A DNA stretch of 63,877 nucleotides, filler included, from Pseudogymnoascus verrucosus (Eukaryota): assembly GCA_001662655.1 (NCBI GenBank). It is 7 parts of 7 records of this genome, joined end to end, with 100 filler letters (N's around TTAATTAATTAA, not from the genome) between each part and the next. Parts side by side here need not be neighbours in the genome. Positions count along the whole stretch, not along the records: positions 10,901 to 20,908 come from KV460310.1; positions 21,009 to 30,868 come from KV460311.1; positions 30,969 to 40,201 come from KV460312.1; positions 40,302 to 49,415 come from KV460313.1; positions 49,516 to 58,386 come from KV460314.1; positions 58,487 to 63,877 come from KV460322.1; 1 more part is not named here. One strand, 5' to 3'. Below the pieces are notes generated by a model. The model saw only the letters and a program-made list of their open reading frames with translations. It was not told the origin of the DNA and searched no databases. Below are positions 1-63,877 of the stretch, one piece after another (within the stretch, counting starts at the first letter, position 1; every line of letters starts with the position of its first letter). A program made the position numbers and the translations under genes.

Positions 1-513
1 ATTAATGACGAAGTATTAATTTGCACTCCACAGAGTAGGATTGTAGAAGGTTTTAATCCAAGGTAGCAGTGGAAATGGCGCTGTTAATATAGCTAGCAGC
101 CCTAGAATCTACCTAAATAGCGCCCACATACACATCCGATGTGGAGAATCCGGGGTAAACTACCCCACGGGGAGCCAATGGAGAATCTGTTGATGCACGT
201 GTCTGTACGCATATGGTTTGGTGCAAGGCTGCCCTCCGGCCCTAACAAGCCACACCGGTGGCCGGTGGCCGGTGGCCGGTCTTTTCCCCTGCTGGCGCTC
301 CGGTGCATTTCCCACTCGTCGCCGAGTGAGCAGCCGCGCACAAACCAATGGAGAGGCTGCGTCAGCAAGATGAACGTATATAAACTCGCATTCAGGTGCA
401 TTGGCTCTACTAAACAGTCTACAGATCTCTTTGCTGTCGGTTTTCTCTAATTCATTATTATCTAATGGTACAACGGGCACACTATATCATCTTGCATCCA
501 TTCAGACTTCATC

Positions 514-3156
514 ATGGCCATACCGAAGGAAACACTATCCCTAAATGACGGATGGAAATACACTGCAAGCAACGACTTAGAAGCTGCTGATGTGGAAAAT
601 TGGCACAATGCCCAGCCATTGCCCACATCAATCCACCTTGATCTACTTGCCAATGGCTCCATCCCAGATCCCTTTTCCGCGAAGAATGAGCAGCTTGTGC
701 AATGGGCAGGCAAGAAGACTTGGATCTATGAGAAACAATTCACCGTTCCCTCACAGCTGCTCAGAAATCTCACTCGCATGGTGGTTTTGGTCTTTGAAGG
801 TCTGGATACATACACGACCGTCACGCTGAATGGCACAATTATTCTGGAAACCAACAATATGTTTCTCAGTCATCGGGTCGATATCACAGAGCAAGTTCGT
901 TCTGCTCAGACGGCACAAAACGAGACGCATACTCTGCGAATAGTCTTTCACAACGCCGACCAGAAGGCAATGGAGGAAATGGAGAAGCACCCAGAGCAGA
1001 GTTGGTTCAGTTTTCATTTTGGAAACAAGCGCCTAGCTGTGAGGAAGGCACAGTACCATTTCGTATGTATTGATGGACTTGTACCCCTGCATTTCATTCA
1101 TTGTTTAAGAAGCATCACTGACCAAAGCTAGGGCTGGGACTGGGGTCCTGTGTTGACGGACTGCGGACCGTGGAAGCAGATTAATCTCGAGATATATCAG
1201 ACACGACTTACCGATATCTCAATTCGGACACATCTCGATACTGATCATAGAGAAGCCGTAGTTGATGTGTCGGTCGAGATGGAAGGATTGGCAGACTATG
1301 CAAGAATCAGCATTGAAAGAGACGGCTTGACTGTTGAATCGCGCGTCATATCTCTCACTGATAAAAAAACCACAACTGCGATACGAATACGCAATCCGAA
1401 GCTATGGTGGCCATGGAGTCTCGGCGAACCAAACCTTTACACTGCTAAAGTCACATTGTTCAACGGTTGTGACAGCTCTGTGGAAGAGCTGGATTCTCTC
1501 AGGAAGAGATTCGGTATTCGCAAGATTGAACTCGTGCAGCAACCATTGCGCGATCAAGAGGGATCCAGCTTCTTCTTTCGGGTTAATGGTGTTCCCATCT
1601 TCGCTGCTGGGTCGTGTTGGGTACCGCTGGATTCCTTTCTAGCCCGTGCGACACCAGGGAAATACAGGCGTTGGGTACAACTCGCCAAAGACACTAATCA
1701 GGTCATGATTCGCATCTGGGGTGGAGGCATATACGAACACGATGCGTTTTTCGACGCATGCGACGACCTGGGTGTCCTGGTTTGGCATGATTTCATGTTC
1801 GCGTGTGGCGTATATCCGGCATATTCCTCTTTCGAGGAGAGCGTAATTGCCGAAGTACGTCAGAATGTTACGCGTTTGCGACACCATCCCTCGATCGCCG
1901 TCTGGTGTGGAAACAATGAGGACTACGCGATCGCATACTTGGCCCAGATACACGTGGGTAAAGCGGACTATGACCCAGCGGAAATGGACCCCGACAAAAT
2001 CAAGCAATCCGGGTTTCCGGCACGATTATTTTACGAGGTTCGCTTGCCAGAGGTCTGCAAGGAGTTGATACCTGACATTTCGTACTGGCCGGGCTCTCCA
2101 TTTGGAGGATCATTCTGCAACGCACCAACGGAAGGCGATGTACATCAGTGGCAAGTTTGGCATCTTGATAAATTTCCTTATCAGGATTATCCGCAACTTG
2201 GCGGCCGGATGGTCACGGAGTTTGGCCTGCAATCAATCCNNNNNNNNNNNNNNNNNNNNNNNNNNNNNNNNNNNNNNNNNNNNNNNNNNNNNNNNNNNNN
2301 NNNNNNNNNNNNNNNNNNNNNNNNNNNNNNNNNNNNNNNNNNNNNNNNNNNNNNNNNNNNNNNNNNNNNNNNNNNNNNNNNNNNNNNNNNNNNNNNNNNN
2401 NNNNNNNNNNNNNNNNNNTGGCAACTAAACGACTGCTGGCCGGTATCATCATGGTCCATCGCCGATTCTGACTTGCGCCCGAAGCTGTCATATTGGACAG
2501 TAAAGCGGGAGAATCAGCCAATAACTGCCGGTCTCGCCCGTATAGTCAGTGGGGATTCGCTGGAGTTAGAAGCATGGGCTTGCAATATGACGTTGCGCCA
2601 TGTTTCAATCAACTATGAGATCCAGGCCTGGCATGTCGAGACAGGGCAGAACGTTTGGACCCATACAGTATCAGCAAAGATCCAACTTGACCCTAACCGA
2701 AGCACGGAATTGGGCAGAACCCTATTGGACTCCAGACTTGGCGGCGAGGCACATTACAAATGGAACGAACTGGCATTTGCCATTCGTCTCTTTTCTGCAC
2801 CTGAATCGTCGGTCAGTAATCCAGCCGCTGAGAGAAATCGCATCGCTCGTTATGTAAATTTCCACGAGCCATTGAAGGAAGTTCCTTTTGCCTCTGAGGA
2901 GGGAAAGATCACTGTAAAGCTTACCGAAGGGGAAATCGGGTCCATCATTCAGCTTTCCGTGTCGGTGCCTATGAAAGGAGTCTATCTTGACTTCGAGGAC
3001 GAAGACACTGTCGAGTGGGACGATAACGGCCTGGATCTTGTACCTGGAGAAATGTTCAAAGTATGTGTGACGGGGGTCAAATATGGCGGGGCGAAGAAGC
3101 TGCGAGTTTACTGGTTAGGAGAGACTTCATGGCAGAGCCAAACCCTTGTTGTTTGA
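514..3156 (+). CDS. Glycoside hydrolase family 2 beta-mannosidase (no obvious signal peptide); intron 1063-1131; N gap 2240-2418
   Basis: Splicing GTATGT..CTGAC..TAG joins RKAQYHF to GWDWGP. Further GH2 mannosidase motifs are FEGLDT, LWWP, IRIWGGGIYE, WHDFMFAC, RLRHHPSIAVWCGNNE, TEFG and WQLNDCWP. Confidence 0.93.
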
Positions 3157-3551
3157 TAGAGTCGAAACATTAACATGGACGCACAGTGTGGTTGTCAGAC
3201 ATGTTATGTAGGTAATTTTATGGTAGAGGTTGTATTTATTTTGGCTGAATTTGATCAACGAAGCTGCTCTTGCAATTTTCGTAATCGTTGTACAGGAAGA
3301 AGTCCCTCACTCACTTCTCTGCCTCACAAAATTTGCACCTTTGACGTAGGAAGCTCGGATTTGCTTGCAGCAGTGAGTCAAGATGCAATGGCTGTTTAGC
3401 AAATTGATGCCAGAACGTATTGTATAGTTAAAGCTAGGGGTGGAAGAGGAGAACCCTCGGGGTTTCTGTTGTTACAATGTGGTGATCCTGCTTCTGAGTC
3501 GGCATGGTGGCGATAATCTGTCTCTGAACGGGGCACGCTCGTTCCTCCGTA

Positions 3552-5682
3552 TCATGTATTAAACATGCTGAACAGTTCAGAATTCAATGGTAGTGCACCA
3601 TCAGAATTGAGCTCTATTGCTGGCCAGTAACCATTCATCGGACTTATGTCGAGCAGGTAGTCCAGGGGAGGGTAGTTTGAGCCGGTAGGCCCCAGCTGGG
3701 GCCAGGAATGAGAGTCTTCGTGGCCTCTGACAGAAAGACGCTGAGAATCAGCCATGATCTGGTCCGCGTTGCAATTATGGAATGTATGAGTTGAGCTATG
3801 GGGTGCATTTCGTAATTGGAACGAAACGTATTCTCCGTAGATCTTCGGGCATACATTGCACCCGACGCTCAAGTCCATCATTAGAGACGCTACCCGCTCA
3901 GCCTTCATGAGATAGCTTTTTAATGTAGAATTTTCTGGAGATATGTTGTCTGCATACACCAGATGCAGACAACAGAGAGCAAGCATGGTAAAGCCGTAGT
4001 CAGGCATGTATCTTAACTGTTCCCTCGCTACGGGCTTAAGGTCAAGGATGCTGTCGCAGCATGTAGCGGCTGCATCTGCTGACTTTAACACGCAATTGAG
4101 AAAGGCAGATAGTTCGGGCGATTGCGCAGTCATTGATGGAAAGATACCGAGACCAGTTTTGGTAACTAGCTGATGCGAAATGATAGGTGTTGCAAAAGAA
4201 ACGATGTTGAATCGTGTCAGAATACCCATGAAGGCAGTAATGGAATTCGCGAAGATGGACGGGTCCTGAAAATTGGAGGCGACGGAACTCCTACTAGGAG
4301 AGCTTATTTCAGTAGGCGAAAGCCACTCGGAATGCCATTCTTGCAACAGGTTTTCGACGTTCTCCAGAAGCTCTGGCAAGGCTCCGCCATCCTTAATATC
4401 CGGAAGCACACACCACCATTCGGGCAAGCTCTTGTCAAGACGAGCAGCTTGGTCCCACTTGTGATGAAGGGCCGCTTCTGCCAAGACCCTCCAAACGCCC
4501 GGCGAAGGATCCAAGTTCATGATGAGATCCAGTGTGGAGGCGATAGTCTGGTCATAGGGTATAGTAGGTGGAGTTCTAGTCAAGACGGAGTGGTGGCGAG
4601 ATTTGACAAATAGCCACAACCAAAAGAAGGCGCAGCGGTACGGCAGCGACGACAATATGTCCAATTCGCGGGATTCTATGAGTGCCTTGAGATCCTCGAC
4701 AGACTGATGAAGCGAGACCTGCATGGCGCACGTCTCCACCGCAGACTTGACAGCCCACGGACTCATCTGCTTTTCTTTATCCTGTTTAGATACTGCAGCC
4801 ACTCTTGGGTACGCGTAAAGAACGGCCAGAGCTTGCAGCAAAGTCCAGTTTTCTTTTTGAGTATTATCTATGGCATCGTGAGGCTCTTTCAGCATTTTCA
4901 ACATGTGTGGAAGTAGAGCGAGGCGTGTTGAAGTGTAACCTGGACTATGAGTTGATGCAACAAATGCCATGGCATATGCAAGAGGCCGCCGGCTGCTGAT
5001 CAAACTCTCAGGATTATCCAACTGTTCCAACGAGAGAACGGGTGTATAGCAGATCATTTTCTGGAGAAAGCTAGGAAGAACAATTGGCATTAGCCGCTCC
5101 GAGTTTAAGCCGGTTCCGTGATATTTCGGGAAACTCACAATTCGACCAGGTCAAGAATTATAGAATGCGAAACCTGATCTAATTCAAGTCTAGTATGAGA
5201 AGCAGGCACGCCACCGGAAGGGCTATCACTCTCAGAGGCCATTGTCGAGGCAATAGTAATTGGTGACGAGGAAAATATGGACGGCAGACTCGTTTGGTAG
5301 AGTAATGGATTCCGCTGTTCCGAGGCTAGCCCTGGAGATGGTTCCTGAAGCTGACTAGCAGCCTCTGTTCGTACAGCGAGTGATGCAGACTCATGACTGA
5401 CTCCTGGCGATGGTGTATGCTCAACGAGAGGATTAGGTGAAGTCACTGCATTGGAACTGGACGGCGGCAAGTGACGTTGCTGACGGTTTGGGAGTTGGAC
5501 CATGCATTCGCGGTTGCTCTTAACACAGCGGGCGCACGGCGGATTGGCAGCGCCAATGCATCTCATCTGCAAATTGGTCAGTCATCCATCCATGTGGCTT
5601 AATGAGTAGCACAACACACCTTCAGCCTGCGGCAGGACACGCAAGCTACGGGCGCAGCACCCAGCAGGCGGTCCGCTGCCAT
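3552..5682 (-). CDS. Zn(II)2Cys6 fungal transcription factor; introns 5567-5619 and 5071-5138
   Basis: Spliced N-terminus reads MAADRLLGAAPVACVSCRRLK|MRCIGAANPPCARCVKSNREC (six-Cys cluster). The second GT-AG intron joins to the 528-aa ORF in frame (EFFLQKMICY). Confidence 0.9.
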
Positions 5683-6202
5683 GGTAGTAAAGTGGAAGCT
5701 ATTTGTACAGAGAATGGAAATCTCTGGCGATGTTGTATGAGTTAAAATACACAGCTCCAGCAGCTAACTATCCATAGCCCCGTAACTAACTACCCCGCAC
5801 TTCGCCTAAGACTCCGAGGCAGTTAGTAGTGCGCGGAACTAACTACGTGGGGTTTGTCTCGTGCCTTTCTATTTTAAAGGCTGGTACTACAGCGTTGGGG
5901 TTAGCTCATCCTGTAGCTAGCCTAGAAGAAACCTTAAGTCCGGCCTAGGATTAAGTATCCGTACATCAGGCGGATTGGTCGAATCTAAAGGTGAACTAGA
6001 TTCTCTAGTTGAAGCGGAAACAGGCCCTAATTCCGTTGCGAGCAATACTAGTACAAGGCAACTACAGGATTGTAGCTAACACTTAGGTAAGTCATCCATT
6101 AATACGTATACGCCTAGCGTATCTATACACCTAGGCCTATATCTTACTAATTAAACCACATATTACCATTTTAGGTATAATCTCAGTCGCGAGGTATGGC
6201 AG

Positions 6203-6355
6203 GCGGGGTTTGGCGCCCGCCCGATCGGGCAACGCGCGTGCACGGGCCTGCCGCCGCTTTCGAGTTCTATAAAAGAGGCGGCTCCCTCCCTCCGACTCTG
6301 TCCCTCTCCACCGTCGCTCCTCCCTCCTAACTTTCTCGCACCTGCTGCGCTCATC
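6203..6355 (+). repeat. ~150-bp promoter-like segment duplicated at 45016-45163
   Basis: Both sites read GCGGGGTTTGGCGCCCG..AACGCGCGTG..GCCGCTTTCGAGTT(C/G)TATAAA..pyrimidine tract..CTCTCCACCGT..CTCCCTCCTA. Confidence 0.75.
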
Positions 6356-6392
6356 GCGCGACGCTTGACCCCCTCCGCCCCCTCCATACTGC

Positions 6393-7464
6393 ATGATGGC
6401 TCCACCTAACGGATCGCCCTTCTCGGCCTCCCACAGCTGAAAACCCGGAGTGGCACATGAACGCTTCGTAGAGCCACAACCTCGAGTTACACCCTCTAAT
6501 GACTGCGCCGTCCATGCCACCGAGCTCTTTGCGATGGCAACGANNNNNNNNNNNNNNNNNNNGCTAAGCTGCGTTCCGCTCGACCTGCCTCTCTCGCGCC
6601 CTTCGCTGTCGCCGCGCACATCTGAAGCCTCTTGCAACTGTGGTATGCGCAATCCGCCTCAAGAGTGCCTTGCGCAACGACCTAGCTAATCGCAAAAATG
6701 CCTCGCGGTGACGTGGCTGGCCCTTGCGTAGACCGCCGCGCGGCACATTTTGTGACGTTGCGAGTTGCAGGCACTAGCAGTGACCTCTGCCTTAGTCTAG
6801 GCTGGTTTTAGAGAGAAGGGCTGATGTGAGATCGAAGTGGAGATCCCTCTTAAAGGCCGTCGCGGCTGCGACTATCCCTATGTTGCATTTTGTTGCCTTT
6901 CACTTTCGCTTCGTAGCGTTCATTTAGGAATATTACTAGGATTGCAGACAAATGGATACGGAGAGCGGACAATCATTAGAGTCAGGCAGTTAGAGTCGTC
7001 TGACCTTAGATGCTGCCCTATCTGGCCGTTAGGCGGTTAGTTGGGGCTTGCAAAGCGATCGCCTTCACAACATGCATAGTCTAGATATGATTCCTCCTTC
7101 TAGCAGCAGAGGGGCCGACCCTACCGCTAAACGCTCAACTGAGAGTAAGACTCCGCTCTTGAGACCACTTAAGTTGCAGCAGCGCAGTCACTAGAGACCC
7201 TCGGAATACGACGTGTCATGTCCCTCTTTGACGTAAATGTCTAGTTGGTAGAATCAGATTAAGCCTAGAGCGGAAAGTTCACTGCCTGGCTGCAGAGCAC
7301 GGGAAATGACGAGGTGACACGGAGCGTGGAGACCAGGGAAGCAAATGGGCTCGTGGATTCCAGCGAGTCACAGCAACAGTGCGGAGCGACTGTCCGAATC
7401 TCTATATAAGCTCCTTCATTTCCGCTAGAGAGACACGTTATAGAGACCATTATCCCACTTAGCG
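6393..7464 (+). pseudogene. Degenerate coding-like sequence of unknown product
   Basis: It lies downstream of a TATA-containing segment. A frame near 7205-7460 reads IRRVMSLFDVNV*LVESD*A*SGKFTAWLQ...; the TAG/TAA stops are of the type RIP makes. Boundaries are uncertain. Confidence 0.3.
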
Positions 7465-7789
7465 NNNNNNNNNNNNNNNNNNNNNNNNNNNNNNNNNNNN
7501 NNNNNNNNNNNNNNNNNNNNNNNNNNNNNNNNNNNNNNNNNNNNNNNNNNNNNNNNNNNNNNNNNNNNNNNNNNNNNNNNNNNNNNNNNNNNNNNNNAGC
7601 ACGGAATGTTCAAGATGGCGCTCGTTAGATGACTCTTCCATCTCTTGATGAGTTCGTACTTATTTAGTGACAGTATATATAATAGAGACATGAATGTAAC
7701 TAGGTTTTGAATATGTGCAATGATAATGTCACCCTATTTACGTCTTCGTCTACTCAACCACCATCCAACGACGTATCAAGTTGGAATAT

Positions 7790-9069
7790 CTACAAGCATT
7801 GTGAATACCAGTCATTACCGTAAGTGCACACAAACGGCGNNCAGTAGTAGTGGATGCCGGATTGGAGGTAGAAGTGGGCTTCTGGCTGGTTGGAGCGGCG
7901 GTCGACGAAGATGGCGGTACGGACCCACCGCTTTCTGAGAACGTAGAGCCGATATCTCCCCACCTGATGTTCGAGAAGGTGACATAAGTTCCTGGTGTTT
8001 GTTGCTGGATGTTCGTCGGGTTTCCTTCCGAGCTGCTGCATGGGCCGGAGCTGCCGCTGTCCAGCCAGCTCATGTGCTGTCCGGCGTCATTCCAAATGCT
8101 GAAGATTAGTACCATGCCGCGACCCAGTGCCTGACCCATGGTGGTCAGTCCACCGAGCCTGGCGGCAGCGGCATCGGACGATGAGCACCATGCAGCCTTG
8201 ATAGAGTCCATGCCAGACGAGGTTACGGCATTCTGGATCACCTTGCCATTCTGGATGTAGAGGCGACGGATCTCGGTGAGGGTGCCGGTCTGAGTGTTGT
8301 CATTTGTGTAGAACTGCGTGATCACAGTGATGGGCTTGAGGGTATCGACAGTGCCGCCGTTGCCATAGTAGTTGTGGAGACCCTGGGCATAGGGGTTGAA
8401 ACCGCAGCCGGAGCTGTCACAGCTATTACCCTGGCATGGATGCGGCGTCAGCGCCGTAGCGTTGGCATTGGCTTCCCAGATATCCNNNNNNNNNNNNNNN
8501 NNNNNNNNNNNNNNNNNNNNNNNNNNNNNNNNNNNNNNNNNNNNNNNNNNNNNNNNNNNNNNNNNNNNNNNNNNNNNNNNNNNNNNNNNCTCTCCGCAGA
8601 CGAGAGTTGAGGCGTCAACATCGAATCTCAGCTCCTGTCCAAGGAGATGGAGCATCTCGTAGTTGCCATCGGAGCCGAGGAGATAGATTCGCGGGGAGGC
8701 ATTGGTGGTAACTCCGTTGTTCTGGACATATTGTTTAAGCGTTACAGCATTTCCAGATGTGGTTACGCCACTGCCAGCGTAGTTGGCACCTTCGATAGCA
8801 CAGTTCGCTGCGCATGTGACCTCATTGGGGCACAATGTGGCATCTACACCGCTGGAGGTCGTGCATGACGTCTGGCTGTTAACCTTATGGATCGGGTGGT
8901 AACCCCAGTCCAGAACGATAGAGGTGTCCTGCTGGACACAGCCACCACCTGTGGTGCATTTCCAAGTCGGCAGCTTGGGATGAACTTCTGGTGTTTGAGT
9001 GCCAATTTGCTGGGCTGCGACTAGGGGAAGAATGGCAGCCAATGCTGTGAAAACAAGCTTTTGTGCCAT
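7790..9069 (-). CDS. Secreted GH7 endoglucanase (Cel7B/EGI-type) with Ser/Thr linker and C-terminal CBM1; partly in N gaps
   Basis: Signal peptide, then [19 protein letters not shown], catalytic-region [15 protein letters not shown] and [12 protein letters not shown]. The CBM1 tail [12 protein letters not shown] lies in another frame after the small gap at 7840. Confidence 0.93.
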
Positions 9070-10641
9070 GGCTGGAGCACTGTGGCTAAGAAAATGACGA
9101 GAAAGCAGAGTGAGTATGACGAGAGAAACCCGTTACGAACCCATCGCGACACTATGAGATATTTATACACAAGCATACTGTATACCGTAACGCAGAAGAG
9201 GAGAATAGTGCTCTTTCAAACATGTCCAGGCGACCTCTTTTCTGTCTCCAGTTAAGCAATGACAAGGGTATTAAAGCCTTGTTGACCCACATCATAAGCT
9301 TGTAGTTACAGGAGATAGTGGCTGGTGTCCATCGGCCCGTCGGTCCCCGGCAGATTTGCCCAGGAACAGCGGGGTTGTCGAAATTGCTTGTGTTCACTAG
9401 GGCAAAAGGCTGATATTAATTTGAATTACCCAGGTTGGAGAACGGTATACCCCTCTTCTTTGAGGGTATTCTTCTTGCCCTGCCTCGAACCCCTGGCTAG
9501 TTCTCTGGGTATTATCGTTTGTGGCGAGCGGGAACTCTTCTAGAACAAGCCATCATACGCCTTCGAGCCCGCGGACGACGATTTTACACGGCAAAGGCTT
9601 TCTCAACTGCCGTGATCGCCTCAGTCTCTCGGTTCTCTCCGCATTCGAAGCGGCCACATTAATCTCCCACGTCACTATTGCCCATATCGGTGGCCAAACC
9701 TTCTCTTTCCATCAGCATTTCCCGAGAGCCTGTCCTTAAAATGCTTCGTGATGATGTCTGTATCCCGTAGCCAAGGAATATAATTCACCTGGATCACGGG
9801 CATAGTTAAAGCAAGTATCGAGTAATCGTCGTGACCAACTTTTCGCTTCGCTCAAGGTTGGGGTAAGCAAAGTCAGCAGTTGGAAGCAATAGTCAATTGG
9901 AGTGATTCCTGGTGAACTACTCATATTAATCATATTATAGTATATTCCTAACCTATACCAATCAGGCAATGTCATCTCCTAGAATGCAAAATATTCCTCC
10001 GAGCTTTCCGCCCTGATTGCAAGAGATGGGTGCAGTGAGCCGTCATTCACATAATTACAAACAATGAACATGCCTTATTTGTAATCTAAATTGCTAATAA
10101 TGTCTACAAATTTAGAATAGTCTTGCTACATATAGCTGAAATCTCCCTGTTTAAATCACAGCACTGCTTTAATAACTTAGCTAGATAATTATCAACCTCC
10201 TCTACACTTAGCGCGAAAGATCCATACCTCATAACGGTTAGCCTAGCTTAGTAGTTAGAGCTAGAGTCTAATTTAGCATATTCTAGAGGCAGATAGTCTT
10301 GTCTAGAGGTAGATTTTGTTGTTAATTGTTACTATATACTACTAAGTTTCCCCTAGTTTCTATAAACCCTTATCCTCTCTTCCTTAAACTAATCTTTATT
10401 AACCTATATTATAATGTACATTACTATTCAAAAATTAGTTAGTAGGATTTTAACTATCTAAGGCTTTTCTAACTTTTTGTTTGTTATTTCTAGGCTATAC
10501 TCTATAGTTTTGTTTATTTTGTTTAGTTTTAATAGTAATTTTCTTTTATAATATCTCTATTAGTTAATATTTAACTAGCATTATATAAATTAGCTATATA
10601 GCTTATAAGGCTATATAAGAGCCTTGCCTTGTAACGCTAGG

Positions 10642-10770
10642 TGTAAGGACATAGGGCACTGTATTACGAGGAGTTGCATATAGGAGTGCAAGTTGGATAT
10701 AAGTTGGTGTAATCCTATAGGTCTACTACGAAGGATATAAAAAAGATGAAGGGGGAACCCTCTGTTCCTC
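10642..10770 (-). mobile_element. RIP-mutated LTR fragment, same family as the solo LTR at 51125-51407
   Basis: TGTAAGGACATAGGGCACTGTATTACG..GGTCTACTACGAAGGAT matches the reverse complement of ~51290-51407, with mainly transition differences. Confidence 0.75.
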
Positions 10771-10900
10771 TTTCCTTCTATACCTGAAACCCCTCTAACT
10801 NNNNNNNNNNNNNNNNNNNNNNNNNNNNNNNNNNNNNNNNNNNNTTAATTAATTAANNNNNNNNNNNNNNNNNNNNNNNNNNNNNNNNNNNNNNNNNNNN

Positions 10901-11346
10901 GAGTGTTTTGAATACTCCTACAAAGCAATATATCAATAAGTTAGCAGATGAGTTAGAACGCCTTAATACACGCAACACCCTTTAGAAAAGAGAGTGTAAT
11001 AACTTACGTTCAATTATTCAGAAGCGTAGGGCATAGAATAAGGGTAAAAGAGCTGTTTTAAAGGGTTAATTCCACATTTCAACAGAAGAACTCCAGTCGC
11101 AAGTTATAGAAGCAGAAGCAGCAACAGCAACAGCTTCACAGAGGCCTAGAACAACACCACGACCTATAAACGAGGCTATAATTGAGGAAATAGATGAAGA
11201 GAGCGAAGAAGAGCCTTCTGAGGATGATATAGATGAATTAGGGTGGTAGTAATTAAATTATTACGATTTTTTGAAGCTTTTAATAGGGTGGTCCTAACCC
11301 CACTACCGACATTACGCCATTACCGACATTACGCCACGACCTACGT
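10901..11346 (+). mobile_element. pogo/Fot1-like transposon 3' end, TIR core CGTAATGTCGGT
   Basis: RIP-damaged C-terminal transposase sequence (..DIDELGW*) followed by a TIR ending GACCTACGT|TA. Confidence 0.85.
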
Positions 11347-11355
11347 TAACCATTA

Positions 11356-11826
11356 ACGTAGGTTATGGCTATACCGGGACTATGGCCATACCGGGAATCC
11401 GGCAACCACCACTAAATAAAGAGTCACGTGACCTAAATGAAAACTGTAATAACTTTTACAATAGTGCCTATAAAGCTTAATCCTCTTATGTTCTTACTCT
11501 TTATCTACATATATACTATAGCTAAATGTTTTAGAGTGTAAGCTAGCCTTAGAAAGGAGTTATTTATAGTTTAAGTTTTGCCATATAAATATTTTGTATA
11601 GTAAAAGTTTAAACCTTAATATCTCTTATAAAACACAACTAGTACTACTAATGTTTTCATATATATTAGATAACTATATAAATATCGTTAATATAAGAGG
11701 GCTAGGCTATACATCTACTAATTAAAAAGTTATTAAGGTTTTCATTTTAGTCACGTGACCCTCTATTTGGTGGTGGTTGCCGGATTCCCGGTATGGCCAT
11801 AGTCCCGGTATGGCCATGACCTACGT
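11356..11826. mobile_element. MITE, 471 bp, TIR core CCATACCGGGA
   Basis: TIRs at both ends and TA TSD. It is inserted immediately upstream of the ATG of a minus-strand element whose 5' TIR (core CCAGACCTGCT) lies at ~11888-11926. Confidence 0.9.
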
Positions 11827-11926
11827 TATAGTAGTGTTGGTGGTTGTAGTTAGGGGTTTGGTGGATTAGTCCTAGATTTTGGTGGGGTAGCAGGTCTGGC
11901 CATGTAGCAGGTCTGGCCATGACCTA

Positions 11927-12882
11927 ACGTAGGTCGTGGCGTAACGGGTGTAATGGCGTAACGGGGGTATGTACCTTTACAGCTAAACTTGTAACGTAGG
12001 TCATGGCCTAAAGGGCTACATGGCCTAAAGGGCTATTCTAGAAACCACACCAAAATCCACGCTACGTGACTAAAATTAAAACCTTAATAACTTCTGTAAT
12101 AATGGTTATAAATCTTAATGCTCTTAGACTATTACTCTTTATATAATCATCTAATATATGTAAAAACGCTAGTAGCGCTAGTCTTATTTTACAATAAATA
12201 TTAAGGTTTTAACTTTTACTATATAAAATATTTATATAGTAAAACTTAAACTATAAATAACTCTTTAATAAGACTAGCTTACATTATTACAAATTAAACC
12301 CTAATATATGCATATATAAAGAGTAATAATATAAGAGGATTAAGCTTTATAACAGTTAATTAAAAAGTTATTAAGGTTTTAATTTTAGTCACGTGACGTG
12401 GATTTTGGTGTGGTTTCTAGAATAGCCCTTTAGGCCATGTAGCCCTTTAGGCCATGACCTACGTTAAGCAATAGTACTTAGAACCAAAAACTTCAAACCT
12501 AAATAACTCTATGAATAAAATTAGTAAAGCTTATTCCTTGTATATATTAGAACTGTATATAATACTCTTTTATATAAAAAAACGCTAATAGCACTATAAT
12601 TGTTTTGCATAAGTTATTAAAGGTCTAAGATTTTACCATACAAAATATTAGTATGGTAAATCTATAATTGTTAATAACTTCCTTATATAACTAGCTTACA
12701 GGCTGAAATTTCTATGTCGAATATATGTATATATGAAGTTTTTATATACAAAAGTATTATACTTTACATCACCTACTTAAGTAGTTATTAAAGGTTTTAA
12801 TTCTAGTCACGTGATATAAATTCGCTAGCAAAATACCACTACCCCCGTTACGCCATTACACCCGTTACGCCACGACCTACGT
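11927..12882. mobile_element. MITE, TIR core CGTAACGGG, with a nested MITE
   Basis: Matching TIRs ACGTAGGTCGTGGCGTAACGGGTGTAATGGCGTAACGGGGG at both ends, TA flanks. Confidence 0.88.
11994..12464. mobile_element. MITE, 471 bp, TIR core CCTAAAGGGCT (nested)
   Basis: Matching TIRs, long subterminal inverted repeats, TA TSD. Confidence 0.9.
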
Positions 12883-13123
12883 TAGGGTAATTTAAACTTA
12901 TTAATAGGATATAAATAATAGCACTAGTAGTACTAGCGTTTTTAAATGAAGTAAACACCTATATATAGAACCTAAGTTTTAAATAGTTAAGGTGTATGAT
13001 TTTTATTAGCAGAGATTTTTAGATTTTTAGTTTTATAAACATAAGTACCTTTACATACAAATTTGGCTGTAAAGGTACATTAGGCCCATTACGCCATTAG
13101 ACCCATTACGCCATGACTTACGT
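12883..13123. mobile_element. Truncated MITE, TIR core CGTAATGGG(T/C)CT
   Basis: Half of the common MITE body plus a single TIR ending GACTTACGT|TA. Confidence 0.75.
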
Positions 13124-13990
13124 TATGTGTTCTAAGTTATTATGTATGTTTGTTGTTTCTTTGTTTACATGTAATAGTGTTATTATGTATATTACTACTC
13201 TAACGCATACGTAATAATAGTGTTACATGTAAACAAACAACAAACAATAAACAAACAACAAATTCACGTGATAACTTAGAGCACGGTAGGAACAACAAAC
13301 TACGTAATAACCTAGAGCATAGGTGTAGAAGATATAGCTCATGTGATAACTTAGGACACAGGTAGAATAGTACACTAGTAGGTTTATATGAAAGGGTTTT
13401 CCTTTAACGTAAGTCGTGGCGTAACCGGGCTAATGGCGTAACCGGGCTATGTACCTTTGCAGCAGAATTTATATATGAAGGTACTTAAATCTACAAACTT
13501 TAAACTTAAATAACTCTATTAATAAAATTATTAGAACTTATTCCTTATAGACTATTACTCTTTATATACTAATATACTATAGTTAAATTTTGAAGAACGT
13601 AAGCTAGCCTTATTAAAGAGTTATTTATAGTTTAAGTTTTGCTATACTAATATTTTGTATAGTAAAAGTTTAAACCTTAATATCTCTTAGAAAACAAATC
13701 TAGCACTACTAGCGTTTTTATGCATATTAGATTAGCATATAAAGAATAATAGTCTAAGAGGATTAAGGTTTATAATCACTATTATAAAAGTTATTAGGGT
13801 TTTAAATCTAGTTACGTGTCCTTCGATTTGGTGGGGTGAGTAGGTAGCCCGGTTACGCCATTAGCCCGGTTACGCCACGACTTACGTTATACGAACGTAG
13901 AATTAAACGTTTAGAAAGTTTTTTTCTAAGACTTAAACCTATAATAAAGCCAACAAAGTCTAATAAAAGCACATTTATTATCATAAAAAT
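13124..13990 (-). repeat. Unclassified AT-rich dispersed repeat (family Y); hosts MITE insertions
   Basis: Reverse complement of GTTGGCTTTAT..TTAAGTCTTAG..TTTCTAAA..AAACCTACTAG plus GTTCTA(A/G)GTTAT sub-repeats. Related sequence lies at ~22122-22460, 38330-39500, 40346-41300, 58130-58241 and 61447-61890. Confidence 0.6.
13407..13887. mobile_element. MITE, 481 bp, TIR core CGTAACCGGGCT
   Basis: Matching TIRs and TA TSD. A near-identical inverted copy lies at 22587-23067. Confidence 0.9.
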
Positions 13991-14091
13991 GGGCATGTAA
14001 AAGCTAGACGGTTCCTTAAATATCGTAAATTAAAAAAGGATTATAAGTCTAAGTTATCTTAAAAGAAGAGTAACTACAAGGATAATAAGAA

Positions 14092-14512
14092 CGGTTAATG
14101 ACTAAATTGCCACCTAAAATATCAAAAAGGACTGAATTACCACCTAACTGTTTTAAAATGACCAAATTGCCACCCTATAAATTTACAACTTAACTTAACT
14201 TATCTATAATAGTACTCTACACTTTAACTTAAAACATAACTTAGTTACTAGTATCACTACTTACTTATAACTATTAATTAAGCATATATAACACTATAAA
14301 GGCTTTGTAATAAGCATACTATGTTTTAGTCATGTAACATACTACTTTATATAAGCATAATTTATTACTAGAGTTAAGGGTAAGCTACAGATTATTTTAG
14401 AGCTAACTTATGTTCTATATTAAGAGTAGATATAGATAATAGCTAAGTTAAATTGTAGAGTACTATTATAGGTAAGTTAACTTAAGTTGTACATTTATAG
14501 GGTGGCAATTTA
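14092..14512. mobile_element. Non-autonomous Mutator-like (MULE) element, left part; remainder at 19508-19580
   Basis: Long (~130 bp) TIRs with three GAC(T/C)(G/A)AATT(G/A)CCACC sub-repeats. The 9-bp TSD TAATAAGAA is at 14083-14091 and, reverse-complemented, at 19499-19507. Confidence 0.8.
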
Positions 14513-15021
14513 ACGTAGGTCGTGGCGTAATCGGGAGTATGGCGTAATCGGGAGGAGGTACCTTTATAGCAAACTTAGTATGAAAAGGTACTTAATTTTT
14601 AAAAAATTAATTAATTTATAATGCCTTTAATAAAAATATTAGGGCTTATCCCTTTTATATATAGGAAGTGTATAAGGCTACCTAATGTATACGAAAACAC
14701 TAGTAGCGCTAGCGTCTTTCTACACAAGTTATTTAAGTTTTAAAGTTTTGCTATATAAAATTTTAGTATAGTAAGTCTAAAACTGCTAATAACTTTATAA
14801 GCACACTAGCTTACATACTAGCGTTATTAATTATTAATGTATATGTGTATGAAGATCATAAGCATAAAAGGACTAAGCCTTAAAATGCCAATTACAGAAG
14901 TTATTAAGAGTTAAAGAGTAGATCATGTAATCCTTAGTTTTGCTGTGGCAGTCGGTTTGATGGGGTCGCTTACCCCACTATCCCGATTACGCCATCCTCC
15001 CGATTACGCCACGACCTACGT
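14513..15021. mobile_element. MITE, 509 bp, TIR core CGTAATCGGGA; left breakpoint of the inversion
   Basis: Matching TIRs and TA flanks. An inverted copy of the same length is at 19581-20089. Confidence 0.9.
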
Positions 15022-15048
15022 TAGTCCCGGTATGGCCATGACCTACGT

Positions 15049-15360
15049 TAGAGTATAGAATAAGGGTAAGAGAGTAGTTTTAAAGGGTTAATTCCACATT
15101 TCTACAGAAGAACTCCAGTTGCAAGTTATAGAAGCAGAAGCAGCAACAGCCACAGCTTTACAGAGGCCTAGAACAACACCACAACCTATAAACAAAGCTA
15201 TAATTAAGGAAATAGATGAAGAGAGCGAAGAAGAGCCTTCTAAGGATAATATAGATGAATTAGGGTGGTAGTAATTGAATTATTTGCAATTTTCTAAGTT
15301 AGTAGTTTTATAGTTTAGTTCTAGATTTTAGTAGGGTTTGGCAATTAAGTTAGTATAGCC
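15049..15360 (+). mobile_element. pogo/Fot1-like transposase 3' fragment with a degenerate end
   Basis: NKGKR..LKG..FHISTEEL..DELGW* homology, RIP-damaged. Confidence 0.75.
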
Positions 15361-15490
15361 ACAACATATGTTAGTAATTCTATAATAACTGTTATTTTAA
15401 TACCTTAAAAAAAGCAAATCTTATAGAACTAATACTTATAAAGTAGGTATATATATATATATATAAGATAAATAAAAAATAGCTTCTTTA

Positions 15491-15556
15491 TAAAGGATAA
15501 GATATAACTAGTTAAAGGATAAGATATAACTAGCTAAAGGATAAGATATAACTAGT
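15491..15556 (+). repeat. Tandem repeat, 3 x 22 bp (TAAAGGATAAGATATAACTAG(T/C))
   Basis: Directly visible. It may be the terminal or subterminal repeat array of the adjacent pogo relic. Confidence 0.85.
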
Positions 15557-15699
15557 TATCTAAGGTAGCTTATAACATTTATCTAACTTTAATAAGGTCT
15601 ATAGTAATGTTCCTTATTCTACCCTCTATTAATTATTATGCTTATAGACAACCCTTAATAAAAGAGAAGGCTTAAGGCTAATAGTACCTCTAGCTATAG

Positions 15700-16270
15700 G
15701 TAGAGGATGTCATTATTAACTTTATGTTATAAATGTACAATCTAGGACAACTAATATAAATTAAGTTTATCCCTTCCTTAGCCTTTAGCATTACTTACTA
15801 GCAACCTAAGGTAGATAGGCTTAAACCTCCTAGGAAGAATTAGACTAAGGCTTTAGAGAAGTGACATCTAAGACTCTAAGTAAGAAGAGTTAGCCCGTTG
15901 GACTAGAACTGCTATAAGAAAAATATATAGGAAGGTCATACACTAGTTTAAGGTAATTAGAAAGATACTATAAGACCCTGCTATTTTAGTAGAGAATGTC
16001 TATAATATAGACGAAACTAGGGTAATGTTATCTATGCCTAGCTCTGTTAAAGTCCTTGTAGGTAAGTAAGGATGACAGACGAAACTATCGAGGCGCGTAT
16101 GTTAAACGAACAACAGCAACAGCAATAGAATGCATTAGTGCTAATGGTATGTATATTGACCCTATGATTATTTAGCCAGCTAGTACGTATCGAAGCAACT
16201 AGACCACGTTCCCTCCCCCCGGATACCGATTCTAAAATCAGCTTCGAGTGGCTGAAGCGTATATTTAATC
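15700..16270 (+). pseudogene. RIP-destroyed transposase of a second pogo/Fot1 family
   Basis: IKFIPSLAFS..KPPRKN*TKALEK*H..LD*N, ENVYNIDET, VKRTTATAIECISA and DPMII*PAST motifs, with many TAA/TAG stops. Confidence 0.8.
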
Positions 16271-16648
16271 CACTCCCGGATTTCGGCGTGTGGGGAAGAG
16301 ATACAGGGATGAATCGTAGGAGAGGCTAAGCTTTCGGGAAACGTGGAGAAGCTAACCTTCGGTTATTAAATTTCACGTCCTGTGACAGGCGGTGACCTGA
16401 TCCCTGTCCCTACGCCTCTAGACCCAACACACACGTCGCTGCCTTGCGCGCGTCTCTACTGCCCCAACCCAAATCGCTCTCATTTAGTTTTACTCTCCTA
16501 CTAGAGGAATGAATATCTCAACCCCGGTGAAATAGCGTTCTCTAAGCTAACCTAATCATTCTCGCCAGAGGTGTTGTCCTGGGCCAGCCTCGTCGCTACC
16601 TACATCAGGCCAATAGCCCCGCCTTGGCCCAGAACGTCCGTACGAGCC

Positions 16649-19267
16649 ATGAGCTTTGGATTCGGGGTTGGTGATTTTCTCGCCGTCATACACAGTCTCA
16701 AGCGCATCTCCGAGGAGGTACAGGGTTATAGGGATGCGCCGCAGCACTTCCAGCAGCTTAACGCTGAGCTCAGACTTTTGGAGAGTACGCTTCAATGTGT
16801 GCTTCAGATCCAGACAACAGATGTCAATGAGCTTGCTGGCCTTGAGCGGATAAGGCTGATTGTAATGCATTGCCAGCAGCCCTTGCAGGCCTTCATTAAC
16901 AAGATAAGGTCGAAGGAATCTAGCTTAGGCCATTTTAGGAGTGCAGGGACGATTAGTGCTGTCGGGGAAAGGCTTCACTGGAGTTTGATTAGGAGGAAGG
17001 ATGTAGAAGATCTAAGGAAAGTGATTGTTTCAGAGATGGTGGCTATTAATATTTTGTTAGGCTTGCAGCAACTGTAAGTTGGTCTGGGCACTGACAGTAA
17101 GATTGGATGCACTAAGACTTTCCTAGAACGTATCTGAGGACGCTCGAAAAGGATGAATTGGTATTTAGAAGCGATGCTCGACAGCATTTCGCTGCTTCTA
17201 AAGCACTTCTTACCAATACCATCGATATCTTGAGCAGTGTTGAGACACTACCACATGAGATCCGGCATCTACGAGGGTCTTTCGCTAGTCATGCTTCAAA
17301 AAATAACAAGTTTCAGGGAAAGATTACAGAAGGTGTTAGCACCATTACTGTAAATACGGAATTGATTATATCTCAGGGTAAGAAAGCTCTCGAGAGTGCG
17401 CACAGCATCGGAAACCAGGCTGCTAAGATCATGGCTACAATTTCATCCCTTATGGCGAACGTACATAGACTGATGAAGCTGTAAGTTGGGTTTTATTTTT
17501 TATTTTTTACTGCTAATATACCGACAGACTTGGGGAGTTTTCGAAAGAAGTTCTCGGCCAGATTGCAAAAAACACGTGAGCAACAATCGCCGTTTACACT
17601 CCCTTTCTGTCAGACCTAATCATTTATTTACAGACAAATGCTCTTGGATATTCATGCGAAAATAAAGCAGATCCTTCGTGCCATTGATGCGATCCCTCTA
17701 CATCTCACCCTTGATATCGTGAGATTTGATGACGCACTTGGTGAGAGTTGGGCACTGCCATTCCAAGCCTGCAGGGAATGGGAGGTAAGTCATATCTTAT
17801 CCTAAACTCAGCCAGCTATAATACCTTCTCATATAAACAGAGATTATCTAGGCATTGGTAAATCTTAGTTGCTAACGGTGATTAGACATTCAAAGACATT
17901 TTACAAACGGTAGTCTTTAGAAACAATCGGATAGGATCCAATCGAGTTGCATTAGGACAGTTCATGATCATATCCGCGAGAGATAACTCAGTCTTCCAAT
18001 CATATACATGGAAATCTAACATCAAACCTGGTGCACATATCTCTCAGTCAATGGTCGTCTCGAAGCAAACCATAGGAGACCGTTGTCAGTTCCCGTCGTG
18101 TAACGAGCCCTTGACCGATTTACGCAAATCAGAACGCGGCTATAGTTGGTATGTTTATACCTACTAAACACGGTATTAAGAAGCTGGGATAATAATTGCA
18201 GGGAGATTAGTAAAAAATGTGGCCGCTGGTCTGTTATATACGGACGAACTACAAATCTGCTGCAACTCGCTGCATCTGGGGACACAAACTACCCTCTTCT
18301 GATCGGGGAAGATCAAACACCTCGGGCACCTAATATTAAAGGCCCCTCCCTACCCCCAGTGCAAACTCTCCAAGAAGATTTTAGCTCTTTTCGAAGAATC
18401 CATGTCTACCATGCTATGAGCCCCATTGCGACTCTCGAGGAAGCGCATGCACTTCTGGATGAGGATCCAGAGAGCGCAAGGGCCCTTCAATTCATTGCTT
18501 GGTTCAATTACCCTCACAGGGACAATATTGCAGAGGAGCCGCGCAAGGTAGATCGTCTGAGGTCTACTATTGATTTACTAGAAAGATCAATTAGGTCAGG
18601 TAAGTTGTTCCTTAATTTGCGATTAAATATTTCAAGATACTAAAAGCAAAATCAGATCCCCTTGACAGCCAGACCTGGTATCTCCTTGGGAGAGCATTTA
18701 TGGACATCGGCCAAGTGGAGAAGGCCTACGAGAATTACCAGCAGGCTATCTACAGGGAAGGTGCATTTCCAGGATATTGGCATTCCGTCGGAGTGCTATA
18801 CTACGTGATAAACCAATTTCTAGACAGTTTTGATGCATTTACACGGAGTGTGAGACTTAACCCTTACATCCCGGAAGCATGGTATTGCCTGGGCGTCTTG
18901 GTATGTGATAAGAAGCGTAAGCCTTCAGAGAACAATAGCTTATAATTGCCCCTTATAGTATGAATCAGCCGAAAACCAGCCCAACGACGCTGCTGAAGGC
19001 TACGAACGGTATCTAAAGCTCTCACAAACCCCGGATGCCACCACTACGGCTCGACATAAGCACCTGCTCCAGGTAGCCGCGAGTGAGGCCAACTCCAGCA
19101 AGGTACCGCCGCTACCAATGAGGGATGTCGACCTTCGGGGGAAATCGCACCAGCAGCAGAGTGCAGAACATTACGAGAACATTCGGATTCCAGGATTGGC
19201 TATACGAGATGCGGTCGATAGTGAGGGAGATTGGAGCGATACAGATCTAGATGAAGATGATAATTGA
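16649..19267 (+). CDS. Multi-exon protein: fungal HeLo-like/STAND-type N-terminal domain, ubiquitin-like domain, Cys4 zinc-ribbon-like motif and Ssn6/Cyc8-like TPR repeats
   Basis: Starts MSFGFGVGDFLAV (typical of fungal NLR N-termini). Contains the ULD-type motif VRFDDALGESWALPFQACREWE, CQFPSC..C..C, and TPRs DSQTWYLLGRAFM..AYENYQQAIYREG..YWHSVGVLYYVINQFLDSFDAFTRSVRLNPYIPEAWYCLGVLYE. About seven GT-AG introns (e.g. 17074-17126, 18901-18958); stop TGA at 19265-19267. Confidence 0.8.
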
Positions 19268-19507
19268 GCTCATGGTGATGGTAGGAAGAGATCTCATAGT
19301 AATTCAATGTAAAATGTAATCAGGCAGAGTACACAGCTAGAAGTGTTCCTGAAATAGACAGGTAGAAAACCACCGACGCCTAATTCGCCTTTTACTGTAT
19401 AGGACGAGATAATCCATGTTTATATTAGCATCATCCCCCCCCAAACTGGCTAGAGAGGAATTAAGGCAGTTAGCCATAATACTTTAGAGGCTTCTATTTT
19501 CTTATTA

Positions 19508-19580
19508 CGGTTAATGACTGAATTGCCACCTAAAATATTAAAAAGGACTGAATTGCCACCTAACTGTTTTAAAATGACTA
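19508..19580. mobile_element. Displaced, inverted right TIR end of the MULE-like element at 14092
   Basis: Its reverse complement continues exactly from GGTGGCAATT|TA at 14512 and ends at the matching 9-bp TSD. Confidence 0.82.
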
Positions 19581-20089
19581 ACGTAGGTCGTGGCGTAATC
19601 GGGAGGATGGCGTAATCGGGATAGTAGGGTAAGCGACCCCATCAAACTGACTGCCACAGCAAAACTAAGGATTACATGATCTACTCTTTAACTCTTAATA
19701 ACTTCTATAATTAGCATTTTAATGCTTAGCCCTTTTATGCTTATGATCTTCATACACATATACATTAATAATTAATAACGCTAGTATGTAAGCTAGTGTG
19801 CTTATAAAGTTATTAGCAGTTTTAGACTTACTATACTAAAATTTTATATAGCAAAACTTTAAAACTTAAATAACTTGTGTAGAAAGACGCTAGCGCTACT
19901 AGTGTTTTCGTATACATTAGGTAGCCTTATACACTTCCTATATATAAAAGGGATAAGCCCTAATATTTTTATTAAAGGCATTATAAATTAATTAAATTTT
20001 TAAAAATTAAGTACCTTTTCATACTAAGTTTGCTGTAAAGGTACCTCCTCCCGATTACGCCATACTCCCGATTACGCCACGACCTACGT
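19581..20089. mobile_element. MITE, 509 bp, TIR core CGTAATCGGGA; right breakpoint of the inversion
   Basis: Near-identical inverted copy of 14513-15021. Confidence 0.9.
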
Positions 20090-20510
20090 TATGGCCATAC
20101 CGGGAATCCGGCAACCACCACCAAATAGAGGGTCACGTGACTAAAATGAAAACCTTAATAACTTTTTAATTAGTAGATGTATAGCCTAGCCCTCTTATAT
20201 TAACGATATTTATATAGTTATCTAATATATATGAAAACATTAGTAGTACTAGTTGTGTTTTATAAGAGATATTAAGGTTTAAACTTTTACTATACAAAAT
20301 ATTTATATAGCAAAACTTAAACTATAAATAACTCCTTTCTAAGGCTAGCTTACACTCTAAAACATTTAGCTATAGTATATATGTAGATAAAGAGTAAGAA
20401 CATAAGAGGATTAAGCTTTATAGGCACTATTGTAAAAGTTATTACAGTTTTCATTTAGGTCACGTGACTCTTTATTTAGTGGTGGTTGCCGGATTCCCGG
20501 TATGGCCATA
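20090..20510. mobile_element. MITE, TIR core CCATACCGGGA, with both TIRs interrupted
   Basis: The outer 27 bp of its left TIR are displaced to 15022-15048 (inverted). The right TIR is interrupted at TA 20509-20510 by another MITE. Confidence 0.85.
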
Positions 20511-20908
20511 ACGTAGGTCATGGCCTAAAGGGCTACATGGCCTAAAGGGCTATTCTAGAAACCACACCAAAATCCACGTCATGTGACTAAAATTAAAACC
20601 TTAATAACTTCTGTAATAATGGTTATAAATCTTAATGCTCTTAGACTATTACTCTTTATATAATCATCTAATATATGTAAAAACGCTAGTAGCGCTAGTC
20701 TTATTTTACAATAAATATTAAGGCTTTAACTTTTACTATATAAAATATTTATATAGTAAAACTTAAACTATAAATAACTCTTTAATAAGACTAGCTTACA
20801 TTATTACAAATTAAACCCTAATGTATGCATATATAAAGAGTAATAATATAAGAGGATTAAGCTTTATAACAGTTAATTAAAAAGTTATTAAGGTTTTAAT
20901 TTTAGTCA
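20511..20908. mobile_element. MITE, TIR core CCTAAAGGGCT, running into a gap
   Basis: Near-identical to 11994-12464. Confidence 0.88.
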
Positions 20909-21008
20909 NNNNNNNNNNNNNNNNNNNNNNNNNNNNNNNNNNNNNNNNNNNNTTAATTAATTAANNNNNNNNNNNNNNNNNNNNNNNNNNNNNNNNNNNN
21001 NNNNNNNN

Positions 21009-21770
21009 GCTAAAACGTGTTTTTGAGCCCTCTATAAGAGCAAAAGCAACACAAAATGGACGACTACAGCAACGGCTCCTAATTTGCGATGGCCATGATA
21101 GCCATATAAGTGGAAGCTTTATATCACACTGTATACAGAATCGAATATCACTCCTTATTCTACCTCCTCATACATCTTATGTTCTACAGCCACTTAATGT
21201 TGCAATTTTTGGGCCCTTAAAGCAACACCTTACAACTGCTCTCTCACACCTAAATGAGGTGCAACTCCTACGAATACAGAAAGCAGAGTGGCTTGAAGCA
21301 TATATAAAAGCAAGAGCAGCTGCTTTTTCAACTTCAAATATCAATTCTGCTTGGAGAGGGAGTGGCCTACAGCCATTCCAACCACAAACAGTCATTCGAG
21401 CAGCTACACTTCCTACTACAGACGTAGTAGTATTAGAACGGCCACATACTCCTACAGAGCATGATATTTTTGAGAAGGTATTCTTAAACAGTAGTCCACC
21501 TGATTTTAATACCCTTCAAAAAGCGAATTCTGTGCTCTCTACAGCCTTAAATCAAGGTGTTTTGAATACTCCTACAAAGCGATATATCAATAAGTTAGCA
21601 GATGAGTCAGAACGCCTTAATACACGCAATACCCTTCAAAAAAGAGAGTGTAATAACTTACGTTCAATTATCCAAAAGCGAAGAACACAGAATAAGGGTA
21701 AAAGAGCAGTTTTGAAGGGTCAATTCCACATCTCAACAGAGGAGTTACGGTCGCAAGTTATAGAAGCAGA

Positions 21771-21806
<36 letters not shown>

Positions 21807-22029
21807 TTCACAGAGGCATAGAACAACACCACAACCTACCTCAATGGTTAACTTAACTAATAGTGAGAGTGAAGAAGAGAGCGAGGAGAGCGAAGATAAT
21901 GATATAGATGAATTAGGGTGGTAGTAATTGAATTATTTGCAATTTTTGAAGGTGGTAGTAGTTTGATGGGGTGGTTCTAACCCCACTATGCCGGTTACGC
22001 CATTGTGCCGGTTACGCCACGACTTACGT
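21009..22029 (+). mobile_element. pogo/Fot1-like transposon 3' half, TIR core CGTAACCGGCA
   Basis: LLICDGHDSH..LPPHTS.VLQPL motifs, ORF 21259-21924, TIR ending GACTTACGT|TA. Confidence 0.9.
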
Positions 22030-22121
22030 TAGTTTAAGTTTTATTTTTTGAAAATGTAAGTATCTTTACATACAAATTTAGCTGTAAAGGTACATTAGGC
22101 GCATTACGCCACGACTTACGT
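22030..22121. mobile_element. MITE end fragment with a single-unit TIR (core CGTAATGCGCCT)
   Basis: Subterminal GTAAAGGTAC module plus ACGCCACGACTTACGT|TA. Confidence 0.7.
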
Positions 22122-22586
22122 TATGTTCTAGGTTATTTATTACATAGTGTTGTAGTTCCTACATGTGTTCTAAGTTATTAATGTTAAAACATTAAACTAT
22201 GCAAATGTGGAACGCCCACTCTTGTAGTAGTCTTATGTCGGTTTATAAACTCTAACAATTACATTATGTAAGCGTTGTTTGTTTGTTTGTTTATGCATGA
22301 CATTCTCATTACGTGCATTAATACTCTAAAACTCTTTATATAAACCTTCTAGCGTACTATTTATTCTGTACAGGCTTAGGTTATCACGTAAGCTTTACCT
22401 TCTACAACCTATGTTCAAGTTATTATGTAGTTGTATAATTCCTAGTTATAAGTCATCATTATAAGCCTAGACAGCAACGTACTAGTAGGAACTAAGTAGA
22501 TCAGATCTGATTTCTTCTCTAACCGATTAAAGGCGAAATTAACGCTAAAGTTACCGTTAATAGACCGCAGAGCTGCATTAGCTGTA

Positions 22587-23067
22587 ACGTAAGTCGTGGC
22601 GTAACCGGGCTAATGGCGTAACCGGGCTACCTACTCACCCCACCAAATCGAAGGTCACGTAACTAGATTTAAAACCCTAATAACTTTTATAATAGTGATT
22701 ATAAACCTTAATCCTCTTAGACTATTATTCTTTATATGCTAATCTAATATGCATAAAAACGCTAGTAGTGCTAGATTTGTTTTCTAAGAGATATTAAGGT
22801 TTAAACTTTTACCATACAAAATATTAGTATAGCAAAACTTAAACTATAAATAACTCTTTAATAAGGCTAGCTTACGTTCTTCTAAATTTAACTATAGTAT
22901 ATTAGTATATAAAGAGTAATAGTCTATAAGGAATAAGTTCTAATAATTTTATTAATAGAGTTATTTAAGTTTAAAGTTTGTAGATTTAAGTACCTTCATA
23001 TATAAATTCTGCTGCAAAGGTACATAGCCCGGTTACGCCATTAGCCCAGTTACGCCACGACTTACGT
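22587..23067. mobile_element. MITE, 481 bp, TIR core CGTAACCGGGCT
   Basis: Matching TIRs, TA TSD; inverted copy of 13407-13887. Confidence 0.9.
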
Positions 23068-23960
23068 TATCGATCGATGCTGCCAAAAACTGGTTAGTAA
23101 GTAGTAAACTACTATAGGTGCCTATTACATGATGCTTTCTGTCCATAGAGATAAAGAACCTTGCTTAGAGAGTGGGTCCTATAACTTCTTGTTATAAGTA
23201 ATCTTAAACTCAAGCTATCACCTTATTCTAAGGGTCTAGTCGGCTTTAAAGCACGGCCTCATCTTAGATGTTAGACAGACAGCATGAGTAGGTGGTGAAG
23301 TACAGACATCGTTAAAACATAGCTTCTAGGGTTTGTTTCACTGCCATTAGAGTGTAGACTTCACCATAGCAGAACAGGAAGATAAATATCAAACTTCACA
23401 ATCTCTATAAGTTCATATTCCCTATGGCTGTGGAGTAACAAACGTGGTTAGACAACTAACTTGCGCTAGTTGAAGTTGTGACTGGATTTTCTCTTTAGTC
23501 TAGATATATTATTTTAAAAGGCATAGCAAAGACGGAGAAAAAGGAAAAGTCGGAAACTCTCGTCCTAGACCTGTCGATGACCTCTCTCCTTAGTCACTAG
23601 TGTCTCAATCTGCCCCTCGACCCAAATTTTCCGACTTTCCATCTTGGTCGTATTTACTCGCAGCACTACAAAGTTTCTGGCGAGAACTGGAGCACGGTAT
23701 AGTGTGAGTGTTTTGGGTTTAGCGGGACAGTTGCATCGGGAGTTGGATCAGCGGTGAATAAGAACATATAACTTTAAATTGACGACAACTATTGAGCGGG
23801 AAGTAGAATCTCTATGATTGATGCAGGCTTCGCTACTGTGAGAAGGCTTCTCCGTCTACAAGGAGGATCCTAGAGCATGGGTGCAATCTGCATCTTCTTC
23901 CTCATAAGAGTTTTTGATAATTTTGATAATTTGGGTGGCAATTCTAATATTAACCGTAAT

Positions 23961-24693
23961 TTATACCATCTCACTTGAGAGATCTTCAAAAGCTCGTACG
24001 ACATATTTTGTGCCTAATACCGAGACTATATTACCTTCTTTCCACTCCTCCTCACCCTCAAACTCGGAAATGCCAACTTCAGCAAAGGAAGGCACTCCTT
24101 CTACCTGGCCAACAGCATATATCACATTCCACTGTGCATTCTCATCTAAACTTTCACTCCGCACCGAAAATGAAAGATCGTCCTTTTGTCGTAACGCCAT
24201 GAATGACCCTGCTACTCGTCCTAAAAATGTGCCACCATGGGAACTGTCCTCGACAGTCTGAATAATCCAAGCACGTTTCGGTCCAGGCACTAGATCTAGC
24301 TTTCGCCACACCTCTTCATAATCCGTGACAGCATCATTCTTGTGCGCGCAAGGCATGGAGCCAGTCTCGAGATCATCGCCGTTTGGAAGCGGCGAGAATA
24401 TGCCTTCGTCTGGGTCCGATGGACCGAGGGAGTCTATTGCTTTGATCCAGCGGCATTTTACTATAAACGTGTTAGGGAATCACTAGGCAATAAGAAACTG
24501 CAGGGAACTTGCGAGGATTCTTGCTTAAAATTTGTCGCTCGCCCGCCATTGCCCAGTCGATGGATTGGTCTGCTTTGTTCACGCGGAGATCCATGAAATA
24601 GCCACCAACGTTCATGACGAGGGTATTGGTGAGCTCTTCGGGTTCATCTGGCACCCATCGAAGACTAATGCGCGTCGAAAGTCTAGCAGCCAT
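23961..24693 (-). CDS. HRI1: HRI1-family protein; GC-AG intron 24461-24512
   Basis: STRISLRWVPDEPEELTNTLVM..YFMDLRV..IDWAMAG joins in frame to LKCRWIKAIDS..DEGIFSPLPNGDDLETGSM..DYEEVWRKL. The family was recognised from recalled motifs. Confidence 0.75.
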
Positions 24694-25158
24694 GGTAATA
24701 GGAAGATATATGATAAATTTGATTGATGCCGAATGAGACAACCTGGCGGAATATCTGCACGATTTCAACCTGGCAAGAAGGGACAATGGAAGAGGAGGGG
24801 ATGGGATCTGTCTTGTACTCGCGTGGAATGTTTGAACATCACGCACCCCACAATCTACCCCCGATCTCTTACAGCTTCCGAAAGCAGTTAGAATCACGCT
24901 TTGTTGTCGTATCATCCATCCTGAACTATGGAGAACTTCAAAGCGGTTTAGCGCGACCCATAAGCTACCCCTCTCTTACCGCTTCTGAAAGCGGTTAGAA
25001 TTCCACCCCGTTTAGATCTTGATATGTAGCGGGATACATTAGAGAAAGGTACATCGACGCTACAACCTATCCTATCCTATCCTTAATGTTCGTTGTTCTT
25101 GTTTTATTTACAGGCTTCTTGCACTAAGCTATAAGCCATCTAAATTCTGCTAGTATTA

Positions 25159-26702
25159 ACGTAGGTCGTGGCCATACCGGGACCATGGCCATACCGGGAT
25201 TGTGGGGTAGCGACCCCATCAAAAGTATAAGGAGCAGCTTTAAGAAAAATCAACTTCAACCAACTCATTAATTACTATATTAATATGGTGCGTAAGCGTA
25301 GCTTAAAGACTCAAGAACGTGATAAACTTATACTTAAAGCTATAGCTAGAGTTAAATCTGGTTTATATAAATCAGCAAATGATGCTGCAAAGGCCTTACA
25401 ACTTAGGCTAGATACAGTCGTCAACTATATTAAAGGGCGACGCACCTTACATAAACACGCACACTTAAAGCATCAATTACTATCTCAAACTTAAGAAAAA
25501 ACACTTTTAAAGTGGATAAAAGAGCTTACAAATAGTAGTTATACTCCTAGCCATTAACGTAAGTCATGGCGTAACCGGCACAATGGCGTAACCGGCATAA
25601 TGTCACTTTACACTGAACTTTGTATAGAAAGGTACTTACTTCTAATGATTTTTTAAATGATCATAACTTTTGCACTTTTGACTGTACAGCTTAGCTATTT
25701 TGTATGGTAATAGTACGCATATTGTTCTATTATGTATAGAAGCTATAAAATATTCACGACCTTATTAAAAAAGTTGATTTTTTTTGGTGAGGGAACAACA
25801 CATGATTATGCCGGTTACGCCATTGTGCCGGTTACGCCATGACTTACGTTAGATATTACAGGAGGTTGCAGATGAAGTCCAGTTAAATAAGTGTTGCGCG
25901 TTTTTCAGCCTCAACAACAACACCTACAACAACAACAACAACAAGAACCTCAAACTTAACAACCTTAAATACCTAAGTTACCTCTTAGGCAAGATTAGGT
26001 TCTACAATTTATTCAAAGGCATCCTAACTTACATGTTAAGTTAGGACGTAGAGTTAAGGCATAGAGGATGAATAGGGTAACAAAAGAGGTGTTAAAGGGG
26101 TAGTTTAACATGTATAAAAGCCTTATAATAGAGCTAAAAATCGAAAACTATAACACTTACAATATAGATGAGACTAGATTTTTAATTAGAACTATATAAT
26201 CTATACGAATTATAGTCGACTCTACACTTTATATGCGTTTTTAGGCTTATCCTAGCTAATAGGAATAAGTGTTTGCTATTAAATGCATCTATATAGACAG
26301 AATAGCTATTAAATCTCTTATTATCTTTAAAGGATAGAATATACTATAAAGCTAGATTCTAAAGGAAGTTATACAAAAATGGCACTTCTCTATAAACACA
26401 AAAGGGTAGACAAGCAATCTTTATAGATTAGAGTAGTTAAAACGTGTTTTTAAGCCCTTTACAAGAGTGAAAGCAACACTTCTAAATAGAAAACTACAAT
26501 AAAGGCTCCCTATTTATAATAGCTATAATAGCTATACAAGTAGAAGCTTTATATTACACTACATTCAAAATTGAATATCGCTCCTTATAATACCTCCTTA
26601 TACATCCTATGTGCTATAACTACTTAATATTTCGATTTTTAGGCCCTTAAAGCAACACCTTACAACTGCCCTCTTATACCTAAATAAGGTGCAACTCCTA
26701 TA
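25159..26702 (+). mobile_element. Heavily RIPed pogo/Fot1-like transposon, TIR core CCATACCGGGA, ATG at 25285, interrupted by nested elements
   Basis: 5' TIR, MVRKRSLKTQERDKLILKA.. N-terminus, and a DDD region with many stops. Confidence 0.88.
25557..25849. mobile_element. Short MITE, 293 bp, TIR core CGTAACCGGCA
   Basis: Matching TIRs, TA TSD. An inverted copy lies at 42076-42385. Confidence 0.9.
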
Positions 26703-26760
26703 ACGTAAGTCGTGGCGTAACGGGACGGATGGCGTAACGGGACGCTTTCCTAGAGCTATA

Positions 26761-28761
26761 ACGTAGGTCATGGCCTAAGTGCTGCCATGGTCTAAGTGAC
26801 AATTTTAGATACCCTACTAAAATCTAGGACTAAACTACCTACCTACTAATTTAGAAAATTGAAAATAAGTTAATAATTACAATGCTAATTCATCTAAATC
26901 GCTGTCATATAGCTCTTCTTCACTCTCTTCATCTATTTCCTCAGTTATAGCCTCGTTTATAGGTTGTGGTGTTGTTCTAGGCCTCTGTGAAGCTGCGGCT
27001 GTTGCTGTTGCTGCCTCTGCTTCTATAACTTGCGACCGGAGTTCTTCTGTAGAAATGTGGAATTGACCCTTCAAAACTGCTCTTTTACCCTTATTCTGTG
27101 TTCTTCGCTTTTGGATAATTGAACGTAAGTTATTACACTCTCTCTTTTAAAGGATATTGCGTGTATTAAGGCGTTCTGACTCATCTGCTAACTTATGAAT
27201 ATATCGCTTTGTAGGAGTATTCAAAACACCCTGACTTATTGTAGAAGAGAGTATAGAATTCGCTTTTTGGAGTGTATTAAAATCAGGTGGACTGCTGTTT
27301 AAGAATACCTTCTCAAAAATGTCATGCTCTGTAGGAGTATGTAGCCGTTCTAATACTACGACGTCTGTAGTAGGAAGCGTAGCTGCTCGAATGACTGTCT
27401 GCGGCTGGAATGGCTGTAGCCCACTCCCTCTCCAAGCAGAAGTTATATTTGAAGTCGAAAATCCAGCTTCTCTTGCTTTAATATATGCCTCCATCCATTC
27501 TAACTTATGTATGCGTAGGAGTTGTGCCTCATTAAGGTGCGAAAGAGCTGTTGTAAGGTGTTGCTTTAAAGGTCCAAAAATTGCAACATCAAGTGGCTGT
27601 AGAACATGAGATGTATGAGGAGGTAGAATAAGGAGCGATATTCGATTCTGTATGCAGTGTGATATAAAGCTTCTACTTATATGGCTATCATGGCCATTGC
27701 AAATTAGGAGCCGTTGCTGTAGTCGTCCATTTTGTGTTGCTTTTGCTCTTGTAGAAGGCTCAAAAACGCGTTTTAGCCACTCTAATCTATGAAGATTACT
27801 TGTCCATCCCTTTGTATTTACAGAGAAGTGCCATTTTTGTATAACCTCCTTTGGAATCCAGCTCTGTAGTATGTTCTGTCCTTTAAAAATAATAAGGGGG
27901 TCGATAGCTGTTCTGTCTATGCAAATGCATTCAACAGCAGACACCCATTCCTGTCGGCTAGGATGAGCTTGAAATCGCGTACGGAGTGTAGAATCGACTA
28001 TAATTCGTGTAGATTGCATAGTTCCAATTGAAAATCCAGTTTCATCCATATTATAAGTGTTGTAGTTTTCGATTTTTAGCTCTGTTATAAGGCTCTTGTA
28101 CGCGTCAAACCACCCCCTTAACACCTGCTTTGTGACCCCATTCATCCTTTGTGCCTCAACTCTACGTCCTAACTTAACACGTAAGTTAGGATGCCTTTGA
28201 ATGAATCGTGGAACCCACTCTTGCCCAAGAGGTAAGTTAGGTATTTGAGGTTGAGGTTGTTGAGGTTGTTGAGGTTGTTGAGGTTGTTGTGTTTGTTGTT
28301 GCTGTTGTTGTAGTTGAGGCTGAAAAACGCGACACTTATTTGACTGGACTTCATCTGCAACCTCTCGTAATATCCGATGGCTAGGAGCGTAGCCGCTTGT
28401 AGTAAGCTCCTTAATCCACTTTAAGAGCGTTTGCTCTTGATTTTTTGACAGGAGCTGTTGTTGTTGTCGCGCCTCACGTCGCGTAGAGCCACCTCTTAGA
28501 CGCTTAAGGACAGTATTAGGGTGTAGGCCTAGAGCAATTGCTGCAGCATTTGCTGATTTAAATTTTCCTAACCTAACTCCTTCAATTGCCTTAGAAACAC
28601 GTAAATCAAGCTCTTGAGCCTTAATATTCTTACGTTTTACCATTTTTAACTATATAGTAGAAGTAGTAACTACTAGTCGGCTGGTTTGATGGGGTCACTA
28701 CTACCACTACCCCGCTAAATTGTCACTTAGACCATGGCAGCACTTAGGCCATGACCTACGT
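26761..28761 (-). mobile_element. Full-length (2001 bp) pogo/Fot1-like transposon, TIR core CCTAAGTG
   Basis: Matching TIRs at both ends, TA TSD, transposase at 28643-26877. Confidence 0.95.
26877..28643 (-). pseudogene. DD35D transposase inactivated by RIP-type changes
   Basis: CAA>TAA stop at 27147-27149. The second catalytic Asp is changed (LLICNGHDSH versus LLICDGHDSH in other copies). Confidence 0.88.
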
Positions 28762-29741
28762 TACCCCACTAAAGTAAGTGTAGTTATTTACTACACCCTA
28801 TTAACCACCTAAAATCAATTATAGTGCGTCAAAAAAGTCAAAAATCAAAGGAATTAGAAGCTTTATTAGCTAAAGCTATCCTAGGCATCTAAAATAAGAA
28901 GTATAAGTCGTTATATAAGGCTGCTAAGGCCTTAGGGTTAAGCTGCAATACTATTAGTAAGCGCGTTAGCTAACAACAGCCTTCAAGGCAAGAAGCGCGT
29001 TAAAAACAGCAACTATTATCTAAAAATCAAGAGCGTACCTTATTAAAATGGATAAAGGAGCTTACAAATAGTGGCTACGCACCTAGCCATCGAATCCTAC
29101 AAGAGGTTGCAGATGAAGTCTAGTTAAATAAGTGTTGTGTTTTTTAGCCTCAACAACAACACATATAACAACACCTACAACAACAACCTTAAACTCAACA
29201 ACTACAACTACAAATACCTCCTAAGCTACCTCTTAGGCAAGATTAGGTTCCGCGATTCATTTAAAGGCATCCTAACTTACATGTTAAGTTAGGACATAGA
29301 GTTGAGGCACAGTGGATAAATAGAGTGACAAAAGAGGTGTTAAAGGGGTGGTTTAACGTATACAAAAGCCTTATAACAGAGCTAAAAATCGAAAACTATA
29401 ACACCTACAATATAGATAAGACTAGATTTTCAATTAGAACTATGCAATCTATACGAATTATAGTCGACTCTACACTCTATACGCAATTTTAGGCTTATCC
29501 TAGCTAATAGGAATAGGTGTCTGCTGTTAAATGCATCTATATAGACAGAACAGCTATTAAACCCCTTATTATCTTCAAAGGACAGAATATACTACAAAGC
29601 TAGATTCTAAAGGAGGTTATACAAAAATGGCACTTCTCTGCAAATACAAAAGGATAGACAAGCAATCTTTATAGATTAGAGTAGTTAAAACGCGTTTTTG
29701 AGCCCTCTACAAGAGCAAAAGCAACACAAAACGGACGACTA

Positions 29742-30212
29742 ACGTAGGTCATGGCCATACCGGGACTATGGCCATACCGGGAATCCGGCAACCACCACCA
29801 AATAGAGGGTCACGTGACTAAAATGAAAACCTTAATAACTTTTTAATTAGTAGATGTATAGCCTAGTCCTCTTATATTAACGATATTTATATAGTTATCT
29901 AATATATATGAAAACGTTAGTAGTACTAGTTATGTTTTATAAGAGATATTAAGGTTTAAACTTTTACTATACAAAATATTTATATAGCAAAACTTAAACT
30001 ATAAATAACTCCTTTCTAAGGCTAGCTTACACTCTAAAACATTTAGCTACAGTATATATGTAGATAAAGAGTAAGAACATAAGATGATTAAGCTTTATAG
30101 GCACTATTGTAAAAGTTATTACAGTTTTCATTTAGGTCACGTGACTCTCTATTTGGTGGTGGTTGCCGGATTCCCGGTATGGCCATAGTCCCGGTATGGC
30201 CATGACCTACGT
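29742..30212. mobile_element. MITE, 471 bp, TIR core CCATACCGGGA
   Basis: Matching TIRs, TA TSD inside transposase coding sequence. Confidence 0.92.
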
Positions 30213-30968
30213 TATAGCAACAGCTCCTAATTTGCGATAGCTACAATAGCCATATAAGTGGAAGCTTTATATCACACTACATTCAAAATCGAATATCGCT
30301 CCTTATAATACCTCCTTATACATCTCATGTTCTACAGCCACTTAATATTTCGATTTTTAGGCCCTTAAAGCAACACCTTACAACTGCTCTCTCACACCTA
30401 AATGAGGCACAACTCCTACGAATACAAAAAGCAGAGTGGCTAGAAGCATATATTACTGTAAGAGAAGCTGCTTTTTCAAATGTAAATATTAATTCTGTAT
30501 GGAGAGGGAGTGGCCTACAGCCATTTCAACCACAAACAGTCATTCGAGCAGCTACACTTCCTACTACAGACGTAGTAGTATTAGAACGGCCACATACTCC
30601 TACAGAGCATAATATTTTTAAGAAGGTATTCTTAAACAGTAGTCCACCTGATTTTAATACCCTTCAAAAAGCGAATTCTGTGCTCTCTACAGCCTTAAAT
30701 CAAGGTGTTTTAAATACTCCTACAAAGCGATATATCAACAAGTTAGCAGATGAGTCAGAACGCCTTAATACACGCAATACCCTTCAAAAAAGAGAGAGTG
30801 ATAACTTACGCTCAATTATTCAGAAGCGTAGAGTACAGAATAAGGGTAAAAGAGCAGTTTTAAAGGGTNNNNNNNNNNNNNNNNNNNNNNNNNNNNNNNN
30901 NNNNNNNNNNNNTTAATTAATTAANNNNNNNNNNNNNNNNNNNNNNNNNNNNNNNNNNNNNNNNNNNN

Positions 30969-31164
30969 AGCATACGCTGATTTAAATTTTCCAGTCTGTA
31001 CTCCTAGAACTGCTTTAGACAGTTGTAAATTGCGTTCTTGAGCTCTCCTACTCTTACGCTTCACCATTGTAAGGTGGTAGTAGGTTGGTGTTAATGGGTT
31101 TGATGGGGTGGCCAACCCCACTATGTCGGTAAGGCCATACGGTCGGTAAGGCCATGACTTACGT
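30969..31164 (-). mobile_element. 5' end of a pogo/Fot1-like transposon, TIR core CCTTACCGAC, ATG at 31067
   Basis: TIR plus MVKRKSRRAQERNLQLSKAVLGVQTGKFKSAYA, then a gap. Confidence 0.85.
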
Positions 31165-32243
31165 TAGAGGATGCCCGAATATTTACTATTTTGTATCTCA
31201 ATATTCACAGGTCCTGTGATGTTGCGTCATCGCAATGAATCATATTGTAAGCAGCACCTTGGCTGATAAATCCATTAGGTCTCCTGCTGCCGACATGTCA
31301 TTCGTCTCATAGTCGCAGTTGATTCGGCTCACAGTGGGGTCCTGCCAAATCGATCGCCCGGGAGGTGCCGGAGAGTTGCAGCCCACATAACGGGATATCC
31401 GCATGCCAATCAATTTGACCGCCTTTGGAGGTCCCTCATTGCCAACTACTGAGGTTCATTAATGGCTTTTGCTCAATTTTCACTGATATATGATCCGGTG
31501 TATCTACCTGCATCGCCGCAAAATGTAACTGAGTTACACATTCGATACCGCTTAGTAAAGCCGATCAGCCATTGGCAGAATCAGCGAATGAATTCACGTG
31601 CCGTGAACGACCCCGCCATCTTGTCATCCCGCACATGGCTCTATTGCTGTCAGATTATACTGTAGTCGGGATCAGATTATAATCGTTAATCGCGCCTGTT
31701 TGTCTCAAGATACGCGAGATCTACATCCGCTGCCATGTGTTCCCAAGAACTGAAAATCGTTGACAAATGAAGCCTTACTAGAGACCTCATTGATGACATT
31801 CCTCACTATATAATACTTCCACATGTGGAGGAAGGAGGTCACCTTCCGAGATGCAAAGAGGACGTGTTATGAATAATCCATGACACTAGTCTACAGTTGC
31901 TCGTGGCCGGCACAGCCGAATACCACGAGATGTGGATCAAATCCCCAGGCAGTTAATTATATTTGACTCAGCAAGCTTACAGCGACTGATTGGTGAAGTA
32001 GCCGCTCTCAACTAAATTAGGCTAAGTGCGTATGGCAATCATACAGGTACGGCTGAACCCAACCTCATCATCATCGTACAACGCGCACTCAGCAAAAGCA
32101 GTATGAGCAGTGCAGGCAGCACTACTGTACACTCCCAGCGTCTAGTTCTCAAGGTAGGTCACAGCCTCCTCCAACTGGAGGCTCAGCCAGAAGACTGAAG
32201 ATATTTAGTACACGATCCATTTATCAGGCTCCTTGCAACAGTA

Positions 32244-35200
32244 ATGGCGGCGATCGGGCTTACTGCAAGCATTATCGCAGTTATTGACTTATCTGCAAAG
32301 GTTGCTTCACAGTGCTCTGAGTACTACGCCAAGGTCAAGAATGCTAGAGACGACATTGAACGCCTTCAGGAGGAGATTAGACAATTAAAAGAAATCCTCG
32401 GGCAAGCTCAGTCGCTATGTGATGGTGCAAATGGTGCAAAACTCCAGTCATCCCAAAATTTACGCGATGGGGTGAAGGAGTCCAAGAAGCAGCTCGCCCA
32501 GCTAGAGACAAAGTTGAAGCCTCGAAAATATGAATTGATGAGTCGGTTCGGGAGGCACGCCTTAGCGTGGCCCTTTAAGAGTCATGAGGTGGAGGACACT
32601 ATGAAGAAACTAGGGAAATGCAAGGATAGCGTATCTTTCAGTCTCCAATTCGACCAAATGTACGTAATATTATGTATATTCAAACGGAGCGGAGTTGACA
32701 TTAGTGCCTATAGAGTACAAGTTCTTAGCATCCATCAAGAAATTGTTCTTGACAGACTACAGTCTGCCGACGACGCCGCGTTCGACTCCCACGCCGAAGA
32801 GCATAATGCTAGATGCTATAAAGGCACTCGAGTTCAACTTATTCAACAGATAAATACGTGGGCAAGTGACCCTAGCAGTGAATCTATATACTGGCTGAGT
32901 GGTATGGCTGGCACTGGCAAGTCGACAATCTCCCGCACTATGGCCCAGAATTTTGCTAAAGATGGAGAGCTCGGCGCTAGCTTCTTCTTTAAGAGAGGTG
33001 AAGGCAGCCGTAATCATGCAGGATTGTTCTTTTCGACAATTGCTGCACAGCTTGTCCAGAAACTACCTTCGTTAGCTCCACATATCCGACATGCAATTGA
33101 AGCTGACCCAGCTATCTCTAACAAGGCTCTAAAGCAACAGTTTGAGACGCTAGTCATACAACCCTTTAGCAAGATACGTCTTGATCCTCAGAAATCGTTA
33201 AGCATAGTGATAGTTGTTGATGCCCTTGACGAGTGCAACCGAGAAGAGGACCTTTGCGTTATAATTCATCTCCTCCAACAAGTGCAGCAGATAACATCGG
33301 TACGCCTTAAGTTCTTTTTGACAAGCAGGCCAGAGCTACCAATTCGCCTCGGCTTTGAGGACATAAGTGGCAGATATAAGTGTTTGGTTCTGCATGAGGT
33401 CCCCAACCCTATTATCGAGCATGACATCTCTGCCTTCCTTGAATATGAGCTAGCAAGAATTCGGGATGAGTACAACAAATCAGTTATTCTAGACCGCCAA
33501 CTGCCTACAGATTGGCCAGGACAAGCAAATGTCCAAAGTCTAGTCCAAATGGCTATCCCATTGTTCATTTTTGCTGCAACAATCTGCTTGTTTGTTAAGG
33601 ATCGTAGATGCGGCGAGCCTGGGGAACAACTTACGAAAGTTTTGAAATATAAGACTAAAAGCCAGGAATCTGCGCTTGACGCAACGTATCTCCCAGTCCT
33701 TGACCAGTTGCTTGTTGGGCTTACTAACTCACAAAAAGACGAACTAGTTAAAAATTTTGAGGAAGTCGTTGGCTCGATCGTGATTCTCGCCAGCCCTCTA
33801 TCTACTGTTTCTCTTGCTCGACTACTTGATATCTCCAATGCAAGAGTCAATCACATTTTAGACCTCCTCCACTCAGTTTTGAGTATCCCTTCTAATCCAG
33901 ATATACCAGTACGACTACTCCACCTTTCATTCCGTGACTTCCTCCTCGACAGTGAGAAGCGCGAGGAGCATCCATTCTGGATTAATGAACAGAAGTGCCA
34001 CCAGAGATTGGCGACACAATGCCTTCAAACTTTATCGAAGGGACTAAAAAATGATATTTGCAATCTTCAAGTGCCAGAGAGGCTACAGGCAGATGTTGAT
34101 AGGCAAACGATAAATGCAAAAATTCCACTAGATATCCAATATGCTTGTCAGTATTGGGTGTACCACCTAAAGGAAGGTAGAAACATCATATCCGACGACG
34201 ACCAAGTCTACAAATTTCTCCAACGCCACTTCCTCCATTGGCTTGAAGCATTGAGCTTTATTCAGAGGTTACCAGAAGCCATTGGCATGATTAATGACCT
34301 AATAGCTATATTAAGGGTATGTTACTTACTAATATCAAGTACGACGTTTTACTAAATAAATATCATTTAGCCAACAGAAAGCATTGAACTGTCTGCACTT
34401 CTTTATGACGCAAGGCGGTTTATTCTTAGTCACCTCTCAATAGCTGAGCTGTCACCCCTCCAGCTCTATTCTGCTGCACTTATCTTCTCCCCAAAGGACA
34501 GTGTTATTCGAAATATGTTCCAAGGTTATATACCAAATTGGATATCACAGCAGCCAGTAGTAGAACCAGGTTGGAATGCCACGCTTCAGACGCACGAAGG
34601 CCATGGCAGCAATGTCAACTCAGTGGCCTTTTCGCACGACTCGAAGCTACTAGCGTCAGCGTCGGGCCAGACGTCGGCGTTAGAGTCTAGGCTCTTAAGC
34701 GACAACACTGTCAAGATCTGGAATGCGACCACTGGCACACTGCAGCAGACGCTCGAGGGCCATAGCAACTCAGTCCGCTCAGTGGCCTTCTCGCACAACT
34801 CGAAGCTGCTAGCATCAGCGTCGTACGACAAGACTGTTAGAATCTGGGACACAGCTACTGGCACGCTACAGCAGACACTAAAGGGCCATAGTAGCGGAGT
34901 TACTACAGTGGTCTTCTCGCACAACTCAAGGCTGCTAGCATCAGCGTCATTTGACAAGATTGTTAGAATATGGGATGCAGCTACTAGCATGCTACACCAG
35001 ACACTCGAGGGCCATAGCAGCGTGGTTACCTCAGTGGTCTTCTCGCACGACTCGAAGCTGCTAGCATCAGCGTCAGGTGACAATACTATTAGGATCTGGG
35101 ACGCAGCCACTGGAACGCTGCACCAGGCGCTCAAGGGCCATAGCGCCTCGGTCAACTCAGTGGCCTTCACGCACGACTCGAAGCTGCTAGCATCGGCGTC

Positions 35201-36377
35201 AGGTGACAAGACTGTTAGGATCTGGGACGCAGCTATTGGCACGTTGCAGCAGACACTTAAGGGCCATAGCAACTCAGTCCGCTCAGTAGCCTTCTCGCAC
35301 GACTCGAAGCTGCTAGCATCAGCATCATGCGACAACACTGTTATAATCTGGGATGTAGCTATAGGCACATTACAGAAGACGCTTAAGGGCCATAGCCATG
35401 TCGTCACCTCAGTAGTCTTCTCGCACAACTCGAAGCTATTAGCGTCAGCATCATGCGACCAGACCATTAGAATCTGGGACATAGCTACTAGCACGCTGCA
35501 GCTCGAGGGCCATAGCTGCGTGGTTCACTTACTGATCTTCTCAAACGACTCGGAACTGCTAGCATCAGTGTCAGGCGACAAGACTATCAGGATCTGGGAT
35601 GCGACTATTGGCACACTGCACCAGACACTCAGGGGCCATAGCGGTTGGGTTAACTCAGTGGCCTTCTCGCATGACTCGAAGCTGCTAGCGTCAGCATCCG
35701 ACGACACTGTTAGGATCTGGGACTGGATCACAGGCACGCTGCAGCAGACTCTCAAAGGCCATAGCGGTTGGGTTAACTCAGTGGCCTTTTCACACGACTC
35801 AAATCTACTAGCGCTAGCCTCGGGCGATGCGCCGGACAACGAGGCTGTTAAGCTTTGGAGCAACAACATTGTTAAGATCTGGAACACGGCCACAGGCACG
35901 CTGCAGGAGATGCTTGACGGCCATATTGATTATGTCTTCTCAGTAGTCTTCTCCCACGACTCAAAGCTGCTGGCATCGGCATCATCTGACAAGACCATAA
36001 GAATCTGGGACGCAACCACCGGCATGCTGCAGCAAACTATCGCAGTTAGCGGATACATCTCTAGTTTATTATTTGATATTGCAGACTCTAGCCTTATTAC
36101 CAACATCGGCCGTATCAAATTAGGTAAACCAAAACTCGTTTCTGTGTCCGAATCTTCCCAAGAGGGCGGCAGGAAAAGCAATCGCAAAGGATTAGCTATT
36201 AGCGGGTCTTGGATTACGTGGAACGCACAAAACTTACTCTGGTTACCACCTGACTACCGGCCTATACATTCCGGTGCTTCATTACTGAGGGAGTCAAGAC
36301 TCGCTATCGGCTGCAAATCTGGGAAGGTTGTTACTATCGGGTTCTCATTAGCTATCTTAAACAGCTCTTACTCTTAA
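32244..36377 (+). CDS. Fungal NLR: HeLo-like N-terminus, NACHT and ~11 highly similar WD40 repeats (HET-E/NWD-like); introns 32660-32713 (probable) and 34317-34370
   Basis: P-loop GMAGTGKST, Walker B IVVDALDEC, FFLTSRPE, LHLSFRDFL, FLHWLEAL, DARRF..PLQLY and 42-aa GH..WD repeats. Confidence 0.93.
34585..36040 (+). repeat. Coding tandem array of ~126-bp WD40 units
   Basis: Eleven GGCCAT..TTCTC(G)CACGACTCGAAGCTGCTAGC..ATCTGGGA units. Confidence 0.92.
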
Positions 36378-38407
36378 TGAAGTTTATTTATTACAATAAA
36401 TTTAAATTTTACTTTGATGAACATAATCGCTTTTATTTTATTCTACTAAGCTGGATGAGAGGACGTATGGCGAAGGCTATGCCTATATACTTTGCTGCAC
36501 TGAGGCGCAGCATATAAAACAAACCCCCCCACTGTCGAACTGGAACGAAGAGCGGAGTTGCGATATGTCCCAAATATAAGTGAAAGGATAAGCCTTGTAA
36601 GACTCTGTATCACCATTAGCTTACTGAAAAAGCGAATGCCATCTTCATGATCTAATTTTAACTTTACTTGTCTGCGAAATCTGCACCCTTGCGCCGATGT
36701 TGGGCGATCAGCCCATCCTTAGCTGCTTTATTACGTGTAATAGATTAAGGTCAAATTTACAACTGGATATAATAGTACTAATTCTTGCGGAAATGCAGGT
36801 TAAATTAAAATCACCTGAGTTTTTTTTGGCGTGAAACAGATTTCGCTTCATGGTGCAGTTCTCGCATGACTTTGGAGCGGTTGCAAGACACATTTAGGGG
36901 TGGGCGTGGTTGATTGAGTACATACTCTGCGTCTAATCATATTTGGCTAGATTTGCCTGATGGCCCTAGTCAAGAGTTAGGTGGATGTTTTTGGAGCTGT
37001 ATACTAAGGGGAAGCCGGTTTGCAAGCGACTGTATTCCCCTTCAGTTCCGCTCTTTTTTTTAAGTCGGCCTTTAGATGCCCCACCGGATATTCCACTGTC
37101 TAACTCATAATTAACACAATCCTATTAACATCTTAGACAGACTCACAATTTCTTCCATTAACGGTGGAAATCAGGGCCTGCTAACAGATCTATATCACCC
37201 ATCCTAGTAGATAATTAAAGCCACATCTGCGCTATATAGCTTCCTATACTCATATGTCTTGTTAATCCATGAGCTTTTCCTTCTAGATGCATTTTAGGTT
37301 TGTCGCTTCTGTATTTCACCTATTAATTAATAGAGTATTTCAACAGCTGATGCTTTGATGATGTGTCTTATAATTATAAGAATTGTAGGATAGATTTTAA
37401 TATAGTTGAACTGTTGCTGGCACTTAGTGGCTGCAGTAGTCTGCCTTTAGAAGGCTATATTAGTATTAGAATAGTCTGGTATGTAGGGAATCAATTTTCG
37501 GCGGCCGTGGCATACATTAGGGAGGGGCCTAGCTAGTAAGCATCAAATTGCACATACGACATTACCGTTGCTTGCAAAACCAGCTTATCCAGTAGTTATG
37601 CTTATTCACCATTAATGAACTGTGAACAGACGGAGAGCGCAGAATTCCGGCCGGTTCTCAACATCTGTAGTATCAAAGTCGCCGCCCCAAGCCCTTATCC
37701 TCTACATTAGTATCAATATTTGTCGGAATAGTATCGGAGTCGGTGCTATCATCGTTATCCTCGGAGTCTGACACATCGCTGCTAGACAAGCTTCGTGAGA
37801 GCTAGCGACGCCGCATATCAAATTATTCAGGGGAGACGACGGCAACGACGGTCTTGGTGTTAAAGAGAAAGTAGGAGACGTTGGAAGGGGGACGACGCCA
37901 ATGACGGTCTTGGTGTTAGAAGAGAAGTAGGAGATCTTAGAAGAAGCCTGCTCTAAAGGAACTGTATCGTGGAAGAGGAATGGGACAGGAGCGAGCGAGG
38001 AGGGTAATGAGTATGGTAGGAAGGAAAGGTAGGGTAGACATAAGGAAAGCCATCTTTAACTTAGTCACAAGGGGCTGGAGGGCACCTATATTCTGAGGGC
38101 TAAAACGGCTGCTTAAAGCTCGCTCTGGTTTTGGTGTTCCTGCGTTAGCCAGCTACGTCTGGCTAGGTCTTGCCGTTTTGCTATTAGGTAGGTACCCGAG
38201 CGTTAAAGCAGTGTGAGATTTTGACAACTTGGCTGCACAAAGCAGCGCCTAAACCAGCCGGAAACAGCAACTAGTTTGCCGCTAGGTAGTTATAATGAGC
38301 TTAATTAAGTAAATAAATAAAAACTATAGTGCTATAAAAACTAAAGACTTATCTATTTCCAAAGGTCTAAATTACATGTTTACATAAAGGTAGTATTCTT
38401 TTCTATA

Positions 38408-38879
38408 ACGTAGGTCATGGCCATACCGGGACTATGGCCATACCGGGAATCCGGCAACCACCACCAAATAGAGGGTCACGTGACCTAAATGAAAACCTTA
38501 ATAACTTTTTAATTAGTAGATGTATAGCCTAGCCCTCTTATATTAACGATATTTATATAGTTATCTAATATATATGAAAACGTTAGTAGTACTAGTTGTG
38601 TTTTATAAGAGATATTAAGGTTTAAACTTTTACTATACAAAATATTTATATGGCAAAACTTAAACTATAAATAACTCCTTTCTAAGGCTAGCTTACACTT
38701 TAAAACATTTAGCTATAGTATATATGTAGATAAAGACTAAGAACATAAGAGGATTAAGTTTTATAGGCACTATTGTAAAAGTTATTACAGTTTTCATTTA
38801 GGTCACGTGACCCTCTATTTTAGTGGTGGTTGCCGGATTCCCGGTATGGCCATAGTCCCGGTATGGCCACGACCTACGT
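38408..38879. mobile_element. MITE, 472 bp, TIR core CCATACCGGGA
   Basis: Matching TIRs, TA TSD. Confidence 0.92.
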
Positions 38880-38899
38880 TATATGTTCTATTTACTATA

Positions 38900-39384
38900 A
38901 CGTAGGTCATGGCGTAATGGCTACCATAACGTAATGGCTGTAGTTGCCATTGCAAGCTAATTTGTATTATGTGATCTACATTTCAACCTTTAATAACTTT
39001 TTAACTAAGTTTGTTAAAGTTTAATGCTTTTGTACTTAGAGACTTAATATACACATACATTATACTTAAAAATATTAACTTATAAGCTAGTCTAATAAGG
39101 AAGTTATTAGCCATTTTAGATTTACTATATATAAAAAAATGTATAGCAAAATCTAAAACCTTAATGAACTTATTTAACAATACGCTAGAGCTACTAGTGT
39201 CTTTATTTATAGTAGATGATTATATAGAGTTTTTATATATAAGAGGGCTAAACCTTACAATTTTTATTAATGGAGTAGTTAAGGTTCTAAATTCTGTAAT
39301 TGTAAGTACCTTTACATACACGTTTAGCTGTAAAGATACATTGCAGCCATTACGCCATTGTAGCCAGTACGCCATGACTTACGT
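38900..39384. mobile_element. MITE, 485 bp, TIR core CGTAATGGCT
   Basis: Imperfect matching TIRs, TA TSD, common MITE body. Confidence 0.85.
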
Positions 39385-39615
39385 TATGTTTTCTATTTAC
39401 TTTATGTTCTAAGTTATTATGTGTGTTCTATTTACATTATGTTCTAAGTTACTACGTGTGTTCTATTTATATTACGTTCTAAGTTATTACATAAGTATTT
39501 ATTTAAAAATGACCATTTTAATTTAAACTGTTCTAGCTCTCTCTCTTTAATTATTCTGGCTCTTTCCTTAATAGGAATAATATCACATGGCTAAGCTTAA
39601 CAGCTATGTGCATTA

Positions 39616-40201
39616 ACGTAAGTCGTGGCCATACCGGCTTAATGGCCATACCGGCTCAATTGCTGACCCCACCAAAATCTACAACAGAACCACCAAACCA
39701 TTAACTTAGGAAATTGTAAATAATTTAATTACTACTACCCTAATTCATCTATATCATCATTAGAAGGCTCTTCTTCACTCTCTTCATCTATTTCCTTAAT
39801 TATAGCTTCGTTTATAGGTCGTGGCGTTATTCTAGGCCTCTGTGAAGCTGTTGCTGTTGCTGCTTCTGCTTCTACAACTTGCAACTGTAACTCCTCTGTA
39901 GAGATGTGAAATTGACCCTTTAAAACAACTCTTTTACCCTTATTCTGTACTCTGCGCTTCTAGATAATTGAGCGTAAGTTATCACACTCTCTTTTTTGAA
40001 GGGTGTTGCGTGTATTAAGGCGTTCTGACTCATCTGCTAACTTATTAATATATCGCTTTGTAGGAGTATTCAAAACACTCTAACTTATTGTAGAAGAGAG
40101 CATAGAGTTCGCTTTTTAAAGAGTATTAAAATTAGGTGGACTACTGTTTAAGAATACCTTCTTAAAAATATCATGCTCTATAGGAGTATGTGGCCGTTCT
40201 A
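39616..40201 (-). mobile_element. pogo/Fot1-like transposon 3' end, TIR core CCATACCGGCT
   Basis: TIR followed by minus-strand C-terminal transposase sequence up to the gap. Confidence 0.87.
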
Positions 40202-40301
40202 NNNNNNNNNNNNNNNNNNNNNNNNNNNNNNNNNNNNNNNNNNNNTTAATTAATTAANNNNNNNNNNNNNNNNNNNNNNNNNNNNNNNNNNNNNNNNNNN
40301 N

Positions 40302-40345
40302 GGTAGCAGGTCTGGCCATGTAGCAGGTCTGGCCATGACCTACGT
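40302..40345. mobile_element. Isolated TIR, core CCAGACCTGCT, at a contig start
   Basis: GGTAGCAGGTCTGGCCATGTAGCAGGTCTGGCCATGACCTACGT|TA; same sequence as ~11886-11926. Confidence 0.8.
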
Positions 40346-40374
40346 TAACGCACATGTTGGCTTTATAGGGCTTA

Positions 40375-41039
40375 ACGTAAGTCGTGGCCATACCGGCTCA
40401 ATGGCCATACCGGCTCATTTGCCGACCCCACCAAAAGTTGGTCACATTTACATCACATGACCTACAATTGAATTCCTAATAACTTTTGTAATAAAAATAG
40501 TAGGACTTAACCCTCTTATTTAAAGAGTCTTTATATACCTATACCTTATAATTAAAAACACTAGCATATAAGCTAGTGTTATAAGGAAGTTATTAACAGT
40601 TTTAGATTTGCCATACTAAATTTTTATATGATAAAAGTTAAAATCTTTAATAGTTTATGCAAAAAGAAGCTAGTGCTATTAGCGTTTTTATATATAGTAT
40701 ACAATAGTTTAAAGTTTCTATATATAAGAGGGACATACTCTAGCATTTTTATTAAAGGAGTTATAATATTCTGATTTTTGTAAGTGTAAGTATCATTACA
40801 TACAAACTTGTATGTAAAGGTACTAAAAGCCGGTATGGCCATTGAGCCGGTATGGCCACGACTTNNNNNNNNNNNNNNNNNNNNNNNNNNNNNNNNNNNN
40901 NNNNNNNNNNNNNNNNNNNNNNNNNNNNNNNNNNNNNNNNNNNNNNNNNNNNNNNNNNNNNNNNNNNNNNNNNNNNNNNNNNNNNNNNNNNNNNNNNNNN
41001 NNNNNNNNNNNNNNNNNNNNNNNNNNNNNNGACTTACGT
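40375..41039. mobile_element. MITE, TIR core CCATACCGGCT (right end spans an N gap)
   Basis: TIRs at 40375 and ~40830-40864. The flanks GGGCT|TA|AGTCTTAG reconstitute repeat family Y. Confidence 0.82.
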
Positions 41040-42075
41040 TAAGTCTTAGAAGGATTTTTTTTGTCTATTTCTAAAGGTTTAATTATATATTAGGGGTTTC
41101 CTTTTATATAAACCTACTAACATACTATTATTCTACATGTGTTCTAGGTTATCATGTAAGTGTTTGTTTGTTTGTTTACACGTGACATTGTTGCTACGTG
41201 CGCTGCCACTCTAAAAGCTTGCCTTTATTAAGCTTGCTAGTGTAAAAGCAATGACCTTAAATTGTCTTAAGTTATTACGTGTGTTATTGTTGTTGTTATC
41301 TTCTTCATCTACTATTTAGAGTAGGACTTAATTATTTAGGTTAGAGGCCTTCCTTCTCTATATATATTCTAGAAACAGTACAAAGCAGTTACCTTCATAA
41401 CCATTAGTTTTAAGAAGAATAACATTACTTAAATTCAACCTAAGTTGTTCTAAGTTAGGACATAAGTTTTAAAGTAGTAGTAAATAAAGAGAGCTAGCTT
41501 ATGGATATATTCTAGTAATTAATAATAGCTGCTCTATAATAATATAGTATGTTATAACTTAAAGTATAACGTAGGTCGTGGCTAGAGCGGCGCCATGGCC
41601 AGAGCGGCGACTTAGCTCACCCCACCAAAATCCAGAGCAAGAACACCAACATACTACTATCAACCATCAACTATTATATCATTAATATGGTTAGGAAAAG
41701 GAGTATTAAGGCTCAAGAGCGTGATATATTACTTTCTAAGGCTGTTTTAGGAGTAGAAAATGGTAAATATAAAACTGCACAAGCTGCAGCTACTGCCTTA
41801 GGACTTAGGCCAGATACTGTGCGGAGGCGCATAAGCAGTGTATGTAGAACGCTTGCAAATCCCATTAGAAGCATCAACTCCTATCTAAAAATCAAGAGAA
41901 ACCCCTCTTAAAGTGGATTAAAGAGCTTACTACAAGCGGCTACGCTCCTAGCCATCGGATATTACGTGAGGTTGCAGATGAAGTCCAATTAAATAAGTGT
42001 TGCGTTTTTCAGCCTTAACAACACCTACAACAACAACAACAACAACAACAACAACCTCAAATACTTCCTAAGTTA

Positions 42076-42385
42076 ACGTAAGTCATGGCGTAACCGGCAC
42101 AATGGCGTAACCGGCATAATCATGTGTTGTTCCCTCACCAAAAAAAATCAACTTTTTTAATAAGGTCGTGAATATTTTATAGCTTCTATACATAATAGAA
42201 CAATATGCGTACTATTACCATACAAAAGAGCTAAGCTGTACAGTCAAAAGTGCAAAAGTTATGATCATTTCAAAAATCATTAGAAGTAAGTACCTTTCTA
42301 TACAAAGTTCAGTGTAAAGTGACATTATGCCGGTTACGCCATTGTGCCGGTTACGCCATTGTGCCGGTTACGCCATGACTTACGT
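42076..42385. mobile_element. Short MITE, 310 bp, TIR core CGTAACCGGCA, with three repeat units in the right TIR
   Basis: Inverted copy of 25557-25849 plus one extra 17-bp unit. Confidence 0.9.
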
Positions 42386-42509
42386 TACCTCTTAGGCAAG
42401 ATTGGGTTCTACAATTTATTCAAAGGCATCCTAACTTATGTGTTAAGTTAGGACGTAGAGTTGAGGCACAAAGGATAAATGGGGTTACAAAGCAGGTGTT
42501 AAAGGGGTA

Positions 42510-42697
42510 ACGTAAGTCATGGTGTAAGCGGCGACATGGTGTAAGCGGCGATTCTGAAAACCACACCAAAATCCACTAAACTACTAACTTAGAAAATCGA
42601 AAATAAGTTAACAATTATAATGCTAATTCATCTAAATCGCTGTCATATAACTCTTCTTCACTCTCTTCATCTATTTCCTCAATTGTAGCTTCGTGTA
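42510..42697 (-). mobile_element. Truncated transposon 3' end, TIR core TGTAAGCGGCG
   Basis: TIR plus minus-strand acidic tail (..YDSDLDELAL*). Confidence 0.82.
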
Positions 42698-42702
42698 ACG
42701 TA

Positions 42703-43196
42703 ACGTAAGTCGTGGCGTACTGCGGGTAATGGCGTACTGCGGGTATGTACCTTTACAGCTAAATTTATATGTGAAGGTACTTAAATCCTAAAACTTCAAA
42801 GTTAAATAACTCTGTTAATAAATTTATTATAATTTATTCCTCTTATATAAAGGGTCTATATATACTAATAATTAATATGTGAAAACGCTAGAAGTAACTA
42901 TATTAAGTTACATAAGTTATTAGAAGTATAAGTATTTGCTATACAAAATATTTGTATGGCAAATCTACACTTGTTAATATCTTCTGCATAAGGCTAGCTT
43001 ACATAATAGCGTAATTAAGCATAGCGTATACGTATATAAACATCTTATTTATAAGATGAATAAGTTCTAATAATTTTATTAATAGAGTTATTAGAGGTTA
43101 AAAGTTTTTAGGATTTAAGTACCTTTACATATAAATTTAGCTGTAAAGGTACATACCCGCAGTACGCCATTACCCGCAGTACGCCACGACTTACGT
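42703..43196. mobile_element. MITE, 494 bp, TIR core CGTACTGCGGGT
   Basis: Matching TIRs and long subterminal IRs; inserted in the TA of another TIR. Confidence 0.92.
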
Positions 43197-43241
43197 TAGG
43201 TCGTGGCGTAAGCAGTCTAATGGCGTAAGCAGTCTACCCTA

Positions 43242-43724
43242 ACGTAAGTCGTGGCGTAATGGGTATAATGGCGTAATGGGTATACTGAAATTACAAGCGA
43301 ATTTGTGTCACGTGACCTATATTTAAACGTTTAATACTTTTTAACTAAGCTAATTAAAGCTTAATGCTTTTAGATTTAGAATCTTTAGATACTTATACAT
43401 TATATTTAAAAATGCTAACTTGTAAGCTAGCCTAATAAGGAAGTTATTAGCATTTTTAGATTTACTATACAAAATTTTTATATGGCAAAACCTAAAACCA
43501 TTAATAACTTATGCAAAAACAAAGCTAGAGCTACTAGTGTCTTTACATATAGTAGATAATTATATGGGGTTTCTATATATAAGAGGGTTAAGCCTTACAA
43601 ATTTTATTAAGGGAGTAGTCAAGGTTCTAAATTCTATTATTATAAGTACCTTTGTATACATATTTAGCTGTAAAGGTACACTGTACCCATTACGCCATTA
43701 TACCCATTACGCCACGACTTACGT
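43242..43724. mobile_element. MITE, 483 bp, TIR core CGTAATGGGTAT
   Basis: Matching TIRs, TA TSD. A partial copy lies at 58242. Confidence 0.92.
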
Positions 43725-45015
43725 TACCAAACCACCAAATTTAAGGTCACGTGACTAGATTTAAAACCCTAATAACTTTTATAATAGTGATTATAAACCT
43801 TAATACTCTTAGACTGTTACTCTTTATATGCTAATATAATATGTATAAAAACGCTAGTAGTGCTACCTTTGTTTTACAAGAGATATGAAGGTTTAAACTT
43901 TTGCCATACAAAATATTAGTATAGGAAAACTTAAACTATAAATAACTCTTTAATAAGACTAGCCTACGTTCTCACGAATTTAATTGTAGTATATTAGTAT
44001 ATAAAGAGTAATAGTCTAAGAGGAATAAGTCTTAATAATTTTATTAATAGAGTTATTTAAGTTTAAGATTTTAAGATCTAAGTACCATTACATATAAATT
44101 TAGCTGTAAAGGTACATAGGCGCATTACGCCATTAGACTGCTTACGCCATGACCTACGTTATACTATTATACCTTAATAAGGCGCAACTCCTATAAATAT
44201 AAAAAGTAGAGTAGCTTGAAGCATATATAAAAGTAAGAGAATTAGTATTTTCTAACTTAAATATTACTTCTATATAGAGAGGAAGTAGGCTATAGCCATT
44301 CTAGCTACAAACAGTCATTTAAGCAGCTACGCTTCCTATAATAGACGTAATATTAGAATGGCCTTATACTCCTATAGAGCATGATATTTTTAAGAAGGTA
44401 TTCTTAAACAGCAGTCTATCTGATTTTCAAACACTTCATAAGGCAAATATAGTGCTTTCTATAGCCTTAAATTAAGGTGTTTTGAATACTCCTACAAAGC
44501 GATATATTAATAAGTAGCAGATGAGTTAGAACGCCTTAATACATACAATACCCTTTAAAAAAGAGAGTGTAATAACTTACGCTTAATTATTCAGAAGCGT
44601 AGAGTACAGAATAAGGGTAAAAGAGCAGTTTTGAAGGGTTAATTCTATATTTCTACAGAAGAACTCTAGTCGCAAGTAGTAGAAGCAGAAGCAGCAACAG
44701 CTTCATAGAGGTCTAGAATAACGCAACAACTTATAACTGAAGCTATAATTGAGGAAATAGATGAAGAGAGCGAAGAAGAGCTTTCTGAGGATGATATAGA
44801 TGAATTAGGGTGGTAGTAATTGAATTATTTGCGATTTTTCTAAGTTAGTAGTTTAGTGTTCTTGCTCTGGATTTTGGTGGGGTGAGCCAAGTCGCCGCTC
44901 TGGCCATGGCGCCGCTCTGGCCACGACCTACGTTAATAGTAATTTAGGCTTTTTTAAATTATATCTCATATCTACTATTACTATATAACATAATCTAGAT
45001 CGTGGTGTTCAACCT

Positions 45016-45163
45016 GCGGGGTTTGGCGCCCGAACGCGCGTGAACGGACCTAATGCCGCTTTCGAGTTGTATAAACGAGCAGCTCAACCCCCCCCCCCCT
45101 CCCCCCTGACTGTCTCTCTCCACCGTTTCTCCCTCCTAGCATTCTTGCACCCCTGCTGCACTC
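45016..45163 (+). repeat. Second copy of the promoter-like segment at 6203-6355
   Basis: Colinear similarity (see 6203). Confidence 0.75.
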
Positions 45164-45805
45164 CTAGAAGAACATCTTCTAGGTCATATAGCTAAGCCTT
45201 ACAAAAAGTAGGATTGTAGAAGTTGTGTTATAAGTTTTCCCCTAAGGCGTCTTTTCGCTAGTTGCAGTTTAAATAATGTTACGGAAGTAGTGTTGGATGC
45301 TTTGACTTAATTAGCTGTATTAACCGCTTTTAACTAGTAATCGCCAAGGGAGGGGTAACTTTATTTGGCCTACGGCCCCGGCCGGTAATTAGGACTGGTG
45401 CAATTCTCCTTCGTTCGTTAGATCGGGATTGTCCGCGTCATTAATCCTCTCAAGCGCCTCCATGGGTAGAGACCCAATATGGCAGGTCTAGACTGTCGAC
45501 CTCCTTATCTTATCATCATACCTTATATCCTGCCTAATACATGACCACCACCCGCGATCAGCTTCTTAGCTTGCCCAAATGCCAGGCTTAGTTCTCTAGC
45601 ATTAGGGGTTAAGTATGTGTAGACGTCCTGTCAGCTTCCTCAAACAGAAGGTAAATCGTGCAGGATCGACCGCTACGTCGAAATGTCATATATTAAGGGC
45701 ATACAAGTACTCGTTGAAGGGCAGTGGCTGCGAATATATATATATATATATTTATATAGACTTTAGTCAACTTTCTGATCTGTTCCTTGCTCCTCAGCCG
45801 TCGTC

Positions 45806-47187
45806 ATGAAGTTCACATCTTTGTGCTATATCGCGGCCCTCGCACCACTTTTGTCATCGGCATGTCTTCTCCCTGAGGAGCGCGCAGGGTTACCGAGGAA
45901 GGTACCACTGTTACGCCGCCAATCTAATGGCATTGCAATCGGGACGGGTGATCGTTATAGTGGAGGTACTGTAGCACCGCGGGGTGTGGGATCACAGACT
46001 GTAACGTTGACCTCGCTGTTAAACGTCAACGAGATTGCCTCCGGCTTGAAAGGTCTCGCAAGCATTTACGGAATCTCAACTTTCACGACTCCGTATACTA
46101 CCTATAACGGAGCAACCATCTCAGGCGGTAAAGTTGGGGGCAATGGAACATGCAACAATGCGTACCGTGTTTACTTAAACTCTGCAATTCACGCACGAGA
46201 GCGAGGTGCCTCAGATGGTCTACTGTTCTTTATTGGGGACCTCCTCTACGCCAACAAGAACAACGTCGGCTTGAATTTTGGCTCTAAGTCCTACACTGCC
46301 GCCCAAGTGAAGACAGCCATGTCAACTGGCATAATTTTCATACCCTTGAGCAACCCCGACGGAGTTGCCTATGATCAGTCTTCCAACAGTTGCTGGCGCA
46401 AGAACCGCAACCCCGCATCGTCAAGGGGCTCTGCATCCTCCATAGGCGTGGATTTGAATCGGAATTTTGACTTCATATGGGATTTGTCTTGGTGGGCATC
46501 AAGCGTGAGGAGTGAAGTCGCCTCCACTACACCTTCCTCTGAAGTGTTCCACGGTAATTATCTTCGCATTTTCTCTCTTGGTTCTCAGCTAATTTTCGAC
46601 TCTCAGGTACTGCAGCGTTTTCAGAACCTGAGACGAAAAGTATCAAATGGGTCATGGATACCTTTAGCAAAGTCCGTTGGTTCATCGATCTTCACTCGTA
46701 TGCTGGAGACGTCTTGTACAGCTGGGGTAGCGATGAAAACCAGTCAAAGACCTCCACTATGAATTTCATGAACTCTGCATACAACAGTGTTCGGGGCATC
46801 TTGAGCGACACTCCAGGCACTAATGGCGGATATGGCGAGTACACCCCAGCAGCTGAGAACACCGACAACATCAAAGCTGCAACACGTATTGGTAGTGCCA
46901 TGAGCACCGCTGCTGGGCGCACCTATTCTGTGATCCCAGCTGCGGACTTGTATCCAACTTCGGGGGCCAGCGATGATTACTCGTACTCACGTCACTTTGC
47001 CGATACTTCCAAGAACCTCATCCATGGATATACGGTCGAGTTTGGCTTTGGAAACTCAGCTGCCTCGTGCCCGTTCTACCCGACTCAAGCGCAGCACAAT
47101 TCGAATATTAAGGAGATTGGAGCCGGGTTCATGGAGTTGCTCTTAGCGGCCGCAGAGATTGGTCTTGGTGATACGACGGGTTGCTAG
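45806..47187 (+). CDS. Secreted M14 zinc carboxypeptidase; intron 46554-46606
   Basis: Signal peptide, IHARE (HxxE), NPDG, WRKNR, GVDLNRNF, spliced FHG|TAAFSEPET, DLHSY and YTVEF. Confidence 0.94.
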
Positions 47188-48475
47188 ACAAAGCGAAGAG
47201 GTGGAGGGGAAATTTCGTGGGCTTTGTTAGCTGCACTGTAGGAACACTATTATTGATCTCTGATCTTAATATATCGTACAATCTGTCCATTACTTAAGGG
47301 GTTCAACCGTAGTAATAATAAAATGCTGATAACGGCAAGCGTGGTCTAGGGAGGTTGATAAGGTTGGCAACTTCGGCTCGAAATTTCGCAGGAAGGAATA
47401 CGGTGGGAAGAGGGTGAGCCGAGGGTGATTAGCGCCTGAGTAGAAGCGGCGGGCTTACTAACCGACCTTAGGACGAAGAAAAAATAAGTTGTGTTCAACT
47501 ACCCATCTTAGCTTCATGAGGGTCTAGTCCAAGCGTGTTTATGAGCTACTGATATTAGCAGCTTTAAATGAAGCAGCTATGGACAGAAAGCAGCATACCT
47601 TTAAGACCCCCTTCTTATCGTTACTATCCATGAGACGACCATTCTCTTTGTTGTATAGAATTATAAATCTATGCTCTATATTATAGCATCGCACTGCTCT
47701 TCTTCACCTAGTCTTTATTATACATATGCTAGATGAATGATATCATAGTCCCTCTAAAGCAGTCCTAAATCATAGAGCGCTAGTCCCTTAAATGCTAATT
47801 ATAACAGAACCTAATTAAGAGTTAGGATAGGTAGCTACTCTAACGTCTTGATTTAAGCGTATAGTTCACTTGCCTTTTAAACTTTGTCTCTAATACTCTT
47901 AAGATTGTCTATAATAGTAGGGGCATACTTTATTTTAATAATAGTTGTTAGGTTATTATGATTATCTTTAAGGCTTTAGTAGTATCTAGCTAGGCGTTTG
48001 GTCTTTAGCTTTAGTTAACGTCACTTAACATGATTATAAAGGCGTTAAAGTAGTTTTTGATTAATGGGTACAATCCTTCCTAGGGCTATGATGACAGCAA
48101 GCTTGTTCTGCCTTAAGAGGGTGTAATATTAGCCACACTATCGTTATAGGGAGTAACAGGTATAGAGGAGTAAACTGTTGTAGTTAAAAGACGTTACAGC
48201 TTATATGTAGGAGATAGGGGGGAACACATATATATAGACAATAGGAGAGGATCTTAAGTGCTAGAAAGGTGGCTGCTATAGTGCTAGAGGAATTAGGGGT
48301 AACCCCTTATTGTTAATGGCTACTATCCATCTAGAGGTATAATAAGGTAGAAGTGACTAGACAACAGGTTTTTGTTTTTAGAGGTTTAGGGATGGTGCCT
48401 TCGCTCTAATAATTATCTAGTAGCCAATCGCTAATCTAAGGCACGTGATGAAACCCTAGTGTTTAGGGCTGCGTA

Positions 48476-48626
48476 ACGTAGGTCATGGTGTAAGCGCTGC
48501 TATAGTATAAGCAACAATTCTAGATACCCCACTAACAACCAGGACTAAACTACTAAATTACTACCTTAGAAAATTGTAAATAAATCAATTACTACAATAC
48601 TAATTCATCTAAATTGCTATTATATA
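48476..48626 (-). mobile_element. RIPed transposon 3' end, TIR core TGTAAGCGCT
   Basis: Degenerate TIR plus acidic-tail homology. Confidence 0.7.
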
Positions 48627-48966
48627 ACGTAAGTCGTGGTCAGACTAGCTACATAGCCAGACTGGCTACTTAGCTCACCCTACCAAAACCAAGGTCACTA
48701 AACCAAAATTAAAACCATAATAACTTTTGTAATAGTGTATGTATATAAAGCTTAATCCTCTTAAATTATGTTTTTTCATATAATAATCTAACATGTATAT
48801 AAACACTAGTAGTACTAGCTTTGTTTTACAAGAGATATTAAGGCTTATATTTTTACTATTCAAATATTTATATAGTAAAACTTAAAACTATTATTAACTT
48901 ATATAAAAAGACACTAGTAATATTACCCTTTTTATATATAGTAGATACGTACTTAAAGTTTCTATA
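48627..48966. mobile_element. Partial MITE, TIR core CCAGACTGGCT
   Basis: One TIR plus the common MITE body, interrupted at 48967. Confidence 0.78.
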
Positions 48967-49415
48967 ACGTAAGTCGTGGCGTAACCGGCACAATGGCGTA
49001 ACTGGCATAGTGGGGTTGGAACCACCCCATCAAACTACTACCACCTTTAAAAATTGCAAATAATTCAATTACTACCACCCTAATTCATCTATATCATTAT
49101 CTTCGCTCTCCTCGCTCTCTTCTTCACTCTCACTATTAGTTAAGTTAACTATTGAGGTAGGTTGTGGTGTTGTTCTATGCCTCTGTAAAGTTGTTGCTAT
49201 TACTGTTGCTGCTTCTGCTTCTATAACTTGCGACTGTAGCTCCTTGAGATATGGAATTGACCCTTCAAAACTGCTCTTTTACCCTTATTCTATGTTCTTC
49301 GCTTTTAGATAATTGAACGTAAGTTATTACACTCTCTTTTTTAAAGGGTATTGCGTGTATTAAGGCGTTCTGACTCATCTGCTAGCTTATTGATATATTG
49401 CTTTGTAGGAGTATT
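48967..49415 (-). mobile_element. Transposon 3' end, TIR core CGTAACCGGCA
   Basis: Same TIR and same distinctive C-terminal tail (VNLTNSESEEESEESEDNDIDELGW) as 21009-22029. Confidence 0.87.
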
Positions 49416-49515
49416 NNNNNNNNNNNNNNNNNNNNNNNNNNNNNNNNNNNNNNNNNNNNTTAATTAATTAANNNNNNNNNNNNNNNNNNNNNNNNNNNNN
49501 NNNNNNNNNNNNNNN

Positions 49516-50076
49516 AGTCATTCGAGCAGCTACGCTTCCTACTACAGACGTTGTAGTAGAACGGCCACATACTCCTACAGAGCATGATATTTTTGAGAAG
49601 GTATTCTTAAACAGCAGTCCACCTGATTTTCAAACACTTCACAAAGCAAATACAGTTCTGTCTACTACAATAAGTCAGAGTAGTGCTCTTAATACTCCTA
49701 CAAAGCGATATATCAATAAGTTAGCAGATGAGTCAGAACGCCTTAATACACGCAACACCCTTCAAAAAAGAGAGTGTGATAACTTACGCTCAATTATTCA
49801 GAAGCGTAGAGCACAGAATAAGGGTAAGAGAGCAGTTTTAAAGGGTCAATTCCACATTTCTACAGAAGAACTCCGGTCGCAAGTTGTAGAAGCAGAAGCA
49901 GCAACAGCAATAGCTTCAAGAGAGCGAAGAGAGCGAAGAAGAGCCTTCTGATGATGATATAGATGAATTAGGGCTGTAGTAATTGAATTATTTCGATTTT
50001 TTGAAGTTGTTGATGGGGTAGCTGCAACCCCACTACCGCCAGTACGCCATTCCCGCCAGTACGCCACGACTTACGT
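49516..50076 (+). mobile_element. Transposon 3' end, TIR core CGTACTGGCGG
   Basis: C-terminal transposase sequence plus TIR, followed by a TACGT remnant of another TIR. Confidence 0.87.
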
Positions 50077-50081
50077 TACGT

Positions 50082-50617
50082 TAGAGCATGATATTTTTAA
50101 GAAGGTATTTTTAAATAGTAGTCCACCTGATTTTCAAACACTTTACAAAGCAAATTTAGTGCTCTTAAATACCTTAAATCAAGGTGTTTTAAATACTCCT
50201 ATAAAGCGATATATTAATAAGTTAGTAGATGAGTTAGAATGCCTTAATACACGTAACACCCTTTAAAAAAGAGAGTGTGATAACTTACGCTCAATTATTT
50301 AGAAGCGTAGAGTACACAATAAGGGTAAGAGAGCAGTTTTAAAGGGTCAATTCCACATTTCTATAGAGGAACTCTAGTCGTAAGTTGTAGAAGTAGAAGC
50401 AGCAACAGCCACAGCTTCACAGAGGCCTAGAACAACGCCACGACCTATAAATGAGGCTACAATTGAGGAAATAGATGAAGAGAGTGAAGAGGGGCTACAT
50501 GATAGCGATTTAGATGAATTAGCACTATAGTAATTGAATAATTTCGATTTTTTTAATATAGTGGTGGTTTTCATAGGGTAGCCAACCCTACTACCGACTT
50601 TACCCCACGACCTACGT
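50082..50617 (+). mobile_element. RIPed transposon 3' end with a single-unit TIR (core GGTAAAGTCGGT)
   Basis: C-terminal homology, ends CCACGACCTACGT|TA. Confidence 0.8.
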
Positions 50618-51124
50618 TATAGATAGACTATTAAAACCTATCTATTATATTTTACATTTCTATTTTATAACTAGCTATATATAGCATATATTTTTTTAAT
50701 ATAATTATTCTAACTAATTATATAAATGTATAAAATGTATTTCTAAGCACCTATTTATTACATATTTATAAAGTTTAGACTATAGTAATCAACATAGATG
50801 AGCTAATACCTTAGGTTATTGTTTAAATGAATTATGTATGTACAATCTTAAGGGCCTACTGAACGTTAGATAAACGTTTCAATACAAGGATGCGGCTCCC
50901 TCCTAGCCCGTCACCTCCCCGAAGCGCAGGCATGACGAGTACAGACATCGCCTGCGATGGGAAAGTTTGACTCCGTCCATCCCTAGAGCAGTGACTGACG
51001 ACTTGCCATATGACGACATGGCCGATTAGTAAACTTAGGACGGGATGTTAGATCAACGGGATGTTAAATCATTTGGAAATTATTTTTAATCACAGTGGGC
51101 CCCTTAGGTTACGTAGGTGCTATT

Positions 51125-51407
51125 TGTAAGGATGCCTCCTTACCGTCACGTGGCGCCATCGAGACTCGGGGCCGTTACGGGTCAGTCGCGACTGACAGCC
51201 TTAGGCACATAACGTAAGGAAGCCTTAGGCAAACAGGGAGCTAGCTGAGTCGGAGCGGTTTCGGGTATTTTAAGGGAACAGCCATACAGGGTTACACCTT
51301 CATCTTTTTTGTATCCTTCGTAGTAGACCTATAGGATTGCACCGACTTCTATCCGACTCGCACTCCCATATGCAACTTCTCGTGATACGGTGCCCTGTGT
51401 CCTTACA
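51125..51407. mobile_element. Solo LTR, 283 bp
   Basis: TGTAAGGA...TCCTTACA inverted termini with a 5-bp TSD CTATT (51120-51124 and 51408-51412). Confidence 0.9.
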
Positions 51408-53094
51408 CTATTGTCTCTGCCTCACTTTAGGCCATCTAGGACTGGGATGATACTGCATCTCTAGAGCCGAGATTTAGCCCAAGATCGGCAATATAGGGTC
51501 ACGTTTGCCGTGTTAAGTTAAACATAATTTTATGGAACCGCAAATCAGTTAGACTTGTTATTTGTCCGTTCACTACCGTGCCCCAGAATCAAGCACTGAA
51601 TGGCACTATTACACCATTGCATTCAGACAAGCCTGCAATATACAGCGATACAGGTTGAAGAATCGTGGTGGCCTCCACGAGCGGAGAAATGAGACTACTT
51701 CAAGCTGATTCGAAAACCAAGAGTCAGAACCCTCACCAGGGGCAGGCAGGGCCATCATTCAAGGGTAGACTTGCATTTGTTCGAGGGTCAAAACTGATTA
51801 TCACTAAACAGGAACAGGGACATTTGTCGTTGCATGTCGGTGCATGGGCGCCCAGGGAGCTCTGTTCATGAATTCGATGTTACCCACCGTGGCTTGCAAT
51901 GAATCGTAAAAAAGCTAGGCATGTCTAGCTTAACCTACCATTGTAACTAAATAGGCAATACCCCTCCGAGCCGCCGTCCCAACCGCCAGGCACGGGCACT
52001 TCTATGGAGAAGCGGTGTCTTATTTACTGTCATATCTTACATCATATCTCACATTCATCAACGATGTTCCACCCCGGCCAAGGCACCAAATCATAAATGC
52101 GACCCTACCCCTGCATCACACTTCAAACAGACCCTCGTTAGTGCGCATAGGTGGGCCTAGGGGATGTGCAGTGCATAGCCGAAGTTTAAGTTCCAGTCTT
52201 GTGAAACTAGACTCAACACTAAGCAGGGACTGTTTCCGCCCGACCACTCTAGACCCTAGTTGCAGCTACTGTTTTTACGCACCACTGGGTCTTTTTTGGG
52301 CGCGGGATCGCGGGATCGTCCCTAGTGTAAGTAGAAATTGCCTTTAGGGCCTATGGAATTGGATGTGCACAAGTCGATCATTCTCGTCACTCTCCAACCC
52401 CGCAAAATAAATCGTTAAACAAATCCTCTTGTCATTTTGCGATACATTTTCCCGTCTTCACCAAGCCAGTCTGACTCGTGTCTGCCTTCAGCCCGTCCAA
52501 CCTTCCAATCATCAAACCATACTTCATCCTAATGCCAGAACACGTCATCTCCGATATTACATAGTAGGAGCCCATGTTCCAAATTTTCTGTCGCTAGCAT
52601 GCAATCCGAAACCGACTTTAATACCATATATTTCGAATACTTGATCTGCACCATATTCGAGATGAACTTGCATGGATTTTCAAATTTGGGAAGTAACTAG
52701 TGTAAATCGTCTATGCATATATTAGCACGCACTATTTGATACAGAGTGGTTGTGCGATCCATTGAGAGTCTTGTCGCGATCATCCATTATGGACACTATT
52801 CAGATCTACAATATTGCTACAGGCACCGCCTTTTCATTCTTCTGCTCACCACTCGCATCTTCCTCTTGTCTTGAAGTATTTGTCCAAGGGGCTGTGCGAA
52901 AAGCATCGCACAGTGTCTTTCCTTTGGGGACGGCGAGTCTCAATCTATGACATAGATCCGCCTCCGTGATATATGAACGAGCAAATCCTACTGATGATAA
53001 ATCATCTGCATGCTCCGCCCCCATCCAGTTTTATATGTATATGAATTTTATCCAAGATATCCAAGAATCTGTCTGCACAGCTCATCTTTTGACA

Positions 53095-53493
53095 ATGTCT
53101 GGCCGGCGAGTGAAATGGGAAGAGAGCGAGAAACTACAATTGAAAAGGCTGTTCAGATCACATCCGATAAAGCCAGTGTCATATCTCCAAAACCTCTTCA
53201 ACGAAGGAAAACCAAAGCATCACCATCGGTCATACAATGCAGTTAAGTCCAGAGTAAGACCGCTGAAAAAGGAGTGGCACCAGCGGTGGCTCCAAGAGAC
53301 AAGTGAGTGGACTTATCGCTCTGCCAGCGAAGAAGGCATTGTGTCCACGGCGCCTACATCATCACCAACATCGCTATTTGATAATGTCAGTCTGGAATTT
53401 ATTATTCAGAGTTTGTGCTGATAGTTCTAGAAATACGCTTGGAGCGCCAGATATGGGGATCTTCATCTCACTTCATCCCTTGTTGAAGAATGA
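53095..53493 (+). CDS. Small hypothetical protein with a Myb/SANT-like motif; possible intron 53386-53430 (unspliced stop at 53421)
   Basis: MSGRRVKWEESEKLQLKRLF..LQNLFNE..RSYNAVKSRVRPLKKEW resembles the W..EE..L / RS..A...R pattern. GTCAGT..GCTGA..TAG intron signals are present. Confidence 0.45.
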
Positions 53494-54479
53494 TCGATTC
53501 TCTCCATCCAATATATATCCGAAAGGTGGTGACCTGATAGCATTTGATCTAGTTGAGGAAAACTACAGGATTAGCTCGGGAAGGGCAGACGAGGAAACTT
53601 TTCGATGTCATGTATTATTAATCGAAATAAAAGTAGCTTGCCTGAAGATGCAAAAAAATGGAAAATAAAATATAACACTACTACTACTACTCCTAGAAAT
53701 TAAGAGTCATGGTCCAGCGTTATGTGCCGTGATTTATCTTTACTTCTTGCATGGCGACCTGGTAGTCTCCCGCCGCATTTGGAGGCGCGTGACTGATCAT
53801 TTGGTATAATTTGCACAGATTCGCAGGTTCATTCTCATCTTTCATAAAATGCCTTCTCTGAATCTGCTTTCATGCCTCTTCAGTCTAGTTTAATGGTAAT
53901 GTTGTATGTATGTAGATCGGTCGCTAATCCATCGAGGCTTTTTCAGCTGCCAAGATCATCTTCCCGTTCATCTGTAAGAACGGGAAGTTGATCTTGTCCC
54001 CGATGCCTATGCCGGCGCCACATCCATATGAAAGACTGTGATAGAGAGCATACTATACCAAACTAGTGGAGCAGCTGAATCGGAAACCTGACTGCTCCAC
54101 ATAAATGGTATGTTCGGTCTCAAAGGAAACTCAATTAGCGTAATATCTGCTTTTCATAACGCTTCATGCCGTTGCTAGACATGTTCCAATAAATACTTAG
54201 CAAACAAGCATTAAATGAATATCACTTCTAGTTTTGAAGGTGTTTTTGACGATGGCTGGTTATTGACGACCAGCATCGCTAGCCTCCGTATAGCGGTGAC
54301 CTTACTCAGGAGAGAATTAGGACTGCTCAAGGACTATAAAGCCCAAGTAATTCCCACCTGATATTTTTTTTTCATCATCATCAAAGCATTCGCAATCAAC
54401 ACTTCCTTCAAACACTTCCATCCATATTCTACTACTCGTCTTCCCGATATACAATCGTCTCACACAAACAACTTTCAAA

Positions 54480-54926
54480 ATGCAAGTCCCAACCACCTTC
54501 GCTGTTCTCTTCTTTGCCCTTGGGGCCGCAGCCTTACCATCGATTGGTAGCCCAACTGTTGGACCCAAAGGCAACGCACAGTGCGGTAAAAATCAAGTCA
54601 TCTCATGCTGCAACACCAAGTCTACCAGCGTTGGCGCTGGTGGCCTCCTCGGACTCGGAGGCGTTCTTAATGGCGTTCTGGGTGGCAACTGCAACCCTCT
54701 CACCATCCCAATTGGTAAGTCTTGGTATCCCAGTCACATTTTAACAGAACTGACGGGCAAATAGTCGGCGTCGCTGTCCCACTCAGCCAAGCTTGCGCTG
54801 GCAACCAGGCCGCGTGCTGCACAGGCGACCAGCATGTAAGTACTCTAGCTCATCATCCCGGCCGAACAATTACTAATTGACTTTCAGGGCCTGGTTAACA
54901 TCCAATGTACCAACGTCCTTATTTAA
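54480..54926 (+). CDS. Class I-type hydrophobin; introns 54715-54764 and 54836-54887
   Basis: Signal peptide, spliced eight-Cys pattern C-X7-CC-X26-C-X17-C-X6-CC-X11-C, and TATAAA upstream at ~54335. Confidence 0.92.
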
Positions 54927-55531
54927 GTAGAATTGGCCTTTGAGGCCCATATGGACGGATTTGGTCTTTGAGACCCCAGGAAGGCTCATTGTGCCTGATG
55001 GTTGTGGAAGTTTTTAATTCATCATCAAGATCCATTCTGGACTTGCAACTCGTTGTACTTTAGTCAGTCATTTCAGATAGTTATTGATCATAGGACTTGA
55101 AGGTCGTAGTATTTTCAAGCACCTCTGTTCTATAATTCAATTATAGACTATTAAATCATGCCTTACTGGTACTAGTCCTGTCATCGTGCGTGGTTACTTG
55201 GTCTGAACTATGATTTTTACTTCCTGCTGCATCGTGACCTTAGGCCAACCTTAGGGGTTATCGGCATAGCAGTGGTTCTATCATCAGAAACTATTCTATG
55301 CGCCCTTAGCCTGAAATCAAAGCAGACATCAGAGCACGCGATCGATTTGCCCATCCAACCGCATAAATGTATACCCTGAAACCAATATGGGAAACGACTT
55401 CTAACAACCTGGAGTCGCAGTCGCCCTTACCCTCGAACGCGGTTGCTCACCAAGTGAATGAGCGCGATGCTTCCTTCATAGCCACACCGCATACACATCG
55501 ACGAACATCAACTGGATTTAGTTATTTCAAG

Positions 55532-58000
55532 ATGTCATTAACAGAGCTTGCCCAGGCCGTTCTTTGGGTATCCATTGCCGTCACTATGCTATTATTGCTG
55601 TGCCTGCTAATCAAGGCAAGGGAGCTCCGGAAACTGCCTCTCACAAACACACGATTCTATTTGCTACACCAGCTCAAGATTGTAAGAGGGAGTTGACTTC
55701 TACGGCTTGAAATTTCTAGTATTCACCAAAATAAACAGATCATTGGGCTTATGGTTGCTGTCATCATAATTGTGTCGTTGGCATGGCTCTCTCAGCCTGC
55801 TCATATCAAGGGCCCATACTTAACATCAGTCTTTCTTTCCGCCCTCGCTGCCATCTGTTTAAACCTTCTTCTCCACCTAGAACAACGAATTTCCTAACCC
55901 GCGGGCCCCGATATAGTCACTGTGTATCTCATCGGTTCCATAGTTTGCGACGCGATTATATTGACAATACCACATGTAGAGCCGACGCTATGGGATGCAT
56001 CACTACTGCTAGTGCTGGTCCGATGCGTTGGAAACACCTCGATCTTCAGCCTCAAATGTTGTAGAGGTGGAATTACTTCAACTGAAGCAGCGGCAAACTA
56101 TATCTCGACTGAAGAGGTCAAAGGAATCTTGAGCCGTTCTTCATATGGATCAACCCAATCATAGCTCAAGGATATAGACATATCCTCACAAAAGAGAGGA
56201 TCCCATACCTCAGACAGGACCTCAAGTCTCGTCATGTAAGACAGGCAATGATAGAGACATGGCGCTAGAGAGGAGGTTGGTCATTATGATCGCTGTATAG
56301 CTGTAGGCTGACCAACCTCTTAACAGCAAAACCCGAGACAAAATCACACTACCCTTAGCCCTATTCCTGTGCCTTAAGGAGCCTTTTCTTTTAGTAATTA
56401 TCCCCCGGCTATTTTTATAATTGGCAGGTTTTGCAAGGCCCAGACTTTTTGGATCCCAAGAGGCAATATGAGGGTGTGATTCACCCATTTCTTCTCCCTC
56501 CGTCTCTTTACTACCGCGTCTCTGCACGCCAGCCTTGCCCCCCGTGACAGTGCCCGAGGCGCTATTATGCCCCCCCGATCTGATACTCACTGCCCATCCT
56601 AATCAGACGTTCCATACATTACGTATCTTCTCCGCTGTATGGCGACTGACAATTAGCGGGTTATGTGATAGTTACTGCCTTTATTACAGTAAACGTAGGC
56701 CTGGTAGTGAGTTCTTAACTAAATCACACTACTTAACTCCACTCAACTGACTTTTCCAAATTCCTTCAGATATCCACGGCTGCATACTAGCACAGCCTTA
56801 ACCGTCTCTAACTAAGCACAAAGAGTGCACTCATCAGGCTCGTTCATGACAAGATGATGACTCTTCTAAGTACGATGGATGTGGATGGAGAGGCCGTTAC
56901 GCTCATGAACACAGATGTAGAGGGCCTCAAAGGTATTGCTGAGATATTCTATGAGACTTAGGCACACGTATTGGAAGTTATAGTTAGCATGCCGTTGCTA
57001 GCAAGACAAGTTGGCTCGCTGTGGTTGCTTTTGATACTTCTCATCTTTCGTAAGTTCTCGATACCTACAATATTTTCAGAGAAGCACTAAAGCTACTGAT
57101 ATTGCTTTGTCCAAATTGTAGGAGTAGTCACCTAGCCCCGAACCTGAAAGCAGCCTAGAGAGATTGGAATATAACGACGCAAACCCGGATTACAGCCACC
57201 ACTAACTACCATGCTCAACCTAATGAAAAAGGGTCAAAATGCTAGGGGTTCAAAATTGCCTTGCTAAAAGAATCTAATGGCTCCGAATTAGGGAGATTTT
57301 TGTTACTTCCCGTGTTAGATGGATGATGGTATATGCTAATGTAGTTGCCAACGCTCTCGGAATATTCACACTAGCCATAATAATTGCCCTCTTTGCTACA
57401 TGGCTTAACGTAGGTCGTGGCGTAATCGGGAGTATGGCGTAATCGGGAGGAAGTACCTTTGCAGCAAACTTTGTATGTAAAGGTACTTAATTTTCGAAAA
57501 TTCAATTAATTAATATTGCCTTTAATAAAAATACTAGGGCTTATTCCTTTTATATATAGGAAGTGTATAAGGCTATCTAATATATAAGAGAACGCTAGTA
57601 TTGCTAGCGTCTTTTTGCATAAGCTATTAAAGTTTTAAAGTTTTGCTATACAAAATTTTAGTATGGTAAATCTAAAACTGCTAATAACTTTGTAAGCACA
57701 CTAGCTTACATACTAACGTAATTAATTATGATGTATATGTATGTAAAGATTATAAGTATGAGAGGGCTATGCCTTACAAAGCCAATTATAGAAGTTATTA
57801 AGAGTTGAAGAGTAGATCACGTGATCCTCGGTTTTGCTGTGGCAGTCGGTTTGATGGGGTCGCTTACCCCACTATCCCGATTACGCCATACTCCCGATTA
57901 CGCCACGACCTAGGTTAAACACACTAAGGGAGTTAATCTTAATGCTAAGACAGGCTTTACAACAAGGCCGTTTTAGTCGGGGTTACGCACCTAGTACTTA
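55532..58000 (+). pseudogene. ABCC/MRP-type ABC transporter pseudogene (N-terminal TM regions), with a MITE insertion
   Basis: Motifs STEEVKGILSR, RYSLPILIRRSIHYV, GEAVTLMNTDVE..FYET*AHVLEV..LLARQVG, WNITTQTRI and VRWMMVYANVVANALG, with stops and frameshifts. Confidence 0.75.
57408..57915. mobile_element. MITE, 508 bp, TIR core CGTAATCGGGA
   Basis: Matching TIRs (right terminus AGGT instead of ACGT), TA TSD. It is a less mutated relative of the 14513 and 19581 copies. Confidence 0.9.
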
Positions 58001-58241
58001 AAAGGCAGTTAACTTCTTCACCTTTAGGAGTAAAGGTCTAGAATTGTAATTTAAGGATAAATTGTAATTATAAGTGTGAGTTTAAATGTAGATACATAAT
58101 AACTATCTAGTAGGTAAATTATAACATATTTGTTAGCTTTATTTAGTAGGGCTTTTGCTTAGAAGGAAAAAAATATTATTTCTAAAGGTCTGTTCTATAT
58201 TTATACGAAGGGGTTTCCTTTTATACAAACCTACTAGCATA

Positions 58242-58386
58242 ACGTAAGTCGTGGCGTAATGGGTATAATGGCGTAATGGGTATACTGAAATGACAAGCGA
58301 ATTTGTGTCACGTGATCTATATTTAAACGTTTAATAACTTTTTAACTAAGCTATTTAAAGTTTAATGCTTTTAGATTTAGAATATT
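58242..58386. mobile_element. Partial MITE, TIR core CGTAATGGGTAT
   Basis: Matches the start of 43242; runs into a gap. Confidence 0.85.
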
Positions 58387-58486
58387 NNNNNNNNNNNNNN
58401 NNNNNNNNNNNNNNNNNNNNNNNNNNNNNNTTAATTAATTAANNNNNNNNNNNNNNNNNNNNNNNNNNNNNNNNNNNNNNNNNNNN

Positions 58487-58613
58487 CAGGAATCAATTGC
58501 AGTTGAGTAAGGGTCACTATATAGGGTTGTGGTGTAGTAGTAGTAGTAATAGTCACAGTTTGGTGTTTTGGTGTCCGACCCGCTTGTGTGTCCGACTCGC
58601 TTGTGAAATACGT
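58487..58613 (-). mobile_element. Terminus of a different pogo-type family (TIR ACGTATTTCACAAGCGAGTCGGACACACAAGCGGGTCGGACAC)
   Basis: ACGT terminus plus TA and two 17-bp internal direct repeats, but a different frame sequence. Confidence 0.65.
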
Positions 58614-58648
58614 TATATGTATCGCTGCTCTAATAAAAATAAAGCCTA

Positions 58649-59131
58649 ACGTAAGTCGTGGCGTACTGGCGGGAATGGCGTACTGGCGGTATGTACCTTT
58701 ACAGGTACATTTGTATGTAAAGGTACTTATTATAGCTAAAATTAAAACCTTAATTACTTCTTTAATAAATTTATTAAAGGTTAGCCCTCTTATATATAGA
58801 AACTATATATAACTATGTACTATATGTAAAGACACTAATATGTCTAGCGTTTTTTTACACAAGTTATTAAAGGTTTTAGGTTTTACTATACAAATTGTTT
58901 GTATAGTAAATCTAAAATTGTTAATAACTTCTTTATTAGGTTAGCTTACAATCTAACGTTTTTAAGTATAATATATCTATATATACAGTCTCTAAGTATA
59001 AAAGTATTAAACTTTAACAAGCTTAGTTAAAAAGTTATTAAAGGCTGAAATATAGATCACGTGATATAAATTCACCTGTAAATGCGACTACCGCCAGTAC
59101 GCCATTCCCGCCAGTACGCCACGACTTACGT
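58649..59131. mobile_element. MITE, 483 bp, TIR core CGTACTGGCGG
   Basis: Matching TIRs, TA TSD. Confidence 0.92.
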
Positions 59132-59337
59132 TAGACTAAAGTAAAAAAAGAGCTAAATAAGGAAAAGATGTAGAAAACAATATTAAGCAATACTTTGTAT
59201 AAACGAGTAATACTTTATATAAACAAATGGAAAAAACCCTTTATATTAAGTGATAATAAGCAACAAATAAGCAAAACAAATAACATATAAAGAAGACGGC
59301 TATAGGGGTATATATCTAACGTTACCTTCCTGCACTA

Positions 59338-61328
59338 ACGTAAGTCATGGCGTAACGGGACGGATGGCGTAACGGGACGCTTTCCATACCCCACCAAAAT
59401 CTAGGACTAAACTATTAAATCACGAACTTAAAAAATTGTAAATAATTTAATTACTACCACCCTAATTCATCTATATCATTGTCAGAAGGCTCTTCTTCGC
59501 TCTCTTCATCTATTTCCTCAATTATAGCTTCGTCTATAGGTTGTTGCGTTATTCTAGACCTCTGTGAAGCTGTTGCTGTTGCTGCTTCTGCTTCTACTAC
59601 TTGCGACCGGAGTTCTTCTGTAGAAATATGGAATTGACCCTTTAAAACTGCTCTTTTGCCCTTATTCTGTACTCTACGCTTCTGAATAATTGAGCGTAAG
59701 TTATCACACTCTCTTTTTTGAAGGGTGTTGCGTGTATTAAGGCGTTCTAACTCATCTACTAACTTATTAATATATCGCTTTGTAGGAGTATTAAGAACTC
59801 CACGACTTATTGTAGAAGAGAGCACTATATTTGCTTTATGAAGTGTTTGAAAGTCAGGTGGACTGCTATTCAAAAATACCTTCTCAAAAATATCATGCTC
59901 TGTAGGAGTATGTGGTCGTTCTAATACTACTACGTCTGTAGTAGGGAGCGTAGCTGCTCGAATGACTGTTTGCAGCTGGAATGGCTGTAGCCCACTTCCT
60001 CTCCAAGCAGAATTGATATTTGAAGTTGAAAATCCAGCTTCTCTTGCTTTAATATATGCCTCCATCCATTCTAACTTATGTATGCGTAGGAGTTGTGCCT
60101 CATTAAGGTGCGAGAGAGCAGTTGTAAGGTGTTGCTTTAGAGGTCCAAAAATTACAACATCAAGTGGTTGTAGAACATGAGATGTATAAGGAGGTATTAT
60201 AAGGAGCGATATTCGATTTTGAATGCAGTGTAATATAAAGCTTCCGCTTATATGGCTGTCATGGCCGTCGCAAATAAGGAGCCGTTGCTGTAGTTTTCCA
60301 TTTTGTGTTGCTTTTGCTCTTGTAGAGGGTTCAAAAACGCGTTTTAGCCACTCTAATCCATGAAGATTGCTTGTCCATCCTTTTGTATTTGCAGAGAAGT
60401 GCCATTTTTGTATAACCTCCTTTAGAATCTAGCTTTGTAGGATGTTCTGTCCTTTAAAAATAATAAGGGGGTCAATAGTAGTTCCGTCCATGCAGATGCA
60501 CTCAACTGCAGAGACCCATTCCTGTCGGCCAGGATGAGCTTGAAAACGCGTACGGAGCGTAGAGTCGACTATAATTCGTGTAGATTGCATAGTTCCAATT
60601 GAAAATCCAGTCTCGTCTATATTGTAGGTGTTATAGTTTTCGATTTTTAGCTCTGTTGTAAGGCTTTTATACGCGTCAAACCACCCCTTTAACACCTCTT
60701 TTGTCACCCCATTCATCCTTTGTGCCTTAACTCTACGTCCTAACTTAACGCGTAAGTTAGGATGCCTTTGAATGAATCGTGGCACCCACTCTTGCCTAAG
60801 AGGTAAGTTAGGAATGTGTTCTTGTTGAGTTTGTAGTTGTTGAGTTTGTTGTTGTTGTTGTTGTAGCTGTTGAGGCTGAAAAACGCGACACTTATTTGAC
60901 CGGACTTCATCTGCAACCTCACGTAATATCCGATGGCTAGGAGCGTAGTCGCTTGCAGTAAGCTCCTTAATCCACTTTAAGAGCGTTTGCTCTTGTGTTT
61001 GAGATAGTAATTGAAGCTTTGAGTGTGCTTGTTTATGTGAGGTACGTCGCCCTTTAATATGGTTAAGGACTGTATCTGGCCTAAGTTGTAAGGCCTTTGC
61101 AGCATCATTTGCTGATTTATATAAACCAGATTTAACTCCAGCTGTAGCTTTAAGTATAAGCTTATCGCGCTTTAGAGTCTTTAAACTGCGTCTACGCACC
61201 ATTTTAATATAGCAATTAATAAGTTGGTTAAAGTTGATTTTCTTAAAGCTACTCCTTATACTTTTGATGGGGTAGCCCACCCCACATTCCCGGTATGGCC
61301 ATAGTCCCGGTATGGCCATGACCTACGT
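59338..61328 (-). mobile_element. Full-length (1991 bp) chimeric pogo/Fot1-like transposon with non-matching TIRs
   Basis: 5' TIR core CCATACCGGGA, 3' TIR core CGTAACGGGACG. Transposase at 61202-59454 with a TGG>TAG stop at 60429-60431. Confidence 0.88.
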
Positions 61329-61446
61329 TAGGGTAGTAGTAATTAAATTATTTGCGATTTTTTAAAGTTAATGATATTTTTGATAGGGTGGCCTTAACCC
61401 TACTATACCCATTACGCCATTAGCCCGGTTACGCCACGACTTACGT
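61329..61446 (+). mobile_element. Transposon 3' tip with a hybrid TIR
   Basis: Outer unit CGTAACCGGGCT, inner unit CGTAATGGGTAT. Confidence 0.8.
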
Positions 61447-61890
61447 TACTTGTTGGCTTTATATGGGCTTAAGTCTTAGAAGGAAAAACCTTGTCTATTT
61501 CTAAAGGTCTAATCCTATGTTTATACAAAGGGGTTTCCTTTTATATAAACCTACTAGCATACTATTCTACACGTGTTCTAGGTTATCACGTGGTGTTGTT
61601 GTTCTTACACATGTTCTAGGTTATCACGTGAGTGTTTGTTTGTTTATTTACACGTGACTTTGTTATTACGTGCGTTGCCACTCTAACAGTACTATTAGCG
61701 TGTTAACGCATGTGACTAGAATGTTACTTGTAAACAAACAAACAAACGAACAACTCAGGTAATAACTTAGAACGCTAGTAGCTTCATACAAAGAGTAAGC
61801 CTTTAAATGAACGCGTAACTTAACCTTTAGAAATAGACAAGTACGCTAGTAGGTTCTTACAAAAAGTAGAGCCTTTATTTAATTAAACCC
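61447..61890 (+). repeat. Best-preserved copy of unclassified repeat family Y
   Basis: GTTGGCTTTATATGGGCTTAAGTCTTAGAAGG.. plus CACGTGTTCTAGGTTATCACGTG sub-repeats and GTTTGTTT/AAACAAAC inverted blocks. Confidence 0.6.
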
Positions 61891-61990
61891 CTAAACGTAA
61901 GTCGTGGTCAGACCGGCTACATGGCCGGACCGGCTACCCCACCAAAATCCAGAATAGAACCACCAAACCCAACCACCACCACTAATACTA

Positions 61991-62473
61991 ACGTAAGTCG
62001 TGGCGTACTGTCGCTAATGGCGTACTGTCGGTAATGTATCTTTACAGCAAATATTATATGAAAAGGTACTTATAATAGCGAAAATTAAAACATTAATTAC
62101 TTCTTAAATAAATTTATTAAGGGTTAGCCCTCTTATATATAGGAACTATGTATAATTATCTACTATATAAAAAGACACTAGTAGCACTAGCGTGTTTTTA
62201 CATAAGTTATTAAACATTTTAAGTATTACCATACAATTATTTACTATGGCAAATATACATCTGCTAATAACTTCTTAATTAGGCTAGCTTACATGCTACA
62301 ATTTTTAAGTACAATGTATGTTTATATATAATATTATAATATAAAAGCATTAAGCTTTAACTACCTTTAATAAAAAGTTATTAAAGGTTTAAATATAGAT
62401 CACGTGATGTTATTTACGTACAAAATTCCATAGCGACAGTACGCCATTAGCGACAGTACGCCACGACTTACGT
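61991..62473. mobile_element. MITE, 483 bp, TIR core CGTACTGTCG
   Basis: Matching TIRs, TA TSD; ends 4 bp before the transposase ATG. Confidence 0.92.
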
Positions 62474-62477
62474 TACA

Positions 62478-63877
62478 ATGGTGAAGCGTAGGAGTATAAA
62501 GGCTCAAGAGCGTGATTTTCGACTTTCTGAAGCTATTTTAGGAATACAGACTGGAAAATACAAATCTGCAAATGCTGCAGCTATAGCCTTAGGGCTAAGG
62601 CCAGACACTATACGGAGACGCGTTAGTGGTATACACTGTACACAAGCAGAAGCGCAACTACATAATCAGCTACTATCAAAAAATCAAGAACAGATACTCT
62701 TAAAGTGGATTAAGGAGCTTACTGCAAGCGGCTACGCTCCTAGCCATCGGATATTACGGGAGGTTGCAGATGAAGTCCGGTCAAATAAGTGTCGCGTTTT
62801 TCAGCCTCAACTACAACACCTACAACAACTACAACAACAACAACAACAACAACAACAACTACAACCTAAGTTACCTCTTGGGCAAGATTGGGTTCCACGA
62901 TTCATTCAAAGGCATCCTAACTTACGTGTTAAGTTAGGACGTAGAGTTGAGGCACAAAGGATGAATGGGGTCACAAAGCAGGTGTTGAAGGGGTGGTTTG
63001 ACGCGTATAAGAGCCTTATAACAGAGCAAAAAATCGAAAACTACAACACCTATAACATGGACGAGACTGGATTTTCAATTGGAACTATGCAATCTACACG
63101 AATTATAGTCGACTCTACGCTCCGTACGCGATTTCAAGCACATCCAGGAAGGCAGGAATGGGTCTCTGCTGTTGAGTGCATCTGTATGGACGGAACAGCT
63201 ATTGAGCCCCTTATTATATTTAAGGGCCAGAACATCCTACAAAGCTGGATTCCAAAGGAGGTTATACAAAAATGGCACTTCTCTGCAAATACAAAAGGAT
63301 GGACAAGCAATCTTCATGGATTAGAGTGGCTAAAACGCGTTTTTGAGCCCTCTACGAGAGCAAAAGCAACACAAAATGGACGACTACAGCAACGGCTCCT
63401 AATTTGCGATGGCCATGATAGCCATATAAGTGGAAGCTTTATATCACACTGTATTCAAAATCGAATATCACTCCTTATACTACCTCCTCATACATCTCAT
63501 GTTCTACAGCCACTTGATATTTCGATTTTTGGGCCCTTAAAGCAACACCTTACAACTGCTCTCTCACACCTAAATGAGGCACAACTCCTACGAATACAGA
63601 AAGCAGAGTGGTTAGAAGCATATATAAAAGCAAGAGAATTAGCATTTTCTAACTTAAATATTACTTCTGCATGGAGAGGAAGTGGGCTACAGCCATTCCA
63701 GCCACAAACAGTCATTCGAGCAGCTACGCTTCCTACTATAGACGTTATAGTAGAACGACCACATACTCCTACAGAGCATGATATTTTTGAGAAGGTATTC
63801 TTAAACAGCAGTCCACCTGATTTTAATACCCTTCAAAAAGCGAATACTGTGCTCTCTACAGCCTTAAATCAAGGTGT
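62478..63877 (+). CDS. Apparently intact pogo/Fot1-type DD35D transposase (3' end beyond the window; absent from the ORF track)
   Basis: Manual translation from ATG 62478 shows no stop to the window end. It has two HTH regions and NMDETG, ICDGHDSH and LQPLD, with 35 residues between the last two Asp. Confidence 0.9.
   Translation, partial: MVKRRSIKAQERDFRLSEAILGIQTGKYKSANAAAIALGLRPDTIRRRVSGIHCTQAEAQLHNQLLSKNQEQILLKWIKELTASGYAPSHRILREVADEVRSNKCRVFQPQLQHLQQLQQQQQQQQQLQPKLPLGQDWVPRFIQRHPNLRVKLGRRVEAQRMNGVTKQVLKGWFDAYKSLITEQKIENYNTYNMDETGFSIGTMQSTRIIVDSTLRTRFQAHPGRQEWVSAVECICMDGTAIEPLIIFKGQNILQSWIPKEVIQKWHFSANTKGWTSNLHGLEWLKRVFEPSTRAKATQNGRLQQRLLICDGHDSHISGSFISHCIQNRISLLILPPHTSHVLQPLDISIFGPLKQHLTTALSHLNEAQLLRIQKAEWLEAYIKARELAFSNLNITSAWRGSGLQPFQPQTVIRAATLPTIDVIVERPHTPTEHDIFEKVFLNSSPPDFNTLQKANTVLSTALNQG

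Follow-up and report, generated by a model that had tools for sequence, protein, structure and literature searches.

MITEs in the genome of the fungus Pseudogymnoascus verrucosus share one non-coding body, a palindrome, and carry on it many different TIR keys, a number of which are also found on transposase-bearing ends of the Fot/pogo (DD35D) family. Partner-like tracts just inside some TIRs, hybrid ends and a polar pattern of identity between the two arms of the body are also seen. Judging from these sequence patterns, it is likely that one old non-autonomous lineage parasitises Fot/pogo, capturing the ends of its partners by recombination and then copying them from arm to arm.

The window and the autonomous partners

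The DNA analysed here (the window, 63,877 nucleotides) consists of seven small contigs with a base composition typical of repeat-induced point mutation (RIP), densely packed with Fot/pogo elements. The contigs are joined artificially by six N44-linker-N44 spacers (10801-10900, 20909-21008, 30869-30968, 40202-40301, 49416-49515 and 58387-58486), so the copy density does not represent a chromosomal cluster. Genome-wide, all 262 exact TIR starts were retrieved and examined, with the TA flanks included in the pattern searched for (up to one mismatch). This gave 66 complete elements, 52 of which are MITEs of 471-513 bp with the common body; lengths are given after removing nested insertions. There are 16 complete copies of 475-513 bp with 11 key types in the window, to which partial copies add four keys. 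A total of 267 ends were classified, including 137 MITE ends, and 81 autonomous ends were compared for modules.

The TIR of the family is 43 bp long, contains two copies of a variable 11-bp key and reads TA, then ACGT, in agreement with the 40-60-bp TIR and TA or TAA target of Fot elements. The 35-residue catalytic spacing is found in two window copies. One is a complete autonomous-type element on the minus strand (26759..28763, key CCTAAGTGCTG/TCTAAGTGACA), whose frame (27147-28643) encodes HTH_Tnp_Tc5 and DDE_1 and has N at the second catalytic position. Domain matches of the transposase are PF03221 (E 5e-7) and PF03184 (E 7e-27); HTH_psq, which is annotated on several homologues, gave no match in the transposase query. 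Another transposase-bearing copy on the minus strand (59454..61330, 5' key CCATACCGGGA) has a different N-terminal HTH and a broken reading frame. Each sampled autonomous key goes with its own N-terminal HTH: divergence of HTH1 is 5% within and 41% between keys, against 16.5% for linker plus HTH2. Four-fold transversions are also higher in HTH1 (0.37) than in linker plus HTH2 (0.20), so downstream homogenisation accounts for part of the HTH1 contrast, and the contrast alone therefore makes no case for positive selection.

The common body and its ends

The MITEs are short and uniform in length, with 43-bp TIRs and TA at both ends (52 copies). They have no coding capacity: the longest stop-free stretch is 29-100 aa across 53 elements, with no consistent ORF among them, and the interior has no similarity to transposase DNA. 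Subfamilies have 1-7 complete copies each, a low number per key that may partly be due to collapse of copies in the assembly. Nested MITE insertions with TA flanks record past movement, and the common TIRs suggest that the transposase would move the MITEs in trans. Insertions into TIRs (5 of 66 elements, with 5 more adjoining) are, in a raw comparison, only mildly above the TA share.

The sequence-only reading had placed eight of these elements, all of which are present (its starts lie 2 nt inside the TA), and had proposed a colinear, AT-rich, partly self-complementary interior, which holds. With 100 nt trimmed from each end, interiors align with a median local score of 115 against 24 for dinucleotide shuffles, and in 543 of 595 pairs the score is above 45, the best obtained with shuffles. 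Six interior motifs are present, with at most one mismatch, in 12-16 of the 16 complete window copies. The self-complementarity is that of a degenerate palindrome with two arms, and the central motif CATACAAA/TTTGTATG is found in 49 of 53 elements. One equally AT-rich element with the same tip (L055:736, 448 bp) was considered as a member and dropped (maximum score 30, profile E 0.005).

Two subterminal modules, A and B, had been described in A-B, B-B and A-A combinations, and these forms are real. B-B elements are 11354..11828 (key CCATACCGGGA; siblings 29740-30214 and 38406-38881, and a further one at 20090-20510 with insertions in both TIRs) and 11992..12466 (key CCTAAAGGGCT; partial sibling from 20509). 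The latter is nested in an A-B element with key CGTAACGGGTG/GG (11925..12884, 487 bp without 11992-12466). Further A-B elements are 38898..39386 (key CGTAATGGCTG, for which no cognate autonomous end was found in the assembly), 58647..59133 (key CGTACTGGCGG, with a rare GA spacer that is also seen on autonomous ends, e.g. at 50078) and 61989..62475 (key CGTACTGTCG(C/G)). A B-A element with key CGTAATGGGTA lies at 43240..43726 (partial sibling from 58240), and an A-A element with key CGTACTGCGGG at 42701..43198. The element at 13405..13889 (key CGTAACCGGGC, A-Y/B-X; sibling 22585-23069) has an interior that is inverted relative to the common A-X/B-Y form. Broadly, B-X bodies pair with CACCAAAATC-type autonomous ends, and A-X/B-Y bodies mostly with GGGG-hairpin-type ends.

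Module A is present in 47 of 137 MITE ends and TCACGTGA, which marks module B, in 59 of 137; neither occurs in the 81 autonomous ends. Module B was originally defined by a CACCAAA tract together with TCACGTGA, but at 43240, 59133 and 62475 the former is absent and only the latter is found. In 12 B-B copies the arms are 0-12% apart subterminally and 44-51% apart inside. What had been called interchangeable modules is more aptly seen as tracts of polar conversion between the palindrome's two homologous arms. A shorter, 297-bp non-autonomous relative with key CGTAACCGGCA (25555..25851; sibling 42074-42387) has the layout TIR, A module, one arm unit, TIR (arm profile E 6e-11).

It is possible, if rather doubtful, that the body itself is functional, as had been suggested: the CATACAAA/TTTGTATG hairpin motif, which lies in the centre and also in module A, and the TCACGTGA of module B could act as binding sites for transposase or host factors and promote transposition, which would be the reason that this body wins with every key. 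The frequency of the central motif, which is found in 17 of 106 ends as well, is consistent with this, as are the narrow length range and the restriction of both modules to MITE ends, and a pogo-like transposase is known to bind subterminal motifs of its MITE (PMC1636448, available part). However, single arms fold no better than shuffles (DNA energy parameters, z +2.1 to -2.2), whole interiors give variable values (z -0.4 to -11.2), there is no consistent ORF, and fold-back copying alone could maintain the central palindrome, while common descent can explain the conservation. Considered as a candidate structured non-coding RNA, the body shows no stability at the level of single arms under these DNA parameters. 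A functional body does not conflict with capture; the difference lies in the reason given for the persistence of the body.

Key sharing and the origin of the ends

The MITEs carry 34 inner-key variants, and 16 of these are also on transposase-bearing ends. One correction to the sequence-only reading is that CGTAACCGGCA sits on the separate 297-bp element and not on a 470-510-bp body. About one third of the MITE keys have no autonomous match in the assembly. For CGTAATCGGGA, CCTTACCGACA, CGTAAGCGGTC, CCATACCGGCT and CGTAAGCGGCT, key-specific tracts extend 20-34 nt past the TIR, and the cognate end beats every non-cognate end. The earlier claim of no similarity to the autonomous element hence stands for the interior, which is at chance, and fails for the first nucleotides inside some TIRs. 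As examples, the B end of the 513-bp element at 14511..15023 (key CGTAATCGGGA; siblings 19579-20091 and 57406-57917) has a 27-nt GGGG-hairpin tract of its cognate autonomous 5' end, and a partial plus-strand MITE with key CCATACCGGCT (40373..40864) has, at its B end, a 21-nt tract that matches the autonomous 3' end at 39614. No tract past the TIR is found at most A ends and at B ends with TCACGTGA only. The 2-nt spacer between the repeats agrees with the cognate spacer in 40 of 47 end families, where 13.4 would be expected, under a loose cognate rule that ignores transitions and merges some keys (e.g. CGTAATGGGTA with CGTAACGGGTG) and with ends that are not independent; the stricter table is the one that gives 16 of 34.

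Mixed ends are also found. A chimeric MITE at 42696..44161 (485 bp without two nested MITEs, of which the A-A element sits within its TIR) has a left end CGTAAGC(A/G)GTC with a 20-22-nt autonomous tract and a half-converted right TIR, with CGTAAGCAGTC as outer and CGTAATGCGCC as inner repeat. The minus-strand autonomous 3' end at 61406..61448 is similarly hybrid (outer repeat CGTAACCGGGC, inner repeat CGTAATGGGTA). In 11992..12466 the subterminal tract is of the (C/T)GTAAGCGGC(T/G) autonomous type, unlike its key CCTAAAGGGCT, and is probably a trace left by a previous partner. L099:4020 and its sibling are separated mainly by changes within the first 100 nt at one end; in L048:737 and L097:1505 the differences are mainly at one TIR. 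Three keys are found on cores only 3.8-6.3% apart; key TCAGACCGGCT is found on two bodies and (C/T)GTAAGCGGCG on two distant ones. A TCAGACCGGCT-type key is also on a partial plus-strand MITE (48625..48964) that is interrupted by an autonomous 3' end at 48965. It is worth noting that most hybrids are known from one copy on a short contig and might be assembly errors.

End conversion and co-evolution had both been proposed as sources of the keys, and the footprints favour capture over pure co-evolution. Co-divergence, in which the MITE split alongside the autonomous family and its keys followed by point mutation, selection and homogenisation of the four repeats without sequence transfer, is unlikely as the whole account. 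The tree comparison suggested earlier gave a divided answer. Core distance is not correlated with HTH1 (Mantel r 0.15, p 0.09, n 14), with the key (r 0.10, p 0.12, n 18), nor with the C-terminal part of the coding sequence (r 0.04, p 0.39, n 12), yet it tracks the cognate autonomous 3' end over its proximal 260 nt (r 0.44, p 0.002, n 12); these pairs are few and hand-matched, RIP blurs the distances, and the core tree and the tests omit four representatives with both inner arms classed alike. The 3' correlation counts against capture, since co-divergence predicts the same, and body clades broadly match autonomous groups. Co-divergence leaves unexplained the key-specific tracts with matching hairpin loops, the rare common spacers, the half-converted TIRs, the presence of one key on distant bodies and the CCTAAAGGGCT key beside the subterminal tract of another partner.

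Searching related genomes, as had been proposed, showed that the body recurs, with a further key present on a body (L122) as well as on a transposase-bearing end (L134). Among four sequencing data sets (contigs only), X3 and X4 contained body relatives (26 and 29 of 30 bins), and X1 and X2 had little (4 and 6). Identity within same-key families across genomes is 79-94% (five families), so key-body pairs are stable, as co-divergence would also have it, and switches must be rare. Three metagenome pattern matches (L123, L137 and L171) have no repeated keys and look like chance.

The idea that every body derives by deletion from a cognate autonomous element, since lost, eroded by RIP or missing from the assembly, is very improbable. 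In its favour, the assembly breaks up at repeats and yielded only five complete autonomous copies, and deletion derivatives of RIP-eroded parents have a precedent in Epichloe (PMC3227409, available part). Against these five copies the interiors score at most 26-32 (shuffled 27-29), and the best E value of the arm profile is 0.81. Homology to a parent in the interior or over a long subterminal stretch was not found, the 20-34-nt tracts at some ends being the extent of it, and the modules are absent from all 81 autonomous ends. Among 147 strong arm matches, 136 have an upstream TIR, family insertions interrupt 4 others, 3 more lie at edges and the remaining 4 adjoin a family end; all 262 exact TIR starts were covered. 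Arm sequence is absent from ten loci of other pogo-like families, and for deep relatives outside the retrieved loci the best 14-40 candidates of three DNA searches were scored. In line with the sequence-only reading, the MITEs are one lineage, which did not arise by deletion from any of the autonomous copies found. Finally, convergence of unrelated RIP-eroded sequence, or an assembly artefact, has next to no probability as the reason for a common interior: the interiors have an AT content of 77% and bear a RIP signature, and the window joins repeat-rich small contigs, but dinucleotide shuffles stay far below the real scores, the equally AT-rich L055 element with the same TIR tip reaches 30 at most, and the body recurs in other genomes.

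Partner change, known systems and meaning

Under end capture, the Fot/pogo family would have split into many specificity classes, each a TIR key with its own N-terminal HTH. The MITE body probably came from inverted duplication of a one-arm ancestor resembling the 297-bp element, giving TIR-module-arm-arm-module-TIR. In a first step, an autonomous end would overwrite one MITE end from the tip inward, entering at the invariant tip ACGTARGTCRTGG and leaving at ATGG or CACCAAA microhomology, either by template switching while an excision break is repaired or by insertion into the TIR followed by deletion between direct repeats. In a second step, the palindromic body would let the new end be copied onto the other arm, where short tracts would alter the TIR alone and long ones would yield B-B or A-A forms. 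The re-keyed subfamily could then multiply with the new transposase and persist. We infer here that the keys set specificity, and likewise in which direction copying ran and by what route repair took place.

Several known systems are similar in part, going by the available parts of the papers. Coral CMITEs are MITE families with different TIRs and a conserved interior of unknown origin (PMC2872659), so this combination is already known. One CMITE family has the same TIRs as an autonomous element and resembles it weakly next to them, and the authors suggest cross-mobilisation via the common tip (PMC2872659). CMITEs have piggyBac ends, a TTAA target, a length of ~100 bp and six families with one matched partner, whereas the elements here have Fot/pogo ends, a TA target, ~490 bp and the many matched keys given above, together with HTH co-variation, conversion footprints and a palindromic body; they are CMITE-like in working and not CMITE members. 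In Anopheles, several autonomous P subfamilies per genome each have same-ended MITEs with interiors unrelated to the master, and the hybrid AgaP2-P12MITE has ends from two subfamilies, like the chimeric ends here; these families are described without a common interior (PMC1562414), whereas in the present genome a single interior serves most partners. Epichloe festucae MITEs are likewise fungal, RIP-affected and TA-flanked (Tc1/mariner-type), but are deletion derivatives or have a common TIR with unrelated interiors (EFT-27), the reverse of the present case (PMC3227409). The SINE superfamilies CORE, V and MESC work alike, with a conserved non-coding core, proposed to ease end exchange, and exchangeable partner-derived ends; they are retrotransposons using RT template switching and thus of another class (PMC4758252). 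The autonomous partner fits Fot/Fot-like pogo elements (DD35D, HTH_Tnp_Tc5 and DDE_1, 40-60-bp TIR, fungal host), whose descriptions, in the part available, have neither many key/HTH classes per genome nor a common-body MITE (PMC7386202). The literature searched, with most subscription journals outside it, yielded no account of this family, of a MITE capturing matched keys, or of matched partners and capture footprints for common-interior MITEs.

MITEs are usually pictured as being born repeatedly, by deletion or from chance pairs of TIRs. The present elements bear on this origin and on how MITEs survive the loss of a partner transposase: from its sequence, one parasite body appears movable by many enzymes and may persist longer than any one of its partners. 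A further reading, which we regard as rather doubtful, is that the palindromic body is an adaptation for partner change, with the MITE lineage chasing diversifying HTH/TIR pairs that are possibly escaping it. If that were true, the genome would be the record of a lock-and-key arms race in which a DNA transposon is pitted against a parasite of its own, and some 16-28 natural HTH-key pairs would form a readable recognition code. With one body, many partners and switch intermediates in a single genome, partner change becomes directly testable, and the matched HTH-key pairs offer a natural panel for decoding, and building, orthogonal pogo transposases.

Setting and census of the elements

Seven small contigs joined by six N44-linker-N44 spacers make up the window, so it is no continuous locus; the source assembly has 30 Mb in 151 contigs. 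The repeats are high in TpA and low in CpA/TpG, and together with the host genes this composition presumably reflects an ascomycete with repeat-induced point mutation (RIP). Host genes were identified by eye from motifs (466-3156, 7750-9132, 32199-36377, 45779-47187 and 54340-54764), and include GH2-like and GH7-like glycoside hydrolases, a NACHT-WD40 protein that contains internal repeats, and carboxypeptidase-like and hydrophobin-like proteins. Further RIP-eroded repeats lie between MITEs (13126-13404 and 13890-14510), namely an inverted GT/AC-rich tract that contains short direct repeats, and an element in which AATTGCCACC motifs recur. The transposase combines HTH_Tnp_Tc5 and DDE_1 domains with a catalytic spacing of 35 residues, which are marks of Fot and Fot-like pogo elements (PMC7386202). 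Its closest named homologue is from Pseudogymnoascus (90% identity across 66% of the query), and more distant ones are Sclerotinia and Lipomyces proteins.

All ends open with TA and ACGTARGTCRTGG, followed by a key of 11 bp, two bases, ATGG and a repeat of the key. The genome contains 262 exact copies of the tip (256 in the first fetched set, the remaining 6 in contig C89). De-nesting of that first set gave 66 complete elements in three size classes: 53 measure 440-530 bp (16 of them in the window), 8 measure 282-314 bp and 5 measure 1939-2005 bp. At 20090-20510 both TIRs of one MITE are interrupted by two different MITEs, and the inner-key TA that was hit is the same. Outside the window, the family tip is also found on a 129-bp mini-element with TIRs around an A-like module (L170:2501-2629) and on a 75-bp one that is almost pure inverted repeat (L057:2485-2559). 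Two complete copies with an unbroken transposase frame of about 606 codons (L150:2501-4425 and L036:2270-4208) are candidates for assay.

A shared body built of two arms

The body is real and common to the MITEs. With 100 nt cut off each end, 35 representatives gave 595 interior pairs with a median score of 115 against 24 for shuffled sequences, and 543 pairs scored above the best shuffle. The sequence-only reading had claimed an interior shared across keys beyond AT-rich chance, and dissimilar to the autonomous elements. Both points hold. Scores against the five complete autonomous copies are at shuffle level and the arm profile reaches a best E of only 0.81 there. A TIR lies upstream of 136 of the 147 strong arm matches in the window and fetched loci, and the others are truncated by insertions or at edges; no such match falls in the ten loci from other pogo-like families. 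Whole-genome DNA searches for the body matched the same repeat-rich places, among the best candidates scored. The 53rd element, L055, was dropped as a body member (top score 30); this 448-bp element (L055:736-1183, also L066:1803) combines the family TIR tip with a key of CGTACTT(G/C)ACC type, and its similarity to the body is faint at most.

The two halves of the body are homologous: 104 of 104 arms align colinearly from TIR to centre, and in 23 of 35 comparisons of the left arm with the right the score is above every shuffled one. The arm consensus also shows weak self-complementarity, scoring 68 where 200 shuffles reach 50 at most. As for the suggestion that the body may be functional, the elements scanned have no consistent ORF and the arms no folding signal against shuffles; what speaks for it is a CATACAAA/TTTGTATG-type palindrome at the centre of 49 of the 53 elements, which recurs in module A. 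TCACGTGA resembles a bHLH E-box. A 297-bp element, ordered TIR, module A, one arm, TIR (arm profile E 6e-11), is a plausible model of the body's ancestor. This one-arm relative (25555-25851, 42074-42387) occurs only with key CGTAACCGGCA, which is not seen on the 490-bp body, and one end of the copy at 42074-42387 carries the key three times.

Inner arms are of two types, X and Y. Among 52 elements, 23 are A-X/B-Y, 12 B-X/B-Y, 5 A-X/A-Y and 3 B-X/A-Y, six have two X arms, and the remaining three form a deep A-A lineage. An inversion between arms would account for the B-X/A-Y form, and the family with two X arms combines halves of two families. In B-B copies the difference between arms rises from 0-12% beside the TIR through 2-34% deeper in to 44-51% in the inner part, which is the pattern expected from copying from the tip inwards; in A-B copies the difference beside the TIR is 47-75%.

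Probable transfer of ends and a proposed origin of new keys

Footprints of transfer are found at several MITE ends. The B ends at 15023 and 57917 contain 27 nt of the GGGG hairpin from the CGTAATCGGGA autonomous end, L048:1248 has the GGGG hairpin tract of the CCTTACCGACA end, and 42696 has 20-22 nt in common with the CGTAAGCGGTC end. Two distinct variants of CCATACCGGCT are matched by the ends at 40373 and L099:1854, one by each, and L047:529 matches CGTAAGCGGCT. No non-cognate end equals the cognate score, except for L099:1854, where the best non-cognate is tied. Many MITE ends have no such tract beyond the TIR. MITEs and their cognate autonomous ends share rare spacers, among them GG, GA and CC. 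The MITE at 42696-44161 has a 13405-type body and, near its A end, about 100 nt almost identical to a CGTAATGCGCC MITE, and in its right TIR the outer repeat is the new key and the inner repeat the old one; the autonomous end at 61448 also has a hybrid TIR. The CCTAAAGGGCT MITE core is 3.8% from that of the CGTAAGCGGCT MITE, and its subterminal tract is that of the CGTAAGCGGCT partner, not of its own.

Re-keying probably proceeds by overwriting of one end from an autonomous copy, after which the new end would be copied to the opposite arm. Entry might be by template switching in gap repair, which has a precedent in Tc1, or by insertion into a TIR followed by deletion between direct repeats; the latter is possible because 5 of the 66 elements sit within a TIR and 25 within some family member. 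The alternative is that bodies and partners have partly diverged together. Over hand-matched MITE/autonomous pairs, distances between body cores do not track those of the N-terminal HTH of the transposase (HTH1; r 0.15, p 0.09, n 14). Nor do they track the key (n 18; r 0.10, p 0.12) or the part of the coding sequence at the C-terminus (n 12; r 0.04, p 0.39). They are correlated with distances in the 260 nt at the proximal side of the autonomous 3' end (n 12; r 0.44, p 0.002), the best evidence for partial co-divergence. The pattern would equally be expected if switches favoured partners whose ends are alike.

Coral CMITEs are a known case of families whose TIRs differ over a conserved interior, and the accessible part of the source gives a single matched partner without a mechanism (PMC2872659); what is unusual here is the scale and the intermediates. 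As far as the available portions of these sources go, the ends of Anopheles P-MITEs are specific to the partner and their interiors are not shared (PMC1562414), and the MITEs of Epichloe either derive by deletion or have TIRs alone in common (PMC3227409). The functional analogue is found in SINEs, which keep a conserved core and exchange their tails (PMC4758252). No report of this MITE family, or of matched key capture by a MITE, was found in the literature searched.

Keys, partners and other genomes

In other genomes the body does occur with a further key. The TIR pattern was found in 70 stretches of metagenome contigs (63 loci), ten loci matching the arm profile, and one body (L122) and one transposase-bearing end (L134) there carry a key that the source genome lacks. 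Relatives of the body occur in contigs of sequencing runs X3 and X4. Same-key families elsewhere are 79-94% identical to those of the source genome, and pairings therefore last. More distant genomes have module A ends with CGTAAC(A/G)CGGG keys (L152:2532, L159:2501, L158:1253) and a 66%-identical transposase with a CGTAACGCGGG key.

A strict table lists 34 inner-key variants for the body and 28 for autonomous ends, with 16 on both; merging near variants by eye leaves about 30 and about 20. Each key has its own N-terminal HTH (32 autonomous 5' ends), and residues of the presumed recognition helix are distinct between keys. The N-terminal HTH region differs by 5% within and 41% between keys, the linker and second HTH (HTH2) by 6.7% and 16.5%. 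From the co-variation of HTH and key, and from what is generally known about such transposases, we infer that the keys set specificity. The autonomous family is modular, with about 16 distinct N-terminal HTHs sampled, one key each, on a much less divergent HTH2/DDE part (26759-28763, 59454-61330, 25157, 41567 and 61893, and 5' ends in fetched loci L031-L104). These HTH/key pairs make up a natural panel for HTH-DNA recognition.

Follow-up and report, generated by a model that had tools for sequence, protein, structure and literature searches.

Introduction

HeLo-like and SesA-type domains stand at the N-terminus of many fungal NLRs, and they have been studied mainly in that position or as amyloid-triggered executioners. 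HeLo, HeLo-like and SesA domains are classed together with the four-helix bundle of MLKL as membrane-targeting death domains (PMC9815663; PMC12881547). In HET-S and HELL domains, membrane targeting and cytotoxicity are described as dependent on the extreme N-terminal helix (PMC12881547, in part).

Ssn6, also termed Cyc8, is a general transcriptional co-repressor. It carries ten TPRs, of which TPR1–3 bind Tup1 and combinations of TPR4–10 bind DNA-binding repressors (PMC5650148, relevant part). A TPR domain resembling that of Ssn6 is found in Arabidopsis SRFR1, an adaptor in effector-triggered immunity (excerpt of PMC8233967). Integrated decoys are described for plant NLRs; in Sordariales, PKinase domains which resemble CHK-2 are regarded as putative integrated decoys of NLRs (PMC12258605, in part).

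Here we describe a gene of Pseudogymnoascus verrucosus which borders on all of these systems. From the N- to the C-terminus, the encoded protein consists of a HeLo-like/SesA-kind bundle, a ULD_2 domain, a C-x4-C...C stretch with a disordered linker, the equivalents of Ssn6 TPR6 (helix B) to TPR10 with a capping helix, and an acidic tail. It shares an extreme N-terminal, all-helical bundle with the HeLo-like/SesA domains of NLRs, with HET-S/HELLP and with MLKL; as in MLKL, whose mechanism is outlined in part of PMC12881547, the bundle is joined to a regulatory domain which is not a NOD. Unlike the HeLo-like/SesA N-termini of NLRs, its bundle scores below the Pfam cut-offs and it has no NACHT or NB-ARC domain. 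The protein is like an integrated decoy in that part of a conserved host regulator has been duplicated, is still highly similar to its source, and is fused to an immune-type domain. The decoys mentioned above, however, belong to complete NLRs that include an NB domain, whereas this protein lacks one and the captured piece is its sole repeat or sensor module. SRFR1, which we liken to it by description only, is a plant protein without a HeLo-like or ULD part. No link between Ssn6/Cyc8 and HeLo-type domains was found among the best literature matches listed, and the HeLo-like–ULD–Ssn6 fusion is apparently undescribed.

Results

Gene structure

The gene lies on the + strand of the window, which is the whole stretch of 63,877 nucleotides that was analysed. 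Its ATG at 16649 and the TGA ending at 19267 agree with the coordinates of the initial annotation, and the gene is intact and single, with no second copy within the window. The revised model comprises eight exons encoding 730 aa, with a reading frame open throughout and GT..AG introns of 47–101 nt:

16649..17073, + strand: exon 1, aa 1–141 plus 2 nt; N-terminal helical bundle, putatively of HeLo-like/SesA type
17127..17480, + strand: exon 2, aa 142–259; between the bundle and the ULD, without a family match
17528..17575, + strand: exon 3, micro-exon of 48 nt, 16 aa, LGEFSKEVLGQIAKNT
17634..17784, + strand: exon 4; ULD_2 begins at ~17710 (30.2 bits, profile positions 3–27)
17886..18148, + strand: exon 5; the remaining ULD_2 (~17889–18062), then a conserved C-x4-C
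18202..18599, + strand: exon 6; third conserved Cys (KCGRW), disordered linker, FRRIH motif, equivalents of Ssn6 TPR6 helix B and TPR7
18656..18900, + strand: exon 7; equivalents of Ssn6 TPR8, TPR9 and TPR10 helix A
18959..19267, + strand: exon 8; TPR10 helix B and post-TPR helix (to ~19033), tail, acidic end, TGA

A 7-exon model of 714 aa with a 153-nt intron was dropped, since the micro-exon is conserved in a metagenome locus, L002, with 41 of 48 nt and 13 of 16 aa identical. Its ACAG acceptor and GTGAG donor are both conserved, the adjoining intron DNA is poorly conserved, and its inclusion preserves the reading frame. The 714-aa numbering was used for the Cys positions, the Ssn6 comparisons, the tree and the groove positions, and is converted to the 730-aa numbering by adding 16 after residue 259. 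As the micro-exon lies upstream of the ULD, these analyses are unaffected. Exon 2, for which the Pfam scan gave nothing below E 0.1, is also kept in L002, inside an N-terminal alignment of 59–61% identity.

A soil-metagenome contig of ~93% identity covers 16400–19470 in one piece. All 27 gap letters in this comparison are noncoding (outside the CDS or in the introns 18600–18655 and 18901–18958) or belong to a compensating -1/+1 pair, whose two indels are separated by six bases and occur in one of two contigs. The four sequence runs compared with the gene contained no splice joints, and the X3 contigs read through the introns, i.e., they are DNA-like.

The TPR block is colinear with the C-terminal repeats of Ssn6

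The TPRs recognised in the initial annotation are real, as Pfam TPR_1 and TPR_2 match exon 7 with ~40 bits. The block is colinear with Ssn6/Cyc8 from TPR6, of which only helix B is present, through TPR10 and the following helix, and it aligns to the Ssn6 orthologues without gaps across both of its exon junctions. The first of the two introns, in phase 1, follows the TPR7 equivalent, and the second, in phase 0, interrupts TPR10 after 'GVL'. BLASTP placed the match on Ssn6 repeats 6–10, for example on residues 191–402 of P0024 (41% over 223 aa), while repeats 2–4 of the same Ssn6-like proteins reached ~25% identity at most. Over TPR6–10 the identity to the Ssn6-like proteins was 39–50%. It was unevenly distributed, with 21–31% in exon 6 against TPR6–7 and 54–61% in exon 7, which encodes TPR8, TPR9 and helix A of TPR10.

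The exon 7 values refer to the best 40 proteins, which covered 98–100% of the exon and came from a search with an exon 7 profile built from three family members (46 proteins among 478 candidates). Six of the 40, from Malassezia spp. and Gonapodya, are named "glucose repression mediator protein", and the other 34 have generic names or none. The next TPR protein was 32% identical. As a lone query, exon 7 gave four candidates in the protein collection, none of them significant, no relative in the metagenome contigs, and generic TPR clusters only in the Atlas. Among PDB sequences it matched designed consensus TPRs and OGT, and neither Ssn6 nor Cyc8 appeared as a chain name in the 50 matches.

Conserved columns, defined as at least 90% conserved among the 40 Ssn6-like proteins, numbered 62 in TPR8–10. 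The window gene and L003 each kept 47 of these and L001 kept 38, compared with 14–25 in six unrelated TPR proteins; exon 7 by itself kept 38 of 50. The protein and Ssn6 share the stretches DSQTWYLLGR, YQQA[IV]YR, RLNPYIPE.WY.LG.LYES and DA.DAY.R, the last within the Ssn6 segment 'YESCNNQISDA.DAY.R.LEL' with which exon 8 aligns. With the register of groove positions assumed from TPRs in general, the Ssn6 consensus was matched at 10 of 15 putative positions in TPR8–10, and three of the five in TPR9 differed.

Phylogenetic placement, a check which the initial annotation had proposed, grouped the block with Ssn6. The family formed one clade (100/100) on a long stem (length 1.92), and the split that unites it with the Ssn6-like proteins and sets them apart from five other TPR proteins had 96/96 support. 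This placement is with the Ssn6 group as a whole, for a set without an ascomycete Ssn6, and the tree is a polytomy as regards the family's place within that group and the donor lineage. Taken together, BLASTP, alignment, conserved columns and tree uphold the proposed colinearity with the last TPRs and the post-TPR segment of Ssn6.

The protein is nevertheless unlike Ssn6 in several respects. TPR1–5 are absent, a ULD and a HeLo-like/SesA-type bundle stand upstream instead, and the long low-complexity C-terminus seen in P0024 is missing. An Ssn6/Cyc8 orthologue would carry ten tandem TPRs including TPR1–3, which this protein does not; the position-specific similarity and the grouping in the tree are those of an Ssn6-derived paralogue. 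Judged from these comparisons, the TPR block is a paralogous copy of the C-terminal Ssn6/Cyc8 TPR array, and identity and tree thus point to duplication from a host regulator, as in an integrated decoy.

An N-terminal helical bundle with sub-threshold HeLo-like signals

The N-terminus (MSFGFGVGDFLAV...ERLHWSL), which the initial annotation had described as NLR-type and HeLo-like, sits in exon 1. Two Pfam families matched it, both weakly: PF17111 (PigL_N, formerly Helo_like_N) at E 1.4e-5 with 25.0 bits against a cut-off of 27.2, and SesA (PF17107) at E 0.005 with 17.4 bits against 26.3. The L002 orthologue gave the same picture, with 22.1 bits for PF17111 and 20.3 bits for SesA, both sub-threshold, and these were the sole families matched by the N-terminus in either gene. 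The scan covered exon 1 by itself, and the match may be longer in the spliced protein. The nearest Atlas clusters of the domain are ascomycete, and some of their members carry PF17111 or SesA. Exon 1 is also the best-conserved part of the protein, with 81% identity to L002.

The AF2 model of exon 1 is an all-helical bundle of five helices (pLDDT 69, pTM 0.60). Searched with this model, Foldseek returned generic helical bundles (best E 0.27) and VIA likewise gave a best Z of 10.2 among generic bundles, where ~13 is needed for helical bundles; neither MLKL nor HET-S was among the matches listed. Exon 1 had no match to PDB sequences at E <= 10. The weak profile matches and the predicted bundle are thus in keeping with the earlier description of the N-terminus, while scores below both Pfam cut-offs fall short of confirming it. 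The HeLo-like assignment is putative, its basis being profile matches below threshold and a model that shows a helical bundle of generic type.

ULD domain, cysteines and the missing NOD

The ULD-like segment noted previously is a true ULD_2 (PF22893). It matched two consecutive exons with 30.2 and 37.4 bits against a cut-off of 24.5, and the profile positions, 3–27 followed by 29–84 (of 85), run contiguously over one exon junction to cover the whole profile. ULD_2 was also matched in the homologues P0001–P0003. No description of a role for PF22893/ULD_2 was found among the literature matches listed.

Downstream of the ULD, Cys residues occur at 377, 382 and 404 (714-aa numbering) in the arrangement C-x4-C-x21-C, with no His in 370–420. 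The Cys4 motif claimed for this stretch was not borne out, and a zinc-binding Cys4 motif was rejected, as there are three Cys instead of four Cys/His ligands. The segment CQFPSCNE is kept in P0001–P0008, and the homologues retain the three Cys, some of them with a His six residues past the third. In P0001, a weak Rtr1/RPAP2 match (E 0.0037) lay below the cut-off. The AF2 model of exon 6 showed no regular structure in residues 1–77 and helices at 78–87, 92–102 and 116–131 with pLDDT >90; the ~60 residues that link the ULD to the TPRs are predicted to be disordered.

The spliced protein contains no [AG]xxxxGK[ST], and no exon matched NACHT, NB-ARC or AAA in Pfam at E <= 1, in line with the reported lack of a P-loop and NOD. 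The central nucleotide-binding domain that marks members of the NLR/STAND class was therefore not found in this protein.

The fusion recurs in other fungi

A narrow family alignment used as the query retrieved three metagenome loci (L001–L003) with the same architecture and intron positions, at 45–61% identity. L002 extends from the N-terminus to TPR7 (61% and 56%), L001 from the last part of the ULD to the tail (55% and 49%), and L003 from the linker to the tail (45%). Of the exon 8 tail motifs, PLPM[RK]D[VI]DLRG and SEGDWSDT are both common to L001, and the PLPM motif is found in L003 as well. The linker exon (exon 6) gave 17 matches among 1.84 billion representatives, all of them fragments of 67–246 aa, and annotated proteomes appear to lack the family. 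The captured co-repressor fragment suggested by the initial annotation is thus recovered as Ssn6 TPR6-half to TPR10 with its helix, placed behind an NLR-type helical domain and a ULD, with no NOD. As the fusion is conserved in other fungi, we regard the gene as old and functional rather than as a recent accident. A family with 45–61% identity, and 81% at the N-terminus, looks old and conserved, whereas immune sensors are usually expected to evolve fast.

Surroundings of the gene

The window consists of ~10-kb pieces joined via N44-TTAATTAATTAA-N44 linkers and is not contiguous. Within the gene's own piece, a 516-nt inverted pair flanks the gene on both sides:

14511..15026, no strand assigned: MITE-like element, left copy of the inverted pair
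19576..20091, no strand assigned: MITE-like element, right copy, partner of 14511–15026

The left copy is 98% complementary to the right copy and has its own 43-nt terminal inverted repeats. For this piece, the TE-rich setting put forward earlier holds, although as support for a decoy it is weak evidence. No upstream ORF of at least 70 aa was found in 10901–16000. A NACHT-WD40 gene was readily detected elsewhere in the window, at 32199–36377. It had been cited as an NLR ~13 kb away, but it lies on another piece, two artificial joins off; its distance to the gene is therefore meaningless and the proximity argument fails. Its N-terminus did not resemble exon 1 (best E 1.3).

Discussion

The gene probably arose through an old partial duplication of SSN6 which was fused to a HeLo-like–ULD gene. 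After the fusion, TPR8–10 seem to have been kept almost as constant as in Ssn6 itself, and TPR6–7 to have drifted.

Our leading interpretation, to which we assign a probability of roughly 0.35, is that the protein acts as a two-part switch without a NOD, with the Ssn6 fragment as bait or sensor and the N-terminal bundle as output. By analogy, such a switch would be comparable to MLKL. The TPR8–10 module would retain much of the partner-binding surface of Ssn6. Given this likeness, it is proposed to bind either a normal Ssn6 client, i.e., a DNA-binding repressor, or a foreign factor targeting Ssn6. The fragment would serve as a bait or sensor, and not as a co-repressor, because it would be unable to recruit Tup1. 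Ligand binding would alter the state of the bundle, whose output, as in HeLo/HELL domains, would most plausibly be membrane targeting and cell death. Regulatory or assembly roles may fall to the ULD and the acidic tail.

Two other readings accept the gene as it stands and differ in what the repeats do. The protein may be a transcription-related regulator in which TPR7–10 bind the repressors of Ssn6 and, because the Tup1-binding TPR1–3 are missing, titrate or relocate them, so that it acts as an anti-repressor or dominant-negative paralogue, with the bundle and ULD providing localisation, turnover or assembly. The 47 of 62 Ssn6-conserved columns in TPR8–10 are compatible with this, as is the absence of TPR1–5 in view of the division of Ssn6 into client-binding TPR4–10 and Tup1-binding TPR1–3 (part of PMC5650148). 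It would also suit a family that is old and conserved rather than hypervariable, and a death function is not established by sub-threshold N-terminal matches. However, the N-terminus gives NLR-type effector-domain signals only, Pfam detected no nuclear-targeting or DNA-related domain on any exon, and the gene lies in a transposon-dense stretch, which is weak evidence; we hold this regulator to be rather unlikely. Much the same can be said of a reused scaffold, where the Ssn6 fragment gained a ligand outside Ssn6 biology, like the C-terminal repeats of fungal STAND-type proteins, and the similarity reflects structural constraint. The conservation of TPR8–10 may indeed stem from fold stability and not from a shared ligand: exon 7 closely resembles the designed consensus TPR, at ~37 bits for each pair of repeats, which indicates a well-packed canonical TPR. 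TPR6–7 have drifted to 21–31% identity, the TPR9 groove positions differ from Ssn6, and fungal NLRs have TPRs as one of their canonical kinds of repeat (PMC12258605, in part). Nevertheless, identity to Ssn6 (54–61%) is as high as between family members (58%), with other TPR proteins at or below 32%. Fold constraint alone can hardly explain this, and the post-TPR helix is kept too, making the scaffold an explanation of limited likelihood.

An artefact, in which a HeLo-like–ULD gene and a neighbouring truncated SSN6 pseudogene were read as one or the contig is chimeric, is barely credible. The predicted disorder of the ~60-residue linker would suit such a junction, but the frame is open over eight exons with canonical introns, and a single exon joins the post-ULD KCGRW, the linker and the TPR6–7 helices, an arrangement which recurs in the 17 fragments and the three loci. 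In another fungus, the parts of L002 and L001 follow one another in the same order, the gene is covered from end to end by the independent metagenome contig, whose indels are noncoding or compensated, and two sequence runs, possibly this DNA's own source, contain 98–100% of the gene's words.

The two-part switch could take a more specific form as an immune sensor that lacks a NOD and guards the Ssn6-Tup1 hub. A factor from a mycovirus, bacterium or mycoparasite, or else an allelic partner in incompatibility, would engage the TPR8–10 mimic, upon which the HeLo-like bundle would kill the cell. We regard this guard as quite improbable.

In this gene a HeLo-like-type domain is connected straight to what can still be recognised as part of a core transcriptional regulator, and no NOD separates the two. 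Should Ssn6 clients, or factors by which Ssn6 is attacked, still be bound by the TPR block, the gene would be a simple case of target mimicry in fungal cell-death control, and it would also show which Ssn6 surface matters. If the gene instead modulates repression, it would be a natural dominant-negative Ssn6 fragment. Should the guard reading be true, the protein would be an integrated decoy without an NLR scaffold, and Ssn6 would be a target of fungal antagonists.

Gene model and gene integrity

The gene under study lies wholly within a single piece of the window (10901-20908). Within 16556-19267, stop-to-stop open reading frames of the + strand carried every peptide string quoted in the initial annotation. 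Joining these frames at canonical GT..AG sites gave an initial model of seven exons and 714 aa, in which one intron, at 153 nt, was three times as long as the rest. Alignment of this intron to L002, a metagenome locus with a homologue, revealed a 48-nt island with 41 of 48 nt identical, encoding 16 aa of which 13 were identical. The island was bordered by a conserved ACAG acceptor and a GTGAG donor, with poorly conserved DNA on both sides, and its addition as a micro-exon kept the reading frame. The final model, with splicing predicted from the DNA, has eight exons and encodes 730 aa.

Exons of the predicted 8-exon model
16649-17073, + strand, exon 1
17127-17480, + strand, exon 2
17528-17575, + strand, exon 3 (micro-exon, from alignment with L002)
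17634-17784, + strand, exon 4
17886-18148, + strand, exon 5
18202-18599, + strand, exon 6
18656-18900, + strand, exon 7
18959-19267, + strand, exon 8

The seven introns measure 53, 47, 58, 101, 53, 56 and 58 nt. Residue numbers from the 714-aa model increase by 16 after residue 259 in the 730-aa numbering; as the micro-exon lies upstream of the ubiquitin-like domain (ULD), the analyses made on the 714-aa model were unaffected.

Several independent observations agree that 16649-19267 is one real gene, its splicing being predicted. The Pfam ULD_2 profile was split over consecutive exons, with positions 3-27 on the first and 29-84 on the second, and the alignment to Ssn6 orthologues was gap-free over both junctions of the TPR block ('...LLERSIRS/DPLDSQTWY...' and '...CLGVL/YESAENQ...', the slash marking the junction). 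A soil-metagenome contig, ∼93% identical (197 differing letters, 27 gap letters), spanned 16400-19470. Its gap letters fell upstream of the ATG, in the introns 18600-18655 (+4) and 18901-18958 (+1), and downstream of the stop; the remainder, seen in one of two contigs, made up a -1/+1 pair within the last exon, separated by six bases. Three metagenome loci carried homologues with an identical order of parts and introns at matching places: L002 reaches from the N-terminus as far as the TPR7 equivalent (61% and 56% identity), L001 from the end of the ULD through to the C-terminus (55% and 49%), and L003 from the linker to the tail (45%). An artefact is very improbable.

Genomic surroundings

The window consists of ∼10-kb pieces that are not contiguous, separated by N44-TTAATTAATTAA-N44 linkers at 10801-10900, 20909-21008, 30869-30968, 40202-40301, 49416-49515 and 58387-58486. 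Because the pieces were joined artificially, distances and neighbourhoods across these points are meaningless. The canonical NLR that the initial annotation had placed nearby is on another piece, two artificial joins away. Its first ∼215 residues had no Pfam match at E ≤ 1e-4 and no similarity to exon 1. The TE-rich location held: DNA on either side of the gene was AT-rich (GC ∼0.27-0.31), and both flanks were filled with MITE-like elements in units of ∼440-640 nt, with 43-nt terminal inverted repeats starting TAACGTAGGTCGTGGCGTAA. No ORF of at least 70 aa was found in 10901-16000, and no second copy of the gene within the window.

Other features of the window
14511-15026 and 19576-20091, MITE-like inverted pair around the gene, 516 nt each, 98% alike
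11381-11801 and 20090-20510, second MITE-like pair, 421 nt, 100% complementary
32199-36377, + strand, NACHT (NPHP3_N 7.6e-33) and WD40 (8.4e-122) gene, canonical fungal NLR
466-3156, + strand, GH2 beta-mannosidase-like gene, interrupted by N runs
7843-9132, - strand, GH7 cellobiohydrolase-like gene, interrupted by N runs
21010-21924, 27147-28649, 30218-30868, 59454-61322 and 62451-63875, copies or fragments of pogo/Tc5-type transposases (DDE_1 with HTH_Tnp_Tc5)

Some of the transposase frames were open over 475-500 aa and may be intact. The GH2 and GH7 genes are consistent with a plant-biomass-degrading filamentous fungus. Other pieces also carry HRI1 and a gene for an M14 peptidase.

N-terminal domain, ULD and linker

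The N-terminus had been described as HeLo-like. For exon 1 (141 aa), the only Pfam families found were PF17111 (PigL_N, formerly Helo_like_N; E 1.4e-5, 25 bits, under the 27.2 cut-off) and SesA (E 0.005), and both were found again in the L002 orthologue; HeLo-like membership is thus below threshold. The fungal NLR literature knows PF17111 as the 'HeLo-like' domain, with which SesA overlaps (PMC9815663, PMC12258605). An AlphaFold2 model of exon 1, built from two sequences only, showed a five-helix bundle (pLDDT 69, pTM 0.60), and Foldseek and VIA-align searches with this model (pLDDT 69) matched generic helical bundles only. The nearest Atlas clusters were ascomycete, with a minority of members carrying PF17111 (10-14%) or SesA (11-21%). 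No other part of the protein was as well conserved as exon 1, which is 81% identical to L002.

The ULD-like segment was borne out by a ULD_2 match above threshold. The proposed Cys4 motif was not: a conserved C-x4-C after the ULD and KCGRW in the following exon supply three Cys in total, with no His nearby. The triad is split by an intron (CQFPSC at 18051-18068, KCGRW at 18215-18229). A His six residues past the third Cys is frequent in homologues, with Tyr at that place in the window protein, and P0001, a fragment homologue, weakly matched the Rtr1/RPAP2 zinc-finger (E 0.0037, below cut-off); for these reasons the triad is possibly a degenerate zinc knuckle. The following linker of ∼60 residues was predicted to be unstructured. 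As first reported, the protein has no NOD: no Walker A motif was present, and Pfam gave no NACHT, NB-ARC or AAA match. The gene is therefore not an NLR.

Relationship of the TPR block to Ssn6/Cyc8

As a single query, exon 18656-18900 retrieved nothing in a word-indexed protein search and only generic TPR matches in the PDB. A profile built from three sequences (window, L001 and L003) found 46 proteins among 478 candidates. The best 40 of the 46 showed 54-61% identity to the window exon over 98-100% of its length; beyond them the next match fell to 32%, and bacterial TPR proteins reached 22-31%. Six of these 40 Ssn6-like proteins (five from Malassezia, one from Gonapodya) were named 'glucose repression mediator protein', the name of Cyc8/Ssn6 (PMC4669128), while the other 34 had no name or a generic one.

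In BLASTP, the spliced protein matched the Ssn6-like proteins chiefly over their repeats 6-10 (for example residues 191-402 of P0024, 41% over 223 aa, E 9e-42); repeats 2-4 of the same proteins gave only ∼25% identity. The shared signature stretches covered TPR8-10 and the next helix, in agreement with the colinearity with the last Ssn6 TPRs originally proposed, and a weaker colinear match extended back to 'PPKPLTE.DIWFQIGHV', which is 'LPPVQTLQEDFSSFRRIHV' in the window protein. Across 62 TPR8-10 columns conserved in at least 90% of the 40 proteins, the window protein kept 47, L001 38 and L003 47, against 14-25 in six other TPR proteins. Over TPR6-7, the window protein kept only 10 of 30 conserved columns; the predicted structure of exon 18202-18599 had no helix at the TPR6 helix-A equivalent, its confident helices being TPR6 helix B and TPR7.

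In a maximum-likelihood tree (43 rows, 182 columns; the short rows P0055, P0057-P0060 and P0065 excluded), the window, L001 and L003 formed a single long-stemmed clade (100/100), which grouped with the Ssn6-like proteins to the exclusion of five other TPR proteins (96/96), as the initial annotation had anticipated. Within the Ssn6 group, sampled without ascomycete Ssn6, the tree was a polytomy. Profile identities, the repeat 6-10 match, conserved columns and tree bear out the link to Ssn6 made in the initial annotation: the TPR block is paralogous to the C-terminal half of the array of TPRs in Ssn6.

Missing repeats and possible function

In Ssn6, TPR1-3 are both required and enough for binding Tup1, and the DNA-binding repressors through which the complex is recruited are contacted by combinations of TPR4-10 (PMC5650148). 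TPR1-5 are all absent from the window protein. The gene is therefore not an Ssn6 orthologue, and, as TPR1-3 bind Tup1, we infer that its product cannot serve as a Tup1-recruiting co-repressor. It may nonetheless bind any factor that contacts TPR8-10. With a register taken from general TPR knowledge and not from a solved Ssn6 structure, 10 of 15 putative groove positions in TPR8-10 equal the Ssn6 consensus (4, 2 and 4 per repeat). In the C-terminal tail (19100-19264), the window and L001 share PLPM[RK]D[VI]DLRG, EDIRIP... and, as the acidic end, SEGDWSDTD[LF]DED; the first motif also occurs in L003, and the aligned position in a Malassezia Ssn6 reads 'PSIPAPRDVN'. That the acidic C-terminus docks into the TPR groove of the same protein is speculation.

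The order of parts, the derivation of the TPRs from Ssn6, the lack of a NOD and of TPR1-5, and the conservation of the gene among fungi are shown by these data. Three readings of this architecture were weighed. The Ssn6 fragment could be a bait or sensor coupled to a HeLo-like/SesA-type output bundle, a tentative proposal to which we assign a probability of about 0.35. Given the missing TPR1-5 and the conserved TPR8-10, the protein might instead be an Ssn6 paralogue that acts as an anti-repressor or by titration and is devoid of death function, which we consider unlikely; a TPR scaffold put to new use with an unrelated ligand is doubtful to the same degree.

Under the bait or sensor reading, the N-terminal bundle would be the output domain, the TPR8-10 module would retain an Ssn6-like binding surface, and the two would be coupled as in MLKL, where a four-helix bundle is kept in check by a regulatory domain (PMC12881547). 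The protein resembles integrated decoys in logic; putative decoys have been proposed on complete Sordariales NLRs, e.g., CHK-2-like kinase domains (PMC12258605). In Arabidopsis, SRFR1 is an Ssn6-like TPR protein able to act as an immune adaptor (PMC8233967). No paper linking Ssn6/Cyc8 to HeLo-type domains was found in open-access text.

In a search of 1.84 billion representatives, exon 18202-18599 (linker/TPR6-7) matched only 17 proteins; each is a fragment (67-246 aa) that stops in intron read-through at one common place, and none is a full-length annotated protein. On this basis the family apparently lacks whole-gene annotation in that library, and its matches (27-88% identity over this exon) indicate its presence in a range of environmental fungi. 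By sequence, the gene encodes a HeLo-like-ULD protein, the HeLo-like match being below threshold, in which a captured Ssn6 fragment is the only repeat module.
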